From Nannocystis bainbridge (GTDB lineage: Bacteria; Myxococcota_A; Polyangia; Nannocystales; Nannocystaceae), in assembly GCF_028368995.1 (NCBI RefSeq), contig NZ_JAQNDL010000001.1:3968001-4032000 (forward strand): a DNA stretch of 64,000 nucleotides. The letters are read 5' to 3'. A program made the translations under genes and the position numbers. The notes under the pieces were generated by a model, which was given only the letters and a program-made list of their open reading frames with translations, did not search any database and was not told the origin of the DNA. How positions within the stretch are numbered: the first letter of the stretch is position 1; the number at the start of each line of letters is the position of its first letter. Shown piece by piece: positions 1 through 64,000 of the stretch.

Positions 1-2
1 GA

Positions 3-1193
3 AACCTGTCCCTTGGTGCATGTCTCTCGATCCTCGCTGCCTGTCCCGCGAGCGGCGGTGAGACCACCGCCTCGACCGGCGAGCCGGCCACCACGACGAC
101 CACGTCCACCACCACCGCGGCGACCCTTGACGCCTCGACTGGCACCACCGCGCCGACCACCGACGCGCCGACTGGCACCACCACCGGCGCGCCTGTCGAC
201 CGCGAGCCGTTCAGCATTCAGGTGCTCGACAATGCCTGGATCACCGGCACCGACGGTTGGACCACCCAGCACCAGGACATCGCCTTCGACCTCGGCGCAG
301 CCCCCTTTTCAAAGGTCACGCTGATCGTCGATCTCGGCACCGACTGTTATCCGTGGGAAAATTGGCAGGCCAGCCCGCCGCCGCCGGGGCAGTCGTGGCC
401 GGCCTCGTGCGACGCGTTCGACCGGACCATGGGCTTCATCAGCGACCCGGGCGGCGACCCGGGCGACCCGCCCGGCTTCGAGCTGCTGCGCTCGATCACC
501 CCGTTTGGCGGCCCCGCTCACCTCGAGGCCGACATCACCGACTACGCCAACGCCCACCCTGGCGAGCACGTGCTGCGCTCGTACATCAACACCTGGCCTG
601 ACGGCGCCGGCAAGGTCAGCGGCTCGGCCGGCGGCTGGCACCTCAGCGTGCGCATCGAGGGCCAGCCCGGCCCGGCCCCGCGCGAGGTGCTCGCGGCCGT
701 CTCGCTGTTCGCCGGCGACGTCGGGGTCGACGGCGCGACCACCACGGTGCCGTTCAGCCTGCCCGCGGGCTTCAAGAAGGCCGAGCTCGTCTACACCGTC
801 AGCGGCCACGGCGGCGCGACCGACAACAGCGGCGGCTGCATCGGCCCCGCCGAGGAGTTCTGCAAGCGCAAGCACCACATCAGCCTCGACGGCGCCGTCG
901 TCACCTCGTTCGAGGCCTGGCGCACCGACTGCGGCGAGCTGTGCACGATCACCGACAATGCGCTCGGCGTCGGCCCGGCCAAGTTCTGCGCCGAGAACCC
1001 GTGCGGCGCGATCGCCTCGGTCCAGGCCGCGCGCGCCAACTGGTGCCCCGGCGACCTCGTCGCCCCGCTGCGCGGCCCCGTCACCTCGGCCCTCGGCGCC
1101 GGCCCGGACCACGAGTTCCAGTTCGCCATCGACAAGGTCAAGGAGGGCGGCAGCTGGACGGTGTCGGCGGCGATCTACGCTTACGGGCCGTGA
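3..1193 (+). CDS. PNGase F-related (peptide-N-glycosidase C-terminal domain) lipoprotein, 5' end outside window
   Basis: Frame is open from base 3 (..LSILAAC lipobox, then Thr-rich linker). It carries GHGG..AEEFC and RANWCPG motifs typical of PNGase F C-terminal-like domains. Confidence 0.7.
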   Translation, partial: NLSLGACLSILAACPASGGETTASTGEPATTTTTSTTTAATLDASTGTTAPTTDAPTGTTTGAPVDREPFSIQVLDNAWITGTDGWTTQHQDIAFDLGAAPFSKVTLIVDLGTDCYPWENWQASPPPPGQSWPASCDAFDRTMGFISDPGGDPGDPPGFELLRSITPFGGPAHLEADITDYANAHPGEHVLRSYINTWPDGAGKVSGSAGGWHLSVRIEGQPGPAPREVLAAVSLFAGDVGVDGATTTVPFSLPAGFKKAELVYTVSGHGGATDNSGGCIGPAEEFCKRKHHISLDGAVVTSFEAWRTDCGELCTITDNALGVGPAKFCAENPCGAIASVQAARANWCPGDLVAPLRGPVTSALGAGPDHEFQFAIDKVKEGGSWTVSAAIYAYGP

Positions 1194-1268
1194 GCGCGCG
1201 AGCGATGGGGCCGTGGGCGCGGCGCTCCGACGCGTGGCGAGTCAATCAAGTCTCGTGCGTGCCCAGCA

Positions 1269-1352
1269 TGTCCCGAAGAACATGCCTCATTCGACATGTC
1301 TCATCGAACATTATCGATCGGGCATATCCTTGAGAGCATGTCCGCTCGGACA
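1269..1352. repeat. Tandem array of six 14-bp TG..CA palindromic units
   Basis: TGTCCCGAAGAACA TGCCTCATTCGACA TGTCTCATCGAACA TTATCGATCGGGCA TATCCTTGAGAGCA TGTCCGCTCGGACA. CAT recurs at 1267, 1281, 1295, 1309, 1323, 1337 and 1351. Confidence 0.9.
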
Positions 1353-2252
1353 TCACGTGAACGGCGGCTCTGCCCGGCGGCGCAGGCGGGCCGCCTCGTC
1401 GCCGCGGCCGAGCGCCTCGAGGCCCTCGGCGAGGATCCGCGCGAACGGGCCGCGGAGGTCGCCGCGGCGGACGGGCAGGCGGTCGTACCAGCGCAGCGCC
1501 TCGGCCATGCCGCCCTCTGCCTGCGCCGGCGCGGCGCAAGCGGCACGTAGGGACAGCTTGGCCAGGCGGGCCACGCACAGCACCAGGTGGCTGGCGCTGT
1601 CGCCCCCGAGGGTCGCGTCGTCGAAGTTGTCGCCCTGCAGCAGCGGGAACACGCGGCGGACGAACGCGACGTAGCGGCCGAGGTTGCGCCCGGCGTCGGC
1701 CAGACAGGCGACGTGGGCCGCGAACTCCTCGTCGAGCAGGACCTCGAGGCAGGGTCGCTCGGGCCGGCGGCGCTTCCACACCTCGACGGCGAGCAGGCCG
1801 AGCAGGTCCTGGTCGGCCTCGGCGAGGGTCTGCGTCATGTACACGCGCAACGCCAGCTGCCACGCCGACGCGAACTCGGGCGCCTCGTCGAGGATCGCCA
1901 GGGTCCGCGGCAGGCGCAGCCCGCTGAGCCGATCGAGCCAGGCCAGCAGCGCGCGGTCGGGCAGCGCCGCGACCTCGCCGATGCGCAGGAAGCCGGGGCA
2001 GCGCAGCGCCCACACGCCGTCGTAGCGGTACTCCTCCTCGAGCTGCGCCGCGTAGGCGGGGATCTCCTGCTCGGCGGCGACGCTGGCGATGCTGCGCTCG
2101 CGCTCGTCGAATTCGGCGGCGCCGAACCACCGCCGCATGAGCGCCGTCTCGACCGCGACCGCGGCGCGAGCCCGGGCACGGATCCGGCTGCGCTCCACCG
2201 CTCGCACGGGTCGCGGCCGCTCCCGCGGGAGGCGCTGCGGAAACCTGGCCAT
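1353..2252 (-). CDS. hypothetical protein
   Basis: ORF with globular, helical-looking composition. Start is uncertain (ATG 2252 or 2138). Confidence 0.6.
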   Translation of the reverse strand: MARFPQRLPRERPRPVRAVERSRIRARARAAVAVETALMRRWFGAAEFDERERSIASVAAEQEIPAYAAQLEEEYRYDGVWALRCPGFLRIGEVAALPDRALLAWLDRLSGLRLPRTLAILDEAPEFASAWQLALRVYMTQTLAEADQDLLGLLAVEVWKRRRPERPCLEVLLDEEFAAHVACLADAGRNLGRYVAFVRRVFPLLQGDNFDDATLGGDSASHLVLCVARLAKLSLRAACAAPAQAEGGMAEALRWYDRLPVRRGDLRGPFARILAEGLEALGRGDEAARLRRRAEPPFT

Positions 2253-2512
2253 GACCGGTCTATGGGGCGGCCTCCGCGGCGCGGCAACGCGCACCGACAA
2301 GCGACGTGCGCAGTCCGACGTTCACGGGCCAAAGCGCGCCGAAAAGCGCCGCAGAAGGCCGCTGCGAACGTCGGTCGGCCCGCACGCCGCGACACCTCTC
2401 GTCGCTGTCACGCAGGCCACGGCCGTCGCGCTCGCAGGCGGTGCGGACGCCTGTCCATTCGCGCCGGGGCCTTGAGCGCCGGGGCCGCTTCGCGCAAGCT
2501 CGCAAGCAGATC

Positions 2513-5068
2513 ATGACGCCGTTCCACGCAGTGACCGCGGCCTTGATCGTCGTGGGCTCCGGGGTCCTGGCGCTGGGCGCGAAGCGGACGCTGGCGCTCC
2601 TTCGACTGCGTCAGGTCACCCCTCATGCCGGACCGTGGCGGGTCCTGCTCTCCCTGATCGTCGTCTGCATCGCCGCCTACATCGCCACCGCGGTCGTCGT
2701 CCTGCTCGGCCTGCAAGAGGCGGTGGTGGCGCTGACCGGCGTCATCTTCCTGGGCGGTGGGGTGTTCGTATACCTCGCCGCGGACGCCAGCTTCCGCACC
2801 ATGCAGGCGCTGGTGAAGTCGAGCATGACCCAGCGCCAGGTCGGCGACATGCTCGAGGCCCTCAGCCACGCCGTGCTGCTGGTCGACGACCGCGGCGTCG
2901 TCCGCACCGTCAACCGCAAGCTGTGCGAGATCACCGGCCTGCCCGCCAGCGCCCTGGTCGGCAAGTCGATCATGCAGGCGGTCGGGCTCGAGAACCCGTT
3001 CGCGACCTCGGCGGTCAAGAGCAGCATCGACATGCCGCACACCCACGAGCACGAGCTGCGCCGCCGCGACGGCGCGGTGGTGCCGGTGGCGGTGGCGATC
3101 GTGCCGGCGCACCGCGGGTTCGTGTGCGTGCTGACCGACATCCGCGAGGACCGCCTGCGCCGACGTCAGCTCGACGACGCGGTCCGGATCGCCGAGGAGA
3201 TCTTGCGCGCCCGCAACGAATTCATGGCGCTGGTGGCGGTCGAGCTGCGCGACCCGCTGGGCCAGCTGTCGCGGGCCTCTCGCGCCCTCGTCGACGCCCC
3301 GCCCGAGGCCGACGTCGCCGCCATGGCCCGCAAGATCGGCGTCGCCGGCGAACAGCTCGAGCGCGTCGCCCAGAGCCTGCTCGAGGTCGGTCGCCTCGGC
3401 GGCAGCGCCGAGGGGGCGCGGGTGTTCCAGCCGGCCGCGCTGCTGCGCGACGCCGCCGAGGCGCTGTCGGTCCAGGCCGGGCGCGCCGGGGTGATCGTGC
3501 GCCACTACGTCGAGCAGGGCGTGCCTTCGACCTTCTACGGGCGCGAGGCGCAGATCCGGCAGATCCTGGGCCTGCTCGGGCTCAACGCGATCGCGCGGGC
3601 CCCGGGCGGCGAGATCCGGATCGCCGTCGAACCTGTCCCCGGGGACAAATCATCGCACCAGCTGCTGTTCTCGGTCCGCGACACCGGCTATCCGCTGACC
3701 GATACCACCGCCGACGTCGAGTTCGACCCGCTGACCAGCGGCGCGCGCAGCCAGGGCGGCCGGCTCGACCTGGCGATCTGTCGCCTGCTGGTGCTCTCGC
3801 TCGGCGGGCGCATGTCGGCCGGCAACACCACCGGCAACACCGCGACCGTGTTCTTCACCGTGCTGGGCGGCGTCGCCCCCGGGTCGCAGCAGGCGGCGCT
3901 GGTCAACGCGCTCGGCGAGACCCAGGCCGTCGCGTCGCTGAGCGGCGGCGGGTGGAAGAACTCGTTCGAGGCCTCGGCGCGGCTGGCCCGGCTCGCCGTG
4001 CCCGACGCCGGCCCCGAGCCCGAGCGGCGCACCGGCTCGGTCCTGGTCGTCGACGACAGCCCGACCAGCCGCGAGCTGCTGGCTCACCAGCTGCGGCAGG
4101 CCGGCAACACCGTCGAGGTCGCGGGCACCGCCAGCGAGGCGCTCGACCTGGTGTGGCAGCAGGAGTTCGACGTCGTCCTGCTCGACGTCCTCCTGCCCGA
4201 CAGCGACGGCATCGCCGTGCTCGAGGAGCTGCGAGAAAAAGGCGCGCTCGAGCGGCTCAGCGTCTTGATGATCTCCGCGGTCGAGGAGACCTCGAGCGTG
4301 GCCGCCTGCATCGAGCGCGGGGCCGAGGACTTCTTGCCCAAGCCGGTCAGCCCGGCGCTCTTGCGGGCCCGCCTCGGCGCCTGCCTCGAGAAGAAGTTCC
4401 TGCGCGACAAGGCCCGCCACCACCTCATCCAGCTGGCGGCCGAGGGCCGGCGCGCCAACGACCTGCTGCGCGTGCTGCTGCCCGACCCGATCGCCGACGA
4501 GCTGCAGTCGACCGGCACGATCGCCCCGCGCCGGCTCGACAACGTCGCCGTGGTGTTCGCCGACATCGTCGGCTTCACCGCCTACTGCGACCGCCACAGC
4601 CCCGAAGAGGTGCTCATCAGCCTGCAGGACCTGTTCACCCGCTTCGAGCAGCTCGCGCTCGAGTTCGGCGTGCAGAAGATCAAGACGATCGGCGACTCCT
4701 TCATGGGCGCCGCCGGCCTGTTCAGCGCCGAGGACGAGCGCCCGGCCCTGCGCTGCGTCCAGTTCGGCCGCGCGATCCTGGCGGCCGGCGCCGACCTCGC
4801 GACCCACTGGAACCTGCGCATCGGCATCCACGTCGGCCCGGTCGTCGGCGGCGTGGTCGGCACGCGTCAGTACATCTTCGACATCTGGGGCGACACGGTG
4901 AACACCGCCCAGCGCATCGAACAAAACGCCCGCGTCGGTCAGGTCTGCATCAGCGCCGCGGCGCGGCGGCAGGTCGAACCCGACTACGAGACCGAGAGCA
5001 TCGGCCTCAGCGAGATCAAGGGCAAGGGCGAGGCCGAGATCTTCATCGTCGTCGGGGGCCCGAATTGA
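2513..5068 (+). CDS. Membrane PAS / degenerate His-kinase / REC / class III adenylate cyclase
   Basis: Three TM segments, PAS, HisKA-like AVELRDPL without His, degenerate HATPase, REC (VVDDS, LLDVLLPD, PKP), cyclase motifs FADIVGFT, KIKTIGD and FDIWGDTVNTAQR. Confidence 0.9.
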   Translation: MTPFHAVTAALIVVGSGVLALGAKRTLALLRLRQVTPHAGPWRVLLSLIVVCIAAYIATAVVVLLGLQEAVVALTGVIFLGGGVFVYLAADASFRTMQALVKSSMTQRQVGDMLEALSHAVLLVDDRGVVRTVNRKLCEITGLPASALVGKSIMQAVGLENPFATSAVKSSIDMPHTHEHELRRRDGAVVPVAVAIVPAHRGFVCVLTDIREDRLRRRQLDDAVRIAEEILRARNEFMALVAVELRDPLGQLSRASRALVDAPPEADVAAMARKIGVAGEQLERVAQSLLEVGRLGGSAEGARVFQPAALLRDAAEALSVQAGRAGVIVRHYVEQGVPSTFYGREAQIRQILGLLGLNAIARAPGGEIRIAVEPVPGDKSSHQLLFSVRDTGYPLTDTTADVEFDPLTSGARSQGGRLDLAICRLLVLSLGGRMSAGNTTGNTATVFFTVLGGVAPGSQQAALVNALGETQAVASLSGGGWKNSFEASARLARLAVPDAGPEPERRTGSVLVVDDSPTSRELLAHQLRQAGNTVEVAGTASEALDLVWQQEFDVVLLDVLLPDSDGIAVLEELREKGALERLSVLMISAVEETSSVAACIERGAEDFLPKPVSPALLRARLGACLEKKFLRDKARHHLIQLAAEGRRANDLLRVLLPDPIADELQSTGTIAPRRLDNVAVVFADIVGFTAYCDRHSPEEVLISLQDLFTRFEQLALEFGVQKIKTIGDSFMGAAGLFSAEDERPALRCVQFGRAILAAGADLATHWNLRIGIHVGPVVGGVVGTRQYIFDIWGDTVNTAQRIEQNARVGQVCISAAARRQVEPDYETESIGLSEIKGKGEAEIFIVVGGPN

Positions 5069-6675
5069 CGGTCGCGACGGTCGTCCTGGCCGTCGTCGTC
5101 GCCGCTCTCTCGCTCGCCCTGGTCGCCTCGGTGATCCTCGCGCGGCGGCGTGCCGCGATCGATCGCGCCGCCCTGGCCCGGCTGACCGCCGAGAACCACG
5201 CCCTGCGCGAGCGCTGCGACGCCGCCCACGCCACCGCCGAGCTGCGCGCCCGCATGGTCGCGCACGTCAGCCACGAGCTGCGCACGCCGATGCAGGCGAT
5301 CATGAGCTTGCTCGCGCTGCTCGACGAGCACGGCCTGCCGCTCGAGCAGCGCCGGCAGCACCTGAGCACCCTGCGCGGCTCCACCGAGGATCTGCTGCTG
5401 CTGATCGACGGCCTCCTCGACACCGCGCAGATCGAGGGCAAGCGGCCCTCGCTGCGCGCCGATGATTTCTCGCCGCGGGCCACGCTCGAGCAATTGGTCG
5501 ACCTGCTCGGCCCGAGCGCGCACAAGCGCGGGCTCGAGCTGCGGGCCGCGCTGGCGCCCGACCTGCCGCCGCGGCTGCGCGGCGATCGCCTGCGCCTGCG
5601 CCAGATCGTCATCAACCTGATCGGCAACTCGATCAAGTTCACGCGCCAGGGCCACGTCGAGCTGCGCGTCGCGGCGCGCGTCGAAGACGAGGTCGCGCAC
5701 CTGCAGGTCGAGGTCAGCGACACCGGCGTCGGCATGAGCCCCGAGGCGCTCGGCCGGCTGTTCCGCGAGTTCGCGCGCGTCGGCGACCCGAGCGTCGAGG
5801 GCACCGGCCTCGGCCTCTCGATCAGCAAACAACTGGTCGAGGCCCTCGGCGGCCGCCTCGAGGTCGACAGCGACCCGGGCGTCGGCACCACCTTTCGCTT
5901 CGAGGTCCGCATGCCGCTGCTCGCCGCGCTCCCGGCCGAGCAGGCGGCCGCCGCCGACAACCGCCCGCGCGTGCTGGTCGCCGACGACGACAGCGCCGGG
6001 CGCGAGCTGCTGGCCACCGCCCTGCGCCGTAGCGGCTACGCGGTCGACGGCGTGGCCGACGGCGCGGCCGCGGTCGCCAGCGCGCTGGCCCGGCCCTACG
6101 TCGCGGTCATCCTCGACGTCCAGTTGCCCGAGCTCGACGGCCCCGACGCGGCCCGGCAGATCCGCGACGTGCGCGGCGACGTGGCCCTGATCGCCCTCAC
6201 CGGCCACACCGAGATCGACGTGCTCGGCCGCTGCAAGGGCGCCGGCATCGACGCGATCCTGATCAAGCCGGTCAAGCTCGAGACCCTGCGCGCCACGATC
6301 GTCCGCGTCGCCGCCCAGCGCACCCAGCCGGTCGACCTGGCGGTGATCCGCGGCTACGTCACCGCCGAGGATCCGGCCTTCGTGCCCGGCCTCATCGATG
6401 TCTACCTCCGCGAGGCCGAGCGCGACCTCGAGGCCATGGAGGAGGCCGCCGCGGGCCAGGAGATCGCGCGGGTCGCTCAACTGGCGCACCGCCTCAAGGG
6501 CAGCTCCGCCGGGTTCGGCGCGCGATTGCTCGCCGAACGCTGTCAGTCCCTCTATGCCGCCGCCCGCGCGGAGCAGCCCGTGAGCCACGAGCTCGCGGCC
6601 CTGGCCCGCGAGTTCGGCCGCGTGAAATCAGCGCTCTCCGCCGAGCGGACGCGGCTCATATCCTCGTCGTCGTGA
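5065..6675 (+). CDS. Hybrid sensor histidine kinase (TM-HisKA-HATPase-REC-HPt)
   Basis: TTG start overlaps the upstream stop (TTGA). Motifs SHELRTP, NLIGNSIKF, DTGVG, GTGLGL, a REC domain and HPt AHRLKGSS. Confidence 0.9.
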   Translation: MTVATVVLAVVVAALSLALVASVILARRRAAIDRAALARLTAENHALRERCDAAHATAELRARMVAHVSHELRTPMQAIMSLLALLDEHGLPLEQRRQHLSTLRGSTEDLLLLIDGLLDTAQIEGKRPSLRADDFSPRATLEQLVDLLGPSAHKRGLELRAALAPDLPPRLRGDRLRLRQIVINLIGNSIKFTRQGHVELRVAARVEDEVAHLQVEVSDTGVGMSPEALGRLFREFARVGDPSVEGTGLGLSISKQLVEALGGRLEVDSDPGVGTTFRFEVRMPLLAALPAEQAAAADNRPRVLVADDDSAGRELLATALRRSGYAVDGVADGAAAVASALARPYVAVILDVQLPELDGPDAARQIRDVRGDVALIALTGHTEIDVLGRCKGAGIDAILIKPVKLETLRATIVRVAAQRTQPVDLAVIRGYVTAEDPAFVPGLIDVYLREAERDLEAMEEAAAGQEIARVAQLAHRLKGSSAGFGARLLAERCQSLYAAARAEQPVSHELAALAREFGRVKSALSAERTRLISSSS

Positions 6676-6751
6676 AGCGCCGCGCGCCGGCGATGTGACG
6701 GCCCCCACCGGTCGGCCGCGGGCCCCGGCGATCGGGCACATATACAGCTTC

Positions 6752-7879
6752 ATGCATCGCTTCGTGTTCGCGTCGACGCTCACGCTGTGGGCGGTGGGGT
6801 CGGCGTGCGAGAATGACAACAATGGCAGCACCGCCGGCGAAGGGGCCTCGGGCGGCATTGTGCTGACGGGCGACGACTCCAGCGGCGGCATCGAAGTGCC
6901 GGGCCCGGGCGCGGTCGGCAAGCTCGACCTCCCGCCCTCCGACGGCGGTCGGCCCGACGATCCCGCCGCGTCCGGCTGCGCCAAGGCCGATTTCCTGTTC
7001 GTCATCGACAACTCGGGCTCGATGGCCGACGAGCAGGCCAACCTGATCGCCTCGTTCCCCGGCTTCATCGCCACCATCACCCAGACCATCGCGGCCCAGG
7101 ACTATCACATCATGGCCGTGCCGACCGACGACGGCCAGGCCGCCGGCCTCAGCACCAAGTGCAACGACGACGGCTGCGCCTGCATGCCGGCCCCGATCTG
7201 CTGCCAAAAGACCTGCGAGCTGTTCGGCAAGGACTGCAACGGCTTCGCCTGCGACGCCCTGCCGATCGGCGCCTGCGACCAGGTCTACGGCCGCGGCAAC
7301 ATCTACGGCGCCACCGGCAACCGGTGCCCGATCGCCGACGAGCGCCGCTACATGAAGGCCGACCAGCCCGACCTCGCCGGCACCTTCGAGTGCGTCGCCA
7401 ACATCGGCACCCACGGCAGCGGCGCCGAGAAGCCGGTGCTGGCCACCCTCGAGGCCGTCAGCGCCGCGCTCAACGGCCCCGGCGGCTGCGACGAGGGCTT
7501 CCTGCGCGACGACGCGATCCTGGTCGTCATCATCATCACCGACGAAGAGGACGACAACGCGATCGCCGGCGAGGGCACGCCCGGCCTGCCCAAGGAGTGG
7601 CACGAGCAGCTGATCGCCGCCAAGCACGGCGACACCGACGCGGTGGTGGTGCTCGGCCTGGTCGGCGACGGCAACCTGAGCGGCAGCGTGTGCCCGCCCG
7701 GCGGCGGCCCGAACATGGACGGCACTGGCGCCGAGCCGTGCCCGCGGCTGCAGGAGTTCGTCGACCGGTTCGACAACGGGGTCATCGGCAGCGTCTGCGC
7801 CACCGACTACACCCCGTTCTTCTCCGAGGCGGTCGGGGTGATCGATTTCGCCTGCGACGTGTTCGTGCCGGTCGGCTGA
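6752..7879 (+). CDS. Cys-rich vWA-like lipoprotein
   Basis: Lipobox GSAC, DFLFVIDNSGSM (MIDAS-like DxSxS) and FLRDDAILVVIIITDEED. Confidence 0.8.
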   Translation: MHRFVFASTLTLWAVGSACENDNNGSTAGEGASGGIVLTGDDSSGGIEVPGPGAVGKLDLPPSDGGRPDDPAASGCAKADFLFVIDNSGSMADEQANLIASFPGFIATITQTIAAQDYHIMAVPTDDGQAAGLSTKCNDDGCACMPAPICCQKTCELFGKDCNGFACDALPIGACDQVYGRGNIYGATGNRCPIADERRYMKADQPDLAGTFECVANIGTHGSGAEKPVLATLEAVSAALNGPGGCDEGFLRDDAILVVIIITDEEDDNAIAGEGTPGLPKEWHEQLIAAKHGDTDAVVVLGLVGDGNLSGSVCPPGGGPNMDGTGAEPCPRLQEFVDRFDNGVIGSVCATDYTPFFSEAVGVIDFACDVFVPVG

Positions 7880-8153
7880 CGCGCGGTGCTGGCATTCCCG
7901 GCGAACCGTCGAAGTACCCTCATTCACGCGGCGTCCGCCCCGCGCCGGCGGGCCGGGCGCCATGGCTGCGATTGCCGTGAACGCCGTCCGCTCTGGCGTC
8001 ATTCCGAGAATCTACATACATGCCCTAAAGGACATACGGCGAGGCGCCCGCCGCACCGCGCAATCGCTCCACAATCATTCGTGACGGCGCACACACACGA
8101 CAATGGCCCTCGCGCCTATCGCCGCTGTCATGGCGTGAGCGATCATCGCGGCG

Positions 8154-9374
8154 ATGATGCGTCGCTCCTCCCGATTCGCCGTCGAATCCTTCCTCGGGCT
8201 CGCCGTCGTCGCCGCTTGTGGCGACAGCGGCGGACCTAGCCCTGCCACCGCCACCGGGATCACCGGCGCCACCGGCCTCACCGGCCAGGCCCCCGCGACC
8301 ACCACCGGCCCGGACGCCCCGTCCGGCGATTCGACGGCCGTCCCGACCACCAGCGGCGATCCGAGCGCCGGCACCACCACCGAGAGCTCGCCGCCCGACG
8401 GCCTGCCGAAGCTCGACCTCGGCGAGCAGCCGGAAGGGACCACCGGCCCGGGCGACCCGCTGGCGGCCGGCTGCGACAAGATCGATTTCTTGTTCGTGGT
8501 CGACAACTCGGGCTCGATGGCCGACGAGCAGGCCAACCTGATCGCCTCGTTCCCCGGCTTCATCGCCACCATCACCGATACGCTGGTGGCCAAGGACTAT
8601 CACATCATGGCCGTGTCGACCGACGACGGCATGAACACGGGCCTCAGCAGCTCGTGCACCAACGGCACCTGCAACTGCACCCCCGCGCCGGTCTGCTGCG
8701 AGAACGCCTGCGGCGGCTCGGGCGAGACCTGCAACGGCTTCGCCTGCGACGACCTGCCGCTGTCGCAGTGCCACTTCGAGTTCGGCACCGGCAAGGAGTT
8801 CGACGCCGCCGGCAAGCACTGCATGCTCGCCGACATGAAGCGCTACATGACGGCCAGCCAGCCCGACCTGGCGCAGACGTTCCAGTGCATCGCCAACGTC
8901 GGCACCTACGGCAGCGGCGCCGAGAAGCCGATGCTGGCCGCCACCTCGGCCCTCGGCGCGCCGCAGAACGGCCCCGGCGGCTGCGACGAGGGCTTCCTGC
9001 GCGACGACGCGATCCTCGTGCTGGTGTTCATCACCGACGAGGAGGACGACGTCGCCGACGACGGCAAGGGCTCGCCGGGCGAGCCGGCCGCGTGGTTCGA
9101 GGCCGTGGTCGCCGCCAAGAAGGGCGAGGAGAAGGCGGCGGTGGTCCTCGGCCTGCTCGGCGACAGCAACCTGCCGATGGGCCAGTGCCAGCCCGGCGTC
9201 GACCCCAACAGCGACGCCGACGGCGCCGAGGACTCCCCGCGCCTGCAGAGCTTCGTCAAGATGTTCTCCAACGGGGTGATCGGCAGCGTCTGCGCGGCCG
9301 ACTACACCCCGTTCTTCGCCGAGGCGGTCAGCGTCATCGACGTCGCCTGCGACGAGTTCGAGCCGCCGGGCTGA
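8154..9374 (+). CDS. Cys-rich vWA-like lipoprotein, tandem paralog of 6752..7879
   Basis: Lipobox VAAC and near-identical blocks DNSGSMADEQANLIASFPGFIATIT and GPGGCDEGFLRDDAIL. Confidence 0.85.
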   Translation: MMRRSSRFAVESFLGLAVVAACGDSGGPSPATATGITGATGLTGQAPATTTGPDAPSGDSTAVPTTSGDPSAGTTTESSPPDGLPKLDLGEQPEGTTGPGDPLAAGCDKIDFLFVVDNSGSMADEQANLIASFPGFIATITDTLVAKDYHIMAVSTDDGMNTGLSSSCTNGTCNCTPAPVCCENACGGSGETCNGFACDDLPLSQCHFEFGTGKEFDAAGKHCMLADMKRYMTASQPDLAQTFQCIANVGTYGSGAEKPMLAATSALGAPQNGPGGCDEGFLRDDAILVLVFITDEEDDVADDGKGSPGEPAAWFEAVVAAKKGEEKAAVVLGLLGDSNLPMGQCQPGVDPNSDADGAEDSPRLQSFVKMFSNGVIGSVCAADYTPFFAEAVSVIDVACDEFEPPG

Positions 9375-9438
9375 CCGGCGCCTCGCATGTCCTTCGGGAC
9401 ATGTGACCCGGCGCGGGCGAGCCGGCCGCTCGCCCGCC

Positions 9439-10356
9439 TCACGCCGGGACCGAGGCCATGACCCACACGTACCAGCTCCAGCAGTTCAGGCAGTAGTACT
9501 TCTCGGCGGTCGAGACCACCGCGTCGTACTTGCGGCCGAGGGCCAGGAACTCGCCGCGGTTGCCGTCGAGCAGCTCGACCCACGGCCCCTCGTCGTGGGC
9601 GAAGCGGAAGCCGACCCGCTCGGGGTCGGCGGAGTCGAAGCAATCGTCGCCGCAGGGCAGCGGGCACACCCCTTCCACCGTGTCGACCGAGAGCGCGCCG
9701 AGCTTCTCGTTGACGCCGTAGTTGCTCTCGTTGGCGACCCCCGCCAGCAGCACCGCCCCGGTGTCGGCCGCCTTGAGCACGAACCACTCGCCCTCGCTGG
9801 AGTGGTGGCCCTCGCCCTGCCAGTAGGCGTCGAGCGCGACCGTCTGCCCGCTCTGGATGTCGATGGCGAAGTCGGCGGGCGCCGTCACGTTGAGCGTGAT
9901 GGCGACGTCGACCTGCTCGCCCTCGCTGCAGAGGAGCGCGACGTCGATCTTGCCCGCCGCGGCCGTCGCCGTCTGCACGGTGCAGGCGGCGGCCATGGTG
10001 ATGGTCTGCTGCTCGCCGTCGATGACCGGCCAGTCGCCGAAGTTGATGCCGATCGACGCGGTGGCGGCGGGATCGGCCGACACGCAGGCCTCGCCGCCGG
10101 TATCCGTGTCGGTGTCGGTCGCCGCCGTGTCGGCATCGGTGTCGGTCGCCGCCGTGTCACCGGTCGTCGGCTCGGTCGCCGCGGAGTCGGTCGCGTCGGT
10201 GTCGGTCGCCGCCGTGTCGGTCGCAGCAGTGTCGGTCGCCGCCGAATCGGTCGCGTCGGTGTCGCTCGTGGTCCCTCCCTCGGGCTTGCAGGCGGGCGCG
10301 ACGATCGCGGTGACGAGGAGGAGCGCGTGGAGGGGGAGCAGAGCACGAGGCAGCAT
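9439..10356 (-). CDS. hypothetical lipoprotein with TDTAA-type linker repeats
   Basis: Signal ending VAPAC, Thr/Asp/Ala low-complexity repeats, then a Cys-containing domain. Confidence 0.75.
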   Translation of the reverse strand: MLPRALLPLHALLLVTAIVAPACKPEGGTTSDTDATDSAATDTAATDTAATDTDATDSAATEPTTGDTAATDTDADTAATDTDTDTGGEACVSADPAATASIGINFGDWPVIDGEQQTITMAAACTVQTATAAAGKIDVALLCSEGEQVDVAITLNVTAPADFAIDIQSGQTVALDAYWQGEGHHSSEGEWFVLKAADTGAVLLAGVANESNYGVNEKLGALSVDTVEGVCPLPCGDDCFDSADPERVGFRFAHDEGPWVELLDGNRGEFLALGRKYDAVVSTAEKYYCLNCWSWYVWVMASVPA

Positions 10357-10594
10357 GGCGACGGACCATAGGCACACGGCGTGCCAAGCCCTCCGGGCAG
10401 GAATTCGCCGCCCTGCGTGAGCGCGTGAGGGTCCCCGCGACACGCACGCCCGGGCGCTCGCACCGTCGCGGTCCTGCTCACGCGCGAGCGAGCGGCACGC
10501 CGGGGTCCACGCGACCCGGCACGACTCCGAGCACCGCATGCGCCGGAGAACTCGCGAGGTGCGCGACTCGAGGACCCATGCCCGGCGATGCTCC

Positions 10595-10664
10595 TGTCCC
10601 GATGAACATGCCCCTTCGAACATGCTCTTTATGGCATGCGCGAAAGAACATGCCCGTCAGGACA
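10595..10664. repeat. Tandem array of five 14-bp TG..CA units
   Basis: TGTCCCGATGAACA TGCCCCTTCGAACA TGCTCTTTATGGCA TGCGCGAAAGAACA TGCCCGTCAGGACA, followed by half unit TGTCTC and the stop at 10671. Confidence 0.9.
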
Positions 10665-10670
10665 TGTCTC

Positions 10671-11150
10671 TCAGTCCGGGAACGCCCGTGAGCACTGGTC
10701 GAGCAGCCACGGCAGCTCGGCGTTGCGGTCGCCCAGCAGCACCGTCACGCACGCCGCGGCGCGCGGGCTGGTCTCGCGCTCGCAGGCGCTCTGGTCGGCC
10801 GCGCGGCTGGCCTGCAGCAGCTTCGCGGCCGCGCCCGCGCTGTCGATGTCGCGGTAGAGCGCGTCGGCGGCGGCGAACATGGCCGAGCAGGCCTGCTTGC
10901 GGTCGGTCGGCAGCGGGTCGGGCAGGCGCGACGCGACCTGGGTCCGCAGCGCCGCCGCCTCGCCGTCGTAGTCGGGCTGGTTGGCGAACCCGCGCGCGTC
11001 GTTGTTGGCGGTGCGGCCCGCGGGCGGGCTCGGCTGCGTCGGCGCCGGCGCGGCGTCCGACGACGTCGGCGAGGCCGAGCGCCCTTCCGGGGCCGGGGTA
11101 CAGGCGGCGAGGAGCACCACCGCGAAGAGAGCGTCCCGCGCGCGAGGCAT
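10671..11150 (-). CDS. hypothetical lipoprotein
   Basis: Lipobox LAAC, Pro-rich linker and a helical domain with four Cys. Confidence 0.7.
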   Translation of the reverse strand: MPRARDALFAVVLLAACTPAPEGRSASPTSSDAAPAPTQPSPPAGRTANNDARGFANQPDYDGEAAALRTQVASRLPDPLPTDRKQACSAMFAAADALYRDIDSAGAAAKLLQASRAADQSACERETSPRAAACVTVLLGDRNAELPWLLDQCSRAFPD

Positions 11151-11344
11151 GCGGCCGGAGCATAGCCGCCCCCGCCCCCGACGTCTCGCTTCGCGGGCCG
11201 TCCGGCGCCCCCTCGATCGGCCCTGCCCGCCGTCCTGCCGTATCCGCGAAGCACCTGCGAAGGCCTCATGTCACGGACACGGTGCGCCGATCCGCACGCC
11301 CGTGCGCATGCGCCGGCGCGGCCTGCCGCGATAGGATGCCCGCC

Positions 11345-13189
11345 ATGACGGCGGTCCCTCGCGACGCGTGGCCCATGGTCTCTCTCGCCCTCGCGGCGCT
11401 CCTGTCCGGCAGGGCGAGCGCCGCGACCGAGCCGGGCAGCCTGCAGAACCCGCTCGAGAAGGCGGCCGACTGCCGCAAGTGCCACGCCTTCGCCAACCCG
11501 CCGCAGCACGTCGAGCTGCCCAACGTCTCGCCGATCGCGTGGGCCGGCGGGATGATGGCCAACGCCGCCCGCGACCCGGTGTTCTGGGCCGGCGTGGCGA
11601 TCGCCGCCCAGGACATGCCCGGCGAGACCAATAGCTGCATCCGCTGCCACTCGCCGCGGGCCTTCGTGGCTGGCCGCGACGACGCCACGGCGATCGACGA
11701 CCTCGATCCCGACGACCTCTCCGGCGTGGACTGCGACCTCTGTCACCGCATGATCGACGACGGCCTCACCCCGTTCGGCGACGCGCACTACACCATCGAC
11801 GACGTCGTCGGCGACGCCGGCGACGTGCCCAAGCAGGGCCCGTGGTCCTACGACGGCGGCGACAAGCCGATGCACAGCTGGGTCGTCGGCGACCTGCTGG
11901 GCCGCTCCGAGCACTGCGGCACCTGTCACGACGTCACCACCGGGCGCGACCGCCTCGACGACCGCGGCCAGCCGATCGGCGCCAAGTTCAACGAGCAGCG
12001 CACCTACAGCGAGTGGCTCGCCAGCGCCTACGCGAGCGAGGGCCTCGAGTTCAAGTCGTGCCAGGACTGCCACATGCCGGCGGTCGACGACGTGGCCGGC
12101 TGCGCCGAGTTCAACGGCCAGGGCACCTTCCACCCGACCGGCGGCCGCCGCCACGACCTCGCGGGGGCGAACCGCCGCATGGTCGAGATCTTGAAAACCC
12201 TCTACGGCAGCGAGGGCAGCGGCGACATCGAGGACGCGTACTTCGAGGTCGCGCTCGCCGGCATCGACCTGTCGCTGGCCGGGGCCGCCACGCTCGAGGT
12301 CACCGCGCCGGCGGAGGTCGACCTCGCCGCGGGCATCGACGCGTGGACGGTCAAGGTCACCAACAACACCGGCCACAAGCTGCCGACCGGCTACTCCGAG
12401 GGTCGCGTCATGTGGCTCGAGGTCACCGCGAGCTACTTCGACGAGGTCGTCTACGCCTCGGGCCGGTGGCTCGCCGGCGAGGGCCTCGAGGGTGACCCTC
12501 AGCAGCGCACCTACGAGGCGATCGCCGTCCACCAGCAGACCGGCGTCACCAACCATTTGCTGCTCAACGACTACTGGCAGGTCGACAGCAGGATCCCCCC
12601 CAAAGGCCTCCAGGCGGGCATCGAGACCGACCCCGTCGGCGACCGCTACACCCCGCTGCCCGACGAGACCTGGCCGCACTGGGACGAGGTCACCTACTCG
12701 TTCGGCCCGGGCCAGGCGATCGACACCACCCCCGGCGTGGCCGACGTGCTCGACCTCCGCGTCCGCCTCCTCTACGTCATCAACACCCCGGCCTACCTCG
12801 ATTTCCTGGCCGACGAGAACCACACCAACAGCGCCGGCGCCGACGCGCGGGCCCTGTTCCCGGCCGAACCTGATCCATTGGTCCTGGCCGAATGGACAGC
12901 CTCGGTGCCGGTCGTCGGCCTGGTCGAGGAGGGCGCGACCGACACCGGCGCGACCGACAGCGACACCACCAGCGACACCACCGGCCCGGCGCCGACCACC
13001 GGCGCGACGACGGAGCCGACGTCGTCGAGCTCGGGCGCGACGCCCACCAGCACGAGCGGCGGAGCGTCCGACAGCGCGACGACCAGCGGGCAGACCGGCG
13101 GCGAAGACGGCTGCGGCTGCCGCCAGAGCAGCCCGGCCGGCAGCCTCGCGCTGCTGCTGCTCGCGCTCGTCCGCCGCCGCCGCCGCTGA
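11345..13189 (+). CDS. Pentaheme cytochrome c with MYXO-CTERM-type tail
   Basis: Signal peptide, five CXXCH motifs (CRKCH, CIRCH, CDLCH, CGTCH, CQDCH), NTGHKLPTG, Thr/Ser linker, then GCGC-hydrophobic-RRRRR. Confidence 0.85.
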   Translation: MTAVPRDAWPMVSLALAALLSGRASAATEPGSLQNPLEKAADCRKCHAFANPPQHVELPNVSPIAWAGGMMANAARDPVFWAGVAIAAQDMPGETNSCIRCHSPRAFVAGRDDATAIDDLDPDDLSGVDCDLCHRMIDDGLTPFGDAHYTIDDVVGDAGDVPKQGPWSYDGGDKPMHSWVVGDLLGRSEHCGTCHDVTTGRDRLDDRGQPIGAKFNEQRTYSEWLASAYASEGLEFKSCQDCHMPAVDDVAGCAEFNGQGTFHPTGGRRHDLAGANRRMVEILKTLYGSEGSGDIEDAYFEVALAGIDLSLAGAATLEVTAPAEVDLAAGIDAWTVKVTNNTGHKLPTGYSEGRVMWLEVTASYFDEVVYASGRWLAGEGLEGDPQQRTYEAIAVHQQTGVTNHLLLNDYWQVDSRIPPKGLQAGIETDPVGDRYTPLPDETWPHWDEVTYSFGPGQAIDTTPGVADVLDLRVRLLYVINTPAYLDFLADENHTNSAGADARALFPAEPDPLVLAEWTASVPVVGLVEEGATDTGATDSDTTSDTTGPAPTTGATTEPTSSSSGATPTSTSGGASDSATTSGQTGGEDGCGCRQSSPAGSLALLLLALVRRRRR

Positions 13190-13905
13190 TTGCCCTGCTG
13201 CGCCTCGCCAGCGCCGCGGCCGCTGACGGTCCCCCTGCCAGCGCCGCGGCGATGGCCCGAAGCCACCGCCCTCGCATTGCGGCCACCGCCTGCTGAACCT
13301 GCCGGAGCGTCACGGAGATCTCGCAAGCGCAATTCCGCCCACCCCGCCCCTCACCGCGCCTCACGCGCACGAAGAATGAACAGCGTCTCGCCCGCCTCGT
13401 GGCAGCTTTCCCGTTAAGCCGCCATCATTTCCGGCCATTTATTTCCCCACTTACTCTTCGCCGACTCGCCTGCCAAACGCCCCCTGCTCGCCTCCTCGCA
13501 CCGCCCCCGGCCGTGGAGACGCCCCGGCCACCGTTCCCGCGCGGCCTTCACCGACCGCGAGCGCTGCCGTACTGTCACATTCGCCAGGGCACCCGCTTCA
13601 CCTGACCTTTTGGACATGTGCATCGACCCGCGTTTCGATGAGCGCCCGTTCATCCGCGTCGCCCTCGCGCGGCCCTGGAACCGGTGAACCGCACTTAACT
13701 CGACCGCTCGCGGCCTCGCTCGTACTTTGATTGCGTCGAGTCCAGTCGGGGCGCTGCGCAGCTCCTCCGCCTGTCCTCGATCGCCGCCGCTCCGGTGGCG
13801 AGAGCGCCGATGCGCCTCCCGTTCGCCGCCGCTGCCCGGCTGCGCCGGCGAGCCCGCCGCGCCGTGCGAGCGTCACGGCGCCGTCCTTCCCCTGCAAGGA
13901 GCCGA

Positions 13906-15426
13906 ATGACGGTACCACGATATGCCCCCCCGCACCCCGCGTCGCGCCCCTGCTTGCAATTGGTGTCGTCGCATTCGCGCCGCGCCGCCCCTGGCGACGG
14001 CGGCCCGCGCCCCTCGCTCGTCGCCGCGATCGACGATTTGCCGGAGCTCACGGGCGACGTCTTCGTCGCCGCCCTCGCCCGCGAGACCGCCGCCGGCACG
14101 CGCGTCCTGGCCTATCACGCCCGCCGCGACGACGACCGCGGCGTCGTCTTGACCGCCGCGCTGGTGCGCCCGCGCGGCCTCGCGGTGATGCGCGGCCGCG
14201 CCGTGCCCGACCGCCCGCTGCCGGCCCTGAGCGGCCCGCTCGGCGCCCACGAGCGCCTGCTCGAGCGGACCTACGGCCTGCAGCTCGCCGCCCCGCCTTC
14301 GCGCGAAGAATCGACCGACCCGCGCGACATGTGGTTCTGGCCCGCCGACAAGCACCTCGGCCCCGGCGACCGCGACGCGAGCTTCGGCGGCCTCGTCGAG
14401 CACGGCCCGCTGCGCCTGCACTGCCGCGGCGACCAGATCCGCGTCGCCGAGCTGCGCCCGCTCGCCGAGCGCGACTTCGAGTCCGCCCTGGGCACGCAGC
14501 CGTTCGCCGAGCTGCCCGCGCGGATCGAGGCCCTGCGCGACGAGGGCAGCATCGCCCGCGCCTGGGCCCACGCCCTGGCGATCGAGGGCCTCGCCGGCGT
14601 CGAGGTCGACCTCGCCTGCAGCGTGCACCGCGGCGTCGGCCTCGAGCTCGAGCGGATCGCCGGCCACCTCCTCGGCCTCGCTCGCATCGCCCGCGCGATC
14701 GGCTGCGGCCCCGCCGCGTCCGAGCTCGAGCGCCTGCACGCCCGCGTCCGCGACCTCCTCGTGCGCCTGTGCGGCGACCCCCACGGGCACGGCTTCATCC
14801 GCCCCGGCGGCGCGCCCGAGCCGTTCAACGCTTCCCGCATCGCCGACGTGCGCGCCACCCTCGCTGCGCTGCGCGACGCCTTCGCTCGCACCGGCGCGGG
14901 CCTGCTGCGCGCTCGCTCGGTCCAGGCCCGCCTCGACGGCGTCGGGGGTCTCAGCCGCCGCGACGCCGCCCTCGCCGGCCTCGTCGGTCCGGCTGCGCGC
15001 GCCAGCGGCCTGGCGCACGACCTCCGGCGCGACCTCCCCGGCCGCCTCTACCGCCGCCACGAGGTCGAGCTGTTCGTCGAGCACGACGGCGACTGCCTCG
15101 CCCGCACCTCCGTGCGCGTGCACGAGGTCGAGGCCGCCCTCGCGTGGATCCTCGGCTGCGTCGCCGGGGCCGCCGCTGCGCGTACCTCGGGGATCGCCCC
15201 GCTCGCCGCGCGTCACCTGGCGATCGCCGCCGTCGAGGGCGCGCGCGGGCCGATCGTCCATTTGCTCGAGACCGACGCCACCGGTCAGCTGATCGACTAT
15301 CGCGCCCAGGACCCCGCCATGTTCGCCTGGCCCGCCCTGGCCACCGCCGTGCGCGGCGGCTCGCTCGCCGACGTGCCCCTGTGCGGCCACAGCCTCGACC
15401 TCTCGCTCGGCGGCCCCGCCTGCTGA
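13906..15426 (+). CDS. HyfG/EhrL-like (complex I C/D-like) large subunit lacking Ni-binding Cys motifs
   Basis: AAGGAG RBS. Motifs LELERIAGHL, GLVGPAARASG..DLR, GDCLAR, VEGARG and ADVPLC. No CxxC pairs. Confidence 0.75.
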   Translation: MTVPRYAPPHPASRPCLQLVSSHSRRAAPGDGGPRPSLVAAIDDLPELTGDVFVAALARETAAGTRVLAYHARRDDDRGVVLTAALVRPRGLAVMRGRAVPDRPLPALSGPLGAHERLLERTYGLQLAAPPSREESTDPRDMWFWPADKHLGPGDRDASFGGLVEHGPLRLHCRGDQIRVAELRPLAERDFESALGTQPFAELPARIEALRDEGSIARAWAHALAIEGLAGVEVDLACSVHRGVGLELERIAGHLLGLARIARAIGCGPAASELERLHARVRDLLVRLCGDPHGHGFIRPGGAPEPFNASRIADVRATLAALRDAFARTGAGLLRARSVQARLDGVGGLSRRDAALAGLVGPAARASGLAHDLRRDLPGRLYRRHEVELFVEHDGDCLARTSVRVHEVEAALAWILGCVAGAAAARTSGIAPLAARHLAIAAVEGARGPIVHLLETDATGQLIDYRAQDPAMFAWPALATAVRGGSLADVPLCGHSLDLSLGGPAC

Positions 15427-15501
15427 TGCTCTCACGGGCGCGCCCGCCGACCTCCGTCCTCGACCTCCTCGCCACGCACGACTCACCCACCGGCTTCGAT
15501 C

Positions 15502-16218
15502 ATGCAGGCACCCACTCCAGCCACCGTCGCCAAGATCCTCGTCGTCGAGGACAACCGCAAGCTCGCCAGCTTCCTCTCGCGCGCGCTCTCCGAGGAGGGC
15601 TACGTCGTCGACCTCGTCGAGGACGGCGCGGTCGCGGTGTCGCAGGCGCGCAGCATCCCCTACAACCTCGTGATCCTCGACTGGATGCTGCCCTCGCTCG
15701 ACGGCCTCCACGTCTGCCGCGCCCTGAGGACCGCGGGCAAGACCGTCCCGATCCTCATGCTCACCGCCCGCGCCGACTTCTGTGACCGGATCTCCGGCCT
15801 CGACGCCGGCGCCGACGATTTTTTACCCAAGCCGTTCGACCTCAGCGAGCTGCTCGCCCGCGTGCGCGCCCTCGGCCGTCGCGGCCAGCGCGACCGCTTC
15901 CTCGAGGTCGGCCTGCTGCGCATCGATCGCCAGGACCGCACCGTCTGCTTCGCCGGCGTCGACCTCGACCTCACCCACCGCGAGTTCATGCTGCTCGGCT
16001 ACCTCGCGCGCGAGGCCGGCCGCGTCGTCTCCCGCCTCGAGCTGCTGCAAAACGTGTGGGAGGCCACCTACGACCCCGGCACCAACATGATCGACGTCCA
16101 CGTCAAGAACCTGCGGACCAAGCTCGGCGAGCACGCGGGCATGATCGAGACGGTGCGCGGCGTCGGCTATCGCTGGCACACCGAGGTCGACATTCTCTCG
16201 CCCGAGGCCCGCTCCTGA
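15502..16218 (+). CDS. OmpR/PhoB family response regulator
   Basis: VVEDN, ILDWMLP, LTAR, GADDFLPKPF and winged helix ETVRGVGY. Confidence 0.95.
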   Translation: MQAPTPATVAKILVVEDNRKLASFLSRALSEEGYVVDLVEDGAVAVSQARSIPYNLVILDWMLPSLDGLHVCRALRTAGKTVPILMLTARADFCDRISGLDAGADDFLPKPFDLSELLARVRALGRRGQRDRFLEVGLLRIDRQDRTVCFAGVDLDLTHREFMLLGYLAREAGRVVSRLELLQNVWEATYDPGTNMIDVHVKNLRTKLGEHAGMIETVRGVGYRWHTEVDILSPEARS

Positions 16219-16237
16219 GCCCCCGCTCGCATTCTCA

Positions 16238-16307
16238 TAAACCTTCGAACATGTTCCCGAGAACATGCTCCTATGCGCATGCTCATTTAGACATGTTCTT
16301 TCGCGCA
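16238..16307. repeat. Tandem array of 4-5 14-bp TG..CA units between convergent genes
   Basis: (TAAACCTTCGAACA) TGTTCCCGAGAACA TGCTCCTATGCGCA TGCTCATTTAGACA TGTTCTTTCGCGCA, then TG and the stop at 16310. Confidence 0.85.
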
Positions 16308-16309
16308 TG

Positions 16310-17827
16310 TCACGGGGCGCGCTTGCGCCGGCCCGGGTCGAACCACACCGCCACCTCGATCCCGAGGTTGAGCTCGACCCCGCCGATGGCCGCCAGCGCC
16401 GGCTCCCCCGGGCGCGCCAGCAGCGGCTTGCGCGGCCCGCCTGCGCCTGGCTCCCCCGAGGCCCACAGCTCCGCGCGCGCCCCGGCGCGCACCGCCACGG
16501 CCGGGAGACGCAGCCAGAAGCCCGGCGACAGCCGCAGCCCGCCGCCGAGCAGCGGCCGCGACCCGCCGCGGATCACCGTCGCCTCGCCGCCTGCCAGGCC
16601 CCACCACTCGACCCCGACCAGCCCGACGATCGGCAGCTCGAACGCCCGCACCCGCACGCCGAAGCCCGCCCCCGCCGCCATCCGCACGCGCACCAGCGTG
16701 TGGCGATCGACCGGGGCCACCGTCGCCCGCACCTCGACCGCCGCGATCGCCCCGCGACGCCAGCGCAGGTCGAGCCCGAGCCCGAACATCGCGCCGCGCA
16801 CCCCCGCGAGCGGCCGGTCGAGCCCGAACGAGGCCCCGTCGTAGCGGACCAGGCCGAGCTCGAGCGCGGGCACCCGCGGCTTCGCAGGCGCGGGCAACCG
16901 CGGACAAAGCTGCACCTCGGGACATGTCCTATTAGAAATGTCCTTCGGGACAGGCGACTGCGGCGGTGGTGCGGCGGCGATCGCCGGCGGCACCGGCACG
17001 TCGCGCTGATCGGGGGCGACCGAGTCGTCCTCGATGGCGGCGATCAGCAGCGCCAGCGCGGCCGCCACCGGGCGCGCGGGCGGCTCGTCCTCGGTGTCGA
17101 CGACGCGGAAATAGGCCCGCCCGTCAGCGAGGATCAGCGCCACCTGCACCTGCGTCGGCGACGTCCGCCGCAGGTCGACGAACGCGCGCAGGCCGTCGCC
17201 CACGGGCAGCGCCTCGCCCTGCTGCGCCAGCGCCAGCGACGGCAAGCGCACCCGCAGCGCCCGCGCGACGTCGGCGAACACCAGCCCCTCGACGTGCACC
17301 AGCGCCCCGGCGATCGTCAGCGCCCGCACGCCGACCGGGCCTTCGCTCGCGCCCATCTGCACTGCTGCGGGAGGTCCCGTGCTCGCATCCCTCGGCGCTG
17401 CGTCAGGACTCGAGCTCGCGTCGCTTGGCGGCGAAGGCACGCTCGCTCCCGACATCGCTGGAGGCGACGTGGCCGTATGGCGCTTCGCCCCCCGATCGTC
17501 CCTCGGTGGCGAAGGCTCGCTCGCTCCCGGCGCCGCAGAAGGTGACGCGACTGCGTCACGCTTCGCCCCCTGTTCGTCCCTCGGTGGCGGAGCCACGCTC
17601 GCAGGCGACAGGGCCGCATCACGCTTCGCTCCCTGATCGTCCCTCGGTGACGAACGCTCGCTCGCTCCCGGCGCCGCGTCACGCTTCGCCGCCTGATCGT
17701 CCCTCGGTGGCGAAGGCTCGCTCGCTCCCGGCGCCGCGGACGACAGGGCCGCATCACGCTTCGCCGCCCCGCCAGGCGCGGCGGTCGGGCTCGTCAGCGC
17801 GAGCGCGAGCAGAGGAGCGAAGAGCAC
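16310..17827 (-). CDS. Exported protein with N-terminal repeats and C-terminal beta-barrel-like region
   Basis: Signal peptide, about five AKRDAA..ASEPSPPRDDQ repeats and amphipathic beta strands ending EVAVWF. Confidence 0.65.
   Translation of the reverse strand: MLFAPLLALALTSPTAAPGGAAKRDAALSSAAPGASEPSPPRDDQAAKRDAAPGASERSSPRDDQGAKRDAALSPASVAPPPRDEQGAKRDAVASPSAAPGASEPSPPRDDRGAKRHTATSPPAMSGASVPSPPSDASSSPDAAPRDASTGPPAAVQMGASEGPVGVRALTIAGALVHVEGLVFADVARALRVRLPSLALAQQGEALPVGDGLRAFVDLRRTSPTQVQVALILADGRAYFRVVDTEDEPPARPVAAALALLIAAIEDDSVAPDQRDVPVPPAIAAAPPPQSPVPKDISNRTCPEVQLCPRLPAPAKPRVPALELGLVRYDGASFGLDRPLAGVRGAMFGLGLDLRWRRGAIAAVEVRATVAPVDRHTLVRVRMAAGAGFGVRVRAFELPIVGLVGVEWWGLAGGEATVIRGGSRPLLGGGLRLSPGFWLRLPAVAVRAGARAELWASGEPGAGGPRKPLLARPGEPALAAIGGVELNLGIEVAVWFDPGRRKRAP
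16911..16952. repeat. Three phased 14-bp units (42 bp) inside a CDS linker
   Basis: TGCACCTCGGGACA TGTCCTATTAGAAA TGTCCTTCGGGACA. Confidence 0.8.
17440..17770. repeat. Imperfect 60-78 bp intragenic tandem repeats
   Basis: Recurring tcgtccctcggtggcgaaggctcgctcgctcccggcgccgc and tcacgcttcgc segments. Confidence 0.8.
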
Positions 17828-18138
17828 GGCGAGCCGCTATATAGCCCGCCGGGGCCGACGCGGCGAGGGCTGCCGGCAGGTGCGTGTCGACTCGCGCAAT
17901 CTCGCCACGCTCACCGCCGCGGCTCGATCGGGGTGCCTCGCCTCACTGCATGTTGCGCCCGACCTGAGGCGAGCAGACGCGAACCTCGGCTACAGGCGCA
18001 ACCGACCAGCGTGGCCGATCGTCCTGGGCATGTTGCCCGGGACAAGCCGTCGCGCCGGTCGACTCGAGGCGACCGGCGCGTGACGAGCGGACGCAGCAGC
18101 CCTCGTCAGCCGCGGGCGCTCGTTCGTGATCCCTGCCG

Positions 18139-19398
18139 TCAGGGCTGGCCGAGGCAATCGGCGAGCTTCTGATCGCACACGGCAGGCTCGCCCCCTTGCT
18201 CGAGGCACCCCTGGTGCTGCTCGAAGCACTCGAACGGCGGCGGCGGCTCCGGCGGGCCCGCGCACAGCTCCCACTGCGCCTTGCACTCCTCCGGGGCGAT
18301 GCCCTCTTGCAAGCACAGCTCGAGCTCGAGGTCGCAACCATTCGGCGGCGGCGGCTCGCCGAGGCACTCCTGCAGCGCCCCCTCGCACTCCGACGGATCG
18401 ATCCCCTGCTCGAGGCACTGCTGGAAATGCCAGTGGCACTCGTCCGGCGCCGGCGGCTGGCCCAGGCACTCCTGCAATTGCGCCTCGCACTCGGCCGGAT
18501 CGATCCCCTGCTGCAGGCACCCCTCGAATTGCCACTTGCAGTCGTCCGGCGGCGGCGGCGGCGGCTCGCCGAGGCACTCTTGCAGCGCCCCCTCGCACTC
18601 CGACGGATCGATCCCCTGCTCGAGGCACTGCTGGAAATGCCAGTGGCACTCGTCCGGCGCCGGCGGCTGGCCCAGGCACTCCTGCAACTGCGCCTCGCAC
18701 TCGGCCGGATCGATCCCCTGCTGCAGGCACCCCTCGAATTGCCACTTGCAGCCGTCGGGCGGCGGCGGCGGCTCGCCGAGGCACTCTTGCAGCGCCCCCT
18801 CGCACTCCGACGGATCGATCCCCTGCTCGAGGCACTCCTGGAAATGCCAGTGGCACTCGTCCGGCGCCGGCGGCGGCTCGCCGACGCACTGCTGCCATTG
18901 CGCCTCGCACTCGCCCGGGTCGTTGCCCTGCTCGAGGCAGATCTCGAGCTGCAGCTTGCACGCGTCCTCCGCCGGCGGCGGGCACGGGTCCGGCGGGCAC
19001 AGCTGCTCGCAGACCTCGACCGGATGGCCCTGCTCGAGGCACTTCACCAGCTCGCCCTTGCAGTCGGGCGGCGGCTGAACGCACTGCTCGAACTCGGCCT
19101 TGCAGAGCGTCGGGTCGACGCCCGCCTCGAAGCAGAGCTGCAGCTGCCATTCGCAGTCCGGCGGCTCGGGCGCCGGCGGCGGCGCGCAGCCCTCGAGCAG
19201 CGGCGCGCACTCCTCGGCCGTGTGGCCCTGGTCGAGGCAGCCCACGTATTGCTGCTTGCAATCGTCGGGGGCCGGCTCGTCGTCCCCGTCTTTCTCCTCG
19301 AGGTCGACCTTCACGTCGCAGCCGGTGGGGACCAGCACGGTGAACACCGTGCACGAGAACAGGAGGCCGAGTCGGCGCAGCAGGGGCAGTGTAGTCAT
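18139..19398 (-). CDS. Lipoprotein with 11 C-x6-C-x9-C-x6-C repeats
   Basis: Signal ending PTGC, with repeats such as ECHWHFQQCLEQGIDPSECEGALQECLG separated by poly-Pro. Confidence 0.85.
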   Translation of the reverse strand: MTTLPLLRRLGLLFSCTVFTVLVPTGCDVKVDLEEKDGDDEPAPDDCKQQYVGCLDQGHTAEECAPLLEGCAPPPAPEPPDCEWQLQLCFEAGVDPTLCKAEFEQCVQPPPDCKGELVKCLEQGHPVEVCEQLCPPDPCPPPAEDACKLQLEICLEQGNDPGECEAQWQQCVGEPPPAPDECHWHFQECLEQGIDPSECEGALQECLGEPPPPPDGCKWQFEGCLQQGIDPAECEAQLQECLGQPPAPDECHWHFQQCLEQGIDPSECEGALQECLGEPPPPPPDDCKWQFEGCLQQGIDPAECEAQLQECLGQPPAPDECHWHFQQCLEQGIDPSECEGALQECLGEPPPPNGCDLELELCLQEGIAPEECKAQWELCAGPPEPPPPFECFEQHQGCLEQGGEPAVCDQKLADCLGQP

Positions 19399-19481
19399 TT
19401 CAACGTCCTTCTTGCGATGCGTTCGCACGGTGAGTGGCCCGGCCCGGGCCGCGATTACAGCCGACCCTCACGAATTGTGAT

Positions 19482-20675
19482 TCACGGCGGCTGACAATCG
19501 GGCGGGCCGATGAACACGTCGTCCACGCTCCAGCCCGCGATCGGCGGCAGCCCCGGCTCCGGGTGGTGATGACAAAAACGAACCATCAGCCCGGGGTTGC
19601 GAAAGGGCGTGATGTCGATCGCGTGCGGCGTCCACTCGGGATCCTCGAACGGCTCGTTCTTGCTCTCGAACACCGCCAACCATTCCTTGCCGGTCCACAC
19701 ATCGACGCGCGCGCTCGCTGGCAGCCGCGGCGGCAGCGGCACGAGCGAGATCTGACTCCAGTAGTGCAGCAGGAGCGGCTCCGGCCCCTCCTGCAGCTCG
19801 ATCGGCGGGCTGGTGAGGCAGGCGTCCATCGGCAACGGCTCGTCCGGCAAGCACCCGCCGATCGCGGCGCCCGCGAGCATGTTGTCGTCGCCGGGGCTGT
19901 GATCCTCGGCCGGATCCTCGAGCCCGTTGAAGGCGCACGCGGAGGGCTTCGCCGGGCCGATCATCCACGGCGGATCGGTCAGCCACGTCCCGGGATCGGT
20001 GAAATCGGCGAACAGGATCGGCAGCCCCGGCTTGCCGAAGCACTGACCCCCGGCGCAAAAATCATCGAAGGTGCAGCCGAGCCCGTCGTCGCACGGCGCG
20101 CCGTCCTCGAGCAGCTCGATCGCACAGTTGCCGGAGGCCGGGTTGCAGAAGCCCTGCTGGCACGCGCCGCCGTGCCCGCTGCAATCGCGCGGCACCCCGG
20201 TGCATGCGCCGGCGATGCATACGTTGGCCTCGGTGCAGAGGTCGCCGTCGTCGCACTTGATGCCCTCGAGCTCGACGTAAGAGCACTGCCCGCCGTCGCA
20301 CTGCGGCTGGCGACACGGCTCGTCCGGACAATCCTCGGCGACCCGGCACTGCAGCGGCGGTCGGCACAGCCCGGCCTCGCACAGCCCGCCGGCGCAGTCC
20401 CACGGCCCGGAGCACTGCTGCCCCGGCCCGCACGGCGGACACACCGGCCCGCCGCAGTCGAGGTCGGTCTCGGCCCCGTTGATGATTCCGTCGAAGCACG
20501 GCTCGACCGGCGCCGGCGGCGGCTCGGAGAGCGCCGTATCTGTCCCCGAGGACATGGTCTCCGAGACGGCCTCGGTGGCGCTGGCGCTGTCGACGAACTC
20601 GTAAGTCACCGGTCGACAGCCCGCGAGCGCCCATCCTGCGAGGATCACCCGCAGCGCACAGAGCCTCATCCTCAT
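19482..20675 (-). CDS. Cys-rich lipoprotein with C-terminal jelly-roll-like domain
   Basis: LAGC lipobox, DGIINGAETDLDCGG and CDDGDLCT repeats, C-terminal GWSVDDVFI. ATGA overlap with the upstream gene. Confidence 0.8.
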   Translation of the reverse strand: MRMRLCALRVILAGWALAGCRPVTYEFVDSASATEAVSETMSSGTDTALSEPPPAPVEPCFDGIINGAETDLDCGGPVCPPCGPGQQCSGPWDCAGGLCEAGLCRPPLQCRVAEDCPDEPCRQPQCDGGQCSYVELEGIKCDDGDLCTEANVCIAGACTGVPRDCSGHGGACQQGFCNPASGNCAIELLEDGAPCDDGLGCTFDDFCAGGQCFGKPGLPILFADFTDPGTWLTDPPWMIGPAKPSACAFNGLEDPAEDHSPGDDNMLAGAAIGGCLPDEPLPMDACLTSPPIELQEGPEPLLLHYWSQISLVPLPPRLPASARVDVWTGKEWLAVFESKNEPFEDPEWTPHAIDITPFRNPGLMVRFCHHHPEPGLPPIAGWSVDDVFIGPPDCQPP

Positions 20676-21688
20676 GGCTCGCCCTCGAGCACGCGGGCCG
20701 CCTGGTGGCGATGCACGCCGTTCGGAAAGTCGGCCGCGTAATCGCGCCAGCAGGCCGCGCGTTGGCCCTCCTCGGCCCGGCGGCACAGGCCCGCGCGCGC
20801 GTCGTCGGCGTAGCGCCCGCGCGGGAATTGGCGCAAGTAACTGCGCCACAGCGCGACCTCCTCGTCGCCGCCGTGGCGCTGGCGCGCGAGCGAGAACAGA
20901 TCGCCGTAGGCCAGGTCGGCCGCGCGCGAGCCCGGCGCGAGCGCGGCGATCTCCCGGTACAGCGCCTCGGCCCCGGCGAGGTCGCCCGCCTCCCAGCTCG
21001 CCTCGGCCTCGGCGTCGAGCCGCCGCAGCCGGTCCGCCCGCGACTCGCCCCGCGCTCGCGCGGCCGCCTTTTCGGGCTGGCCCTTTGGACCTGTCTCTTC
21101 AACCATGGTCTTCGGGTCATGCTCGACGGCCGGCGCGACCTCGACGGGCGCCTCGGGCTCCGGCGCGCTCGCCGGCCGCACCCGCTCGACGCTCTTCGGC
21201 GCGGGCGCGACCTCGTGGCGGGGCGGCGACGCCTGGTCGTGAAACGGCGCCTGCAGGGCCGTGTCGGGCCCGCCCTGCCCGCGGGTCAGCAGCGGGCGAG
21301 CACCGAACGCCAGGCCCGCCACCGCCGCCGCCGCCGCCAACCACATCCACGGCCGCGTCGCCGCTCGCCTGGCCTTCGGGACAGGTACTGGCGGCGGCCC
21401 GGCTGCGCGCACGGCCGCACAATCGGCGTCGATCTCCGCTCGCGCCGCTACCAGCAGCGCCGCGAATTCGGCCTGCTCGCGCGCCGGCACCCGCCCGCTC
21501 GGATCGCCGCGCAGCTGCGCCACCGGGGCCAGCGCGCGCACCTCGACCAGCGCGCCGGCCGGCACCCGCCTCGGGTCGCGCGCGTGGGCCTCGGCGACCA
21601 CCGCGGCGAAGTCGGGCGCGAGCTCGCGACGCATCGCCCGGGCCAGGTCGTCGGCCGCCGCTTCGACGAGGACATCGAGGTCCTTCAC
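20672..21688 (-). CDS. Membrane anti-sigma-like protein with C-terminal TPR
   Basis: GTGA overlap with the sigma gene, one TM (WMWLAAAAAVAGLAF) and TPR-like YLRQFPRG / YAADFPNG. Confidence 0.7.
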   Translation of the reverse strand: MKDLDVLVEAAADDLARAMRRELAPDFAAVVAEAHARDPRRVPAGALVEVRALAPVAQLRGDPSGRVPAREQAEFAALLVAARAEIDADCAAVRAAGPPPVPVPKARRAATRPWMWLAAAAAVAGLAFGARPLLTRGQGGPDTALQAPFHDQASPPRHEVAPAPKSVERVRPASAPEPEAPVEVAPAVEHDPKTMVEETGPKGQPEKAAARARGESRADRLRRLDAEAEASWEAGDLAGAEALYREIAALAPGSRAADLAYGDLFSLARQRHGGDEEVALWRSYLRQFPRGRYADDARAGLCRRAEEGQRAACWRDYAADFPNGVHRHQAARVLEGEP

Positions 21689-22332
21689 GTCGGCTCCTCC
21701 TCCTGCGGCGGGAGCACGCCCCACTCCACCAATTGTTTGCGGATCCGCTGACGCGCCCGGCTGGCCCGCACGGCCAGGTTGCCAGGCGAGATCGCAAGCT
21801 GCTCCGCGGCCTCCTCGGGGCTCAGGCCCTCGAGGTCGCGCAGCACGAAGGCGACGCGCAGGTGGTCCGGCAAGCCCTCGAGCGCAGCGTAGAGCGCCCG
21901 CACGCGCTGGCGCTGGTGGAGCGCCCCGTCGAGCGGCTGCACGCCGGCGCCGAGCGAGTGCATCACCTCGAGCCGCGCGTGCGCCTTGGCGGTGCTGCGC
22001 TGCGATCGCCAGTGATTGCGCACCACGTTGATCGCCACGCCGTGCAGCCAGGTCGACAGCTGCGAGCGACCGTCGAACGCGGCGATCTTCAGCAGCGCCT
22101 GGACGAACGTCTCCTGCACCAATTCTTCGCTCAGGCCGGCGTCGCCGGTCAGCGCGCGGACGTGGCGATAGACCCGCTCGTAGTGGTCCTGGTAGAGCCG
22201 CGACCACGCGCTCATCTCCCCGGCCTTGGCCCGCTGGACCAATTGTTCGGTGCTCGCCCGCTGCGGCGGGGCGGCGGGCGAGGTCGGGCCCGGGAGAGAG
22301 GGCACCGGCCGGAGGTGACTGCCAGGGGTCAT
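21685..22332 (-). CDS. ECF RNA polymerase sigma-70 factor
   Basis: ELVQETF, FDGRSQLSTWL, RVAFVLRDLEGLSPEEAA and RASRAR. Confidence 0.93.
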   Translation of the reverse strand: MTPGSHLRPVPSLPGPTSPAAPPQRASTEQLVQRAKAGEMSAWSRLYQDHYERVYRHVRALTGDAGLSEELVQETFVQALLKIAAFDGRSQLSTWLHGVAINVVRNHWRSQRSTAKAHARLEVMHSLGAGVQPLDGALHQRQRVRALYAALEGLPDHLRVAFVLRDLEGLSPEEAAEQLAISPGNLAVRASRARQRIRKQLVEWGVLPPQEEEPT

Positions 22333-22425
22333 GCGCTCGGACCGGTGAGCCGCGCGAGCGGCCCCCAGATTACAACCAATCGCAAAAACACCGATGCGGA
22401 CCCCCTGCGGGCCGCATACGCGCGC

Positions 22426-23499
22426 TCAGGGAGCGTTGACGCCGCGCAGCGCGGCCGCGTGGGTGGCCACGCCGATCGCCGCCGGCGCGCCCCACAGGAT
22501 GTTGCCGCGGAAGCCGATGTAGAACATCCCCGCCGCCGGCGTGCGCGCGCGCTCGGGCACGTCCTCGCGCGCCAGCGGGCTGTCGAACTGGCCGCCGAGC
22601 ACGATCGCCCCGAAGCCGCCGAGGCCGATGCCGACGTCGGCGACGAAGCCGATCGGGCTGCGCACGTTGTCGAACCGCCCGTCGGGCTTCTGGATGCCGG
22701 CGACCTTGAACGCCAGGCCGCTCGAGAACTCGATCGTCGGCGACCAGCGGGTCCGCTTGAACCAGTAGCGGCCGGCGAAGCCGACGTTGCCCCACACATC
22801 TTTGCTGTCGCTGGCGATGATGCCGCCCTTGGGGCCGAGCGACACGCGGGTGTACTTGAACGACCCGCGCGACTCGACCAGCGTCGGGATGCTGACCCAC
22901 ACGTCGTATTGCACGCGGGCCGAGCTCCACCGGTAAAGGTCGCCCGGCGAGGTCACGTCGCCCTGGCGCACGCGGTAGGCGTAGCCCGAGGTCGCCTGCA
23001 CCTCGACCACCAGGCCGCAGGTCGGGTCGGCGATCAGGCAGCGCCAGCGCGACCGCCGTTCGCTGGCCGGCGGGCTCGCCTCGAGCCCGTGACGCGCGCG
23101 CAGCTGCTGCATGTCGGTCGTGCTGTAGAACGGCGGGCCCTGCTGCTCTGCCGGCGCGGGCGTGGCGGCGTCGGCCGGCGGTGCCGCGGTCTCGGCCACC
23201 GGCACCGGCACCGGCGGCTCGATCGGCGCCGCGGGCACGGCCCCGGTCGCGGCCGGGTCCCAGGCCGGCAAGGCCTTCGGCGCCTGCACCGGCGGCGCGC
23301 TCGTCTCAGTCCCGGCCGGCGTCGTCGCCGTCGCGGTGGCGCTCGTGGTCGTCGTCGTCGTGCCGGTCGAGGTCGTGGTCGTCGTCGTGCTCGTCGAGCT
23401 CGGCGTCTGCACCGGCGGCGGCGCGCTCGTCGGCGTCTGCACCGGCGGCTGCGCGAGCGTCAGCGAGATGGCCCAAAAGGCAGGTAGGAGCGCGCTCAT
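22426..23499 (-). CDS. Exported protein, putative outer-membrane beta-rich
   Basis: Signal peptide, Thr/Pro linker and Gly/aromatic alternating strands. Confidence 0.7.
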   Translation of the reverse strand: MSALLPAFWAISLTLAQPPVQTPTSAPPPVQTPSSTSTTTTTTSTGTTTTTTSATATATTPAGTETSAPPVQAPKALPAWDPAATGAVPAAPIEPPVPVPVAETAAPPADAATPAPAEQQGPPFYSTTDMQQLRARHGLEASPPASERRSRWRCLIADPTCGLVVEVQATSGYAYRVRQGDVTSPGDLYRWSSARVQYDVWVSIPTLVESRGSFKYTRVSLGPKGGIIASDSKDVWGNVGFAGRYWFKRTRWSPTIEFSSGLAFKVAGIQKPDGRFDNVRSPIGFVADVGIGLGGFGAIVLGGQFDSPLAREDVPERARTPAAGMFYIGFRGNILWGAPAAIGVATHAAALRGVNAP

Positions 23500-24251
23500 T
23501 GCATCGCTCCTCCGGCCAGCAGGCCGAGCAAGACGAGGCCGATCGCCGGCAACGCGGGGATGGCGTGGGCGCGGAAGCCCGTGATCACGCGGGTGTCGCC
23601 GTCGAGGAAATCACCGCTGACGAACAGCCCGCCCCAGCCGCCCCAGCCGGCCGCGACCTCGAGGTGCGTGCCGTTGTACCAGCCGGCGTACGTGAGCACC
23701 GACGAGCGGACCACGCCGACGGTCAGGTCGATGTGGAAGGCGTTGCGCTTCTGGCTCAGCCACAGCTGATTGACGAGACCGAAGCGATACGAGGACGTGT
23801 GCGGGGTCGTCTGCAGCACCTCGTCGGGCGCGTCGACGATGGAGCCGGTGTTGGCCATCACGCCGGTGCCGCGCGACCAGCTGGCGATCAGCCCGACCGA
23901 CCACGGGTTCCAGCGCTTGCGCGCCAGCATCACCGGGCGCACCGTGAAGCCGCCGCGGAAGTTGTAGTGGGCGTATGGCAGGTCGACGCCGCGGTCACCG
24001 GCGATGCCGTTGATGCCGACGCCGACATCGACGCTGGCGATCAGGGCCGAGCGACACTGCGAGTCCTCGACGAAGCAGAACGCGCCCTGGCCGACGGAGA
24101 AGCGCGGCGGTGCGGCCGGCGGCGGCCCGCTGGCGAAGTTCGACTCGCTCGCGGCCACGGGCGCGAAAAACGGCCCGTGCTCGGGGGCAGGACCCGAGGG
24201 CGCGGGGGCGGGCGCCTGAACCAGGGCGAGCAGGAGGACGGCCGTAGTCAC
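23496..24251 (-). CDS. Exported protein, distant paralog of 22426..23499
   Basis: Signal peptide, shared GP(P/F)F and Cys-pair pattern, GFR..PAIG C-terminus. ATGA overlap with the next gene. Confidence 0.7.
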   Translation of the reverse strand: MTTAVLLLALVQAPAPAPSGPAPEHGPFFAPVAASESNFASGPPPAAPPRFSVGQGAFCFVEDSQCRSALIASVDVGVGINGIAGDRGVDLPYAHYNFRGGFTVRPVMLARKRWNPWSVGLIASWSRGTGVMANTGSIVDAPDEVLQTTPHTSSYRFGLVNQLWLSQKRNAFHIDLTVGVVRSSVLTYAGWYNGTHLEVAAGWGGWGGLFVSGDFLDGDTRVITGFRAHAIPALPAIGLVLLGLLAGGAMQ

Positions 24252-24405
24252 CGAAAGGACCCCCAGAATGCAGAACTCGCGCGAGACTTACAACCCACCC
24301 GCGATCGGACCTGCAGCGAGCGGCCCGGGCGGGTCCTGGGCACCCCAGCCACAATTCGCGCAGGTCACGCAGACCCGACGAGGGCCGCGAAGCGGCGGGC
24401 GGGCG

Positions 24406-24861
24406 TCAGTCGCCGGCCAGGCGATCGGCCCCGCGGGCGATCGCCTTGCCGATCGACACGCCGAGCAGCTCTTCGGCGTCGCGCTGGGCCGCCTCCCACG
24501 CCGGCGCGACGTCGGCGATGAGCTTCATGCCCTTCTCGGTGATCTGGATCTCGTGCGAGCGCGCGTCGTCGATGTCGGCCAGCTTGAGCCAGCCGCTGTT
24601 GCACATGCGCTCGACGTTGCGGCTGACCGTCGAAGCGTCCATGTGCATGCGCACCGACAGCTCGTTCGGCGTCAACCCCTGCGTCTGCATCACCACGACC
24701 AGCGTGTTGAGCTGGGCGATGCGCAGCTCGAAGGGTCGCAGCGCGTCGTCGTAGAGCTTGCTGATCGCGCGGTTGATGATGCGCAAGCGATACGCCGTGC
24801 ACTCATCCATGATGCGCGCCGCAATATCACTCACCTGCTTCGTCGCCCGCCGGCCACCCAT
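24406..24861 (-). CDS. MarR family regulator
   Basis: CTAYRLR..R..YDDALRP, DASTVSRN and DARSHEIQITEKG. Confidence 0.88.
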   Translation of the reverse strand: MGGRRATKQVSDIAARIMDECTAYRLRIINRAISKLYDDALRPFELRIAQLNTLVVVMQTQGLTPNELSVRMHMDASTVSRNVERMCNSGWLKLADIDDARSHEIQITEKGMKLIADVAPAWEAAQRDAEELLGVSIGKAIARGADRLAGD

Positions 24862-25779
24862 CGCCGCGACATTGTATAGGAGAGGAATCGCGGGTCAACC
24901 GGCGCATATCGAGCGCGAACGGTCGTTCGCGAGCGGAGGCGCGACATCGCTACATGTCCCGAGGGACAGAACGAGGGCGCGGGCTCGCGCCTTTGGCCGC
25001 AGACAGGCACTTGGCTGCTCGCGCCGACCGCCGCTCGAGCGACCTCCGCAGGCGCGTCGACGGCTCGTTCGCGGCGCGCGTGCGATGACTCCGAGGGTCG
25101 ACATTGTGCGCACCGATCTCTCCGCGCGCGTTCGACATCCGGCGCGGCGAAAACGAGGACGCGCCCACGACCTCACCCGTCTGTTCCTCTCCAAAAAAGA
25201 GAGCGCGAGCGGAATAAACGCGGAGCACCGAGACGACGACGCGCGTCGATCGCCGACTTCGACACCTCCGTGCGCGCCGGGGAATCGTGAGTCGGCGCGA
25301 CCGGTCGCTCGTCGACGTCTCCGGGCGGCGCGCTCGCCGGACCGATCGCGTAACTTGACGACCTGTCCCGAAGAACAGGCGCGCCTGCGTATGCTCGAGC
25401 GGGTGCGCCGTCTCCGAGACGGTCGGTGCTGCGCGACGATCGAGATCCTCGCCGTCGCGCCGGGTGCTCGATGTTCGCCGGTCCCATCGCCCTGCTCAGC
25501 CCGGTCGTCGCCTCGCTGGCGCCCCCGGCATCCGCGATCGCCGCCGGTTTTGGTTGACGGCGTTCGGCCGCGATCGGCAATGCCGGCCGCAGACAGCCCG
25601 CCGCCGACCTGCCGCAAGGTCAGCCCCGGCCCACGCGCTTGCCGGACTCGGCAACAAGCCCCTGGCGGGGCCGCCTCACCGAGACGCCCCCGGCAACGAC
25701 ACTGGGCCTCCCGCGACCGCGGTCGCCTGCCCGGAAACTTGGACGCTGGCGCGCCTGCCGGTATGACCGGGCCAGCCGC

Positions 25780-27126
25780 TTGAGCACCGCCGCCGCACCG
25801 CCCGACCCGTCTTCGGGGCCCTCCGGGTCGGAGCCTTCGACGCGGCGCGGCGGCACCGTCGCGTGGACCGCCTCGACCTACTTCGGCGAGGGCTTGCCGT
25901 GGTCGATCCTCCACCAGGTCGCGGCCGAGTTCTTCACCGCCGCCGGCCTGCCCGCGCGCGAGGTCGGCTTCACCTCGGCGCTGCACTTCACCTCGAGCCT
26001 CAAGTTCGTGTGGAGCCCGATCGTCGACCTGATCGGCACCCTGCGCCAGTGGATCGTCGCCACCCAGTTCGGCCTCGGCGTGCTGATGGCCGTGCTCGCC
26101 GTGTTCGCCCACAACATGGCCTCGGGGACAGGTTCCGGCACCGCCGCCATCTGGGTGGTGCTGATCGTCATCGGCCTGTTCAGCGCCACCCACGACATCG
26201 CCTGCGACGGCTACTACATGACCGCGCTCGGCCGCGCCGACCAGGCCCGCTACACCGGCATTCGCGTGGCCGCCTTCCGCGTGGCGATGCTCGTCGGCTC
26301 GTCCGGCCTGGTGTTCCTCGGCGGTCGCGTCCACTGGCTGGCCGGCTTCGGCGTCGGCGCCGTGCTCATGGTCGGGCTCGCCGTGGCTCACCGCGTGTGG
26401 TTGCCGCAGATCGGCGCCGTGCGCCCGGTCTCGGCCTCCAGCGGCGACAAGGCGGCCGACTGGCGGGCCCGCCTCGCCCACGTGCGCGGCGCCTACTTCA
26501 GCTTCCTGCTGCAGCCGCGGGCCCTCGTCGTCCTGCTGTTCCTCCTCAGCTTCAAGCTGGGCGACGCGCTGATGTTCGGCATGTCGAAGGTGCTGTTCCG
26601 CGAGCTCGGCATCAGCACCCCCGACCGCGGCGTCCTCAACGGCTTCGGCACCGCCGCCAGCATCGCCGGCGCCATGCTCGGCGGGCTATGGGTCGCGCGC
26701 GTCGGCCTGCGGCGCGCGCTGCTGCCGATCGCCCTGATCATGGCCGGCACCTTGCCGCTCTACCTGCTGCTCGCCGCCCCGCGCCTGCCCGCCGACGTCA
26801 TGCTCGGCTTCGGCGCCCCGCTGAGCCTCGCGCACACGCTGTCGCCGCCGCTGTGGCACGTCGGCACCATCCTCGTCATCGAGCAGCTGTGCGGCGGCCT
26901 CGCCACCGCTGCCCAGACGATCTTCATCATGAGCCGCTGCCACCCCGATCACAAGGCGGCTCACTTCGCGTTCGCGACTGCCATCTATTCGCTCGCGCAG
27001 ACCATCTCGGGCACCTACAGCGGCTTCCTCTACGAGGCCCACGGCCCCATCGTCTACTTCTCGATCGCCGCCGTCGCCTGCATCCCCTGCCTGGTGCTGA
27101 TCCCGTTCCTCCGCCAAGATCGTTGA
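25780..27126 (+). CDS. MFS transporter, AmpG-like
   Basis: YFGEGLP, LKFVWSPIVD and SATHDIACDGYY, with about 12 TM segments. Start (TTG) is uncertain. Confidence 0.85.
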   Translation: MSTAAAPPDPSSGPSGSEPSTRRGGTVAWTASTYFGEGLPWSILHQVAAEFFTAAGLPAREVGFTSALHFTSSLKFVWSPIVDLIGTLRQWIVATQFGLGVLMAVLAVFAHNMASGTGSGTAAIWVVLIVIGLFSATHDIACDGYYMTALGRADQARYTGIRVAAFRVAMLVGSSGLVFLGGRVHWLAGFGVGAVLMVGLAVAHRVWLPQIGAVRPVSASSGDKAADWRARLAHVRGAYFSFLLQPRALVVLLFLLSFKLGDALMFGMSKVLFRELGISTPDRGVLNGFGTAASIAGAMLGGLWVARVGLRRALLPIALIMAGTLPLYLLLAAPRLPADVMLGFGAPLSLAHTLSPPLWHVGTILVIEQLCGGLATAAQTIFIMSRCHPDHKAAHFAFATAIYSLAQTISGTYSGFLYEAHGPIVYFSIAAVACIPCLVLIPFLRQDR

Positions 27127-27132
27127 ACCCGC

Positions 27133-28641
27133 ATGGATCGCGTCGCTCGTAGCGCCTTTGACGTCGCCCGTCAGCGGGTCGGCCGCGTGCTCGCGCCGCT
27201 GGTCTTCTTCATCATCCTCGTCGCCCCCACCGGCCTGCCCGCGCCGGCCCACCGCCTGGCCGCGATCTTCGCCGCCACCGTGGTCCTGTGGGTGTGCGAG
27301 GCCGTGCCGCTCGGCGCCGCCGCGCTGATCGCCCCGGCGCTGGCGGTGGCGATGGACGTCACCCCCGCGGCCAAGGCGTTCGCCCCGTTCGCCAGCCCGC
27401 TGATCTTCCTGTTCCTCGGCGGCTTCATGCTCGCGCTCGGACTCAGCGAGCAGGGGCTCGACCGCCGGGCCGCGCTGTGGCTGCTCGCGCGCGACTGGGT
27501 CCGCGGCTCGCCCGCGCGGGCGCGCACGGCCGTCGGCCTCGGCGCGTTCGCCTGCTCGATGTGGATCTCCAACACCGCGACCACTGCGATGTTGATCCCC
27601 GTCGCGCTCGGCCTGTGCGCGGCGATCCGCGGCGTCGCCCGCCCCGAAGACCAGCCCAAGTTCGACCGCTACGCCGAGGGCATGCTGCTGACCCTCACCT
27701 ATGCTTGCTCGATCGGCGGCATCGCCACCCCGATCGGCACGGCGCCCAACGTCATCGCCCTCGATTTCCTCGAGCGGCAGGCCGGCATCCAGCTCGATTT
27801 CTTCCAGTGGATCAGCTTCGGCTTGCCGACCGGCCTCGTCACTCTGGCGATCGCCCTCGTCTACGCCCACCGCCGCTTCCCCTCGCCGGTCGATCGGCTC
27901 GACGGACTCACCGTCGAGGTCCGCGAGCAGCTGCGCGCGCTCGGGCCGCTGTCGGCGGGCGAGCGGCGGGCCGCCGGCGTGTTCCTGCTGGCGGTGCTCG
28001 GCTGGCTGCTGCCGTCGATCCTCAAGGTCACTCTCGGCGCCGCCCACCCGGCCGCGCAGTGGGCCGACCGCTGCCTGCAGGAGGGCGTCGTCGCCACCCT
28101 CGCCGGCGTGCTGCTGTGCATCGTCCCCGGCGGCCGCCAGGCGGGCGTCCCGGTGCTGCCGTGGGACAAGGCGATGAAGCTCGACTGGTCGACGCTCTAC
28201 CTGCTCGGCGGCGGCTTCTCGCTCGGCGCGATGATGTTCGACACCGGCCTCGCCGAGGCGCTCGCGCGCGGCTTCCTGGCCATCGCCGGTCCGCTCGCCA
28301 GCTCGCCGTTCGGCCTGCTCGCGACCGCCACCTTCCTCGTGCTGTGGCTGACCGAGGTCACAAGCAACGTCGCCACCACCAGCATGATGGTCCCGGTGCT
28401 GATCGCCATCGCCCAGGCGGCCGGCATCGACCCGCTGCCGACCACCCTGTGCGTCACCATGGCCGCCAGCTTCGCCTTCACCCTGCCGGTCTCGACCCCG
28501 CCGAACGCCATCGCCTACGGCACGGGTCTCATCCGCATCCAGTCGATGATCCGCTTCGGGATCGTGCTCGACCTGCTGGGTTACTTGGTGCTGATCGCGT
28601 GCGGGGCGCTCTTGCTGCCGGCTCTCGGCCTCGGGCTCTGA
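27133..28641 (+). CDS. SLC13/DASS anion symporter
   Basis: SMWISNTAT, TPIGTAPN, TSNVAT and LPVSTPPNAI. Confidence 0.92.
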   Translation: MDRVARSAFDVARQRVGRVLAPLVFFIILVAPTGLPAPAHRLAAIFAATVVLWVCEAVPLGAAALIAPALAVAMDVTPAAKAFAPFASPLIFLFLGGFMLALGLSEQGLDRRAALWLLARDWVRGSPARARTAVGLGAFACSMWISNTATTAMLIPVALGLCAAIRGVARPEDQPKFDRYAEGMLLTLTYACSIGGIATPIGTAPNVIALDFLERQAGIQLDFFQWISFGLPTGLVTLAIALVYAHRRFPSPVDRLDGLTVEVREQLRALGPLSAGERRAAGVFLLAVLGWLLPSILKVTLGAAHPAAQWADRCLQEGVVATLAGVLLCIVPGGRQAGVPVLPWDKAMKLDWSTLYLLGGGFSLGAMMFDTGLAEALARGFLAIAGPLASSPFGLLATATFLVLWLTEVTSNVATTSMMVPVLIAIAQAAGIDPLPTTLCVTMAASFAFTLPVSTPPNAIAYGTGLIRIQSMIRFGIVLDLLGYLVLIACGALLLPALGLGL

Positions 28642-29819
28642 GAGCGGCCGAGCGGCACTCGCACCGTGAAGCGCGAGCCCATCTCGTGCTCGCTCTCGAC
28701 GGTGATCGTCCCGCCCATCGCCACGACGAAGCCGCGGGCCAGCGCCAGGCCCAGGCCCGAGCCGCCGAAGCGCTTCCGCAGCGAGCTGTCGGCCTGGTAG
28801 AACGCCTCGAACAGGCGGCCCTGCTGCTCGGGCTTGATGCCGATGCCGGTGTCGTGGACCACGAATTCGGCCTGACCGTCGTCGGCGATCCGCACCGCCA
28901 GGCCGACCTCGCCGAGCTCGGTGAACTTGCAGGCGTTGCTGAGCAAGCCCTGCAGCACCTGGCGCACCCGCTCCTGGTCGCCGAACAGCGCCGCGTCCTG
29001 GTCTTCGGGCCAGACCAGCGCCACGCCCCGGCGCAGCTGCGGCAGCACCGTCGCCTGCAGCGTGCGCAGCAGGCTCGCCAGCGAGAACACGTCCTCGCGC
29101 AGCTCGACCCGCTGGGCCTCGATGCGCGACAGGTCGAGCACGTCGGCGACCAGCCGCAGCAGCTGCTGGCCGGCCAGCTGGATCCGCTGGAGATCGTCGC
29201 GCATCTCGTCCGGCGTCGCCTCGCCCAGCTCGTCGAGCATCAGCTCGCTGTAGCCGAAGATCGCGTTCAGCGGCGTGCGCAGCTCGAGGCTCAGGTTGGC
29301 GATGAACGAGCTCTTGGCGGCCGTCAGGTGCTCCGCCAGCAGCTCCGCCGCCTGCAGCTGGGCCGCCTGCCGGCGCAGCCGATCGGCCAGCATGTTGGCG
29401 TCCTGGATCGCCGTCTGCATCGTCTTCATCACCACCAGCATCTCGGTGGTCGGGTCGTGCAGCGCGAAGTCCCGCAGCATCAGCCCGGACGCCGCGACCT
29501 GCCCCAGCTCGGTCAGCCACGGCGTGCCGACGAACAGCGCCCCGCCGTCGACCTCGACGATCTCTCCGCGCAGGCGCAGCTCGAGGTCGCGGACCTGCAG
29601 CAGCACCACCGAGTCGCGGCGGGCCAGCAGCGCCTTCAGCGACAGCTCGTCCAGGACCGGGCGGTCGATCACGAACCACTCGTCGAACGGCCGCCCCGTC
29701 ACGTCCGCCGCCATCACTCGCCGCAGCGAGCGCCCGAGGTCGAGGATCCGCATCTCCTCGTCGAGGTGGATCGAGAACGGGAACAGCCGCTCACATTGCT
29801 CGCGCAGAAGCAACAGCAT
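28581..29819 (-). CDS. HNOBA-domain histidine kinase-like protein (H-box His replaced by Leu)
   Basis: LFPFSI..D, LRGEI, LFVGTPW and DFALHDP (HNOBA-like). H-box reads SLELRTPL. Also SNACKFT, DTGIGI and GSGLGL. Confidence 0.85.
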   Translation of the reverse strand: MLLLLREQCERLFPFSIHLDEEMRILDLGRSLRRVMAADVTGRPFDEWFVIDRPVLDELSLKALLARRDSVVLLQVRDLELRLRGEIVEVDGGALFVGTPWLTELGQVAASGLMLRDFALHDPTTEMLVVMKTMQTAIQDANMLADRLRRQAAQLQAAELLAEHLTAAKSSFIANLSLELRTPLNAIFGYSELMLDELGEATPDEMRDDLQRIQLAGQQLLRLVADVLDLSRIEAQRVELREDVFSLASLLRTLQATVLPQLRRGVALVWPEDQDAALFGDQERVRQVLQGLLSNACKFTELGEVGLAVRIADDGQAEFVVHDTGIGIKPEQQGRLFEAFYQADSSLRKRFGGSGLGLALARGFVVAMGGTITVESEHEMGSRFTVRVPLGRSQSPRPRAGSKSAPHAISTK

Positions 29820-29821
29820 GG

Positions 29822-30376
29822 TCAGGCCGCCGCCGGTTGGAGTTCGAGACGGAACAGGTCGAAGCCGCCGCGTTCGCGGCCGTGCACGTGCTCGACCGCG
29901 ATCTCCTCGGCGAAGGTGCGCGCCAGGCCCTTCAGCAGCCCGATCACCATCGGCGCCAGGCCCTCGCGGCTCGAGTGATACTCGAGCAAGAGCACCTGCG
30001 GCCCGGCGTCGCGGACCACGAAGCTCGGCGGCCGCAGCTTGGCGAACGTCAGGCCGACGCGCGCGTGCATGTTGTCGAGGTTGGTCACGAATTCGCGCAG
30101 CGTCGCGCCGAACATCGGCAGCAGCTCACCATAACCGTGGCGCGCGGTGAAGAGGATCCAGTGCTCGCCGACCGCCTCGAGCAGCACCGCCGTCGGCGCC
30201 CCGAGCACCTCGCTGGCCGCGGCGACCAGCTTGTACGTGACCTCGTCGGGGTAGGACTCCATCGCCACGAAGCCCGGCGCCTGCACCCCGGCGCGCGCCT
30301 GGATCTGCGCCCACGTCAGCTCGCCGTAGTGCGAGCACACCAGATCCTCGACCGCCTTGTTGACGAGACCGTACAT
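29822..30376 (-). CDS. H-NOX heme NO-binding protein
   Basis: MYGLVNKA start, proximal His in LDNMH, LRPPSF and YxSxR (YHSSR). Confidence 0.93.
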   Translation of the reverse strand: MYGLVNKAVEDLVCSHYGELTWAQIQARAGVQAPGFVAMESYPDEVTYKLVAAASEVLGAPTAVLLEAVGEHWILFTARHGYGELLPMFGATLREFVTNLDNMHARVGLTFAKLRPPSFVVRDAGPQVLLLEYHSSREGLAPMVIGLLKGLARTFAEEIAVEHVHGRERGGFDLFRLELQPAAA

Positions 30377-30487
30377 CCTGTCGCCTCCGCGGACGCACCG
30401 GCGCCCCGCTCGAGTGTCGGTCAAACACGGGCCCCGGGGCAACGCGGGGACGGGCGGGGTGACACGGAGCGAATGTCGCGCCGGGAC

Positions 30488-33079
30488 TCACACCGCGATC
30501 GCGCGGACCGTCACCAAAGGACCCTCGGGGAACCCTTCGCCCCGCAGGTCGACCTCGCCCTCGATGTGCCACAGGTTCTCCTCTTCGGGGTCGACGAGCA
30601 CCTGCGTGACCCGCCAGCGCTGGTCGGCGACCGCCTCGATGCGGGTGTACTTGGGGAACCGGGCCCCGTGGTCGAAGCGCAGCGTCGGGTACTCGGCGTA
30701 GTAGTCCGCCATCGCCTGGGCGAAGCGCTGCGGGGTCCAGGGGTCGTCGGGGTCGGCGCGCGTGCCGACCGCCGCGACCTCGTAGTCGCGTTCGGCGAGC
30801 GCGCGGACCAGCGCGTGCATCTCCGCGCGCACGCGCGCCGCGAACGCCTTGGGATCGGCCGACAGATCGCGCGGCCCGACGGGCGCGGCTTCGCCCTCGA
30901 CCGCCGGCGGGTGCAGCATGCGCTCCCACTCTTGCAAGAGGCTGGTGTCGACGTACTCGAACATCGCCCGCAAGAAGCCGATCACGTCGTGCACCTCGTC
31001 GGTCTTGGCCGCGTCGGGCACCGTCTGCACCAGCAGCTTGTAGGCCTGCATCAAGTAGCGCAGCAGCACGCCCTCGCTGCGCTGCAGCCCGTACTCCTTG
31101 ACGTAGTCGTTGAACGCGACGTAGCGCTCGACCATGTCGCGGACCACCGACTTCGGGCGGATGTTCTCTTGCCCGACCCACGGGTGGATCGCGGTGAACT
31201 CGTTGAAGGTGTCGTAGATGAAGTCGGCCAGCGGCTTCGGGTACGACACCTTCTCGAGCTCGGCCATGCGCTCCTCGTACTCGACGCCGGCCGCCTTGAG
31301 CTCGCCGATCTTCTCCGAGCGGGCGCGGTGCTCCTGCGCCTGCAGCACCACCTGCGGGTTCTCGAGCAGCGACTCGACCAGCGACACCACGTCGAGCGCG
31401 TAGGTCGGCGAGTCCAGCGGCACGCGGCCGAGCGTGTCGAGCAGGTACAGCGACAGCGTGTGGTGGAGCGAGAAGTCCTTCTGCAGGTGCTCGTCGAGCC
31501 GGACTGCCCGGCCGCCGCCGCCGTCCTTGCGCGCGTCGAGCGGCACCAGCTTGACGATGCCCGCCTTGCGCAGCGCCCGGAACAGCGTCGCCGCCTCGCG
31601 CCGGTGGCGGGTCTTGGCCCGCCCCTCGTCGTGCGCCGCCGCGATCAGCTCGATCAGCCGGCGGTAGCCGCCGCCCCACGCGTTGGTGTTGGCCGGCGAC
31701 TGGATCAGGCTCAAGATCATCCCGAACGACACCACGAACCGCGACTGCAGCGGCTCCGGTTCGCGGTCGATGAGCTTCTCGAAGGTCGACTTGTCCCAGG
31801 GGACATATCCCCGCTCGGGCGGCTGCCTGCGCACGAACTTCTTCTTCTTCGTGTCGGCCGCCGCCTTGGCCTCGAGCTTCTTGTTCTCGATCACGTGCTC
31901 CGGCGCCTGACAGACCACGAAGCCCTGGTCGTCGAAGCCCTTGCGCCCGGCCCGCCCGGCGATCTGCTTGAAGTCGCGGGCCCCGAGGATCCGCGTCTGC
32001 TCGCCGTCGTACTTGCAGAGCTTGGTGAACAGCACCGTGCGGATCGGGATGTTGACCCCGACCCCGAGCGTATCGGTGCCGCAGATCACCCGCAGCTTGC
32101 CCTGCTGCGCCAGCTTCTCGACCAGCAGGCGGTACTTCGGCAGCAGCCCCGCGTGGTGGACCCCGACGCCGTGCTTGAGGTAGCCCTGGATCTCCTTGCC
32201 GTACGGCGTGTCGAAGCGGAACCCCGCCATCGCCTCGGCGATCGCCGCCTTCTCCTCGCGCGAGCACAGGTTCGTGCTCATCAGGTTCTGCGCCTCCTCG
32301 GCGGCCTCGCGCTGGGTGAAGCTGACGATGTAGATCGGCGCGCGCCCGCGGTCGAGCAGGTAGCCGATCGTCTCGTGCAGCGGCGTCTCGCGGTACTCGA
32401 AGTCGAGCGGCACCGGCCGGACCGCCGAGCGGACCACCGCGACGTCCTGCTTCGTCAGCCGCTTGAGCCCCTCCTCGACCTTGGTCGTGTCGCCGAGCGT
32501 CGCCGACATCAAAAGGAAGGTCGTGTACGGCAGCGACAGCAGCGGGATCTGCCACGCCATCCCGCGGTCGCGGTCGCCGTAGTAGTGGAACTCGTCGAGC
32601 ACCGCGTCGTCGACCGGCGCCGCCCGCCCGTCGCGCAGCGCCATGTTGGCGAGGATCTCCGCGGTGCAGCACAGGATCGGCGCGTCGCGGTTGACGCTCG
32701 CGTCGCCGGTCATCATGCCGACGCGGTCGGGCCCGAAGTCGCGGCACAGGGCGAAGAACTTCTCGCTGACCAGCGCCTTGATCGGGCTCGTGTACACGCT
32801 CCGGCGCCGGCGGGCCACCGCCGCCAGGTGCATCGCCGTCGCCACCAGCGACTTGCCCGAGCCGGTCGGCGTGTTGAGCACCACGTGCTTGCCGCCGAGG
32901 ATCTCGAGGATCGCCTCCTCCTGCGCCGGGTACAGCTCGAGCCCCGTCTCGGTGACCCAATCGAGGAAGCACTCGAGGATCGCGTCCGACGAGGTGCTCT
33001 TGTCGGGGTGCTCGATCAGCTTGGCCGCGAACTCCCGCAGCGTGCGGGACCCGGCGCCGATGTCGTCGACCGCGCTCAC
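30488..33079 (-). CDS. Ski2-like DEAD/DEAH helicase with C-terminal DUF3516-like region
   Basis: PTGSGKS, SPIKAL, DEFH, SAT, HHAG and [12 protein letters not shown] overlap with the upstream gene. Confidence 0.9.
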
Positions 33080-34860
33080 TGCGGCAAGATCTCGCCGGCG
33101 AGCGGGTAAGAGGGGCGGATGTCGACCGGGATGTTGCCCAGCTTGTCGAGCGCGGCCTGCAGCAGCGGCGTGATCTTGCCGTACTCCTCGAGCAGCTTGT
33201 CGGCCGCCGCCTTGTCGCCGCTGTGCTGGATCAGGCAGATGTCGCGCACCAGCTCGGAGATCGCCGTCTCGAGCTTGGCGAGGTCGACCTTGAACTTGCC
33301 GCTCGAGCTCTCGGGCATCACGGCCCCGGCCGCGAGGAAGCGGTTCAGCTGCAGCGCCGCCCCGCGCCCGTGCGCCTCGGCCACGCCGAAGCGGGCGCTG
33401 CGGAACAGCCCGGCGAAGTACGACAGCAGCACCTTGTCCTTCAGCTCGGCCGCGAGCTCGCCCTTCTCGATCATGTAGAGCACGTTGTAAGCGCCCATCA
33501 CGTCGGCCTTGGCCTCCTCGAGCGGCGAATAGCTGGCCTCGAGCGCGACCCGGACGTCGACCTTGGCGGCCTTCTTGCCGTCCTTGTCCTTGGCCGCGTC
33601 GCCGCCGACGAACGCCGGCCCGAGGCTGTGCGACAGCTCGTGGAACAGCACCTGCAGGAAGAACGCCTCGCCCGACAGCGACGCGACGTGATCGGCGTGC
33701 AGCACCTCGTTGCCGATCGGGCGCATGATCGCCTCGAATTTGGTCTGGATCAGGTTGCGCAGCAGGACCTTCTTGGCGCCCTTCTCGGCCCGGACGCGCT
33801 CGTCGTTGGGCAGGTTGAACGCGATCGTCTGCACCGACTTGCGCGCGTCGCCGGCCGAGAACACCAGGTCGACCACGCGGATCGGGCTCTCGCTGCCGCG
33901 CTTCGTCTTGATGTCGTCGGGGATCGGCAGGTGCTGCTCCATCTCCGGCAGGTACTTCTTGTACTTGGCCAGCTCGGCCGAGGCCTTGGGGTCGCTGACG
34001 GTGACGAAGGCCTCGAACGCGGCCTTGAGCCCGAGCAGCTCGTCCTCGTAGGTCTCGTAGGGCCCGATGGTGATCTCGACCAGGCTGTCGAGGTCCATCC
34101 AGTCCTTGTCCGACTGATAATAGTCGTCGGAGCGGAACGCCTGCGCGCGCGAGCGCAGGAACTTCGTCAGCGACCGATTCTTCGTCAGCTTGGCCGCGTC
34201 CTCGAGCGCCTTGGCGGCCGGGCCCAACCACTCGCCGTACTCGGCGCTGTAGGGCCGCGCCTCGAGCTTGTCACCGACGCGGGCGATCACCGTGGTCAGG
34301 CTCTCGAACGCCGCCCTGTCCTCCGGGTGATCGGCGACCCACTTCTTGAAGGCGTCGGCGCTGAGGTCCTCGGGATAAAAACCACCGCCCGCGGGGTGCG
34401 GCTGCGTGGTCGCGAACGGGGCGTAGTGCGCCTGTCGGTCCCACGGCCCGCGCATCACCGTGAAGTAGTCGAGCTTGATGACCCCGAGCTCGCTGGTGTC
34501 CTTCTCGAGCTCCGCCCGCAGCGCCGGGTTGCCGGCCCACGCCTGGCGGTCGAAGATCGGGTCCATCAGCCGCGCCGCCTCGATCAGCTTGTCGAGCGCC
34601 GCCTTCTCCGCCGGCGGCAGCGCCGACACGTCGGTCGTCAGCGGCGAAGTCACGAACTGATCGATCTTCGCGCGCAGCAGCTCGGCCTGGGTCGGCGGCT
34701 TCACCTCCGGCTGCTTCGGCGCCGGCTTCGCCGGCTTGGCCGGCTTCACCGCCTCGTCCTCGGCCTCCTCCGCCGGGGCCCTGTCGCTCTTGCTCACGTC
34801 GGGGTTCTGGCACGCGGCGAGCGCGAGCGCCACGAAGATGGTCGAGCGGACAGGCGGCAT
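33076..34860 (-). CDS. Peptidase M49 (dipeptidyl peptidase III-like) lipoprotein
   Basis: LAAC lipobox, [20 protein letters not shown] and EEAKAD. Confidence 0.88.
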
Positions 34861-34979
34861 GGGGCCGCAGGATACACTTCGCGCCCCGCCCCGTCGAGCG
34901 CACCCCAGCGACTCGTCAGCGACTTCTCGGGCCACGCGCGCCGCCCGTCGTGCGCGCAGCGGGTACGCCGGCGTCGCTG

Positions 34980-36017
34980 TTACTCGGACTTCGCCCCGTC
35001 GAGCGCGCGCCACAGGAACGGCAGCGACACGTCGAGGCGGTAGCTGGTATTCGAATGGTCGTCGGGGAACTCCTCGTACGTGTGCGCGATGCCCAGCGCG
35101 CTCAGCCGCCGCACCAGCGCGCGCGCGCCGAAGTGGGCCATGTATTGATCGCGCGAGCCGGCGTCGATGAAGAGCCCGTGCAGCCGCCGCAGGTTGGCCT
35201 GCACCTCCGGCGCCTCGACCATGCGCAGCGGGTCCCAGCGCAGCCAGCGGGCCCACGCCTCGGCGTCGAGCTCGCACGTGTGCGGGTCGACCGGCAAGCG
35301 CACGCCCATGAACGCGGAGGGGTCGGGGTCGTAGGTGGCCGCCATCGCCAACAGCATCAGCGGCAGGTGATCGCCGCCGCCCCACTTCGGCGCCGCCGCG
35401 AACGCTTTTAAAAAGCCCTCGACCCCGCCGTGGCGCTGCAGCGCCGTCAGCAGCTTGGGGAAATCTGGCCGATAGACCAGGTCGAAGTTGCAGTCGCCGG
35501 CGTGACAGCCGACCGCCCCCCACACGTCGGCGCGGCGCATGCCGTGGACCAGCGCCCCGTAGCCCCCGCTCGAGTGGCCGAACAGCGCCCGCCCCGCGCG
35601 CCCGGGCTCGATCCGGAACTCCCGCTCGAGCCGCCGCGGCAGGTCCTCGGCCAAGAAATCCTCCCACAGCCCGAGCGCGCTCGAGTTGATGTACTGATTG
35701 CCACCGAGCGCCGTGAAGCAATCGGGGAACACGCCGATCACCGGCCCCATCGCCCCGCTGGCGATCAGCCGATCGAGCCGCTGCGGCATCGACTCGCCGA
35801 ACCCGGTCCACCCGAGCCGCTTGAGCCCCGAGCTGCTGTACCCCGCCAGATCGACGAAGATCGGGTAGCGCTCGTGCCCGCGCTCGTAGCCCTCGGGCAA
35901 GTACACCGCGACCGCCCGCGACGGCGGATCGCCGACCACGTTGGCCGCCAGCGCCGGCGAATCGATCTCGAGATGGACGGTGGTGCCGCGCGGCTGAGCG
36001 TAGTTGTGGATCGGCAT
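34980..36017 (-). CDS. Alpha/beta hydrolase, enterochelin esterase-like
   Basis: VYLPEGY, GGNQYINS, GHSSGG nucleophile motif and EEFPDDH. Confidence 0.88.
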   Translation of the reverse strand: MPIHNYAQPRGTTVHLEIDSPALAANVVGDPPSRAVAVYLPEGYERGHERYPIFVDLAGYSSSGLKRLGWTGFGESMPQRLDRLIASGAMGPVIGVFPDCFTALGGNQYINSSALGLWEDFLAEDLPRRLEREFRIEPGRAGRALFGHSSGGYGALVHGMRRADVWGAVGCHAGDCNFDLVYRPDFPKLLTALQRHGGVEGFLKAFAAAPKWGGGDHLPLMLLAMAATYDPDPSAFMGVRLPVDPHTCELDAEAWARWLRWDPLRMVEAPEVQANLRRLHGLFIDAGSRDQYMAHFGARALVRRLSALGIAHTYEEFPDDHSNTSYRLDVSLPFLWRALDGAKSE

Positions 36018-36170
36018 GTCGTTGCGCGCGGGAGCATACACCGCTCGGCTCGCGGCTCCGCCCGCCCGCTCGCGCTCGTCCGCGCAGCGAGCCCGTAGGC
36101 CGCGCACGGCCGCGCCACGCCCCGGAGCCGCGGTTGACAAGCTTCCGACGATCATGAGACCGTTTGCGCG

Positions 36171-37040
36171 ATGTCGCGCATTCAGGCCCTGCTGCCCGCC
36201 GCCCTGCTGCTGACCGGCTGCGTCGCACCTGGCCTGAAGTACATCCCGATGACCTCTTCGTCCACGGGCGACAGCGACTCGACGACCACCACCGATGGTG
36301 AGAGCAGCTCGACGAGCGGCCCGATCATGACGACCACCGAGGACGAGGGCACCGGCGCCGCGTCGCACTCCGGCACGACCTCGACCGGCACCGAGCCCGA
36401 TACGAGTAGCACCACCATGACCACCGACGACGGCAACCCCGTGTGCGGCGACGGCGTCGTCGACGGCGACGAGGAGTGCGACGACGGCAACGACGTCGCG
36501 GGCGACCGCTGCCACGCCTGCGCCAAGAACCGCTGGATCTTCGCCACGGCCGCGCTTCACAACGACCCCACCTGGGGCGGCGTCGAGGGTGCCGACAGCC
36601 TGTGCCGGCAATACGCGCTCCAGAGCGGCCGCGCCGACGACTCGTGGAAGACCTTCATCGCCTGGATGTCCGACGCCGACCACGACGTGCGCGACCGCCT
36701 CTACCCGGGCCGCGGCCGCTACGTGCGCACCGACGGCGTCGTCGTCGTCGCCTCGGTCGAGCAGTTCTTCTCGGGCTCGATCGACGCCCCGATCAACGTC
36801 GACGAGCACGACAACCAGGACCTTTTTGGCGCCGTCGTCACCGGCACCAAACCCGACGGTACGGCCGCACCTGGCACGCATTGCGAGAACTGGACCGTGG
36901 AGAAGCTCTCCGACTTCTCAGCCCACATCGGCTTCGTCACGGAGACCGACGAGCGCTGGACGATGGAACCCGATCCCCAATTCAATCCCGTGCGCTGCAT
37001 CGGCCTCAACGCCCGATTCTATTGCATCGAGGGTGAATGA
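36171..37040 (+). CDS. Lipoprotein with myxobacterial Cys-rich repeat and DUF1554/endostatin-like domain
   Basis: LTGC lipobox, CGDGVVDGDEECDDGN, GADSLC..FIAWMSD and a FYCIE end. Confidence 0.8.
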   Translation: MSRIQALLPAALLLTGCVAPGLKYIPMTSSSTGDSDSTTTTDGESSSTSGPIMTTTEDEGTGAASHSGTTSTGTEPDTSSTTMTTDDGNPVCGDGVVDGDEECDDGNDVAGDRCHACAKNRWIFATAALHNDPTWGGVEGADSLCRQYALQSGRADDSWKTFIAWMSDADHDVRDRLYPGRGRYVRTDGVVVVASVEQFFSGSIDAPINVDEHDNQDLFGAVVTGTKPDGTAAPGTHCENWTVEKLSDFSAHIGFVTETDERWTMEPDPQFNPVRCIGLNARFYCIEGE

Positions 37041-38146
37041 ACATGCGACCCGAAATTTTCCTCGTCGGACTGGCGACCGTATTCATGGCAACAGCATGCA
37101 CCGACGACCCGCTGGTCTCGATGCCAGCCTCGGACGGAGGGAGCGGTTCGCAGACCTCCTTCGAGCCGCCGTCTTCCACGTCCGAGACCACCGCGGAGCC
37201 ACCGATCACCAGTACCCTCCCGACGACGGGCTCCGCCTCGACTGGCGAGCTCACCGCAACCAGCGGGCCTGACGGCTCGATCTGCGGCGACGGCGTCGTC
37301 GGCGAAGAGGAGCAGTGCGACCTCGGCGAGGCCAACGCCAACGCGGGCGCTTGCACGCTCGAGTGCAAGCTCGCCTCGTGCGGCGACGGCCTCGTCCAGG
37401 AGGGCATCGAGCAGTGCGACTTCGGCCTCGGCAACGACGACTCCTACGATGGCTGCCTCGATTGTGCCTTCGGCCCTCGATGCGGCGACGGGCTGCTCCA
37501 GGCCGAGCATGAGATTTGCGACCGGGGCGCTCTCAACGGCACGGGCGTCACGGACGACGAGCTCGCCCCGTGCTCCCTCGTCTGTGGGTACTTTGGTCGA
37601 TTGCTTTTCATCACCAGCCAGCAGTACTCGGGCAACCTCGGCGGTGTCTCTGGCGCCGACCTGAAGTGCCAGGCCGCTGCTGCGGCTGCCGGCTTGGAGC
37701 ACGCCCATACCTACCGCGCCTGGCTGAGCGACAATTTTCAGGCTCCAGAGACTCGCTTCGACCAGTGGGAACTGCCGGGAGTACCCGTCATCCTCCCCGG
37801 CGGAGTCGTCGTCGCCGACGACTTGGCCGACCTGGTCGGCAATGGCCCGCACACGGGAATCGCCCGCACCGAGCTCGGCGATTCTGTGTTCAACCGGCCA
37901 GTATGGACCAATACATCGGCGTTCGGCGAGATCTTCAGCATCGATGATCACTGCGAGAACTGGCTCGCCGCCGACATCATGCTGGTGGCCCGTCGCGGCT
38001 TCAACGCGCTTGTCCTCGAGCAAGGCGTCGACTGGGACCTCTGGCGAGCCGAACGCTGGTGGACCAGCTTCGAGACCTCGCAGTGCAAGCAGCTCGCCCA
38101 CCTCTACTGCATCGACGACGGCTTCGTCCTCGAGCAAGAGCGCTGA
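37037..38146 (+). CDS. Lipoprotein with three CGDG repeats and DUF1554/endostatin-like domain
   Basis: ATGA overlap, ATAC lipobox, three CGDG repeats, GADLKCQ..YRAWLSD and LYCID. Confidence 0.8.
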   Translation: MNMRPEIFLVGLATVFMATACTDDPLVSMPASDGGSGSQTSFEPPSSTSETTAEPPITSTLPTTGSASTGELTATSGPDGSICGDGVVGEEEQCDLGEANANAGACTLECKLASCGDGLVQEGIEQCDFGLGNDDSYDGCLDCAFGPRCGDGLLQAEHEICDRGALNGTGVTDDELAPCSLVCGYFGRLLFITSQQYSGNLGGVSGADLKCQAAAAAAGLEHAHTYRAWLSDNFQAPETRFDQWELPGVPVILPGGVVVADDLADLVGNGPHTGIARTELGDSVFNRPVWTNTSAFGEIFSIDDHCENWLAADIMLVARRGFNALVLEQGVDWDLWRAERWWTSFETSQCKQLAHLYCIDDGFVLEQER

Positions 38147-38446
38147 GCCCGAGCCGCATCGGTCCGCGACGCTCGCCCCCTCTGCGTCGCGGTGAGAATC
38201 AGCCACCCGACCGGGCCTCGCGAGGTCTGCGGCCCCGCCGAATCCTCCAACGGGCAGAGCAAGCACAGCCGCGGCCGCGGCTCCTCGACGCTTCGCCCTC
38301 GCTTCGCCGCGGATCCCCGGCGTTGAACGTCGCTTGGGAGGCTCTCGCCCCGCTCGCCCGTCATTTTTTCCTCCCCCACGCGACCCGACTCACGTCCCGG
38401 TCTGTCCCGCTCGCAGCTTCCGCGGTTTACCCTCGCGCCGCTCCTC

Positions 38447-38935
38447 ATGGCGCGCACACCTCGGCTCACCCGTTCGCCTGCTCGAGAGCTGCGGCTCGGC
38501 GTCAAGTTGCGGGTCATCTACGCCGACACCGACCAGATGGGCGTCGTTTACCACGGCACCTACGCGCGCTACCTCGAGGCGGCGCGGGTCGAGTACATGC
38601 GGGACGCCGGGCAGACCTACGCCGACGTCGAGGCCGCCGGGTTCGCCTTGCCGCTGACCGACCTGCAGATCAGCTACCTCTCGCCGGCGCGTTACGACGA
38701 CATCCTCTCGATCATGGTCGGCGTCGTCGAGATCGGCTACGCGCGGCTCATCCTCGGCTACCAGGTGCTCGTCGCTGCTGGCGATCGCAAGGGCCTGGAG
38801 CAGCCGTTGACCCTCGCCTTCGCCGAGACTTGCCACTGTTGCATCGCCCGCGCCGATGGGCGCCCGGCGCGTTTTCCTGGCCCGCTGCGGGCCGCCCTCG
38901 CCAACCTGGCCCCCGAGCCAGAAGGAGACGACTGA
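38447..38935 (+). CDS. YbgC/FadM family acyl-CoA thioesterase
   Basis: RVIYADTDQMGVVYHGTY..EAARVE and PARYDD. Confidence 0.9.
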   Translation: MARTPRLTRSPARELRLGVKLRVIYADTDQMGVVYHGTYARYLEAARVEYMRDAGQTYADVEAAGFALPLTDLQISYLSPARYDDILSIMVGVVEIGYARLILGYQVLVAAGDRKGLEQPLTLAFAETCHCCIARADGRPARFPGPLRAALANLAPEPEGDD

Positions 38936-38936
38936 C

Positions 38937-39899
38937 ATGGACCGCACCCTCGTGCTCGAGTACACCCGCGTCACCGAGGCCGCCGCGATCGCCGCCTCGA
39001 CCATGATCGGTCGGGGCGACCGCAACGGCGCCGACGCGGCCGCCGTCAAGGCCATGCGCGAGGCGTTCGAGCGCGTCGCGGCGCGCGGCACCATCGTCAT
39101 CGGCGAGGGCGAGCGCGACGAGGCGCCCATGCTCTACATCGGCGAGAAGGTCGGCCCCTCCGACCCTTCGCTGCCCGAGGTCGACATCGCCGTCGACCCG
39201 CTCGAGGGCACCAACCTGTGCGCCAACGGCTTGCCCGGGGCGATCACCGTGCTCGCCGTCACCGACCGCGGCCTGCTCCTCAACGCCCCTGACTGCTACA
39301 TGATGAAGATCGCCTGCGGCCCCGAGGGTCGCGGCAAGATCTCGCTGTCGAAGTCGCCGCGCGACAACCTCTACACCCTCGCCGCCGCCAAGGGTCGCCG
39401 GCCCGACGAGCTCACCGTCGTCGTGCTCGACCGGCCGCGCCACGAGAACCTCGTCACCGAGCTGCGTGAGGCCGGCGCTCGCATTCACTTGATCACCGAC
39501 GGCGACGTCGCCCCCGTGGTCGCCACCTGCATCCCCAAGAGCGGCATCGACATGGTGTACGGCATCGGCGGCGCGCCCGAGGGCGTGCTCGGGGCTGCGG
39601 CGATCCACTGCATGGGCGGCGAGTTCATCGGCAAGCTGGTGTTCCGCTCCGACGACGAGCGTCAGCGGGCGATCGCCATGGGGCACAAAGACCCCGACCG
39701 CGTGTTCGGCGTCGAGGATCTGGTCCGGGGCGACGTCATCTTCGTCGCCACCGGCGTCACCGGGGGCCCCCTGCTGAAAGGTGTGCGACGAATCGGTGAT
39801 CGCATGCACCTGCAAAGCCTGGCCATCCGCAGCAAGACTGGCACAATACGGTGGGTCGACACCTCGGTCGACGCACTCCGCTTCCTGAGCGAGCACTGA
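38937..39899 (+). CDS. glpX: Class II fructose-1,6-bisphosphatase
   Basis: VIGEGERDEAPML, DPLEGT, DRPRH, DGDV, GGAPEGV and ATGVT. Confidence 0.96.
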   Translation: MDRTLVLEYTRVTEAAAIAASTMIGRGDRNGADAAAVKAMREAFERVAARGTIVIGEGERDEAPMLYIGEKVGPSDPSLPEVDIAVDPLEGTNLCANGLPGAITVLAVTDRGLLLNAPDCYMMKIACGPEGRGKISLSKSPRDNLYTLAAAKGRRPDELTVVVLDRPRHENLVTELREAGARIHLITDGDVAPVVATCIPKSGIDMVYGIGGAPEGVLGAAAIHCMGGEFIGKLVFRSDDERQRAIAMGHKDPDRVFGVEDLVRGDVIFVATGVTGGPLLKGVRRIGDRMHLQSLAIRSKTGTIRWVDTSVDALRFLSEH

Positions 39900-39904
39900 G
39901 CCAC

Positions 39905-40849
39905 ATGTCCTTCAAGACCTGTCTCTTCGTCACCGCCCTGGCCCTGCCCGGGCTCCTCCTCGGCTGCGGCGACCCGGCCCCGGGGGGCACCACGGGCGGG
40001 ACCGACGACACGACCGACACCGGCTCGTCGAGCGGCCCCGGCACCAGCCTCACCGAGCCGACCACCACCGAATCGGTGATGACCTCGGACACCCTCACCA
40101 CGAACACCACGGACGTGCCCGATGGTTGTGGCGACGGCGTGAAGAACGGCGAAGAGAGCGACATCGACTGCGGCGGCACCTGCAGCCCGTGCGGCGGCGG
40201 CCTCGCCTGCGACGAGGACGTCGACTGCAGCTCGGACAACTGCGACGCCGGGACCTGCGTGGCGCTGCCCGCCAGCTGCATGCAGCTGCTCGACGCCAAG
40301 CCCGACCTGCCGAGCGGCACCTACCCGCTCGACCCTGACGGCGACGGCACCGCGGCCGATTTCTACTGCGACATGGACCCCGAGAGCCCCGGCTGGACGC
40401 AGGTGTTCGCGGCCGGCGGCGAGGGCACCTGGACCCCCGAGGTCGAGGGCGCCTGCGGCGACCTCGGCGCCATGATGGGCCCGTTCGGCATGGGCGACGT
40501 GCTCCTGCTCGCCACCACCGCCGCCGCCGTCCCGCACAAGCAGCTGCGCGTGGTCGCCGAGGCGGTCGTGATGGACTCGTGGGACGCCTTCAACGGCGAG
40601 CAGCTGCTCATCAAGCTCGACGACGTCGACATCTTCTCGCACCTGTGCGACTCGGCCTCGCCGTTCAGCTGCAACCAGGACGAGGACGCCTGCGGCAGCG
40701 GCGGCGTCGGCGACGGCGTGTTGCCGATCGCCACCGACCCGGCCACGCACGAGGGCGACGCCATCGCCCTCAGCTTCACCAGCAACCTCGACGAGCCCAT
40801 CGAAGACGAGTCGTGGGGCATCCGCGACGTCGCGGTGTTCGTCAAGTAG
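39905..40849 (+). CDS. Cys-rich lipoprotein with fibrinogen-like YCDM motif
   Basis: LLGC lipobox, DGVKNGEESDIDCGG and SGTY..DPDG..FYCDM..GWT. Confidence 0.78.
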   Translation: MSFKTCLFVTALALPGLLLGCGDPAPGGTTGGTDDTTDTGSSSGPGTSLTEPTTTESVMTSDTLTTNTTDVPDGCGDGVKNGEESDIDCGGTCSPCGGGLACDEDVDCSSDNCDAGTCVALPASCMQLLDAKPDLPSGTYPLDPDGDGTAADFYCDMDPESPGWTQVFAAGGEGTWTPEVEGACGDLGAMMGPFGMGDVLLLATTAAAVPHKQLRVVAEAVVMDSWDAFNGEQLLIKLDDVDIFSHLCDSASPFSCNQDEDACGSGGVGDGVLPIATDPATHEGDAIALSFTSNLDEPIEDESWGIRDVAVFVK

Positions 40850-40856
40850 CGCCCGC

Positions 40857-41939
40857 GTGACCCACTTTTTCTTCTGCGTCTGCCAGCTCGGCGCCGAGCC
40901 GGCCGTCAAGGTCGAGCTCGCCACGCTGCGCCCCGAGCTCCGCTTCGCCTACAGCCGGCCGGGCCTCGTCACCTTCAAGTCGCCCGGGCCGGTGGCCCCC
41001 GACGCCCCGCTGCCGGCCGTGTTCGTGCGCGCCTTCGGGGCCTCGCTCGGCCCGGCCGACAGCCCCGAGCAGGTGTTCACAATGCTCTCCGGGACATGTC
41101 CCGAAGGCCAGCCAATTCGCCTGCACGTGTGGGAGCGCGACGTCACCCGCCCCGGCGAGGAGCCGCCCGGCTTCCGCTACGGCCCGCGCGCCGCCGAGGT
41201 CCGCGCCGCGCTGACGGCCGCCTGGCCCGCGCAGCGCCATCCGCTGCTCGCGGGCGAGGTCGCCGAGCCTGGCGATCGCGTGCTCGACGTCATCGTCGCC
41301 GAGGGCGAGCCGTGGTGGATCGGCCATCACGTCCACGGCCCCGGCCACTCCCCGTTGCCCGGCGGGCGGATCGCCGTCGACATGCCGCCCGAGGCCCCGT
41401 CGCGCGCCTATCGCAAGCTCGAGGAGGCGCTGATCTGGTCCGGCGCCCCGGTGCGCGCCGGCGACGTCGCGGTCGAGATCGGCAGCGCCCCCGGCGGCGC
41501 CAGTTATGCCCTGCTGCGCCGCGGCGTCACCGTCTACGGCATCGACCCGGCGCTGATGGACCCGGTCGTGCTCGATTACCGCGGCGAAAGTCCGGCCGAC
41601 AATCGCTTCATTCACTTGCACCGCCCGATGAGCCTGGTCCAGCGCGCCGACCTCCCGGCCGCGCTGCACTGGGTGCTGATGGACGTGAACCTCGCCCCGC
41701 AGGTCGCCCTCATCACCGCCCGCCGCCTCGCCGCCCGGCCTCGCCACGCGCTTCACGGTGTTCTCCTCACTCTCAAGCTCGACGACTGGCGCGCCGTCCG
41801 GCACGTGCCCCGCCTGCTCGCCTCGATCAGCGCCATGGGCATGGAAGAGGTCAAGGCCACGCAGCTGCCCAGCAATCGCATGGAGCTGTTCGTCTGCGGC
41901 CTGACCCGCGCCGGCCTCCAGCGCCTCACCGGCCACTGA
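40857..41939 (+). CDS. RlmM/FtsJ-like rRNA 2'-O-methyltransferase
   Basis: APSRAYRKLEEA, EIGSAPGG, IDPA and TLKL. Confidence 0.82.
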   Translation: MTHFFFCVCQLGAEPAVKVELATLRPELRFAYSRPGLVTFKSPGPVAPDAPLPAVFVRAFGASLGPADSPEQVFTMLSGTCPEGQPIRLHVWERDVTRPGEEPPGFRYGPRAAEVRAALTAAWPAQRHPLLAGEVAEPGDRVLDVIVAEGEPWWIGHHVHGPGHSPLPGGRIAVDMPPEAPSRAYRKLEEALIWSGAPVRAGDVAVEIGSAPGGASYALLRRGVTVYGIDPALMDPVVLDYRGESPADNRFIHLHRPMSLVQRADLPAALHWVLMDVNLAPQVALITARRLAARPRHALHGVLLTLKLDDWRAVRHVPRLLASISAMGMEEVKATQLPSNRMELFVCGLTRAGLQRLTGH

Positions 41940-41981
41940 CTTCGTCGCTTCGTCGGCGCGGGTGTGGTGTATTTTCCGCGC

Positions 41982-43127
41982 ATGCGCAGCCACGTTCGTC
42001 ACCTCGTCGTCGCCCTCGCGCTCGCGGGCGGCGCCGGTTGTACGGCCTCCGCCTCGTTGAACGTATCGACCCCGCCGACCCGCGGCTCGGCCGAGCCGTC
42101 GATCGCCCGCGCCTCGGTGACGATCGTGCGCCACGGCGACAAGCTCGACTACGAGAACGGCGAGATCGAGTTCGAGACCGGCTCGGCCGCGCTGGTGGGC
42201 GGCGGCACCGACGACATCCTCGACCGCTACGCCGCCGTCCTCAAGCAGTACCCCGAGCTGAAGATCCGGGTCGAGGGTCACACCGACAGCCGCGGCAGCA
42301 CCAAGTCCAACCAGGAGCTGTCGGATCTGCGCGCCAAGTCGATCCGCAACGCGCTGATCCGCCGCGGCGTCGCCAGCGAGCGCCTCGACGCCCGCGGCTT
42401 CGGCGAGAGCCAGCCCGAGCGCGTCGAGCCTGCCGGCTGTCGCAACCGCTCGGAGGACACCGTCGCCGACGACAAGCTCGCCGAGTGCAAGGAGATCTGG
42501 ACCGCCAACCGCCGCGCCGGCTTCATCGTCACCGAGGGCGGGGGCAGCTTGCCCGCCGACGGCACGGTCGCCGACGCGCCCGAGCCCGCACCTGTCCCTT
42601 CGGGCAGCCCCGGCAAGAAGCACCCCGACTGGGCCCTGCGCATGTTCGGCGGCTACTCGCTGAGGTACCCGGGCGACGGCTTCCACGGCGGCCACTTCGG
42701 CATCGGCGTGCACGCCTCGCAGCGGTTCGGCGCGCGCCAGCGCGGCTACATCGGCGGCGGCCCGCGCCTGCACTACCGCGGCGTCCGTGGCCGCGAGACC
42801 GGCCTCGCCGGCTACGACTTCGCCACCCACTACATCGGCCCCGAGGGCAACCTCCTGGTCGGCGGCGGCAACGACCGCATCGTCGGCCTGTTCTCGTTCC
42901 GCCTCGGCCTCGGCGTCGGCATCACCCACGGCTCGGCCAGCGGCGTCGGCTTCGCCGGCTGGATGCTCGGCGGCCCGATGGTGCTCGGCAAGATCAACGA
43001 GCGCTGGAGCCTCGGCGGTCACGCCGAGTTCGGCATGATCGGGGGCATCGGCGCGGTCGCGTTCGCCACCGAGATCGGCCTCAACGTCGCCTGGCACTTC
43101 GGCCGTGGCCGCCGCAAGGGCCTCTGA
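41982..43127 (+). CDS. OmpA-family protein (N-terminal peptidoglycan-binding domain, C-terminal beta-barrel-like)
   Basis: IEFETGSA, VEGHTD, NQELSDLRA, GFGESQP and NRR, followed by Gly/aromatic strands. Confidence 0.85.
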   Translation: MRSHVRHLVVALALAGGAGCTASASLNVSTPPTRGSAEPSIARASVTIVRHGDKLDYENGEIEFETGSAALVGGGTDDILDRYAAVLKQYPELKIRVEGHTDSRGSTKSNQELSDLRAKSIRNALIRRGVASERLDARGFGESQPERVEPAGCRNRSEDTVADDKLAECKEIWTANRRAGFIVTEGGGSLPADGTVADAPEPAPVPSGSPGKKHPDWALRMFGGYSLRYPGDGFHGGHFGIGVHASQRFGARQRGYIGGGPRLHYRGVRGRETGLAGYDFATHYIGPEGNLLVGGGNDRIVGLFSFRLGLGVGITHGSASGVGFAGWMLGGPMVLGKINERWSLGGHAEFGMIGGIGAVAFATEIGLNVAWHFGRGRRKGL

Positions 43128-43204
43128 CGGCCTGTTTCATGCGACGCGTGCGGACGCCGAAGCGCTTGAACCATCCGGCTGCATCGACCGATACTCCCCC
43201 GCGC

Positions 43205-43846
43205 ATGGCCACCCACGTCTGCGTGAAATTGCTCCTCCTGCTCTCGCTCGCCGCCGTCGCGTGTGACGACAAGGGCTCGTCGGGCGCCCCGAGCCCGGGC
43301 GACAAGGCGGCCGTCTCGCCGCGCCGGGCCCTCTTCAACAAGGCTGCGGCGGCCTTCCCCGCCGGGGACCTCGCCGCCTGCACGACGCCGGTCGAGAAGC
43401 CGCTTCGGCTGGTGCTCCGCGGCCAGGGCGGTTCAGGCATCCCCCAGACGTGCGGTTCGACCGGGTTCGGCGAGGAAGAGGCGTGGTCCAACTACCGCGA
43501 CGGCGCGGGCGACTGGCAGGAGAAGAAGATCGAGGAGACGACCAAACTCGTGCTCTTCCAGCTGAAGAGCGAGAAGCTCCCGCAGGCGGCCGGCACCGTG
43601 CTGGTCCCGGGCGTCGTCGAGGGTCGGGCCGTCGTGTTCGACGACGAGGGCGCTCCGACCTGTCAGGTCGCCATCCGCGCCGAGGGCCCGTCGCAAGCCT
43701 GGACGGACCGGTCGAACGACAACAAGGACGCGAACCGGGGCCTCTGCAGCGAGCTCTCGCAGGCGGTCACGAAGGCCCTCGCGACCCCCGGGGCCGCACC
43801 GCCAGCGCCCGCCGACGGCTCCGCTCCTGCACCCGCCGCGAAGTGA
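43205..43846 (+). CDS. hypothetical lipoprotein
   Basis: Lipobox AVAC and GC-rich third positions in this frame. Confidence 0.7.
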   Translation: MATHVCVKLLLLLSLAAVACDDKGSSGAPSPGDKAAVSPRRALFNKAAAAFPAGDLAACTTPVEKPLRLVLRGQGGSGIPQTCGSTGFGEEEAWSNYRDGAGDWQEKKIEETTKLVLFQLKSEKLPQAAGTVLVPGVVEGRAVVFDDEGAPTCQVAIRAEGPSQAWTDRSNDNKDANRGLCSELSQAVTKALATPGAAPPAPADGSAPAPAAK

Positions 43847-43903
43847 CGCGACCGACGTCGCGCGCCGCATTTGCCCCGCCACTCGAGGCGGGCCGCGGGC
43901 GAT

Positions 43904-44872
43904 CTACCGCGGCGTCACCACGAGCGACGCCACCAGCGACCTCGCCGTCGCGTCGGTCACCGGCGCCGCGAGGCTCACCGCGCGCTCGGCGGGGAGCGCC
44001 AGCGGCGTGGTCGGCACGCCGTCGAGCATCGCCTCGACGATCGCGCTGACGGCCAGCCCGAGCACGATCCTGCCCTCCGTCGGCGCCAGCTCGATGGCGC
44101 TCGACGGCTCGGCCGGAAGCAGCGACCGGAGCACCAGCGGTTCGGCGAGCCTCGCCTGCTCCGACGTCTCCGGGGTCGTCAGCGCGACCGCGCCGAAGTC
44201 CCCCGCATCGACCACGATCTGCTTCGATACCGCCAGGCTCCACCGCTCGAGCGCGACGGCGGCCGCGATCGTCGCGTGACCGAAGAACCGGACCACCCGG
44301 CTCGCCGACGCCAGCCCCGCGGCCTCCAGCGCCTCCGCGGTCGCCGTCGCCCGCTGCGCGTCGTCGAGCTCGCCCCATTTCTGAGTCGAGAGCAGCGGCC
44401 GCTGCAGGTCGACCTCATGCAATCGCCGGAGGAGGTCCACCCCGTCGTGGATGTCCCCGAGAATCTCCGCGGCCGCGGGCAGACCGGCCTGAGCCGGCCC
44501 ATCCGCCACGAGGGCCTGCCACAGCGCCTCGAACCGCGCGTGCGCGGCCGCGAGGAGCCGCTGCCGCGCCAGCGCGCTCATCGTGTGCGTCGTCCGCACC
44601 AGCACGGTCGCCAGCAACCTCCGCCACACCTGCGCGAACTGGGTTGCGGCGCTCGCGTGCGCGGGCGGGGCCTCGGCCTCGAGGGCCTGCAGGCGGTGCA
44701 GATAGGCCTGCCCCGTCTTCCGCCCCTGATAGATGGTCGCGAGCAGCAGCTCGCGCGCGCTTCGGTCCCGGATGGACGCCGTGCGGACGGCCCACAGCTC
44801 GTGATTCGTCACGCCCCATACGATGGCGCTCAACTCCTCCGCGCTCGGATCGTCCTTGATGAGGCTCGGCAA
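43904..44872 (-). CDS. hypothetical protein
   Basis: Helical Ala/Leu-rich ORF with no recognised motif. TTG start is uncertain. Confidence 0.55.
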   Translation of the reverse strand: MPSLIKDDPSAEELSAIVWGVTNHELWAVRTASIRDRSARELLLATIYQGRKTGQAYLHRLQALEAEAPPAHASAATQFAQVWRRLLATVLVRTTHTMSALARQRLLAAAHARFEALWQALVADGPAQAGLPAAAEILGDIHDGVDLLRRLHEVDLQRPLLSTQKWGELDDAQRATATAEALEAAGLASASRVVRFFGHATIAAAVALERWSLAVSKQIVVDAGDFGAVALTTPETSEQARLAEPLVLRSLLPAEPSSAIELAPTEGRIVLGLAVSAIVEAMLDGVPTTPLALPAERAVSLAAPVTDATARSLVASLVVTPR

Positions 44873-45197
44873 TAGGCCCCTCCGACGCCGACGCTCGAAT
44901 GTCCACAGTCGAGCCGCCCACGTCCAAAAAAAATGTCGGCCCGCAAGCTATCACCAAGCCGCGAGCGAATGCGCCTATTTCGCGCCGCCGGCCGTGAGCT
45001 TCATCCGCGAACTGCAGGCGCTTGTTTCCGCGAATGTGGGCAGTCGGCGAGCGCCCTATCGGGCGCTGCCCCTCACCCCAATGGGCGCTGCGGCCGCGGG
45101 CGCGCAATCGCCAGAGGCCGGGGCGAGACCCGCGCCTGGCGATGGTATCCCCCGGACCGACGTGGAGCACGCACGAGACCGCGCCCTACTGACGCCG

Positions 45198-46091
45198 TCA
45201 TCGCTCCGGGAGGACCTGCAGCTCGAGCAGGATCTGCCGCAACACCTCGACCCGCCCCGGCTCAAGCGGACGCAGCGGCGCGCGCAGCGGCCCGACGCGC
45301 GTGCCCATCAGCTCCAGCGCCGCCGCGATCGTGCGCGGCAGCCCGTGCGCGACGATGAACTGCAGGAACGGCAGCTGCCGGTAAAACGATCGCCGCGCCG
45401 CCTCGAGGTCCCCGCGCGCGACCGCCTCCCACAGCTCGACGTTCAGCCGCGGGATCACGTGCGGCGCGGCGGTGCACCAGCCGCGCGCCCCGGCTACCAG
45501 CGCCGCCAGCGCCAGCGGATTGCTGCCGTTGTAAAACGCGACTTGCTCGCCGCACAGTTGCACGAGGCGGTGCATGCGATGCACGTCGCCGGTGCTCTCC
45601 TTGACCATCGTGACGTTGTCGATCTGCAGCAGCCGCGCGAGCGTCTCGGGCCCGAGGTCGAGGCCGCCGGTCGCGGGGTTGTTGTAGACGGCGATCGGGA
45701 TCGAGATCGCCCGCGCGACGGCCTCGAAGTGGCCGACGATCTCGTCGTCGGTGAGCTTCCAGTAGCTCAGCGGGATGACCATCACCGCGCTGGCCCCGAC
45801 CTGCTCGGCGTGCCGCGCGTGGTGGACCGTGCGCTCGGTCGTCAGGCTCGAGACGCCGACCAGCGTCGGCACCCGCCCGGCGGCCCGCTTCACCACCGTC
45901 TCGGCGACCGCCTCGCGCTCGTCGTCCGTCAGATACGGCAGCACCCCGGTGCTGCCGAGCGGCGCCAGCGCGTGCACCCCCGCGGCCAGCATGTCGTCGA
46001 CGATGCGCGTCAGCAGCCGCTCGTCGACCCGCCCCGAGTCCGTGAACGGCGTGATCGGGTACGCGACGATCCCCCGCAGCGGCGCGCTCAT
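45198..46091 (-). CDS. DapA/DHDPS-family aldolase
   Basis: ITPF, GSTG, YNNP and Schiff-base KES. Confidence 0.9.
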   Translation of the reverse strand: MSAPLRGIVAYPITPFTDSGRVDERLLTRIVDDMLAAGVHALAPLGSTGVLPYLTDDEREAVAETVVKRAAGRVPTLVGVSSLTTERTVHHARHAEQVGASAVMVIPLSYWKLTDDEIVGHFEAVARAISIPIAVYNNPATGGLDLGPETLARLLQIDNVTMVKESTGDVHRMHRLVQLCGEQVAFYNGSNPLALAALVAGARGWCTAAPHVIPRLNVELWEAVARGDLEAARRSFYRQLPFLQFIVAHGLPRTIAAALELMGTRVGPLRAPLRPLEPGRVEVLRQILLELQVLPER

Positions 46092-46585
46092 CGGCCCCCC
46101 CCTTCGGCCTCGTGATCGACGTCGAACAGCCGGTCGCCGCGATCGGGCACCTCCTCGCGCAGCGCCACGCCGCCCATGTTCTGCAGCATCGGCGCGTTCT
46201 CGCAGGCGAGGTAGCGCGCGCGGCCCGTGCCCGTGTTGACGTGGTTGTGCCAGGCCCACACCGGCACGTACACCGCGTCGCCCTGCTTCCACGCCACGCG
46301 CCGGCCGCCGATGTACGAGTAGCCCTCGCCCTCGAGGATGTAGACCAGCGTCTCGTAGGTGTGGCGGTGGCGGTTGGACGATTGGCCCGCGTCGAGCCAG
46401 CCGATCGTCATGCTGATCGCGTGCGACGGCAGGTCGACGAAGAACACCGGGTGCTTCCTCGCCTTCGAGTAGTCGCTCTGCTGCCCGTCGGCCTCGACCG
46501 CGGGGTGGGCCAGCCGCTCGGGCATCACGACCCGCGGCCGCGGGGGTGTCTTGTCGAAGTCCGCCGAGTGATATCTGTCGGTCAT
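46088..46585 (-). CDS. Cupin domain protein
   Basis: HRHTYE..ILEGEG and GDAVYVP.WAWHNH. ATGA overlap with the next gene. Confidence 0.88.
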   Translation of the reverse strand: MTDRYHSADFDKTPPRPRVVMPERLAHPAVEADGQQSDYSKARKHPVFFVDLPSHAISMTIGWLDAGQSSNRHRHTYETLVYILEGEGYSYIGGRRVAWKQGDAVYVPVWAWHNHVNTGTGRARYLACENAPMLQNMGGVALREEVPDRGDRLFDVDHEAEGGGR

Positions 46586-46623
46586 GTCTCTGCTCCTTGC
46601 GTCTCCACAGAGGTAGCGCGACA

Positions 46624-46668
46624 CTGGACCCGTGACAGGAGCCAGAACCGACATACCCACGGGTCCAG
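46624..46668. promoter_or_regulatory. 11-bp inverted repeat, candidate MocR operator
   Basis: CTGGACCCGTG (46624-34) and CACGGGTCCAG (46658-68) at the junction of the divergent cupin and MocR genes. Confidence 0.55.
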
Positions 46669-48131
46669 ATCGCCGGCCGTGGCGCTTCGATCTGGTGCTC
46701 GACAATTCCGCCGCGGTGCCGCGCCAGACCCAGCTGGCGCGCGCGCTGGTGGCGGAGATCCAGCGCGGCCGCCTGGCGCCCGGGTCGTTCCTGCCGGGCA
46801 GCCGCACGCTGGCGGCGCAGGTCGGCGTCAACCGCAAGGTGGTGGTCGCGGCGACCGACGAGCTGGTGGCGCAGGGCTGGCTCGAGGCCCTGCCGGCGCG
46901 GGGCATCCGCGTGGCGCTGGACCTGCCGACGTCGCCCGTCGGCGACGCCCAGGCGCGACGCTCACGAGCCCCTCGGCCGACCCCACGGCCGGCCGTGCAC
47001 ATGCGGATCGGCGACGGCGTCCCGGACGCGCGCATCGCCCCGGTCGACGCCCTGGCTCGCGCGCAGCGGCGGGCGCTCCGCTCGCTGGCCCGCAGCGCCG
47101 GGCTCGGCTACGGCGACCCCGCCGGCGACCCGGTGCTGCGCGACGTCCTCGCAACATTCGTCAACCAGGCCCGCGGCCTCGCCTGCACGCGCGACGAGCT
47201 GGTGCTCACCCGCGGCAGCCAGGGCGCCCTCGCCCTGTTCGCGCTCGCGGTCCTGCGACCGGGCGACGTCGTCGCCGTCGAGCACCCCGGCTACGCCCCG
47301 GCCTGGCGGGCCTTCGAGCTCGCCGGCGCGTCGGTGCTGCACATCGGCGTCGACCAGGACGGCCTGCGCACCGACCTGCTCGAGGCCGCGGCGAAGCGGC
47401 TGCGCGGGCGCCTGAAGGCGGTCTACGTCACCCCGCATCATCAATATCCGACCACCGTGACGCTGTCGCCGGAGCGGCGCATGCACCTGCGCCAGCTCTG
47501 CGACTCCTATGATTGTACCATCGTCGAGGACGACTACGATTACGAGTACCAATTCGACGGTGCCCCACGCCTGCCGCTGTCCGCCGCTTCGTTCGCCGGC
47601 CCGTCGTGCGTCTACGTCGCCTCGCTGTCCAAGCTGCTGGCCCCGGCGGTGCGGCTCGGCTACGTCATCGCCAGCAGGCCGATCGCCCAGCGCCTGCAAG
47701 CGACCCGCGAGTGCCTCGATCGCCAGGGCGACGTCGTGCTCGAGCGCGCCGTCGCCGAGCTCATCGAGGACGATGAGCTCCAGCGCCACGCCCGGCGCGC
47801 CCGCCAGCTCTACGTCCAACGCCGCGACCACCTGCTGCAGCGCTTCGCCGCCAGCCCGCTGCTGGCCGCCAACTTCGCCTGCGAGCCCCCGAGCGGCGGC
47901 CTCGCGCTGTGGGTCCGCCTGCACGGCGCGACCCGCCTCGACGACCTGGTCGCGCGCGCGCTGGTCCGTGGCCTCGCGCTCGCCCCCGGCGCGACCCACC
48001 TGGCTCACGGCTCCATCGAGGCGTTCCGCTTCGGCTTCGCCGCCCACACGCCCGAGGAGCTGACCGCGATCTGCGACACCCTCGAGGCGTGCGTCACCCG
48101 GCCGGCGCGACGCAGCAGCAAGCCGCGCTGA
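46632..48131 (+). CDS. MocR/GabR (GntR-aminotransferase) regulator
   Basis: LPGSRTLA, YVTPHHQYPT, VEDDYD and SLSK. Confidence 0.93.
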   Translation: MTGARTDIPTGPDRRPWRFDLVLDNSAAVPRQTQLARALVAEIQRGRLAPGSFLPGSRTLAAQVGVNRKVVVAATDELVAQGWLEALPARGIRVALDLPTSPVGDAQARRSRAPRPTPRPAVHMRIGDGVPDARIAPVDALARAQRRALRSLARSAGLGYGDPAGDPVLRDVLATFVNQARGLACTRDELVLTRGSQGALALFALAVLRPGDVVAVEHPGYAPAWRAFELAGASVLHIGVDQDGLRTDLLEAAAKRLRGRLKAVYVTPHHQYPTTVTLSPERRMHLRQLCDSYDCTIVEDDYDYEYQFDGAPRLPLSAASFAGPSCVYVASLSKLLAPAVRLGYVIASRPIAQRLQATRECLDRQGDVVLERAVAELIEDDELQRHARRARQLYVQRRDHLLQRFAASPLLAANFACEPPSGGLALWVRLHGATRLDDLVARALVRGLALAPGATHLAHGSIEAFRFGFAAHTPEELTAICDTLEACVTRPARRSSKPR

Positions 48132-48134
48132 AGT

Positions 48135-48962
48135 TCAAAGAGCCGCCGCCGCGGGCCCGAACAGCTTACAAAACGCCCGCAGCGCCGCGGCATGAAAGAT
48201 CGTGCTGTGCCGCTCCTCGGGCATCGGCTCGTGGTGCCAGCGCACGCCCGGCACGGCCGCCTGGCCCAGCGCCCCGACGATCGCCTGCACGCCCTCCTGC
48301 ATGTCGCGCTCGTCGGAGGTCGCCACGTACAGCGTGCGCGGCGGCTGCCCCGGCTGCTGCAGCCGCGCGGCCGCCTCCCGCGCCAGCGCTCCGCGGTCCC
48401 ACCACACGCTCGGATCGATCGCCACGTAGGTGTCGAACAGCGCCGGCTCGACAAAGAACGTCTCCATCACGAACAGCCCCGCCAGCGACTCGCCCACGAT
48501 CGCCGTCTCCCCGGTGATGCGATGGCGCTGCTGGATCTGCGGCATCAGCTCCTCGCGCAGGAACCTGCGGAACGCCGCCGACCCGCCGACCCGCGGCGCG
48601 ATCTTGCGGTCCTCCGGATCGCTCGTCGGCCCCGTCAGATCGCGGCGCCGCTCGGTGTTCTCGATCCCCACCACCAAAAACGGCCGCATCGTCCCGTTGC
48701 CCGTCAAGACCTGCACGATCCCCGTGATGTGGTGAAAATCCTCCTGCATCCCCCCGTCCGGCATGTAAAGCACCGGCAGCGGCGGCCCTTCGGGCCCGTG
48801 CCCCGGCGGCGTGTAGATGTTGATCCGCCGCGTCTCTCCCAGCACCTGCGAATCGATCGTGATCGACCGCCCGATCACCAGCTCGCCCGGCGCCGCCGCC
48901 TCGTCCGTCCGCCCCGCCGCGCACCCAGACAGCAGCAGAATCAGCGCAATCACCCGCCTCAT
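48135..48962 (-). CDS. Alpha/beta hydrolase (IroE-like) lipoprotein
   Basis: LSGC lipobox, VLYMPDG, RRRDLT and GESLAG. Confidence 0.87.
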   Translation of the reverse strand: MRRVIALILLLSGCAAGRTDEAAAPGELVIGRSITIDSQVLGETRRINIYTPPGHGPEGPPLPVLYMPDGGMQEDFHHITGIVQVLTGNGTMRPFLVVGIENTERRRDLTGPTSDPEDRKIAPRVGGSAAFRRFLREELMPQIQQRHRITGETAIVGESLAGLFVMETFFVEPALFDTYVAIDPSVWWDRGALAREAAARLQQPGQPPRTLYVATSDERDMQEGVQAIVGALGQAAVPGVRWHHEPMPEERHSTIFHAAALRAFCKLFGPAAAAL

Positions 48963-49109
48963 CCAGGCCGGGGGCGAGCGGCGAGCCGGACACGCGAGCA
49001 CGCGCGCACGCTACCACCCCCTCGCGGCCTCATCCACCCCCAGCGACGTCGCGCGGGGACGACAGCCTGTCGACCCCGCGCGAACCTCCTCTGTTGCGTC
49101 AGAGCGGCT

Positions 49110-49490
49110 TCAGATCCCGTCATCGTCGACGAAGTCGTACACCGCGCATTCGTCGTCGCACTGGACCGTGCAGGTTTGATCGGTCCCGCCCAGCACGGTC
49201 AGGATGTCGGAGATCTCGGTGGTCGGCACGTTGCAGCGGCTCGCGCAGACCTCGCGGGGTTGGTTCTCGTTGGCGCAGTTGAGCACGCAGATGCAGTCCG
49301 GGTCGTTTTGGCACGACGAGTACGCGCCGCAACAGCCGGTCTTGATGCACACGTCACAATCGGTGTCGTCGGCGTCCACGGCACAGACCGCCACTGCGTC
49401 GTCGTCGTCGTCCTCCGCGAGCGCACAGCCCAGCACCAGCGCCCCCATCATCAGGCCCGCGTGAAAGCGTCGCTTGTATTGAAAGAACAT
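49110..49490 (-). CDS. Small acidic Cys-rich exported protein
   Basis: AGGAG RBS, VLGC lipobox-like motif and numerous Cys. Confidence 0.65.
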   Translation of the reverse strand: MFFQYKRRFHAGLMMGALVLGCALAEDDDDDAVAVCAVDADDTDCDVCIKTGCCGAYSSCQNDPDCICVLNCANENQPREVCASRCNVPTTEISDILTVLGGTDQTCTVQCDDECAVYDFVDDDGI

Positions 49491-49883
49491 CACTCGCACT
49501 CCTTCTCGTCTGCTGCGAGGGCGGCGCGGCGCCCTCGGGAATGTCACGAGTCTGGGCACGACCCGAATCACGCGCCGCCGCGCTCGGGTCTCGCGGATCA
49601 GGCTCAGGCCGCCGCGGACGCGTCGTGCTCCGGCTCCGGCGGCCCCGCGGCCCCGATTGTGCTCACCGTCACAGTATAGACATTCGCCGCGGGCGGCCCG
49701 CAAGAGCCCGTCACTCTATCCAATCATCGCGTCCCCCGCCTGGCCCGCACGAGCGCTGCGACCTGCACGGGCCGCTGCTGTGCGCCCCTACCCGCCGCCG
49801 TCCGTCGACAGCCGGGCTCTTGCGGGCGAGCGGCAGTCCCATGATTGTGCCGTCCGCCCGTCACGACCTGTCCCTGCGGACAG

Positions 49884-50417
49884 CTAGATCGCCTTGCTCA
49901 TCGGCACGAACGTGATCGTCAGCCCGTCGCGCAGCGGCACCTCCAGCGGCGCCGTCCCCTCGTAGCCCAGCGCCGCGTACAGCCGCACCCCTGGCAGCGT
50001 CGCCATCAGCTCCACCCGATGGAAGCCGGCGGCGCGGGCTTCATCCTCGCAGCGGGTCAGGATCGCGCGCCCGAGCCCACGGCGGGCCCACCCCGGATCG
50101 ACAAAGAATGCCCGGATCCTCGCCGCCTCGCGCTTCGGGTCGAGGCGCTCCGCCTCGCGCCCCGGCTGGTCGTCGCCGCCGAACAGCGTGCGGCGGAAGC
50201 TCCAGCCACCGCACGCCACCGGCGCGCCCTCGGCCTCGGCGACGAAGTACGTCCTGTCCGCGATCAGCTGCGTGTCGACCCCGAACGCCGAGCCCAGCGC
50301 CGCCTCGATCTGCGCCGGCGAGTAGTCCTCGCGTTGCAGCCCGCGCGCCGATGCGGCGATCAGCTCGCGCAGCGCCGGGATGTCGTCGAGGGTGGCGAGG
50401 CGGAGCGTCGGGCTCAT
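49884..50417 (-). CDS. GNAT acetyltransferase
   Basis: FFVDPGWARRGLG and ATLPGVRLY..LGY. Confidence 0.9.
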   Translation of the reverse strand: MSPTLRLATLDDIPALRELIAASARGLQREDYSPAQIEAALGSAFGVDTQLIADRTYFVAEAEGAPVACGGWSFRRTLFGGDDQPGREAERLDPKREAARIRAFFVDPGWARRGLGRAILTRCEDEARAAGFHRVELMATLPGVRLYAALGYEGTAPLEVPLRDGLTITFVPMSKAI

Positions 50418-50460
50418 GGGCCCGATCTTGCTTCAACGCCCGCGCGTCTGCACAACGATT

Positions 50461-51459
50461 TCACGCCCCGAGCCGCTTGAGCTCCCCGAACTTGCCGACC
50501 CGCAGCAGCACCCCGTGCTGCGCCAGCATGTCGACGAACTTCGGCCCGTCGACCAGCTTGAGGTTCGGCTCCCCGTGGGCCGCGCCGATCGCCTGCGGCG
50601 AGAACTCCGAGGTCGTCACCAGCAGCGCCTCCGCGAATTGTTGCCGGCGGTACGCCCCCAGCAGCTCGTCGACGAAGCGGCGCCCGACCGGCGCCGCGTA
50701 GCGCTTGGCCTGCACGGCGATCCGCGAGCGATGGCCCCACGCGTCGATGTGCGCCGCCACCACGTCGACCCCGCCGTCGAGCGGACCGCCGCGCTCCTCG
50801 ACGTCGACGTAGCCCATCGCCTTGAGCAGCTCGGCCACGATCGCCTCGAACTTGCGCGGCTCGACCCCCATCAGCCACTGCAGCGTCTGCTGCTTCACCA
50901 GCGCGTTGTGGCGGGCCACCAGCGCCTCGATCTGCGGCGCCGGGTCGCCGAGCTCGAGCTGCCCCGCCGGCGTCGCGTCCGGCCCCTGAATGTAGCGACG
51001 CCACTTGATCAGCGTGTGCGCCCGTCGCTCCGCCGTCGTCCGCGACAGCCCCGTCATCACCTCGAGCCGGCGCGTCAGCGTCGTCAGGTCGAGCGCCTCG
51101 CCGGCGAAGAACGACGCGAACGGTCGCAGCGCCCGCGCCAGCCCGACCGCCTCCGCGAACACCTGTCGCTCCTCGCGCGAGCCCTCGCCCGTGGCCAGCA
51201 GCCGCTGTCCGAGCGACGTCACCAGCAGCTCGCCGCGCGCATTGAACTCCACCGCCCCGAGGATCACCGCCGCCTGTCGGTAGTAGAGGAAGTGTCGCCG
51301 GTCGACATCGAGCAGCTCGAGCAGCATGCCCGCGTGTTCGATGCCGTCGCGCACCGCCGCCACCAGCTGCCGGATGTTGCTCAGGCGATCGGCCTGCGGC
51401 ACGTCCAGGGTGCGGTGCAGGCGATCGACGCGGGCCGTCTCCTGCTTTTCAAGCTTCAC
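50461..51459 (-). CDS. Mrr-type restriction endonuclease with N-terminal wHTH-like region
   Basis: FEAIVAELLKAMGY, DGGVD, VQAKRY, TTSEFS and LVDG. Start is uncertain. Confidence 0.85.
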   Translation of the reverse strand: MKLEKQETARVDRLHRTLDVPQADRLSNIRQLVAAVRDGIEHAGMLLELLDVDRRHFLYYRQAAVILGAVEFNARGELLVTSLGQRLLATGEGSREERQVFAEAVGLARALRPFASFFAGEALDLTTLTRRLEVMTGLSRTTAERRAHTLIKWRRYIQGPDATPAGQLELGDPAPQIEALVARHNALVKQQTLQWLMGVEPRKFEAIVAELLKAMGYVDVEERGGPLDGGVDVVAAHIDAWGHRSRIAVQAKRYAAPVGRRFVDELLGAYRRQQFAEALLVTTSEFSPQAIGAAHGEPNLKLVDGPKFVDMLAQHGVLLRVGKFGELKRLGA

Positions 51460-51740
51460 CACGCGCCGACCATCCCACGCCGCCAGCCCCTTGGGTACTG
51501 CTTTTTCGGCCAGATCGGCCGCGGCCCGGGGCGTTGTGGGCACTCGAAGGTACCCGCGGGGAATGACGGCACTCGAGGTCGTCGCAATGAGCGTATCCGC
51601 CCCGGAGTCTCGCACGCCCTCCGCCGGCCGCCCCGGGCCCTTCGCCGGCCTCCCCTTCCATGCAGCCCCGGGCGACCTCGGCCGCAAACGCAGCGAGGCG
51701 CCCCGCAGGAGCGCCTCGCCACGCTTCGAGCCCGCCGCGA

Positions 51741-53462
51741 TCAGGCCGCCGCGGCCTGCTTGCGCCGACGGAAGCCGACCAGCACCAGCAGCATCGGCCA
51801 CGCCGCCGTCGCGTTGGTCTCGCTCGAGCAGGCGCAACCACTCGCGTCGCCCTCGCCTTCGCCGGCGGTCGCCGCATCGGCGCCGGTCGAAGCGTCGTCG
51901 GTCCCACCGCTCGCTGAAGACGCCGAAGTCGTCGGCCCGTCGCCGGTGATGCCACCAGTGCTGCCGTTCGACTCGCCCTCCGACTCGCTGACGCTGCCGA
52001 TGCCGGTGTCGTCGCCGCTGTCGTCGCTGGTCGGCCCGCTCGTCGGCCCGCCCGTCTCGCTGTCACTCGACGTGCCCTCGGTCGGATCGGCGGTGGTCGA
52101 CGTCGTATCGCCGCCCGTCCCGGTGTCGGTCACCTCGAACGCGCCGACGTCCGGCGCCCCGTCGTCGCGCGGCACCCCGTCGTGATCGTCGACGATCTCG
52201 AACTCGGGCACCGGGAAGCCGACGTTGCGCAGCGGCGAATCGTCGGTCAGATGGAAGTCGCGCGCCGCCAGGTCGACGAACCCGAAGCTGGCAGGATCGC
52301 CGGCCATCTGGTTGCCCTCGTCGATGAACTCGGGCACCTCGCCGTTGACCGCGATCTCGCCCATGGCGGCCGCAGCGACCGCGTTGTTGCGCACGAAGCC
52401 CGGCCCGAGCGCCGCCCCGAACACCGCGATGCCCCACTCGCCCGAGTCGATCACGGTGTTGTGAGCGATCTGGATCTTCGAGCCCATGTTCAGGTTCTGA
52501 TCGTTGACGTAGATGCCGGAGTCGTCGAAGTTGGCGACCACGTTGTTGTAGAGCTGGGTGTGGCCGGCGCCGAAGATGAAAAAGCCGTTGGTGGGGCCGT
52601 CGAGCAGGGTATTGCCCCAAATCTTGCAACTCGAAGCGCCGCCGACCTGCAGCCCCTGCTGCTGGTACAGCTCGCCGGCGGTGCCGACGTTCTTGATGGT
52701 GTTGCGATAGAAGTGACAGTCGACCGGCGTCACCCCGATCTGCGCCCCGTCCCAGCCGGTGTTCTCGATGATGTTGTCGTGGATCTCCGCGCCGTGGTGC
52801 TCGTGCGGGTACAGCGTCACGTCTTTGCCGTCGCAGGTGAACACGCGCCCGCCGTAGCCGGTGCTGCCGAAATAGATGCCTTCGCCCTTCACGTCGTGGA
52901 TGTACATGTGGTGCAGCTTCGAGTTGTACATCACGAAATTGCCGAGGTTGGCCGTGCCGTCGCAGCGCGACTCCGTCTTCATCACCACCCCGGCGAAGCC
53001 CGCCTCGTAGACCTCCATGTGATCGATCTCGATGTCGCTGCTGAGACCGCCCACCGCCACCCCGAACGCCGAGTAGTCGGGCCCCGTCCGCGACGCCCGC
53101 ACCTTGAAGCCGTACGGGATGTCGCGGTCGCCCGCGCCGGTCACCCGCAGGAAGTGCGAGCCGTCGACCGTGAGCCCGTAGCCCTTGTCGTCGTTGTCGA
53201 TGTTGACCTGGCCCTCGCAGTTGCGGACCTCGATCGGCGAGCTCTCCTCGCCGACGAAGTCCTGCAGGCGCAAGAACGGCCGGTCGCCGCCGCGCACGCA
53301 CACGCTGTCGCCCGGCTTCACGCCCATCTGGGCGCCGTTCACGACCTCCCCCGCCAGCTCGATCACGTGGTCGCAGTCGCACGGCGACGCCGCCTCCGCG
53401 GCCTCCGGCGTGGTCATGATCAGCGCGACGAATGGTGCGACGACGACAAAGCGATGGGTCAT
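51741..53462 (-). CDS. Right-handed beta-helix protein with MYXO-CTERM-type tail
   Basis: Signal peptide, parallel beta-helix repeats, PDVGAFE, Thr/Ser linker and GCAC-TM-RRRK. Confidence 0.85.
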   Translation of the reverse strand: MTHRFVVVAPFVALIMTTPEAAEAASPCDCDHVIELAGEVVNGAQMGVKPGDSVCVRGGDRPFLRLQDFVGEESSPIEVRNCEGQVNIDNDDKGYGLTVDGSHFLRVTGAGDRDIPYGFKVRASRTGPDYSAFGVAVGGLSSDIEIDHMEVYEAGFAGVVMKTESRCDGTANLGNFVMYNSKLHHMYIHDVKGEGIYFGSTGYGGRVFTCDGKDVTLYPHEHHGAEIHDNIIENTGWDGAQIGVTPVDCHFYRNTIKNVGTAGELYQQQGLQVGGASSCKIWGNTLLDGPTNGFFIFGAGHTQLYNNVVANFDDSGIYVNDQNLNMGSKIQIAHNTVIDSGEWGIAVFGAALGPGFVRNNAVAAAAMGEIAVNGEVPEFIDEGNQMAGDPASFGFVDLAARDFHLTDDSPLRNVGFPVPEFEIVDDHDGVPRDDGAPDVGAFEVTDTGTGGDTTSTTADPTEGTSSDSETGGPTSGPTSDDSGDDTGIGSVSESEGESNGSTGGITGDGPTTSASSASGGTDDASTGADAATAGEGEGDASGCACSSETNATAAWPMLLVLVGFRRRKQAAAA

Positions 53463-53525
53463 CCCGCGAACGTCGACCACGGCCCGCCGGCCGTCAACCA
53501 GGACCTCACCGATCCGGCGCCACCG

Positions 53526-53921
53526 CTAGCCCTGCGCCACGCCGTCGACGTACACCCATCGCCCGTCTTCGCGGGTGAACCGGCTGCGCTCGCGCTGCAC
53601 GAAGCGGCGCCCCTCGGACTTGAGCGCCGCCTCGAACGCGACCACGCCGGTGTCATCCGCAGGCCCGCCGGCGACCGTATCGACGATGGTGAGCGACATC
53701 CCTCGCAAGCCGCGACAGTACGCGGCGAGCTGCTGGCGATCGATCGACCCGCGCGTCGCCGCGCTTGTGGTCTCGAGGAGATAGTCCACCGCCCCCTCCA
53801 CATACGCCGTGTAGCGGCTGCGCATCAGATCTTCCGCGGTCTCGGCCGGCCGCGCGCCGGCGAGGAGCGGGCCGCAGCAGCTCTCGTAGGTGCGACGACC
53901 GCACGGGCAACGCCTGGACAT
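53526..53921 (-). CDS. ychJ: YchJ / SEC-C family protein
   Basis: CPCG..CC, TAEDLMRSRYTAY, ERSRF and WVYVDG. Confidence 0.9.
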   Translation of the reverse strand: MSRRCPCGRRTYESCCGPLLAGARPAETAEDLMRSRYTAYVEGAVDYLLETTSAATRGSIDRQQLAAYCRGLRGMSLTIVDTVAGGPADDTGVVAFEAALKSEGRRFVQRERSRFTREDGRWVYVDGVAQG

Positions 53922-54078
53922 GCGGCGCATGATGCCACACGCCGCGACGCCGCGTCGCATGAGCCCGCCGCGCTCGCTGCACCGCGCTTGTCTTCTCGCG
54001 GCGGCGGGCTAGAACTCAGGCGCCGGCGTCACCTGCCCTTCCGGACAGCCTGCGCGGCGACCCCTGCGAGGACGACCG

Positions 54079-54546
54079 ATGAACGACGAATGGAAGCTCC
54101 CCTGGACCGGCGGCTGCCGCTGCGACCGCGTGCGGTTCCGCGTCACCACGCCGCCGCTCGTCACCAGCGCCTGTCACTGCCGCGGCTGCCAGCGCATGAC
54201 CGCCGGCCCGTTCTCGATGAGCCTGATGCTGCTGTCCGAGGGCTTCACGCTGACCAGCGGCGAGCCGGCGATCGGCGGCCTGCACGGTCCGAGCCGCCAC
54301 TTCTACTGCCCGCACTGCAAGTCGTGGATGTTCACCCGCCCGGACGGCATGGACCACCTCGTCATGATCCGCGCCACCATGCTCGACGACCACGCGTGGT
54401 TCGTCCCCTTCATGGAGACCGCGACCTCCGAGAAGCTGCCGTGGGTCACCACCCCGGCGAAGCACTCGTTCCCCGACCTGCCGCCGCCCGAGCAGTACGG
54501 CCCGCTCATGCAGGACTTCGCCGCTCGCGGCCCGCGCCCGCGCTGA
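54079..54546 (+). CDS. GFA (CENP-V) family protein
   Basis: GGCRC, CHCRGCQ and FYCPHC. Confidence 0.9.
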
Positions 54547-54718
54547 TCGCCTCGCAGCCCGCGCACCCGTCGCGCCCGCGCGAATGAACCGCGGTCGGCC
54601 CCGCGACCCCATTCGCCGCAACGACGGCGCGGCGCGCCCCTCGCCCGCGTGTCGGCCACAGTCCCCACGCGCCCGCCCCCGCGCGGGAGTATCTTGGCTC
54701 GCGAGGAGCACCGACGTC

Positions 54719-56238
<1,520 letters not shown>

Positions 56239-56239
<1 letters not shown>

Positions 56240-56583
56240 TGGCCGCCGCGCCGCCCGCGATCGACGCCACGCCGGCCGCGCTGGCGCTGGTGGCCGCGCT
56301 GAGCGAGCGGCACGGCCCGCTGATGTTCCACCAGTCGGGCGGCTGTTGCGACGGCAGCGCGCCCATGTGCTACCCCGCCGGCGAGTTCAAGCTCGGCGCC
56401 CGCGACGTCCTGCTCGGCCACGTCGGCGGCGCCCCGTTCTACATCGGCGGCGACCAGTACGAGCGCTGGCGCCACACCCGCCTCACCCTCGACGTCGTGC
56501 GCGGCCGCGGCTCCGGCTTCTCGCTCGAGGCCCCCGAGGGCGTGCGCTTTTTGATCCGCTCCGACGTCTGCGCGGCCCCGTGA
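56239..56583 (+). CDS. DUF779 protein
   Basis: FHQSGGCCDGSAPMC and GRGSGFSLE, in its usual position after ALDH. Confidence 0.9.
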
Positions 56584-56591
56584 TCACCGGC

Positions 56592-56633
56592 TGTCTCTCG
56601 CGACATGTCCTCCATGACATGTCGTGATGGACA
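56592..56633. repeat. Three perfect TGTC-N6-GACA units filling a convergent gap
   Basis: TGTCTCTCGCGACA TGTCCTCCATGACA TGTCGTGATGGACA. Confidence 0.9.
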
Positions 56634-56635
56634 GC

Positions 56636-57043
56636 TCAAACAAGCTTCTCGAGCAGCCCGCGCAGCTGGGCCTGTTCGCCGCCGCTCAGGCGGCCCAGCC
56701 GGGCCGCGAAGGCGTCGGCGAGCAGCGTCAGCCCGCGCTGCATCACCTTGCGCCCGGCCGGCGTGACCACCAGCCGGTGCTTGCGCAGGTCGGCCGCGTC
56801 GATCTCCCGCTTGAGGAAGCCCGCCGCCTCGAGCCGCTTCACGTACAGCGTCATGGTCGGCTTCGGCATCACCAGCGCCACCGCCAGCTCGGCCGGGTAC
56901 GGGTGCTCGTCGACCTCCGACAGCACGAACAGCTCCTTGACCTCGAGGCCCAGCGCACCCACCTCGGCCGCCACCGTGGTGATCACGGACATCAGCAAAC
57001 GGTGATTGAGCGACCACAGCCTGGCGGCGTCGATTTTCGTCAT
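56636..57043 (-). CDS. MarR family regulator
   Basis: PKPTMT..VKRLE..G, DLRK..VTPAG. Confidence 0.9.
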   Translation of the reverse strand: MTKIDAARLWSLNHRLLMSVITTVAAEVGALGLEVKELFVLSEVDEHPYPAELAVALVMPKPTMTLYVKRLEAAGFLKREIDAADLRKHRLVVTPAGRKVMQRGLTLLADAFAARLGRLSGGEQAQLRGLLEKLV

Positions 57044-57065
57044 GGCTCCCCTTGCGGTCGGGTTA

Positions 57066-57111
57066 GTTCAGGACTAAACCAGTTCAAGGTTGAACAAGTT
57101 CGAGCCTGAAC
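57066..57111. promoter_or_regulatory. Three GTTC-N6-(G/A)AAC palindromes, candidate MarR operators
   Basis: GTTCAGGACTAAAC, GTTCAAGGTTGAAC and GTTCGAGCCTGAAC at 16-bp period between divergent MarR and AKR genes. Confidence 0.65.
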
Positions 57112-57136
57112 CATCTCGAACATACCAGGAGTCACG

Positions 57137-58216
57137 ATGCCCCTCGACCATTATGTGACGCTCGGCCGCTCCGGCCTGCGCGTGAGCCCCTTCTGCCTCG
57201 GTGCGATGACCTTCGGCGAGGACCTCGGGTGGGGTTCCAGCGTCAAGGAGTCGCAGCAGATCATCGATCGCTACATCGAGCTCGGCGGCAACTTCATCGA
57301 CACCGCCAACTTCTACACCAAGAGCCACTCCGAGAAGATCCTCGGCGACCACGTCGGCCGCCACGCCGCGCGCCGCGACCGCCTGGTGCTCGCCACCAAG
57401 TTCAGCGGCAACCTCTACCCGGGCGACCCCAACGGCGGCGGCTCGAGCCGCAAGTCGATCCTCGCCGCGTGCGACAATTCGCTGCGTCGCCTGCAGACCG
57501 ACTACATCGACCTCTACTGGCTTCACAACTGGGACGTCCACACGCCGATCGAGGAGACGATGGCGGCGCTGGACGACCTCGTGCGCGCCGGCAAGGTCCG
57601 CTACATCGGCGTCTCCGACACCCCCGCGTGGAAGATCGCCCAGGCCAACGTGACGGCGCAGTTCCGCGGCTGGTCGGCCTTCATCGCCATGCAGATCGAG
57701 TACTCGCTGCTCGAGCGCACGGTCGAGCAAGAGCTGGTCCCGCTCGCGCTCGAGTTCGGCATCGGCATCACCCCGTGGTCGCCGCTGAAGAGCGGCGTGC
57801 TCAGCGGCAAGTACACCCGCAACGGCAACGAGAAGGCCGGCCGCGGCGCGTTCGTCGAGCCCTACCTCAACGAGAAGACCTTCGCGCTGGTCGACGTGCT
57901 GGTGGAGATCGCCCGCGCGCACGAGACCACGGTCGCCCGCGTGGCCCTGGCGTGGGTGCAGGGCCGCCCGGGCGTGACCTCGACGATCATCGGCGCGCGC
58001 CTCGTGGCCCAGCTCGAGGACAACATCAAGGCGCTCGAGGTCAAGCTGAACGCCAATGACCTGGCCCGCCTCGACGCGCTCACCAAGCCGACCTTCGGCT
58101 TCCCGCAGAGCATGCAGCCGGTGTTCCCCGCGATCCACAACGGCGGCACCACCGTCAACGGCGTGGGCGCCCCGCTGAGCCCGTTCGTCATCGGCCAGGG
58201 CGAGAAGCCCTACTGA
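57137..58216 (+). CDS. Aldo/keto reductase
   Basis: LGAMTFG, DTANFY, LATK, DYIDLYWLH and PWSPL. Confidence 0.95.
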   Translation: MPLDHYVTLGRSGLRVSPFCLGAMTFGEDLGWGSSVKESQQIIDRYIELGGNFIDTANFYTKSHSEKILGDHVGRHAARRDRLVLATKFSGNLYPGDPNGGGSSRKSILAACDNSLRRLQTDYIDLYWLHNWDVHTPIEETMAALDDLVRAGKVRYIGVSDTPAWKIAQANVTAQFRGWSAFIAMQIEYSLLERTVEQELVPLALEFGIGITPWSPLKSGVLSGKYTRNGNEKAGRGAFVEPYLNEKTFALVDVLVEIARAHETTVARVALAWVQGRPGVTSTIIGARLVAQLEDNIKALEVKLNANDLARLDALTKPTFGFPQSMQPVFPAIHNGGTTVNGVGAPLSPFVIGQGEKPY

Positions 58217-58227
58217 CGCGCGCGCGC

Positions 58228-59763
58228 TCAGTTGATCTGCCGCGCGCGCCCTTCCCAGTAGGGCGCGCGCAGCTTGAATTTCTGCAGCTTGCCGGTCGAG
58301 GTGCGCGCCAGCTCGGTGCGCAGCTCGACCGACGTCGGGCACTTGTAGTGGGCCAGGCGCTGGCGACAGTGGGCGATCAGCTCGGCCTCGCCGACCGTCG
58401 CGCCCGGCGCGAGCACCACCAGCGCCTTGACCGTCTCGCCCCACTTCTCGTCCGGCACCCCGATCACCGCCGCCTCGGCGACCGCGGGGTGTGAGCAGAG
58501 CGCGTCCTCGACCTCGATCGACGACACGTTCTCGCCGCCGCTGATGATCACGTCCTTCTTGCGGTCGGAGATCGCCAGATAGCCCTCGGCATCGACCGTC
58601 CCGCCGTCGCCGGTGTGAAACCACCCGTCTTCGAGCGCCGTCGCCGTCGCCGCCTGCTCCTGCCAGTAACCCTCGAGCACCGTGTTGCCGCGCGCCAGCA
58701 CCTCGCCGTGCGCGTCGACCTCGATCTCGGTGCCCAGCGCCGGCGCGCCCGCGCGGCCCAGCTTCTCGGCCCGCTCGTGGTCCGTCAGCCCGTCCCACTC
58801 CTCGCGCGTGCGCGTGATCGTCAGCAGCGGCGAGGTCTCGGTCAGCCCGTAGATCTGGATGAACTCCCACCCGAGCTCCGACTCCACGCGCTCGATCGTC
58901 CGCGTCGGCGGCGGCGCCCCGGCACACACCACGCGCAGCTTGCCGCGCCCCGGGATCGGCCCCTGCCACCCCTGTGCCGCCGTCAGGATCGCGTTCAGCA
59001 CCGCCGGCGCCCCGCACATCAGCGTGATCCCGTGCGCTGCTACCCGGCGCAAGATCTCCGCCCCGTCGACCTTGCGCAGCACGTGCTGCCGGGCCCCCAG
59101 CCCCGCCAGCGCGAACGGCATGCCCCAACCATTGCAGTGGAACATCGGCAGCGTGTGCAGGTACACGTCGCGGTCCGACACCCCCGTGTGCAGCGCGAAC
59201 GTGGTCGCGTTGATCCACAGGTTGCGGTGCGTCAGCTGCACCCCCTTCGGTCGCGCCGTCGTCCCGCTCGTGTAGTTGATCGTCGCCGTCGCCCCTTCGT
59301 CGGGTTGCCAGCGCGCCGGCGCGACGTCGTGGCGCAGCAGCAGCGCGTCGCTCTCGGCCCCGAGCACGAAGCGCCGCGCGCAGCTCACCTCTGCCAGCGA
59401 CGCGTCGAGCTCCGGATCGACCAGCAGCATCGAGGCCCCCGAGTGCGCGACGATGTACGCGATCTCGGCCGGGCTGAGGCGGAAGTTGATCGGCACCAGC
59501 GCGCGCCCGTGGGCCGCCACCCCGAAGAACGCCACCAGCATGCGCGCCGCGTTGTGCGACACGATCGCCACCCGCTCGCCGAACCCGACCCCCAGCGTGT
59601 CGAGCCCGGCCGCCTGCGCGCGGGCCAGCGCGGCCAGGCGGCCGTACGTCAGCGGGGCCAGCGGCGCCGCTGGTTGCATCGGTTCATCGAACACGGCGAC
59701 GCGCTCGCCGTAGACCTGCTCGGCGCGGCGCATGAAGTCGAGGATCGTGAGCGGGACCAGCAC
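58228..59763 (-). CDS. Acyl-CoA synthetase (AMP-binding)
   Basis: YTSGTTARPKG, YGLTET, FHTGD and DRKKD..ISGGEN. Confidence 0.95.
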   Translation of the reverse strand: MLVPLTILDFMRRAEQVYGERVAVFDEPMQPAAPLAPLTYGRLAALARAQAAGLDTLGVGFGERVAIVSHNAARMLVAFFGVAAHGRALVPINFRLSPAEIAYIVAHSGASMLLVDPELDASLAEVSCARRFVLGAESDALLLRHDVAPARWQPDEGATATINYTSGTTARPKGVQLTHRNLWINATTFALHTGVSDRDVYLHTLPMFHCNGWGMPFALAGLGARQHVLRKVDGAEILRRVAAHGITLMCGAPAVLNAILTAAQGWQGPIPGRGKLRVVCAGAPPPTRTIERVESELGWEFIQIYGLTETSPLLTITRTREEWDGLTDHERAEKLGRAGAPALGTEIEVDAHGEVLARGNTVLEGYWQEQAATATALEDGWFHTGDGGTVDAEGYLAISDRKKDVIISGGENVSSIEVEDALCSHPAVAEAAVIGVPDEKWGETVKALVVLAPGATVGEAELIAHCRQRLAHYKCPTSVELRTELARTSTGKLQKFKLRAPYWEGRARQIN

Positions 59764-59828
59764 TTCGAGCTCCTGCGGCGAGAGAGAGGCCGTCAGGATC
59801 GCACGAAATCACCGGCGCGGCGATCGCC

Positions 59829-60710
59829 TCACGCGGGCTCCCAGGCTTCGGCGTCGAGGTCGGGAAAGTAAACCTCGCAGTTGCCTGCGGGGATCCGGCT
59901 GACCCGCGCGAAGCCGAGAGAGTCGGTGAAGCCGCGCCACTCGACCCCGTCCGGTGCCACGATCCGGTAGCGCTGACCCGGGATCCCCTCGCCGTCCTCG
60001 CCGACCAGCTGGACCCCCACCCAGTGCGTCGGCGGCCCCGCTTCCACCGCCGTGGACCGGCCCTCGTTCCGCGGCTCGCCCTCGGCTTTTTTGCCCGGCG
60101 GCCCGACGACCGGCGCCTTCCAGGCTTCGGCTACTTCGCCAGGCGGCCCGGCGATCGTCGCCGCGGGCTCCCAGGCTTCGCCGTCGAGGTCGGGAAAGAA
60201 CACCTGGCAGATGCCGGCCGGGATTCGGTTCACTCGCGCGACCCCGAGGGAGTCGGTGAAGCCGCGCCACTCGACCTCGTCCGGCGTGATGATCCGGTAG
60301 CGCTGCCCTGGGATCCCTTCGCCGTCCTCGCCGATCAGCTGGATCTCCACCCAGTGCGTCGGCAGCCCCGCCTCCACCGCCGTGAACCCGTCCTCGTTCG
60401 GCTGCTCGCCCTCGGCCTCCTCGCCCGGCGGCCCGATGATCGGCGCCTCGGTCGCCCCGCCGCGCGTGAGCACCAGGCGGCCCGCCACCAGCGCTCCCGC
60501 CAGGCGGCTCACCACGTCCTCGCCGGCGAAGAACTCGAGCTCGCCCGCCAGTCGCCGCAGCACCCACGCGTCGCGCGGGTCGGCGAGCAGCTGCGTCACG
60601 AAGGCCGCCGCCGCTCGCACGTCCGCGAACTCCAGCCGCGTCCCCGCCACCGGCCCTTCGCCGAACAGACGAACCTCGAGGTCGGCGACGCGGAGCGAGC
60701 GGAAGTCCAC
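59829..60710 (-). CDS. hypothetical protein with internal duplicated ~90-aa beta domain
   Basis: Two copies of THWV..QL.GEDGEGIPGQRYRI..PD..WRGFTDSLG..FPDLD.EAWEPA, about 330 bp apart. Confidence 0.75.
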   Translation of the reverse strand: MDFRSLRVADLEVRLFGEGPVAGTRLEFADVRAAAAFVTQLLADPRDAWVLRRLAGELEFFAGEDVVSRLAGALVAGRLVLTRGGATEAPIIGPPGEEAEGEQPNEDGFTAVEAGLPTHWVEIQLIGEDGEGIPGQRYRIITPDEVEWRGFTDSLGVARVNRIPAGICQVFFPDLDGEAWEPAATIAGPPGEVAEAWKAPVVGPPGKKAEGEPRNEGRSTAVEAGPPTHWVGVQLVGEDGEGIPGQRYRIVAPDGVEWRGFTDSLGFARVSRIPAGNCEVYFPDLDAEAWEPA

Positions 60711-60760
60711 GGTGGCGCCCACGCTATCGCAGCCGCCCTGGCCCAGCAAGGCGCGCCCGC

Positions 60761-60906
60761 GCGCGCCCGTCCGCGCGCCTCGCAAGCACCTGTCTCTCGG
60801 GACATCTCATCGCCACGCCGATCCTCCGCCGGGGGACAGGCGCGCGCGGGCGCGCCCGTCCGCCCCTCGAATCAACCTGTCTCTCGGGACATCTCATTGC
60901 CACGCC
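60761..60906. repeat. Imperfect ~58-bp direct repeat, each copy containing TGTCTCTCGGGACA
   Basis: Copies at 60761-60819 and 60850-60906. Confidence 0.8.
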
Positions 60907-60945
60907 CATCCCCCTTCCGCGCCCGCCCTCGCGTACGATGCCCGG

Positions 60946-62622
60946 GTGCGCCGCCGCAGCTTCCTCGCCGGGACCGCCGCGCTCGCGTGCGGTCGGCCGC
61001 GCAGGGTCGAGCCTGGCTTCGGCGAGACGCGCGACACCGTCGCCGCCCTGCTCGACGCCTGGCGCGAGAAGATGCCCGTCGTCGGCCTCAGCATCGCCCT
61101 CGTCGATCGCGGCGAGCTCGCCTGGGCCACCGGCTTCGGCATGGCCGACCGCGAGGCGCGGCAGCCTGCCACCGCCGACACCGTCTACGCGATCGGCTCG
61201 CTCACCAAGATCTACACCGCCCTCGCGGCCGTGCGCGCCGCGCAGGCCGGCCGGCTCGACCTCGAGGCCCCGCTGCAGCGCCACCTCCCGCAGTTGCGCG
61301 CGCTCGGCAGCGACGCCATCCGCTTGCGTCAGCTCCTCTGTCACCGCTCCGGCCTCGTCTCCGACTGGCACCGCGGCAGCCTCGGCGCGCGCCCGCCCGA
61401 CTGGCGACGCGTCGCCGACGAGGTCGCCGAGGAGCCCCTGCTCGCCGCGCCCGACAGCTGGTACGCCTACTCCAACGTCGGCTACACCCTCATGGGACAT
61501 GTCCTCGACGACATGTCCGATAAACCATATCAAGAGCACGTCCTCGACGTCGCCCGCCTCGCGCTCGGCGGCTCCGGCCTGGGCTTCGACCCGCCCCCCG
61601 GCATGGCCGCCAGCTACTGCGCCGGCCAGCGCGAGCACGAGCCGCGCCTGCGCCTGCAGCCCGCCGCCGGCATGTTCGGCAGCGTCCTCGATCTCGTCCC
61701 GCTGCTGCGCTGGCTGCTCGCCGGTGAGGGCGCCGCCGCGGCCATGCTCACCCCGCAGTCGGCCGGCCCGCTCGATTTCGACGAGCGCTGGGGCCTCGGC
61801 CTCGCCCTGCAGCACGTCGGCCTCGCCCACGCCGGCCGCGTCGCCTGGCACACCGGCCGCACCTTCGGCCACCGCGCCGCCCTGTTCGCCCTGCCCGATC
61901 GCGGCCTCGGCGTCGCCGTGCTCGCCAACTTCCGCGAGGCCGGCGGCGTCGAGGACCTCGCCGCCTTCGCCCTCCAGACCGCCCTGCTCGAGCGCGACGG
62001 CCTCGACCTCCCGCCCAGCGCCGGCGACGCCGAAGCCCGCCCGCGCGCCCCCTTCGACCCCGCCGCGCTGCAGGCCCACGTCGGCCGCTACGCCCACGAG
62101 TTCGACGTCGTCCGCCTCGCCGTCGAGCGCGGCGGCCTGGTCTCGCGCGCCGAGATCGGCAAGACCGCGCTGATCCCCGCGGCGGGCGGCGGCTTCCACA
62201 GCGCCGACAACCCCGACGCTCACGTCACCATCGCCGAGCGCGCCGGCCACCACGTCGTCACCAGCACCGTGCGCGGCGTCGAGACCCGGATCGGTGTGCG
62301 CTGTCCCTTCGAACATGTCCCCGAGGACTGGCTCCGCCGCGTCGGCCGCTACACCGTCGACGCCGGCCCCGACGAGGTCGTCGCCTTCAAGGCCGCCCAC
62401 CTCACCGCCGTCGAGGGCGGCCTCGAGCTCCGCCTCGAGCTGCCGCAAGCGTTCGCCACCAGCTCGACCCTGGCCCGCTACGCGCTCATCGTCACCGGCC
62501 CACACGAGGCCCGGACCTTCGGTGTCGGCCGCGGCAAGGGCCAGCGCGTCGCGGCCTTCGACGGCCCCGAGGGCCCCGAGCTGGCATGGGCCGGCTACCG
62601 CCTGCTCCGCAGCGACGCCTGA
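60946..62622 (+). CDS. Serine hydrolase (beta-lactamase class C-like), Tat lipoprotein
   Basis: RRRSFL..ALAC, SxxK (SLTK), YSN and HTG. Confidence 0.88.
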   Translation: MRRRSFLAGTAALACGRPRRVEPGFGETRDTVAALLDAWREKMPVVGLSIALVDRGELAWATGFGMADREARQPATADTVYAIGSLTKIYTALAAVRAAQAGRLDLEAPLQRHLPQLRALGSDAIRLRQLLCHRSGLVSDWHRGSLGARPPDWRRVADEVAEEPLLAAPDSWYAYSNVGYTLMGHVLDDMSDKPYQEHVLDVARLALGGSGLGFDPPPGMAASYCAGQREHEPRLRLQPAAGMFGSVLDLVPLLRWLLAGEGAAAAMLTPQSAGPLDFDERWGLGLALQHVGLAHAGRVAWHTGRTFGHRAALFALPDRGLGVAVLANFREAGGVEDLAAFALQTALLERDGLDLPPSAGDAEARPRAPFDPAALQAHVGRYAHEFDVVRLAVERGGLVSRAEIGKTALIPAAGGGFHSADNPDAHVTIAERAGHHVVTSTVRGVETRIGVRCPFEHVPEDWLRRVGRYTVDAGPDEVVAFKAAHLTAVEGGLELRLELPQAFATSSTLARYALIVTGPHEARTFGVGRGKGQRVAAFDGPEGPELAWAGYRLLRSDA

Positions 62623-62853
62623 GGCCGGGCGGCAGAGTCAGTGTCTCGGAATCACATGTCCCAAGGGACAGCCAATCTCGAAGCGCAAGCGCGTCGCTCG
62701 ACAGGTCGGCGCCGCTCCTCGGTCCAGCGCTGGGCCACGCGCGGCGGTTCCGCAGCCCGGCTACCGCCTGCTCCGTAGCGACGCCTGACGCCGGGCGGCA
62801 GCGCCCGACGCCTCCGAATCACATGTCCCGAGTGACAGCCAACCTCGAAGCGC
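62591..62853. repeat. ~96-bp imperfect direct repeat of the gene 3' end plus 14-bp motif
   Basis: 62591-62686 versus 62757-62853 (ccggctaccgcctgctccg..gaatcacatgtccc..gacagccaa..tcgaagcgc). Confidence 0.85.
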
Positions 62854-62899
62854 GAGAACCTCTCTCGCGCCAGCAATCAACCTGTCTCAAGAAACAGCC

Positions 62900-64000
62900 T
62901 CAAGCCCGCGCCCGTCGCCGCCGCAACCCGACCAGCATGAGCCCCGCGAGCCAGCCCCCGCTCCCCGCTCCGCCGCCCGAGCAGGCGCACCCGGGCACGA
63001 TCAGCCCGTCCGCGGGGTTCGTCGTCGCCCCGTCCTCCGAAGTCCCCGCCGTCGTCCCGCTGCCCGGCTCACCCGTCGAGCCGCCCGTCGTCGGCCCGCC
63101 CGTCGTCGGGCCCCCCGTCGTCGGCTCGTCCGGCCCGCCCGTGCTGTCCTCGCTCGCCGGCCACGCCGTGCAGCGGTCGGGGTCCCACGAATCACCGAGC
63201 TCGTCGATCTCACACACGTACGGCGCGCCCACGCAGACCGCGAGCGCCGGCGAATCCTGCGTCAGCGTCTGCGCCCCGAGCTGATCGACCAGCGTATCCC
63301 CGTGACAGAGCTCCGACCCCGGGGCCGTCTCGCCGGTCACCAGGTTGCGCAGCACCACCTGCGCACAGAACGGCCCCGTGTTGCGCGAGCGGAAATCGAA
63401 GCTCGACGTCACGAACCTCTCCTCGACCACGAACCCGCCGACCACCAGCGTCGCGCTCACCATCGACGCGGCCTCGTCGCTCGCGCCCGGCACCTGCCCC
63501 TCGAAGTCGACGCGCAGCCGCCCCGTCCACTGCAGCGGCACGCACTCACCCTCGGCGAAGCCCACCGATCCCCCGCCGCTGCCGCACCCCCCGGAGAACG
63601 CCGGGAACGCCCCGTCGCAGCACACCAGGTTGTCGAGCGTCAGCACCTCGGTGACCTCCGCCGCCTCCTTGCTGCTCACCTCCGGCGCGACCAGCGGCGG
63701 CATCACCCCGCTGCCCGTGCTCACCTCGAACTCGAACGGCTCGAACTCGAGGCCGCAGGTCGGATCGCCCGGCGTCGCCTCGACGTTGTGGATCGTGCCG
63801 GCCACCACATACGTGCTGTCGGCCGCCAGCGGCCCCGCCGGCCGCCAGCCGAGCAGCCCGTCGATCCCCGTCGACTCGAGCTGCCCCGCCACCGGCATCC
63901 CGCCCAGCGTCACCTCCACCGTCATCACGTCGAGTGGCACCGGCACCTGCGACGGCCCCGACACCTTCAGCAAGATCATCGCGTCGAGCGGCAGCTCGCG
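62900..64000 (-). CDS. Ig-like surface protein with MYXO-CTERM-type tail, 5' end outside window
   Basis: WRPAGPLAADSTY Ig-like segment, PTTGG repeats and GCAC-TM-RRRRAR. Confidence 0.8.
   Translation of the reverse strand, partial: RELPLDAMILLKVSGPSQVPVPLDVMTVEVTLGGMPVAGQLESTGIDGLLGWRPAGPLAADSTYVVAGTIHNVEATPGDPTCGLEFEPFEFEVSTGSGVMPPLVAPEVSSKEAAEVTEVLTLDNLVCCDGAFPAFSGGCGSGGGSVGFAEGECVPLQWTGRLRVDFEGQVPGASDEAASMVSATLVVGGFVVEERFVTSSFDFRSRNTGPFCAQVVLRNLVTGETAPGSELCHGDTLVDQLGAQTLTQDSPALAVCVGAPYVCEIDELGDSWDPDRCTAWPASEDSTGGPDEPTTGGPTTGGPTTGGSTGEPGSGTTAGTSEDGATTNPADGLIVPGCACSGGGAGSGGWLAGLMLVGLRRRRARA

Follow-up and report, generated by a model that had tools for sequence, protein, structure and literature searches.

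The genome of Nannocystis bainbridge, a soil bacterium with a large genome, carries a genuine family of palindromic units, present in very many copies, that is confined to one small clade and whose placement shows a strong link to the 3' ends of protein-coding genes. The core of the unit is TGTCC-N4-GGACA, and the full site is a 20-bp palindrome, RCM-TGTCCYNNRGGACA-KGY. No published description of the family was found, in agreement with the initial annotation, which knew of no matching element; the family seems to represent a genome-wide signal that has not been described before and is limited to one small myxobacterial group.

A palindromic family repeated throughout the genome

In the window, the whole 64,000-nt stretch of DNA analyzed here, TGTCCCNNGGGACA occurs exactly four times (at 3634, 24955, 31792 and 62657), and 100 dinucleotide shuffles of the window contained no exact copy. 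Across the 11.05-Mb genome, 343 copies match exactly, 1,691 differ at one position and 3,561 at two. By comparison, each of 18 control patterns yielded 0–3 exact copies; they covered direct, everted and complement-only forms, five permutations of the palindrome, and spacers set to 0, 1, 3, 4, 5 or 6, the last indicating that the spacer is strictly 2. A refined 20-bp scoring matrix, trained genome-wide and applied with a unit threshold of at least 12 bits, identified 12,827 units in 7,673 loci, whereas the reversed matrix gave 94 units; raising the threshold to 20 bits left 4,817 and 1, respectively. The units cover 1.6% of the genome. Loci, about one per 1.4 kb, are present on all five contigs, the longest gap between them being at most 29 kb, and their density is roughly even (79–243 per full 250-kb bin). 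The dispersed palindrome that had been reported from the window as TGTCCC-NN-GGGACA, and interpreted as a genome-wide signal, is real and was understated, while nothing supports the suggested tie to ori/ter or segregation.

Units occur singly or in head-to-tail arrays of up to nine with an exact 14-bp phase, which the initial annotation missed. Genome-wide, 5,154 pairs of neighbors stand exactly 14 bp apart, whereas distances of 1–13 or 15 bp never occur; arrays of 1 to 9 units number 5095, 1378, 495, 248, 280, 149, 20, 7 and 1, respectively. In a comparison of flanks, the consensus extended no further than 3 nt to each side of the unit, indicating that no flanks belong to the element.

Between species, the arms retain their sequence and the four central bases vary; the earlier remark that the ends are conserved and the center is not is correct. 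In the convergent gap 56584–56635, all six species have exactly three units, with arms kept and centers diverged. At third-codon positions of units in ORFs, arms differ at 7–10% of sites, against a background of 16%, and centers at 11–39%. Only Nannocystis and two sister genera carry the family (23 motif-bearing genomes), and the versions in the sister genera are weaker and more A/T-rich.

Sites in the window

In the window, the 20-bp matrix identified 56 units in 35 loci, or about one locus per 1.8 kb, compared with the one per 2 kb estimated before. All 30 14-mers listed originally are present as written, and 29 of them score at least 12 bits (13.1–27.2); the site at 18031 was dropped at 9.1 bits. 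The matrix added 21 further units, which extend the listed sites into tandem arrays, and six loci that had been overlooked (12885, 23469, 34839, 35466, 36230 and 54916; marked 'new' below). The units are listed without strand; G001, G007 and G010 are related genomes.

7..20: single unit, 21.2 bits; kept at 17–18 bits in G010 and G001
1269..1352: 6-unit array in exact 14-bp phase, 12.1–23.4 bits; convergent gap between ORF 222–1193(+) and ORF 1353–2252(−), the array ending at the latter's stop codon; orthologous gap with 4 units in G010 and 4 in G001
3634..3647: exact unit in histidine-kinase/receiver/cyclase ORF (2441–5068); identical 20-mer in G010, G001 and G007
8021..8034: single unit, co-directional gap, 24.1 bits; same-place unit in G010, G001 and G007, each with a different center
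9388..9401: single unit, convergent gap, 27.2 bits, the window's best; starts 13 nt past the stop of ORF 8154–9374
10595..10664: 5-unit array, 16.1–25.4 bits; 4 units at the orthologous place in G010
12885..12898: weak single unit, new, 12.1 bits (at threshold); identical in three relatives
13603..13616: single unit, long non-coding gap, 24.6 bits; 26–27 bits in G010, G001 and G007
16252..16307: 4-unit array, 14.1–22.5 bits; convergent gap 16219–16309, downstream of response-regulator gene; the region between the same anchors is much longer in G010, G001 and G007 and holds 2, 4 and 8 units, respectively
16911..16952: 3-unit array within called ORF 16310–17362, 16.9–23.5 bits; coding status doubtful because of 1-nt indels in G001 and G007
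20541..20554: single unit, 18.3 bits; present in G007, with 3-nt indels alongside in G010 and G001
21078..21119: 3-unit array, 13.1–15.9 bits; positions kept in three relatives
21370..21383: single unit, 19.4 bits; 16–20 bits with differing center in three relatives
23469..23482: single unit, new, 19.0 bits
24955..24968: exact unit, some 95 nt upstream of MarR-family gene 24406–24861(−); 21–23 bits in three relatives
25364..25377: single unit, non-coding gap, 21.5 bits
26117..26130: single unit in MFS transporter ORF, 22.1 bits, one frame staying open on both sides; 18–19 bits in three relatives
31792..31805: exact unit in DEAD-box/DUF3516 helicase ORF; 21 bits in three relatives
34839..34852: single unit, new, 14.9 bits; identical in four relatives
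35466..35479: single unit in esterase ORF, new, 14.8 bits; identical in four relatives
36230..36243: single unit, new, 16.4 bits
39906..39919: single unit, 23.9 bits, at the junction where glpX (stop 39899) adjoins the next ORF (start 39905); 18–24 bits in all five relatives
41083..41110: unit pair in ORF 40857–41939, 14.6 and 19.2 bits; present in all five relatives, with four different centers
42593..42606: single unit in OmpA-family ORF, 17.2 bits; 14–20 bits in five relatives
49869..49882: single unit, 21.3 bits, 1 nt off the stop of acetyltransferase gene 49884–50417(−); gap holds a unit in one of five relatives (G007)
54034..54047: single unit, 16.3 bits, 31 nt upstream of GFA-family gene 54079–54546; four of five relatives identical including the center, G007 differing by two arm changes
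54916..54929: single unit in aldehyde dehydrogenase ORF, new, 20.5 bits
56592..56633: 3-unit array, 17.2–23.6 bits; convergent gap between DUF779 gene (stop 56583) and MarR-family gene (stop 56636)
60791..60804: single unit, divergent gap, copy 1 of an 87-bp tandem duplication, 23.0 bits; aligned place holds a unit in four of five relatives
60878..60891: single unit, copy 2 of the same duplication, 23.0 bits
61500..61527: unit pair in beta-lactamase-family ORF 60946–62622, 25.3 and 21.6 bits
62302..62329: unit pair in the same ORF, 19.1 and 15.8 bits, kept in five relatives; first unit has CTTCG here and CGAAG in all five
62657..62670: exact unit, 34 nt past the stop at 62622
62824..62837: single unit, same convergent gap as 62657, 16.7 bits
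62883..62896: single unit, 3 nt off the stop of ORF 62900–63979(−), 17.9 bits

Placement at the ends of protein-coding genes

Copies do occur in promoter gaps, 3' gaps and coding regions, as described initially, but the placement is uneven. Considering that genes were called with a crude third-position G+C caller, the fractions given here are approximate. A unit is present in 811 of 1,300 convergent gaps (62%), rising to 66–77% for gaps of 60–400 bp, where units make up 16–40% of the bases. By comparison, among 356 divergent gaps below 150 bp only 9 contain one (2–4% of short divergent gaps). Divergent gaps hold only 805 of 12,819 units and the neighboring genes are unrelated, so that this is not an ordinary regulon, as suspected initially. 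Unit positions peak 2 nt past the stop codon, and in co-directional gaps of 300–800 bp, 77 loci start 0–10 nt past the stop, compared with about 20 per 10 nt beyond. In 2,166 of 6,212 genes (35%), a unit follows the stop within 120 nt, and in 756 one precedes the start within the same distance. The downstream value for tRNA genes is 7 of 102 (7%), and no unit lies within 300 nt of either rRNA-operon copy, indicating that the unit is not the organism's general terminator. By eye, the downstream flanks of three tRNA genes appear to contain an ordinary hairpin, in one case followed by a T-rich run. Matches to a hairpin-plus-T-run terminator in the first 20 kb of the window are at chance level (4 versus 4.2 in shuffles).

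Our tentative reading, which we consider quite possible, is that the family is a REP/HIP1/DUS-like element that would be recognized by its sequence and would serve mainly as an end-of-gene signal, through a putative partner and mechanism; REP, HIP1 and DUS, named as analogues at the outset, are indeed the closest. The arms would be read by a trans-acting factor, the simplest candidate being a dimeric protein on duplex DNA with neighbors stacking on the phased arrays, and the same palindrome could also form hairpins in the transcript. The main role may be to mark the end of protein-coding transcription units, either as a two-way barrier or as a 3'-end protector, which would explain the abutment on stop codons, the occupancy of about two thirds of convergent gaps and the avoidance of promoters, and that same pressure on the sequence would give rise to the copies in ORFs through point substitution. 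This reading has to contend with the fact that only 35% of protein-coding genes have a unit after the stop. Moreover, an end-of-gene role leaves approximately 1,900 conserved ORF copies unexplained, and the 14-bp phase sets successive dimers on different helix faces.

Base pairing and the transcript

Alternatively, the units could act purely at the RNA level, as REP-like 3'-UTR hairpins that stop transcription or shield mRNA from 3' exonucleases, the DNA palindrome being merely a template without any DNA-binding factor. The stop-proximal peak, the convergent-gap occupancy and the far better service of protein-coding than of tRNA genes agree with this possibility. Arm variants on the sense strand are more often G-U-compatible than C-A (1,281 versus 1,072), and more so within 60 nt of the stop (612 versus 471), with background skews of 0.96 for G/C and 1.06 for T/A. 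Folded as RNA, the array at 56592..56633 reaches −33.2 kcal/mol (z −7.2), and the unit at 9388..9401 with its flanks forms a 10-bp stem of −16 kcal/mol (z −4.5). RNAalifold predicts one long hairpin for six orthologous arrays, in which both partners have changed in 6 of the 18 pairs, a result that rests on six related sequences.

On the other hand, a single unit stripped of its flanks forms a weak fold (roughly −7 to −8 kcal/mol, z near −1), and no covariation beyond the consensus was found, either within units or between units of an array. Half-sites degenerate independently (pair 4/9 is T-A in 43 cases versus about 43 expected), and in arrays of 2–6 a unit matches its own reverse complement at 4.0–4.8 of 10 positions, compared with 4.71 for that of a random unit. 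Pair 2/11 is Watson-Crick in just 47% of units and G-T in 9%, the remainder being unpaired. Sense-strand loops are nearly symmetric (153 TTCG versus 171 CGAA), and stable tetraloops are not favored in the sense direction. The missing covariation and the near-symmetry of the loops argue against the hairpin as the selected feature, and a terminator would be harmful within ORFs, where about 1,900 copies are kept. We regard a purely RNA-level element as unlikely.

Copies within ORFs

At 1,915 of 7,671 loci the same frame is open on both sides; the in-ORF loci include 1,520 singlets and 319 doublets. Because 14 or 28 bp cannot insert in frame, these copies cannot be insertions and originated by point substitution. 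In 6,212 robustly called genes we found 4,381 units, compared with 386–408 in four synonymous-codon shuffles and 42–56 in two codon-order shuffles, a comparison that had been proposed as a possible refutation and fails to refute the signal. At 20 bits or more, the values were 1,043, 10–20 and 0, respectively, so that the enrichment over synonymous shuffles ranges from 11-fold to about 70-fold. The unit at 54916..54929 is written by the codons GCA CAT GGC GCG AAG GAC AGG, and no indel is involved; five of the eight genus genomes compared have it, and 22 genomes of other genera lack it (at most 2.2 bits). The pair at 61500..61527 is kept in five relatives with A/T-ending codons (e.g. GGA, CAT, CTT, GAT), in a genome whose called genes have 85–98% G+C at third codon positions. 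ORF copies lie a median of 905 bp from the nearest non-coding locus, compared with 990 bp for random coding positions; by this distance, they do not fill gaps between other loci.

The family could also result from molecular drive of the DUS/USS or HIP1 type, in which a biased process (preferential uptake and recombination of motif-bearing DNA, or biased repair or conversion) pushes near-matches everywhere towards the motif and selection then clears copies from promoters and constrained codons. Such a drive, which we judge fairly improbable, would fit the even density of about one locus per 1.4 kb over all contigs, the substitution-made copies in all three frames with their unusual codons, and the maintenance of the motif across the genus with weaker, more A/T-rich forms in two sister genera. 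The lack of gap-filling spacing is likewise expected in the absence of a positional function. ComEC and DprA genes are present, but say little because most control genomes match too. In contrast, the stop-codon enrichment and the conserved 3-unit arrays look positional. To our knowledge, known uptake sequences are asymmetric and lack phased tandem arrays, which counts against a drive of this kind.

A site of chromosome architecture, bound by a nucleoid-associated protein or targeted by topoisomerase/gyrase, as proposed for REP/BIME, would have no transcript-end role; the 3' bias would reflect sites of least harm or positive supercoils between convergent genes. The sequence-level constraint without pairing, the strand symmetry, the conserved ORF copies, the even distribution in the genome and the highest density between convergent genes are in line with this possibility, and phased arrays suit cooperative binding. 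However, ORF copies do not even out the spacing, tolerance alone does not predict the peak 0–10 nt past the stop in long gaps, and the sense-strand G-U bias is not predicted either, making a purely architectural site improbable.

Mobility and chance

A selfish REP- or MITE-like mobile repeat, propagated by a transposase, could account for the extragenic bias, for the differences in copy number between species in the same gap (6 versus 4 and 4; 4 versus 2, 4 and 8) and for the lineage-specific array expansion. This explanation is very unlikely and already largely refuted by the substitution-made ORF copies, which cannot be insertions, by the consensus that stops 3 nt from the unit, and by the absence of a Y1/RAYT transposase from the three motif-bearing genera (all 23 genomes), in contrast to its presence in 20 of 50 genomes from other genera of the order. 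Furthermore, the genome has almost no DNA repeats of at least 400 bp in three or more copies, and 0 of 12 inspected repeat copies end in the motif. Chance, base composition or a protein-coding motif, for which no point was found, has a negligible likelihood and is already refuted, as ORF copies are spread over all three frames (374, 362 and 122) without a common peptide and the dinucleotide shuffles, control patterns, reversed matrix and codon shuffles all speak against it.

A palindrome repeated thousands of times in strict phase

The initial annotation listed 30 unit starts of a dispersed 14-bp palindrome in the window (C1:3968001-4032000, G+C 69–74%), and all 30 of its 14-mers were found exactly as listed. 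The exact form, TGTCCCNNGGGACA, occurs 4 times in the window compared to 0 across 100 dinucleotide shuffles; in the whole assembly of Nannocystis bainbridge (11.05 Mb in five contigs) there are 343 exact copies, 1,691 at one mismatch and 3,561 at two. As controls, we rearranged the half-sites (direct, everted or complement-only), permuted the palindrome in five ways at constant composition and varied the spacer to 0, 1, 3, 4, 5 and 6 nt. Each of the 18 control patterns yielded 0–3 exact copies genome-wide, and because the other spacers remain at control level, the 2-nt spacing of the palindrome is strict.

A logo calculated from the 2,034 copies that match exactly or differ at one position is symmetric (RCM-TGTCC...GGACA-KGY) and extends the site by three bases on either side, to RCM-TGTCCC-NN-GGGACA-KGY. 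Conservation within the 14-mer is strongest at the initial TG and the final CA and next strongest at CC and GG; there is almost no constraint on the four central bases, which are relatively A/T-rich, in agreement with the conserved ends and variable centre described earlier. Scanning the genome with an iterated, symmetrised 20-bp matrix, as had been proposed, gave 12,827 units scoring at least 12 bits compared to 94 for the same matrix read backwards, and 4,817 compared to 1 at 20 bits or more. In the window, the matrix finds 56 units in 35 loci. The sites listed initially score 13–27 bits in 29 of 30 cases, the exception being 18031 with 9.1 bits; arrays of 6, 5, 4, 3, 3 and 3 units had been entered only as their first unit.

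The earliest hint of tandem arrays came from GGGACATGTCCC, the junction palindrome between units, which has 102 copies in the genome. Neighbouring units are exactly 14 bp apart in 5,154 cases and never 1–13 or 15 bp apart, with further peaks at 28 and 42 bp. The genome contains 7,673 loci in total, and those of one to nine units number 5095, 1378, 495, 248, 280, 149, 20, 7 and 1, respectively. Outside the arrays, the consensus in the genome-wide flanks ends after 3 nt on either side, indicating that no larger element surrounds them; the lack of consensus beyond this point also speaks against a MITE, with its terminal inverted repeats, 50–500 bp of internal sequence and target-site duplication. 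A CRISPR array was rejected as well, given that the units abut without spacers and that the window scores below the gathering cutoff of every Rfam family. Higher-order palindromy of arrays was considered, as one orthologous array, in the congener G001, is a perfect 42-bp palindrome, but the genome-wide effect is small: the first unit matches the reverse complement of the third at 4.95 of 10 positions, and other pairs match at about 4.3.

Three CATG motifs at a 14-bp period are found 1,670 times in N. bainbridge, 1,005–1,162 times in five near-complete close congeners and 2–62 times in more distant or fragmented ones, so that array growth is lineage-specific. A second route of unit multiplication is seen in tandem repeats of ~85–87 bp, present at 60749–60911 as two copies with one palindromic unit each. 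Similar unit-bearing repeats lie between the anchors flanking 16219–16309, where the congener G007 has four and G001 three looser ones.

Placement relative to genes

Genes were called by third-position G+C (7,737 genes, 81% of the genome), and the context fractions are approximate. Out of 12,819 units, 5,022 lie within called genes; the gaps contain the rest, with 3,235 between convergent, 3,757 between co-directional and 805 between divergent genes. Convergent gaps amount to only 0.35 Mb of DNA and divergent gaps to 0.60 Mb. A unit is present in 811 of 1,300 convergent gaps (62%), and for gap lengths of 60–400 bp the occupancy is 66–77%, with units making up 16–40% of the bases. Among co-directional gaps, 1,248 of 3,614 carry a unit, and only 9 of 356 divergent gaps shorter than 150 bp do so.

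Units most often follow the stop codon at a distance of 2 nt, at which the final stop-codon base doubles as the R of the flank. At co-directional gap lengths of 300–800 bp, 77 loci begin 0–10 nt past the stop compared to ~20 per 10 nt beyond, and loci are scarce less than 100 nt from the next start. For 6,212 robust genes, a unit is found within 120 nt past the stop in 2,166 and within 120 nt before the start in 756. Units lie within 120 nt downstream of only 7 of 102 tRNA genes and within 300 nt of neither of the two rRNA operon copies; by eye, the downstream flanks of three tRNA genes seemingly contain an ordinary hairpin, in one case followed by a T-rich run. The palindrome was rejected as an intrinsic (Rho-independent) terminator, as its flanks have no T-run, and only one of the four terminator-like matches in window positions 1–20,000 overlaps a unit. 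These four hairpin-plus-T-run matches compare to 4.2 expected by chance.

The earlier view that an ordinary regulon is unlikely is supported by the small share of units in divergent gaps and by the unrelated genes next to units in the window, which encode signalling proteins, transporters, a helicase, GlpX (glpX), an aldehyde dehydrogenase, MarR regulators and a beta-lactamase-family protein. On the same two grounds, we rejected a transcription-factor regulon, defined by promoter sites of functionally related genes.

Copies inside open reading frames

Loci were assigned to ORFs when an identical high-G+C3 frame was present on both sides and open through the locus. By this strict test, 1,915 of 7,671 loci lie inside ORFs and 75% outside, the unit density outside being ~15 times that inside by rough arithmetic. 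The ORF loci include 1,520 singlets, 319 doublets and 52 triplets, and 24 of 705 arrays of at least four units pass the test. Because an insertion of 14 or 28 bp breaks the frame, the ORF copies were made by substitution. All three frames are used (374, 362 and 122 copies), and the copies share no common peptide.

The number of units in genes, 4,381, falls to 386–408 upon within-gene shuffling of synonymous codons, so that the initial observation withstands the codon-preserving control proposed with it; at 20 bits or more, 1,043 units compare to 10–20 after the same shuffling. Shuffling of codon order leaves 42–56 matches, with none at 20 bits or more. At one site, in the aldehyde dehydrogenase ORF, the unit (20.5 bits) reads GCA CAT GGC GCG AAG GAC AGG in five of the eight genus genomes compared. 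The congener G003 encodes an almost identical peptide as GCC CAC GGC GCC AAG GAC AAG, which scores 0.4 bits, and 22 genomes of other genera score at most 2.2 bits; there are no indels at the site in any compared genome. Gap-filling spacing by ORF copies was also considered and was not seen.

Conservation among congeners

The comparison between species was restricted to the 64-kb window, with which five congeners are syntenic at a gene identity of 82–94%. Units in ORFs stay in place and are spelled with A/T-ending codons, as at 61500, where GGA CAT GTC CT... is found in all six species; the called genes of N. bainbridge have a third-position G+C of 85–98%. In the three best relatives, which are not independent of one another and provide 28–81 sites per class, 7–10% of third-codon positions in the arms differ compared to 16% in the background, and the four central bases differ at 11–39% of sites over all codon positions. 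Intergenic DNA is mostly unalignable between these species, and units nonetheless persist: the convergent gap 56584–56635 contains exactly three units in six of six species, with the arms kept and the centres diverged, and the unit at 8021 is found in all three anchorable relatives. Copy numbers vary at orthologous places, with 6 units in N. bainbridge compared to 4 and 4 in relatives, 5 compared to 4, 4 compared to 2, 4 and 8, and 1 compared to 0, 0, 1, 0 and 0.

Given how far these species have diverged neutrally, lack of constraint is a better reading of the fast centre than hypermutability. Loop inversion was rejected as the source of centre variation, since by our own criterion an inversion is apparent in only 1 of 69 ortholog comparisons with a change (controls, 12 of 43,771), in addition to an off-centre case at 62302. 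At this latter site (62302–62315, in the beta-lactamase-family ORF), N. bainbridge has CTTCG and all five relatives the reverse complement CGAAG, with an altered peptide, a change that resembles inversion of the palindrome centre. A further unit, at 54034–54047, is identical including its centre in four of five relatives. It lies 31 nt ahead of a GFA-family gene, which is followed by genes for aldehyde dehydrogenase and a DUF779 protein, and the unit may double as an ordinary operator.

Taxonomic distribution

The palindrome is real, under sequence-level constraint and clade-specific. A search for ACATGTCCCNNGGGACATGT in a single genome from each of 185,579 species matched 58 stretches, 43 of them in records titled Nannocystis or Nannocystaceae and the remaining 15 being single matches in unrelated taxa. 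The exact core has 15–309 copies in each of ten congeners, 15–19 in two genomes of two other genera and 0–3 in the other 18 genomes searched. The pattern CATGTC-N6-GACATG occurs 13–944 times in 11 of 11 Nannocystis genomes, 28–54 times in five of five genomes of one sister genus (g2) and 11–170 times in seven of seven of another (g4), compared to 0–3 in the other 50 genomes from 14 genera (control patterns, 0–2). Among the matches listed for the two sister genera, many units read TGTCT and have more A/T-rich centres, as judged by reading rather than counting. Viral contigs contain no two-unit match and eight single matches to the 20-mer (raw count).

As far as our searches reach, the palindrome is undescribed, in line with the initial annotation: full-text searches on Nannocystis palindromes or repeats, on myxobacterial REP and on the half-sites gave no published description. 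In PMC5217627, the half-sites occur only within a different, Bifidobacterium motif. PMC12306157 and PMC3733652 do not mention myxobacteria, and supplementary files might list further genomes.

A candidate end-of-gene element

The reading we tentatively favour is that of an end-of-gene element that serves protein-coding units and is recognised by a factor. It is possible, if rather doubtful, that the palindrome acts in cis within a genome-wide system that is specific to this clade and as yet undescribed, in which a sequence-specific factor would bind the phased 14-bp units and so determine, for both directions, where protein-coding transcription units end. This would amount to a sequence-defined, factor-dependent end-of-gene code, conserved between species at orthologous places and extending even into ORFs, where its copies arise by substitution.

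The architecture has counterparts among operators. MetJ met-boxes, omega-protein heptads and ParR iterons are operator arrays bound cooperatively by small dimers, with few sites per replicon, at promoters or centromeres. The palindrome likewise forms spacerless, contiguous short repeats in exact phase, with the 14-bp unit composed of two inverted 7-bp heptads, a likeness that serves as a lead only; unlike these arrays, it has 7,700 loci, most of them following genes, and is linked to no protein of this kind. FNR and PrfA boxes are 14-bp dimer sites of 5-N4-5 or 6-N2-6 geometry, and the PadR motif is ATGT-N8-ACAT; all are promoter sites of regulons. The geometry is the same and the 20-bp consensus contains ATGT-N8-ACAT, again a lead only, whereas the number, placement and arrays of the palindrome are of another order.

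The alternative of a pure RNA hairpin, with the palindrome selected for pairing, is unlikely. In near-consensus copies, the half-sites decay independently (T-A at pair 4/9, 43 seen and ~43 expected; pair 5/8, 171 and ~229, by our own arithmetic), and over all units the excesses are only small, e.g. for C-G at pair 2/11 (493 compared to 310). In arrays of 2–6 units, the match to a unit's own reverse complement is 4.0–4.8 of 10 positions compared to 4.71 for that of a random unit; loops have no sense-strand preference (TTCG 153, CGAA 171), and single units without complementary flanks fold weakly. Selection at the RNA level is nonetheless suggested by the arm variants on the sense strand, which in co-directional gaps are G-U-compatible in 1,281 cases compared to 1,072 for C-A, and within 60 nt of the stop in 612 compared to 471 (background skews, G/C 0.96 and T/A 1.06). 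The flank pair −1/+14 has a small pairing excess (2,892 seen, 2,572 expected), with slight covariation in non-coding singlets (2,000 and 1,737); folding energies of arrays are −28 to −34 kcal/mol, and RNAalifold folds six orthologous arrays into one long hairpin. On balance, the evidence points to arms that are recognised by sequence, with a weaker hairpin component.

A product of drive, of the DUS or HIP kind, appears improbable. DUS of Neisseria and USS of Pasteurellaceae occur about once per 1–1.5 kb, are evenly spread and enriched after genes, and have substitution-made ORF copies and clade 'dialects'; their asymmetric core of 9–12 nt is found in both orientations, paired inverted copies form hairpins, and uptake is receptor-specific. 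The palindrome is similar in its density of about one per kb, its even spread, its enrichment after genes and its substitution-made ORF copies. In contrast to the asymmetric DUS core, the unit itself is palindromic around a strict 2-nt centre, and it forms phased tandem arrays. The presence of ComEC and DprA genes in N. bainbridge is uninformative, as they are also found in 10–11 of 14 control genomes. HIP1 of cyanobacteria (GCGATCGC) is a palindrome over-represented by orders of magnitude in and out of ORFs and kept at orthologous places. Our palindrome shares the over-representation in both compartments and the orthologous retention, but differs in sequence, is longer (14–20 bp compared to 8), is ~15 times denser outside ORFs than inside (our own arithmetic), forms tandem arrays and has no lineage-specific D12 methyltransferase. 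Of 73 genomes from the order, 69 have a gene of the D12 class, which therefore does not track the motif; being near-universal, it was rejected as a lineage marker.

We regard an architectural or topoisomerase site as distinctly improbable. Gyrase binding is one of the roles proposed for REPs, beside mRNA stability and termination (PMC3733652). Loci of the palindrome are found on all contigs, at 598–862 per Mb, with a longest locus-free stretch of 29 kb. The mapping of density against ori/ter that was put forward with the idea of a chromosome-level signal reveals no visible gradient in this five-contig assembly.

REP/BIME elements of enterobacteria and pseudomonads are short palindromes that number in the thousands. 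Most of them are extragenic and lie at 3' ends; they often cluster, are clade-specific and are associated with RAYT transposases. The RAYT gene is typically REP-flanked, and the stem of the imperfect REP palindrome is kept by compensatory changes. The high copy number, extragenic 3'-end bias (75% of loci outside ORFs, 62% of convergent gaps occupied), clustering and clade specificity of our palindrome are alike. Its unit, however, is shorter (14–20 bp), its clusters run head-to-tail in exact 14-bp phase, compensatory changes are absent, with pairing no better than the consensus predicts, and a quarter of its loci lie in ORFs, created by substitution. It also lacks the conserved GTAG or CGTC tetranucleotide that marks one end of REPs (PMC3733652). 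None of the 23 carrier genomes has a RAYT gene: Y1/RAYT (PF01797) is absent from N. bainbridge and from 11 of 11 Nannocystis, 5 of 5 g2 and 7 of 7 g4 genomes, compared to its presence in 20 of 50 genomes of other genera, with most genomes 60–95% complete. Y1-transposase genes are thus confined to genera without the palindrome, a distribution to which no statistical test was applied since the genomes are related. Membership of the REP/RAYT family was rejected for want of RAYT, tag and compensation. A selfish mobile repeat is highly improbable, and a larger mobile element or insertion-sequence partner was rejected, as repeats of at least 400 bp in three or more copies are almost absent and 0 of 12 inspected repeat copies end in the motif. 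The initial suggestion of an analogue of HIP1, DUS or REP holds in that the palindrome behaves like a blend of all three. It fails the REP/RAYT membership tests and differs from DUS by palindromy and phased arrays, and from HIP1 by length, extragenic bias and arrays.

Gene ends in very G+C-rich bacteria are poorly understood, and here one short sequence marks about one-third of gene ends and two-thirds of convergent pairs in genomes of 11–13 Mb. It combines traits that are usually separate in three classes, namely REP-like placement, HIP1- or DUS-like ORF copies and operator-like phased arrays, with no REP transposase. With its sharp definition, the palindrome lends itself as bait in the search for a new factor that binds DNA or RNA. 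It also provides a test case for substitution-driven spread of iterated palindromes and a strong sequence signature of Nannocystis DNA in metagenomes. As a part for engineering myxobacteria, which are major natural-product producers, it may be of practical use as a compact two-way insulator.

Other features of the window and genome

The N. bainbridge genome is repeat-poor, nearly all repeats of at least 400 bp being two-copy. Several contig ends are repeated elsewhere (C1:4515657-4536529, C2:3021504-3033749, C2:0-3612 and C5:707289-720615), which points to overlap between contig ends in this assembly. Further features of the window are as follows.

18343–18981: tandem repeats with periods of 102–105 and 210 bp, ~6 copies, 77–94% matches, inside ORF 18139–19428 (no Pfam match)
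28581–30376: H-NOX (haem-NO-binding) gene adjoining an HNOBA histidine kinase gene, 93% identical to relatives
50461–51462: protein with an Mrr-type restriction endonuclease domain
59813–60448: 330-bp tandem duplication, 1.9 copies, 86% matches, inside ORF 59829–60749 (no Pfam match)

The repeat unit at 18343–18981 seemingly has several Cys codons on the coding strand and gives paralogous alignments in relatives, which suggests that ORF 18139–19428 encodes a predicted cysteine-rich repeat protein; such proteins occur in myxobacteria. The H-NOX and HNOBA histidine kinase genes likely encode an NO-sensing pair.

Follow-up and report, generated by a model that had tools for sequence, protein, structure and literature searches.

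The window analysed here, a 64-kb stretch of Nannocystis bainbridge DNA, contains near its beginning two convergent genes whose stop codons enclose a short and strictly periodic array. The plus-strand gene (222..1193, stop codon at 1191-1193) encodes a protein with a Peptide-N-glycosidase F C-terminal domain (PF09113). Its minus-strand neighbour (1353..2252, within an ORF spanning 1353..2300) ends with the stop codon at 1353-1355, TCA being the reverse complement of a stop. A Pfam search with the product of this gene at 1353..2252 matched no family. Orthologues with 87-94% identity are present in five other genomes of the genus, and the array therefore truly lies flush with a genuine stop codon, as had been proposed in an earlier note based on the letters of this DNA. 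The distance between gene and array is 0 nt at this end and 75 nt at the end of the plus-strand gene.

Seven CAT trinucleotides start at positions 1267, 1281, 1295, 1309, 1323, 1337 and 1351, every spacing being exactly 14 bp, and the 84 bases at 1269-1352 consist of six TG...CA units with six different interiors; both observations of the earlier note were thus reproduced. The periodicity, whose significance the note had left to simulation, stood up well: the 64-kb window contains a single instance of seven CAT spaced by 14 bp, and none of 100 dinucleotide-preserving shuffles produced the pattern. TRF picks up no more than a weak 2.4-copy repeat (1278-1311), which is consistent with divergent units. 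The GC content of the array is approximately 53%, compared with 70-80% in its surroundings.

The units can be described as variants of a palindromic box, TGTCC-N4-GGACA. Matches at the ten arm positions number nine in box 1 (1269..1282), seven in box 2 (1283..1296), eight in box 3 (1297..1310), six in box 4 (1311..1324; the most decayed one, which has kept its CA end and its length), seven in box 5 (1325..1338) and ten in box 6 (1339..1352), a perfect box adjoining the stop codon of the minus-strand gene. The out-of-register background has its mode at 2-3 matches. Each joint between the CA of one box and the TG of the next forms a CATG, one per 14 bp, and the whole phased run (1267..1353) comprises the seven CAT, i.e. 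six boxes with CA before the first and T after the last. Taking into account these scores, the 1269-1352 stretch is one typical, partly decayed member of a genus-wide family of box arrays, with good boxes at both of its ends.

Further members of the family are present in the same window. Another array (10595..10664) has boxes at 10595, 10609 and 10651 in one register, with weaker units between them; three abutting boxes are found at 16911..16952, another three at 56592..56633 (which fold into a single 20-bp hairpin of -33.2 kcal/mol, z -7.05) and two at 62302..62329. A solitary perfect box (3634..3647) is located within the coding sequence of a PAS/kinase/receiver/cyclase gene. An Rfam search over positions 900-2700, with E values up to 10, gave nothing but one chance snoRNA match inside a gene.

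A family of 14-bp boxes

The 11.05-Mb assembly (G000, 90.5% complete) was scanned for CATG-like anchors phased at 14 bp. This identified 804 arrays with at least four units, 605 of which have at least five. Their unit logo reads GGR-CATG-YCC plus four free positions; the CATG-phased arrays and the TGTCC-N4-GGACA boxes are one element seen in two frames, since abutting boxes give joints of CA and TG. The array detector was anchored on CATG, and CATG conservation within arrays is therefore partly built in. The cross-species rates given below are free of this bias, as they rely on boxes picked by arm score in one genome.

Perfect boxes occur 1987 times, while about 9.5 would be expected from base composition, and control patterns with N3, N5 or N6 spacers or with permuted arms occur only 2-16 times each (N3, 16; N5, 5). 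Boxes matching at nine of the ten arm positions number 4258 genome-wide; on a single 0.72-Mb contig (C5) there are 261 of them, as opposed to 17 in a Markov-1 simulation. Successive good boxes follow one another at distances of 14 (485 cases), 28 (274), 42 (165) and 56 bp (58); 27 and 29 bp were recorded in 24 and 6 cases, respectively, and 13 and 15 bp in none. Units lying between good boxes that are 28 or 42 bp apart mostly score 6-8 out of 10, with TG and CA usually preserved at their ends. An in-register neighbour accompanies 672 of the 1987 perfect boxes, and the remaining 1315 are solitary.

Single TGTCC arms occur 12351 times, a number not far from the roughly 10,000 predicted from base composition, and 4205 of them have a partner arm at the N4 distance. 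Orphan arms are therefore not over-represented and the inverted pair with its 4-nt spacer is the unit; the idea that a single arm serves as a word resembling an uptake sequence was rejected on the same grounds. Box density is roughly even across all five contigs, and a bias towards particular chromosomal domains was accordingly discarded.

Taxonomic distribution

A search for the double-box pattern was positive for 9 of 10 further genomes from the genus and for 0 of 30 genomes representing 30 other genera, 14 of them from the same family. The only genome of the genus without a match is 64% complete. In a collection holding one genome per species, 49 loci matched: 32 in Nannocystis, 14 in Mesorhizobium and three as single hits in unrelated MAGs. 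The Mesorhizobium matches were rejected as family members; the one locus inspected (L046) is something else, namely a long perfect palindrome with the pattern inside it. A 200-kb sample of one genome from another genus of the same family (G024), small as it is, yielded no over-represented palindrome with 5-nt arms and no phased 4-mer array. The box family is thus restricted to one genus, Nannocystis. Neither the motif nor intergenic repeats of Nannocystis were found described in the full-text literature outside subscription journals. Sequencing runs returned by a search were all metagenomes, with 0.06-0.09 of the query words, and no RNA run was among them.

Position relative to genes

Genes were predicted with a simple GC3-based ORF caller (7770 ORFs), in which stop positions are exact for a given frame and start positions are not. 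Arrays of at least five units lie predominantly between convergent genes (356 of 604); tandem gaps hold 108 and 110 of them, according to orientation, and divergent gaps only 30, although each kind of gap constitutes approximately a quarter of the total (27% is the value for convergent and for divergent gaps). In tandem gaps the arrays keep close to the upstream gene, at a median of 19-26 nt behind its stop codon, with over 300 nt left to the next gene; the median offset of 19 nt goes with gaps of a median length of 525 nt.

A box is present within 300 nt after the stop codon in 2311 of 7769 genes, and within 30 nt in 1084. Among these 2311 genes (first box between -14 and 300 nt from the stop), the offset of the first box peaks at -3 (56 cases), where the stop codon itself supplies the first letters of the box, and at +2 (77 cases). 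Offset 0, the arrangement at the 1353 stop, occurs in 10 cases, so the flush contact that had drawn attention to this array falls within the normal range and is not special. Overlap by more than half with a predicted ORF was recorded for 73 of the 605 arrays, probably as a result of over-long predicted 5' ends.

Genes for tRNA rarely carry the element: a box lies within 150 nt downstream in 9 of 102 cases (two of the nine look like part of a neighbouring tRNA gene) and upstream in three. Some tRNA genes, e.g. tRNA-Met, are followed by an ordinary hairpin with a T-run instead. Boxes and hairpin-plus-T-run sites, the latter identified with a crude detector, did not appear to be complementary in their distribution (13% against 7.3% in the tandem context).

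The boxes are not confined to gaps. Gene cores contain 621 perfect boxes, compared with 12-20 in five synonymous-codon shuffles, and 474 of the intragenic perfect boxes have coding-type GC3 on both flanks. The box is thus selected inside genes, even at synonymous sites.

Conservation among related species

The gene pair that borders the array is adjacent in six genomes, and in all six the gap contains a phased array; in five further, less complete genomes of the genus, the gene at this locus was not found. As read from the alignment, the arrays of G005, G010 and G007 correspond unit by unit without indels, their arms being nearly identical (shared deviant arms included) and their spacers different. 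Those of G000, G001 and G003 show no unit-by-unit alignment with the former three. The orthologous arrays apparently contain five or six units. The length of the gap in the six genomes is 159, 87, 76, 76, 72 and 125 bp, and the species also differ in how the array is phased with respect to the flanking gene. The earlier note had asked whether the orthologous gap changes in steps of 14 bp. It does not: the differences in length are not multiples of 14.

Approximately 237 kb of conserved synteny was available for comparison at the species level (the genomes are about 5-10% diverged in aligned DNA), the identity to G005 being 95.2% for G007, 92.6% for G010, 90.9% for G001 and 89.7% for G000. In the same order, changes per site in intergenic boxes amounted to 0.030, 0.084, 0.068 and 0.074 in the arms and to 0.148, 0.180, 0.231 and 0.264 in the spacers; the values for third codon positions were 0.059, 0.099, 0.124 and 0.142. 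The arms thus change 2-5 times less than the 4-nt spacers, and they are clearly under purifying selection relative to both the spacers and the third codon positions. The lowest rates are those of the outer G and C (0.00 and 0.02 in the comparison with G000; 0.14-0.28 for the interior). Together with the spacings of 14, 28, 42 and 56 bp, the absence of 13 and 15 bp and the nearly random interiors, this bears out the suggestion that phase and unit ends are what is conserved.

There is also turnover between species. An alignment without indel in the other genomes was obtained for only 35-54 of the 85 intergenic boxes of G005, and pairwise listing of gaps revealed arrays that are present in one species and absent from the orthologous gap of another. 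For 43 chains of at least two abutting boxes in G005, 132 alignable comparisons were obtained, with a further 7-14 chains per genome failing to align at all. There was no net change of length in 112 comparisons and a change in 20. Exact multiples of 14 are absent from these 20 changes, although four of them come within 1 of 14, where alignment slop is possible. Small indels of other lengths are also present inside the arrays of relatives.

Origin of the arrays

If the arrays had arisen by plain slippage, neighbouring units should be near-identical, and on this basis the earlier note had excluded slippage. For the bulk of the arrays its argument is sustained, since the mean spacer identity is nearly random (0.32 for neighbours and 0.27 for random pairs). 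As a general exclusion it goes too far: neighbouring units are identical 14-mers in 20 of 2397 cases (compared with 0.018% of random pairs), and three consecutive units of one array recur as a 42-bp block. A common spacer is shared by 94 of the 2397 neighbouring pairs (3.9%, as against 1.1% of random pairs), and mirror-complementary spacers make up 2.2-3.3%, compared with 1.1% at random. Duplication of whole units therefore does occur, and most arrays are without a trace of it.

The exact register may have its origin in such events: an array would probably start by duplication of whole boxes, and each box would afterwards be selected for its arms and for the length of its 4-nt spacer, leaving almost no neutral place for an indel. 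If nearly every indel strikes a constrained position, the register can be kept without stepwise addition of units. Stepwise addition of units with TG...CA ends, as put forward in the earlier note, is unsupported, given that the length changes are not multiples of 14 (0 of 20) and that no transposase of the RAYT type was found; the variable phase at the locus points in the same direction. The search for a Y1/RAYT transposase (PF01797) gave 0 matches in G000 (90.5% complete) and was positive in 6 of 14 control genomes.

Folding and strand asymmetry

The six-unit array folds as one long hairpin on either strand (plus, -38.7 kcal/mol, z -2.53; minus, -46.8 kcal/mol, z -3.50). For 250 arrays sampled at random from the 605, the mean folding energy was -29.5 kcal/mol, compared with -28.8 kcal/mol after permutation of the spacers. 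This effect is tiny, and the idea that the spacers are arranged to complete a perfect long hairpin was rejected.

Compensatory covariation of paired positions was not detected at the central stem pair of the arrays. At stem position 3, Watson-Crick pairs have a frequency of 0.416 (0.404 expected) and C.A is found in 583 of 3002 boxes; the counts give odds ratios of approximately 1.2 for position 3 and approximately 1.7 for positions 4 and 5. The flanks of the 1315 solitary perfect boxes prefer C/A and G/T, again without covariation (0.487 vs 0.456), and a solitary box can form a stem of only 5 bp. No enrichment of T was observed after the boxes on the sense strand, so they do not have the form of a canonical hairpin followed by a U-tract.

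Read on the sense strand, the 163 arrays in the tandem context contain 433 G.U and 286 A.C oppositions; convergent gaps read on the G-rich strand give a similar picture (818 and 492). When the tandem arrays are divided by strand, G.U exceeds A.C where the sense strand is G-rich (276 vs 102, ratio 2.71) and falls below it where the sense strand is C-rich (157 vs 184, ratio 0.85). Most of the asymmetry, then, follows the replication strand. In the balanced strata (81 and 82 arrays) the sense strand retains an effect of about 1.5-fold (z ~5), and the background downstream of stop codons has no such skew (G/C 0.957, T/A 1.05). As the asymmetry is mostly linked to replication, a mutation bias linked to transcription could mimic this residual effect.

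Discussion

We tentatively favour the interpretation that the array family is a two-way element of gene ends which acts as an RNA hairpin and is recognised by a factor specific for its sequence. The arms are all complementary to one another, and transcripts from both genes can therefore form a long imperfect hairpin: a transcript entering the array from either gene would fold its 3' end in this way, and the hairpin may stop the polymerase or block 3' exonucleases. Recognition of the box would probably depend on a factor that reads its sequence and not on mere hairpin formation, as suggested by three features taken together, i.e. conservation of the arms as sequence without covariation, the fixed spacer length and intragenic selection. 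The position at gene ends, the rarity in promoter gaps, the strand symmetry, the strong folding and the residual G.U excess on the sense strand support action at the RNA level; the lack of covariation, the spacers that are not arranged to pair, the 5-bp stem of solitary boxes, the missing T-run and the small number of boxes at tRNA ends count against it. The 621 intragenic perfect boxes are hard to explain for a terminator and argue for a reader of the sequence itself. Such a reader could also act on duplex DNA, in line with the cooperative protein binding considered in the earlier note; we regard this as the chief alternative, though as less likely than the RNA-level reading: a dimeric, two-fold symmetric protein would occupy each 14-bp box, with dimers side by side about 4/3 of a helical turn apart, and the arrays at convergent gene ends would hinder read-through as a roadblock, or act on supercoils as a barrier or handle, the solitary sites serving the same protein. 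The two-fold symmetry of the motif agrees with this, as does the combination of one spacer length (N4, 1987; N3, 16; N5, 5) with many spacer sequences; half-sites vary independently, flank preferences are symmetric without covariation, orphan arms are not in excess (the pair being the unit), conservation is maximal at the outer G and C, intragenic boxes far outnumber those in synonymous shuffles (621 vs 12-20), and the register is exact, with 0 cases at 13 or 15 bp. For the lack of covariation in stem and flanks, the spacers not arranged to pair, the missing T-run, the short stem of solitary boxes and the intragenic selection, a dimeric DNA-binding protein is indeed the best fit. However, there is no candidate for this protein, the arrays are rare in divergent gaps, i.e. 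in promoters, the usual place of operators (30 of 604, against a baseline of 27%), the residual 1.5-fold G.U excess on the sense strand is left unexplained, and nothing would require a protein to bind 0-30 nt behind stop codons.

It is improbable, in our opinion, that the boxes are a selfish or hitch-hiking repeat comparable to REP/BIME, copied by an enzyme that recognises hairpins or by gene conversion, without function and tolerated behind genes, where it does least harm. Thousands of copies in one genus, their turnover between species (35-54 of the 85 G005 boxes align without indel, and there are arrays that one species has and another lacks) and occasional identical neighbours (20 of 2397) are what such a repeat would produce. 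Nevertheless, no Y1/RAYT gene (PF01797) was found in G000, purifying selection acts on the arms when they are compared with spacers and third codon positions, the insertion of 14 bp would break a reading frame and yet 621 perfect boxes reside in gene cores, and the tight offset from the stop codon in long tandem gaps (a median of 19 nt in 525 nt) exceeds what mere permissiveness would give. Growth of the arrays at one end by 14-bp units with TG...CA ends is very improbable. It would account for units that start with TG and end with CA, for the exact register and for orthologous arrays of apparently five or six units at the locus; it is contradicted by the length changes (no exact multiple of 14 among 20, four being within 1), by a phasing with respect to the flanking gene that differs from species to species and by small non-14 indels inside the arrays of relatives, and a candidate transposase was not found. 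Chance periodicity, or a plain slippage minisatellite without selection, is hardly credible: the weak 14-bp repeat reported by TRF and the few arrays with identical neighbours are outweighed by the failure of all 100 shuffles to match the pattern, by the 605 arrays with one common unit and by neighbouring spacers that are nearly random (0.32 vs 0.27) while the arms are conserved across species.

A bolder version of the DNA-level interpretation, which we regard as unlikely, would be that a dedicated dimeric protein reads the box on duplex DNA at about 6000 sites and polymerises on about 600 arrays behind stop codons, forming barriers that end convergent transcription or trap supercoils driven by transcription. 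To our knowledge, protein-mediated, sequence-specified termination or insulation on such a scale has not been described in bacteria.

Several known systems resemble the boxes in part. Ribbon-helix-helix proteins bind arrays of short abutting units (MetJ met-boxes, omega heptads, ParR iterons) cooperatively, in exact register and with variable unit number, at promoters or plasmid centromeres and at few places per replicon; a protein array on the boxes would be expected to work in this manner. The Nannocystis arrays share the abutting register, but there are approximately 600 of them, located at gene ends and rare in divergent gaps; with 30 of 604 in such gaps, compared with the 27% baseline, they do not have the promoter location of cooperative-repressor operators.

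REP/BIME elements of enterobacteria and pseudomonads are short lineage-specific palindromes, present in hundreds to thousands of copies behind genes or between convergent genes and often clustered, for which protection of mRNA 3' ends, attenuation of read-through and binding of gyrase and other proteins have been proposed. REPs are about 35 nt long, extragenic and linked to RAYT genes, and their orientation alternates within BIMEs, where defined linkers join them. The Nannocystis boxes, in contrast, are self-symmetric 14-nt units that abut without a linker; no RAYT was found (0 matches), they are not strictly extragenic (621 in gene cores) and there is no alternation of orientation with linkers. 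Bidirectional intrinsic terminators use one symmetric hairpin for both convergent units, with a GC-rich stem between A- and T-runs; the boxes are likewise symmetric, but have no T-run and carry one fixed arm sequence. DNA uptake sequences (Neisseria, Pasteurellaceae) are short lineage-specific words in thousands of copies, in and between genes, often placed in inverted repeats at gene ends. These are non-palindromic single words without exact-register arrays, whereas in Nannocystis only the inverted pair with the N4 spacer is over-represented. A slippage minisatellite would be recognised by near-identical neighbours; the six interiors described here differ, and identical neighbours are limited to 20 of 2397 pairs.

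How gene ends are marked in GC-rich bacteria that possess few canonical terminators is a long-standing question, also raised by TRIT, the closest analogue of the Nannocystis element as far as the description of TRIT allows comparison. TRIT ('Tuberculosis Rho-independent terminator') is a palindromic motif reported from Mycobacterium only, with 147 copies in M. tuberculosis; it is tightly tied to stop codons (centred at about -8) and mostly bidirectional, and its sequence conservation led the authors to consider that a further motif-binding factor may read it (Gardner et al. 2011, PMC3152330). Both elements, TRIT according to this description, are genus-restricted, palindromic, bidirectional and located at stop codons. 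They differ in number (147 copies, compared with 1987 perfect and 4258 nine-of-ten boxes in Nannocystis) and in structure, TRIT being described as a single well-conserved stem-loop and the Nannocystis element being a 14-nt box with a 5-bp stem, exact-register arrays and offset peaks at -3 and +2. As described, the TRIT sequence is unrelated to the box, and the box is in addition selected inside genes.

The box family joins the lineage-specific palindromes of gene ends, among which it is set apart by its very short unit, its exact-register arrays, its copy number and its selection within genes. One genus possesses a system far larger and simpler than TRIT, with about 6000 box copies and about 600 exact-register arrays, which makes the questions of RNA versus DNA and of the reader directly testable. 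If action at the RNA level, our preferred reading, is correct, the array would offer myxobacterial engineering a compact part that works in both directions as a terminator or stabiliser. If the reader is instead a DNA-binding protein, the boxes would represent a new kind of boundary between bacterial transcription units.

Longest array and pairing of adjacent arms

The longest array of the 14-bp interrupted palindrome TGTCC-N4-GGACA (the box) lies on contig C3 of the N. bainbridge genome (C3:1237902), where it occupies a tandem gap; the gene downstream of it is on the plus strand. The array comprises 21 phased units, and the exact CATG is found in 16. Most units have kept the TG and CA ends alone and are AT-richer than the genome. 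Across the genome, in arrays of at least five units, the two arms that meet at a CA|TG joint show an anti-correlation between their R/Y positions: the combinations A..C and G..T are more common than expected under independence, and A..T and G..C are rarer. Watson-Crick combinations account for 0.338 of the joints, compared with an expected 0.401 (n=3607), which indicates that fully palindromic hexamers around CATG are disfavoured.

Boxes within longer repeats

Longer duplicated segments also carry boxes along. A tandem duplication with a unit of 87 bp (window positions 60749-60911; 1.9 copies, 88% matches) contains in each copy a box matching at 9 of the 10 arm positions (at 60791 and 60878). 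The flanks of these two boxes are identical, and boxes therefore also move within longer duplicated segments.

Approximately 11 kb upstream of the window, at C1:3956672-3956880, we also observed a direct repeat with a period of ~43 bp and embedded boxes, in which a box together with ~29 nt of spacer occurs four times in nearly identical form. The orthologous gap of another genome of the genus (G005) likewise contains several boxes, at a different spacing.

Other sequence features

A large tandem repeat at window positions 18343-18981 (periods of 51, 102-105 and 210 bp, with matches of up to 94%) is unrelated to the box family. It falls inside a predicted minus-strand ORF (18139-19428), which probably encodes a repeat-domain protein. 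The minus-strand gene at 1353..2252, whose stop codon adjoins the six-box array 1269..1352, has an orthologue in the related genome G007 (loci L006/L007) that matches in two pieces, query 1-244 and query 216-296, which overlap. These lie in different frames, suggesting that G007 has either a frameshift or an assembly error here.

The double-box pattern was also matched by Mesorhizobium-titled loci, L046 and thirteen others, and the sequence of L046 alone was examined. This locus was rejected as a member of the family: the pattern sits by coincidence in a long perfect palindrome with CATG at its centre, which the locus carries twice (90-140 and 160-205), 67 bp apart.

Terminators and strand bias of arm variants

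Directly 3' of both tRNA-Met (C1:20972) and tRNA-Val (C1:4432153) there is an ordinary GC-rich hairpin followed by a T-run. Judging from these predicted structures, canonical intrinsic terminators are used by this organism alongside the box family.

Mismatched arm pairs of the G.T and A.C types strongly track the replication-associated GC skew genome-wide. On the G-rich strand of convergent gaps they number 818 and 492, respectively, a bias exceeding that suggested by the base skew (about 0.06-0.1). Such a bias could be of mutational origin, or it could point to a role of the hairpin on the strand exposed as single-stranded DNA when the chromosome replicates.

Follow-up and report, generated by a model that had tools for sequence, protein, structure and literature searches.

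In the window analysed here, a stretch of 64,000 nucleotides from the soil myxobacterium Nannocystis bainbridge, a serine hydrolase gene carries a phased palindromic DNA motif laid over the codons of a conserved helix, and the same motif recurs throughout the genome, both between genes and inside them. The in-gene copies arose by base substitution on pre-existing codons, at the cost of preferred codons and partly with a change of residues, and in different Nannocystis species they are kept at fixed positions, whereas A/T-ending codons elsewhere are often replaced. The hydrolase array and its in-gene sibling sites belong to a genus-wide array family, which may be held by a constraint on the nucleic acid and read by a putative cooperative dimeric protein, a reading drawn from sequence comparison which we consider about evenly balanced between right and wrong. 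The features in and around the hydrolase gene are the following (arrays are listed without strand).

60946 to 62622, plus strand: host gene, beta-lactamase-family serine hydrolase of 558 aa (PF00144, E = 3e-53, residues 43-339)
61495 to 61536: hydrolase array, three phased units GGACATGTCCTCGA / CGACATGTCCGATA / AACCATATCAAGAG, 36.7 bits in total
62297 to 62324: second hydrolase array, two units, in the C-terminal part, 18.4 bits
60786-60813 and 60873-60900: two 2-unit arrays in the divergent intergenic region upstream of the hydrolase start, 17.6 and 19.6 bits

The first of these arrays covers residues 184-197, on the helix after YSN. The sequence GACATGTCC occurs at 61496 and 61510, exactly 14 bp apart, and the weaker third unit follows 14 bp further; the units score 17.2, 16.4 and 3.1 bits. 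The original prediction was that a phased motif is written here in A/T-ending codons, within a helix that contains no insertion, and both parts of it held. Indeed, the codons at 61486-61530 read ATG GGA CAT GTC CTC GAC GAC ATG TCC GAT AAA CCA TAT CAA GAG CAC, and 7 of the 14 codons of the array end in A or T, compared with 21 of 544 (3.9%) elsewhere in the gene (binomial P = 3.5e-7), the GC3 of which is 0.950. The PDB chains 7spn_A and 2qmi_A align ungapped through YSNVGYTLMGHVLDDMSDKPYQEHV, that is, over the array. Each of the 5 same-genus orthologues carries it in the same position, and GGGACATGTCCT does not vary among them; in two of the orthologues the second unit reads ACATATCC, and unit 1 shows no compensating change. 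At 62297, four relatives encode EGP for FEH and keep motif-like, A/T-ending DNA (GAA GGA CCT GTC CCC). The other sites considered in the window are listed below.

1264 to 1361: seven-unit array at a gene end, 77.7 bits, with 5 units at the same place in genomes G001 and G010
3629 to 3656: sub-threshold site, 11.2 bits, with one good unit GAACCTGTCCCCGG (10.2 bits) and a weak neighbour
10590 to 10673: six-unit array at a gene end, 72.8 bits
26112 to 26139: two-unit array in an MFS transporter gene (25780-27126, plus strand, Pfam MFS_1), 17.5 bits
31787 to 31814: two-unit in-gene array in a DEAD/DUF3516 helicase (gene 30488-33079, minus strand), 16.9 bits
41078 to 41105: in-gene array (gene 40857-41939, plus strand), 18.1 bits, with one strong unit GGACATGTCCCGAA (17.5 bits)
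56601 to 56642: three-unit array between convergent genes, the usual setting of the family, 32.4 bits

Among the sibling sites that had been named together with the hydrolase helix, those at 31787, 41078 and 62297 are arrays of the family, and the one at 3629 is too weak to pass the threshold. The latter lies in the HATPase_c part of a sensor kinase/cyclase gene with Pfam domains (2513-5068, plus strand), and G001 and G010 share its codons GAA CCT ... AAA TCA. The helicase array falls on a conserved helicase peptide that includes GYVPWD, encoded with GGA TAT GTC in G000 and G002 and with GGG TAT GTC in G001 and G010. A comparison with orthologous codons, which the prediction had put forward as a check, was run on this peptide: it is conserved, with its length unchanged, in 22 orthologues from other genera, of which none uses GGA TAT GTC and most use GGC TAC GTG. 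At 41078, the sequence ACA ATG CTC TCC GGG ACA TGT CC is kept in 4 of 4 relatives, including its rare ACA and TGT codons. The MFS array is partly kept, with at least 14 bits in G010 and less than 14 bits in G001. The array at 56601, which is classed as 'partial' in that it overlaps a called gene end, has 3-4 units in all 4 relatives, where the cores are conserved and the spacers vary freely, and the one at 10590 has same-place counterparts of 4 and 5 units in G001 and G010.

The unit of these arrays is a 10-bp palindrome of consensus GGACATGTCC with a spacer of about 4 nt, so that units repeat every 14 bp. CATG is its most invariant part, the spacer bases show little sequence preference and the cores, oriented by transcription, are nearly strand-symmetric. 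With a cut-off of 14-16 bits, and after the removal of 106 overlapping duplicates, 3796 arrays comprising 11605 units were found in the 11-Mb Nannocystis genome. Two-unit matches of at least 16 bits number 7566 over the whole genome, against 9 in a codon-phase-preserving shuffle. Pairs of ACATGT occur 557 times at a spacing of 14, 172 times at 28 and 141 times at 42, nearby spacings being in single digits; the palindrome is many-fold over-represented, with 2237 occurrences of GACATGTC in the genome. Even numbers of units are not preferred, odd numbers being equally common. Some long arrays contain 28- or 42-bp higher-order repeats, and unit likeness at lags 1-3 is slightly above expectation. 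The distances between arrays are over-dispersed (CV 1.54), which speaks against a structural role that would need regular spacing.

All 10 same-genus genomes searched contain the exact two-unit pattern, whereas 19 of the 20 genomes from other genera lack it and the remaining one has 2 matches. Viral contigs yielded 5 single two-unit matches, and none had several, which we judged, without a computed expectation, to be no enrichment. In the search that was run, DNA of the window was matched only in contigs from soil, rhizosphere, wetland and root metagenomes or metatranscriptomes, mostly with small word shares, and no isolate RNA-seq was among the matches. We found no earlier account of 14-bp-phased Nannocystis arrays in the literature searched. 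Among the matches listed, papers containing GGACATGTCC deal with p53 or other eukaryotic subjects and none with a bacterial motif; that the unit also fits the p53 half-site consensus is a coincidence.

The genes were defined with a codon-usage caller made for this analysis (8108 genes, 83% coding), which is not a standard annotation, and 1194 of the 3796 arrays lie within the CDS called in this way. In 485 of these 1194, a same-frame coding signal is present on both flanks; this 'robust' subset is the only use that was made of the flank-based classifier, which is strict, as only 39% of random positions are coding by it. Inside confident CDS, 1511 two-unit matches were counted, against 87, 94 and 92 in three synonymous-codon shuffles, an excess of about 16-fold. 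Pairs of CATG in CDS occur 304 times at a spacing of 14; the count is 41 in shuffled sequence and 6-20 at nearby spacings not divisible by 3. The shuffles keep some signal, with these 41 pairs against about 15 at other such spacings. GC3 is 0.67 in the in-gene arrays against a host-gene mean of 0.948, a figure which, like the paralogue, split-HSP, frame, codon-adaptation and inter-array-distance figures, comes from an array list that still includes the 106 overlapping duplicates. Followed by distance, as the prediction had suggested, the drop covers the array and about 4 codons on each side, after which GC3 is at background.

All three reading frames are used by the strong in-gene units (215, 146 and 260), including the frames with rare CAT or ACA TGT codons; the 260 are in the cheap frame, GAC ATG TCC, which needs preferred codons only. 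A peptide repeat was rejected on the basis of this use of all frames and of the 14-nt period. Neither codon adaptation in the host gene nor gene length shows a clear relation to the density of in-gene arrays. The in-gene arrays are spread evenly along genes, with no enrichment near stop codons, so they are not simply substitutes for missing gene-end arrays; for the same reason, displaced gene-end arrays were rejected as a candidate. When compared with paralogue HSPs, 144 of 196 in-gene arrays show no gap, and only in 5 of 196 does at least 70% of the array stand opposite a gap, so that they are overlays and not insertions. Gaps make up a fraction of 0.079 of the arrays and of 0.061 of the flanks, and no split HSPs flank the arrays in the way expected of an insertion, 14 cases being ambiguous. 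These paralogue counts, from which 226 of 492 in-gene arrays are missing as they have no paralogue, are keyed by gene and position and are therefore little affected by the duplicates. The prediction spoke of conserved protein cores, which fits the hydrolase and the helicase and does not extend to the genome, where arrays lie on somewhat less conserved sequence: they share 0.29 of their amino acids with paralogues, the flanks 0.38, and identity to orthologues is 0.65-0.80 against 0.87-0.90.

The persistence of the arrays between species can be seen at several levels, in counts based on some 26-30 arrays in genomes that are related to each other, and thus not independent: in the window, with 4 relatives, 64 of 87 comparisons of A/T third bases inside arrays give the same base in the relative, against 475 of 1638 outside; over about 260 kb, with 2 relatives, 72% of 170 A/T-ending codons are retained in arrays against 29% of 6639 elsewhere, or 92 of 111 against 1797 of 5744 where the amino acid is the same; at sites picked independently of G000, this genome retains 34 of 37 against 657 of 1012 (Fisher P = 3e-4); and a score of at least 14 bits is kept in 39 of 47 array-by-relative comparisons. 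The motif score survives amino-acid change between species. Nucleotide identity is nonetheless lower in arrays (0.85) than in the aligned average (0.90), and in the intergenic arrays that can be aligned it amounts to 0.72-0.91 in cores against 0.49-0.64 in spacers. The original prediction had concluded either to selection for the motif within genes or to a process converting sequence toward it, and this pair, taken jointly, is supported by the in-gene excess and phasing, by the lack of insertions, by the low GC3 and by the retention of A/T-ending codons across species. Neither of the outcomes that it had named as refuting, background GC3 around the motifs or the same codons in motif-free genomes, was observed.

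Where the arrays stand relative to genes is far from uniform. An array lies at most 100 nt after the stop codon in 2163 of the 8108 genes, and at most 100 nt before the start in 606. Intergenic density is 2.32 arrays per kb between convergent genes, 1.00 between tandem and 0.48 between divergent ones, against 0.13 in CDS, and arrays are both densest and longest in the convergent setting. A promoter-operator setting is not what was found, intergenic density being lowest in divergent regions. At the RNA level, hairpins are predicted at 56595-56650 (-22.9 kcal/mol, z = -5.45) and over the hydrolase array (-16.3 kcal/mol, z = -2.53). Adjacent-unit complementarity is barely above expectation, for instance 0.49 against 0.46, and hairpin covariation is at most marginal. 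Position 2 is G in 472 units, against 378 with the mirror variant (P = 7e-4), a small sense-strand excess of G/U-tolerant variants. An intrinsic terminator was rejected: hairpins are possible, but no U-tract follows 610 oriented arrays, T being 0.10-0.19 downstream with a baseline near 0.14.

How could such a pattern be maintained? A constraint on the nucleic-acid sequence itself would hold the motif in place. The conserved cores, the low complementarity between units, the lack of preference for even numbers and the strand symmetry point to sequence recognition rather than to pairing alone, and the most likely reader would be a sequence-specific dimeric protein on duplex DNA, stacking cooperatively in the 14-bp register; three units span 42 bp, or some four turns of the helix. 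The arrays could act mainly at gene ends, because they stand immediately past stop codons and reach their greatest density and length between convergent genes, and they might serve as a roadblock, or have a topological or chromosome-structuring role. The in-gene arrays would then be extra sites of the same system. In its most specific form, which we put forward tentatively and with clearly less than even confidence, a putative lineage-specific factor would read GGACATGTCC in strict 14-bp register and polymerise, and selection would present arrays to it at thousands of loci, chiefly gene ends but also inside genes.

Two other explanations can be dealt with briefly. Chance, or a by-product of amino-acid sequence combined with gene-calling errors, could draw on the cheap frame and on the CATG pairs that survive shuffling, but against about 91 matches expected there are 1511, phased at 14 bp, the codon bias of the hydrolase array is far from random, and the host genes have Pfam domains, the arrays of the robust set being flanked on either side by same-frame coding signal. 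The in-gene excess and the CATG spacing counts refute this explanation, whose probability we regard as negligible. In Rickettsia, palindromic repeats are inserted in frame within genes, and a mobile element of this type would keep the frame with three units, which make 14 codons. Such an insertion is very improbable here and largely refuted by the paralogue alignments, in which no split HSP was found, by the ungapped alignment of the hydrolase with 7spn and 2qmi, by the constant length of the helicase peptide in other genera, and by the lack of any excess of 3 or 6 units among in-gene arrays.

The two remaining explanations bear directly on the preferred reading. Molecular drive without cellular function, in which a biased process pushes near-motif sequence toward the motif everywhere and purifying selection on proteins and promoters shapes which arrays survive, seems unlikely to us, though by no means far-fetched; the candidate processes are uptake bias with recombination, mismatch or short-patch repair with a bias, ectopic conversion of one array by another, and hairpin-templated template switching from a unit to its neighbour. 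The density order, from convergent through tandem and divergent to CDS, follows the tolerance expected of each compartment; the same order would be expected of a selfish or drive-fed element once purifying selection has acted, which tells against the preferred reading. So does the fact that repair or conversion bias restoring near-motif sequence could also retain arrays at fixed positions. Drive would further fit the even spread of in-gene arrays, which together with the over-dispersed distances speaks against the preferred reading, and the lack of any link to codon adaptation; the higher-order repeats of some long arrays suggest local duplication or conversion, and the slight likeness of units at lags 1-3 also favours it. 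In-gene arrays lie in less conserved stretches, as is reported for uptake sequences (PMC2817400); but the rare-codon frames are used nearly as much as the cheap one, whereas uptake sequences follow preferred codons (PMC2817400). Drive also has to account for exact 14-bp phasing without indels in genes, hairpin-templated copying predicts a strong complementarity of neighbouring units that is not seen, and site conservation like that of the arrays is treated, for HIP1, as evidence for selection over replenishment (PMC5861425). A REP-like role at the RNA level, in which pairs of units form transcript hairpins that at 3' ends would protect against exonucleases or stop transcription in either direction, the in-gene copies being processing, pausing or stability elements, is in our view rather improbable. 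The placement just past stop codons and between convergent genes would suit it, as would a palindromic unit that is identical on either transcript; the stable predicted hairpins and the slight sense-strand bias to G/U-compatible variants also favour it and count against the preferred reading. Against it stand the near-expected complementarity of adjacent units, the conservation of core sequence and not merely of pairing, odd unit numbers as common as even ones, the missing U-tract, the uncompensated change in two hydrolase orthologues and the lack of any Rfam family match anywhere within the 64-kb window.

With 95% of codons ending in G or C, codon choice is about maximally constrained, and the DNA pattern still overrides it at several hundred places. 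Sometimes it overrides the amino acid too, and it stays in place across species, so that these sites give a clean view of a second layer of information in coding DNA, one that is not about protein. If a polymerising factor did read the arrays, they would amount to a new kind of bacterial code, architectural or for transcription boundaries, that spans the genome; the requirement for it would prevail over a GC3 of 0.95 and even alter residues in conserved enzyme helices. As the family has about 11600 units in strict phase, is confined to a single genus of those searched and was not found described in the literature searched, the system is a tractable one in which to separate function from drive, the question already raised by HIP1 and uptake sequences. 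In practical terms, gene finders, codon-optimisation schemes and detectors of horizontal transfer will misread array stretches, and Nannocystis biosynthetic genes that are expressed heterologously will carry or lose arrays.

Several known systems share features with these arrays. The metboxes of MetJ and the hexamer arrays of Fur are short palindromes placed head to tail, 2-6 per site, which are read by contacting dimers, and the Nannocystis units are likewise short palindromes repeated in fixed register. However, MetJ and Fur have tens of promoter sites, whereas Nannocystis has about 3800 arrays and its lowest intergenic density in the divergent, promoter-rich regions. The palindromic elements of Rickettsia are also a family of palindromic repeats within protein-coding genes, but they are insertions that add residues, and the Nannocystis arrays are overlays that leave the length unchanged. 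REP and BIME elements are palindromic, genus-specific and present in high copy, and form regularly spaced composite arrays downstream of genes; they have been proposed to act in supercoiling, termination and mRNA stability (PMC2817692, PMC3733652). The enrichment of our arrays downstream of genes and between convergent genes recalls them. REPs are nevertheless extragenic, while one third of the Nannocystis arrays are in called genes; they measure 20-40 bp, often with a GTAG or CGTC tag (PMC3733652), while the Nannocystis unit has 10 + 4 bp and no such tag; and they are associated with the RAYT Y1 transposase (PF01797), which was not found in G000, a genome 90.5% complete, in a search whose control matched 6 of 14 named genomes.

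Uptake sequences (USS of Pasteurellaceae, DUS of Neisseria) resemble the arrays in their hundreds to thousands of copies, many of them in genes, and paired DUS downstream of genes act as terminators. In contrast to the Nannocystis units, they are neither palindromic nor phased in arrays. They shift peptide content, sit at poorly conserved residues and follow preferred codons (PMC2817400). Conservation is lower at the Nannocystis arrays too, yet rare-codon frames are common in them (215 + 146 units against 260 in the cheap frame).

HIP1, with uptake sequences and REP/BIME one of the closest analogues, has been linked to orphan methyltransferases. In Nannocystis, CATG has an O/E of 1.24, with 7794 of its 39940 occurrences within arrays; there is thus no depletion of the kind left by restriction avoidance, an observation that speaks neither for nor against a methylase link. 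HIP1 is the palindrome GCGATCGC of cyanobacteria, which occurs both inside ORFs and between them and shows more conservation between genomes than codon usage would account for, and a role in chromosome structure has been proposed for it (PMC5861425, PMC4390886). The two have in common a short palindrome that is hyper-abundant in one lineage, present in and between ORFs and conserved between genomes, and the cross-genome site conservation of the HIP1 type was also found for the Nannocystis arrays over about 260 kb in 2-4 relatives. HIP1, however, consists of single 8-mers of another sequence in another lineage, as opposed to 14-bp-phased arrays, and the concentration after stop codons that is seen in Nannocystis is not reported for HIP1. 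The Nannocystis arrays are an analogue of HIP1, and not a member of it.

The array at 61486-61530 lies within the following gene:

60946-62622, plus strand: PF00144 (beta-lactamase / serine hydrolase family), E = 3e-53 over residues 43-339

The DNA of this stretch reads ATG GGA CAT GTC CTC GAC GAC ATG TCC GAT AAA CCA TAT CAA GAG and carries GACATGTCC at 61496 and 61510, exactly 14 bp apart, with a third and weaker unit 14 bp further on (scores of 17.2, 16.4 and 3.1 bits). A/T-ending codons make up 7 of the 14 in the array, against 21 of 544 in the remaining gene (binomial P = 3.5e-7). The solved homologues 7spn_A and 2qmi_A align without gaps across YSNVGYTLMGHVLDDMSDKPYQEHV, so that the array sits on the conserved helix after YSN and adds no residue to it. 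The original prediction, that phased units with A/T-ending codons are written into this helix without any insertion, is a correct description of the site. The array is found at the same position in 5/5 same-genus orthologues (81-88% amino-acid identity), among which GGGACATGTCCT is invariant, its rare GGA and CAT codons included, and the residues following it vary (DDMSDK, SNISPK, DNMSTK, DNISPR, DNMSPK, DNMSKK). The relatives have EGP at 62297 in place of the FEH of the source genome, and their DNA (GAA GGA CCT GTC CCC) is motif-like with A/T-ending codons despite the changed residues.

At 62586-62860, the end of the hydrolase gene (the final ~30 bases with the stop codon) is repeated ~170 bp further on, along with the array-bearing sequence that follows it; the copies read GGCTACCGCCTGCTCCG.AGCGACGCCTGA, then CACATGTCCC..G.GACAGCCAA.CTCGAAGCGC. 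The gene end and its array have been duplicated locally, in tandem. Other repeats, and one neighboring gene, are found in the window:

6695-7879 and 8154-9374: two paralogous genes in tandem, sharing ~80% identity along most of their length at an offset of 1495 bp (repeat families D5, D6, D12)
17419-17775: intergenic repeat of 60-78 bp, present four to five times (...CGCTTCGCC.CCTGATCGTCCCTCGGTGGCGAAGGCTCGCTCGCTCCCGGCGCCGC; families D10, D11), unrelated to the 14-bp family
18143-19074, in gene 18139-19398, minus strand: coding repeat of 102-108 bp, in seven tandem copies (families D1, D2)
59832-60448, in gene 59829-60749, minus strand: 287-bp segment duplicated within the gene, the copies being 87% identical and lying 330 bp apart (D7), so that a domain of about 110 residues is repeated
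62900-64000, minus strand: protein that looks secreted; its end comprises a linker rich in Thr, Gly and Pro, a Gly-rich stretch with Cys, a hydrophobic segment and RRRRARA, and we take this end to resemble a MYXO-CTERM sorting tail

The window spans 3968001-4032000 of contig C1 in the source genome (11.05 Mb, 71.5% G+C, GC3 of 0.947 in long ORFs). The motif is abundant throughout this genome: there are 4234 copies of ACATGT and 2237 of GACATGTC, for base-composition expectations estimated by hand at ~580 and ~75. AATT (O/E 3.09), TATA (2.19) and TTAA (1.91) are also over-represented there, and CTAG is strongly under-represented (1509 for about 7649 expected, O/E 0.20). Pairs of ACATGT number 557, 172, 141, 69 and 30 at spacings of 14, 28, 42, 56 and 70, and only single digits at the spacings near those multiples. 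The unit obtained from an iterated weight matrix is GGACATGTCC followed by four weakly specified bases, CATG being its most invariant part (0.85-0.93 per position). Two-unit matches scoring 16 bits or more total 7566 genome-wide, against 9 in a shuffle keeping codon-phase composition, and the family totals 3796 arrays and 11605 units once overlapping duplicates are removed. The exact two-unit pattern was found in 10/10 other same-genus genomes, with 1 to 147 matches each, the low counts coming from fragmented assemblies; in other genera, 19 of 20 genomes gave no match and the remaining one gave 2. Arrays are clustered rather than regularly spaced along the chromosome (CV 1.54), and mostly comprise 2-3 units, with a shoulder at 5-6 and rarely more than 7. 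Over the whole genome, 375, 300, 229, 89 and 17 arrays have 4, 5, 6, 7 and 8 units, with a sharp drop beyond 7; the shoulder is strongest between convergent genes (95, 103, 97 and 25 arrays), and six units span 84 bp, or about eight helical turns. In some long arrays, two- or three-unit blocks are repeated with an exact higher-order period of 28 or 42 bp (for instance at C3:1347900-1348053 and C3:1206248 on contig C3), which indicates that arrays grow through local duplication.

Within called genes lie 1194 arrays, of which 485 are also free of stop codons and flanked on either side by coding signal in the same frame. Some gene calls or extents are doubtful: the 3-unit arrays 16906-16947 and 21087-21128 are in accepted ORFs (16310-17362 and 20672-21688, minus strand) with a weak flanking coding signal. 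In 6916 confident genes with both ends trimmed, two-unit matches number 1511, against 87, 94 and 92 (about 91) in three shuffles that leave the encoded proteins and the codon usage of every gene unchanged, and at a 24-bit cut-off 347 remain, against 9, 4 and 4. The in-gene arrays are real and above expectation. Pairs of CATG spaced by 14 occur 304 times within genes, against 41 after synonymous shuffling, and 6-20 times at neighboring spacings that are not multiples of 3; the 41 left after shuffling show that the arrays have marked the protein sequences too. A peptide repeat as their origin is incompatible with a 14-nt period. All three frames are used, the C of CATG falling at codon positions 1, 2 and 3 in 215, 146 and 260 strong units, and the frames that depend on rare codons (CAT, or ACA TGT) are well represented. 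The fall of GC3 with proximity to the motif, proposed as a check in the original prediction, is indeed observed: GC3 is 0.67 within 463 arrays flanked by coding signal (a count that precedes duplicate removal), then 0.84, 0.88 and 0.90 over the three codons that follow, returning to ~0.97 by the fifth, for a host-gene mean of 0.948, the flank values being somewhat inflated by the choice of flanks for coding signal. In-gene arrays are evenly distributed along genes and show no trend with codon adaptation.

Host proteins were then compared with same-genome paralogues, for 196 arrays under an HSP extending 10 residues past each side. Opposite the array, 144 show no paralogue gaps, 32 less than 30%, 15 between 30 and 70%, and 5 at least 70%; the gap fraction is 0.079 in arrays and 0.061 in flanks. 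As a check for bias, among 492 arrays (the list before duplicate removal) 226 were in hosts with no paralogue match, 198 were covered and 14 were ambiguous, and none showed the split HSPs flanking the array that an insertion would give. Insertion is largely refuted by the ungapped majority and the lack of clear split cases, and, as far as these alignments tell, in-gene arrays are an overlay on existing coding sequence. Amino-acid identity to the paralogue is 0.29 in arrays against 0.38 in flanks, so that arrays either fall in stretches of lower conservation or give rise to them. The helicase array at 31787-31814 lies on a peptide conserved at unchanged length in 22 orthologues from other genera. 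Its codons GGA TAT GTC are shared by the source genome and one same-genus relative (G002) and by 0/22 of these orthologues, in which GGA occurs in 3, TAT in 7 and both in 1, most having GGC TAC GTG; at this site, comparison with other genera does not refute the original prediction.

Comparison with the syntenic DNA of four relatives showed most window arrays, genic or intergenic, to have an array at the same position wherever a relative aligns, intergenic ones often differing in unit number and spacers. In window genes, the A/T third base is identical in the relative in 64/87 codon-by-genome comparisons in arrays against 475/1638 outside; in alignments of ~260 kb with either of two relatives, it is kept in 72% of 170 against 29% of 6639, and in 92/111 against 1797/5744 where the amino acid is the same. 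When ascertainment in the source genome is avoided, by taking A/T third positions common to both relatives and arrays defined from their sequences, the source genome retains the base at 34/37 array positions against 657/1012 elsewhere (Fisher P = 3e-4), although such P values overstate independence, the retention counts coming from some 26-30 arrays in related genomes. At least 14 bits in register are kept in 39/47 array-by-relative comparisons (26 arrays), and nucleotide identity is 0.85 in arrays against 0.90 overall. Of 111 intergenic arrays, 22 could be aligned to a relative; in these, identity is 0.72-0.91 at core positions and 0.49-0.64 in spacers. To judge by these alignments, sequence in arrays is turning over while the motif persists.

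Array density by compartment (arrays per kb), with genes from our own codon-usage caller (8108, covering 83% of the genome) rather than a standard annotation
Convergent intergenic: 2.32
Tandem intergenic: 1.00
Divergent intergenic: 0.48
Called CDS: 0.13

Of the 8108 genes, 2163 have an array within 100 nt past the stop and 606 have one within 100 nt ahead of the start; many arrays begin a few bases past the stop codon and occupy short convergent spacers. Arrays can form hairpins (predicted at -16.3 kcal/mol, z = -2.5, for the hydrolase array and -22.9 kcal/mol, z = -5.45, at 56595-56650), and at 3' ends they may have a role as RNA. No T-rich tract follows the arrays, and Rfam gave no family match within the window. 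Complementarity of adjacent units exceeds that of random family units only marginally (0.49 vs 0.46, 0.61 vs 0.56), even unit numbers are not preferred, and unit cores oriented by the upstream gene are nearly strand-symmetric; a slight surplus of G at position 2 (472 against 378 for the mirror variant, P = 7e-4) has the direction expected from G-U pairing or from transcription-linked mutation. We infer that a specific sequence is recognized in the arrays, in the simplest case by a dimeric protein that would stack on duplex DNA in a 14-bp register. A conversion-type drive would yield the identical order of compartments and could likewise hold the positions. Selection for, or conversion toward, a DNA motif within genes, as originally proposed, is supported by the excess over shuffled genes and by the retention of A/T-ending codons.

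Among the literature matches listed for GGACATGTCC, which concern p53 or other eukaryotic topics, there is no bacterial motif, and the retrieved texts on Nannocystis repeats or palindromes and on REP in myxobacteria or Myxococcota contain no description of such arrays. What shows at the hydrolase site is a small part of a large repeat system that is specific to the genus and apparently undescribed. A search of the source genome (assembly 90.5% complete) for a Y1 transposase gene found none. HIP1 of cyanobacteria is 15- to 300-fold over-represented and conserved within and between ORFs, selection being inferred and its function unknown (PMC5861425), and in-gene uptake sequences shift peptide content, occupy poorly conserved residues and have reading frames that follow preferred codons (PMC2817400). 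HIP1, uptake sequences and REP/BIME are the closest described phenomena; the arrays share features with each and belong to none, and what is new is their strict phasing at 14 bp, in runs of 2-7 units.
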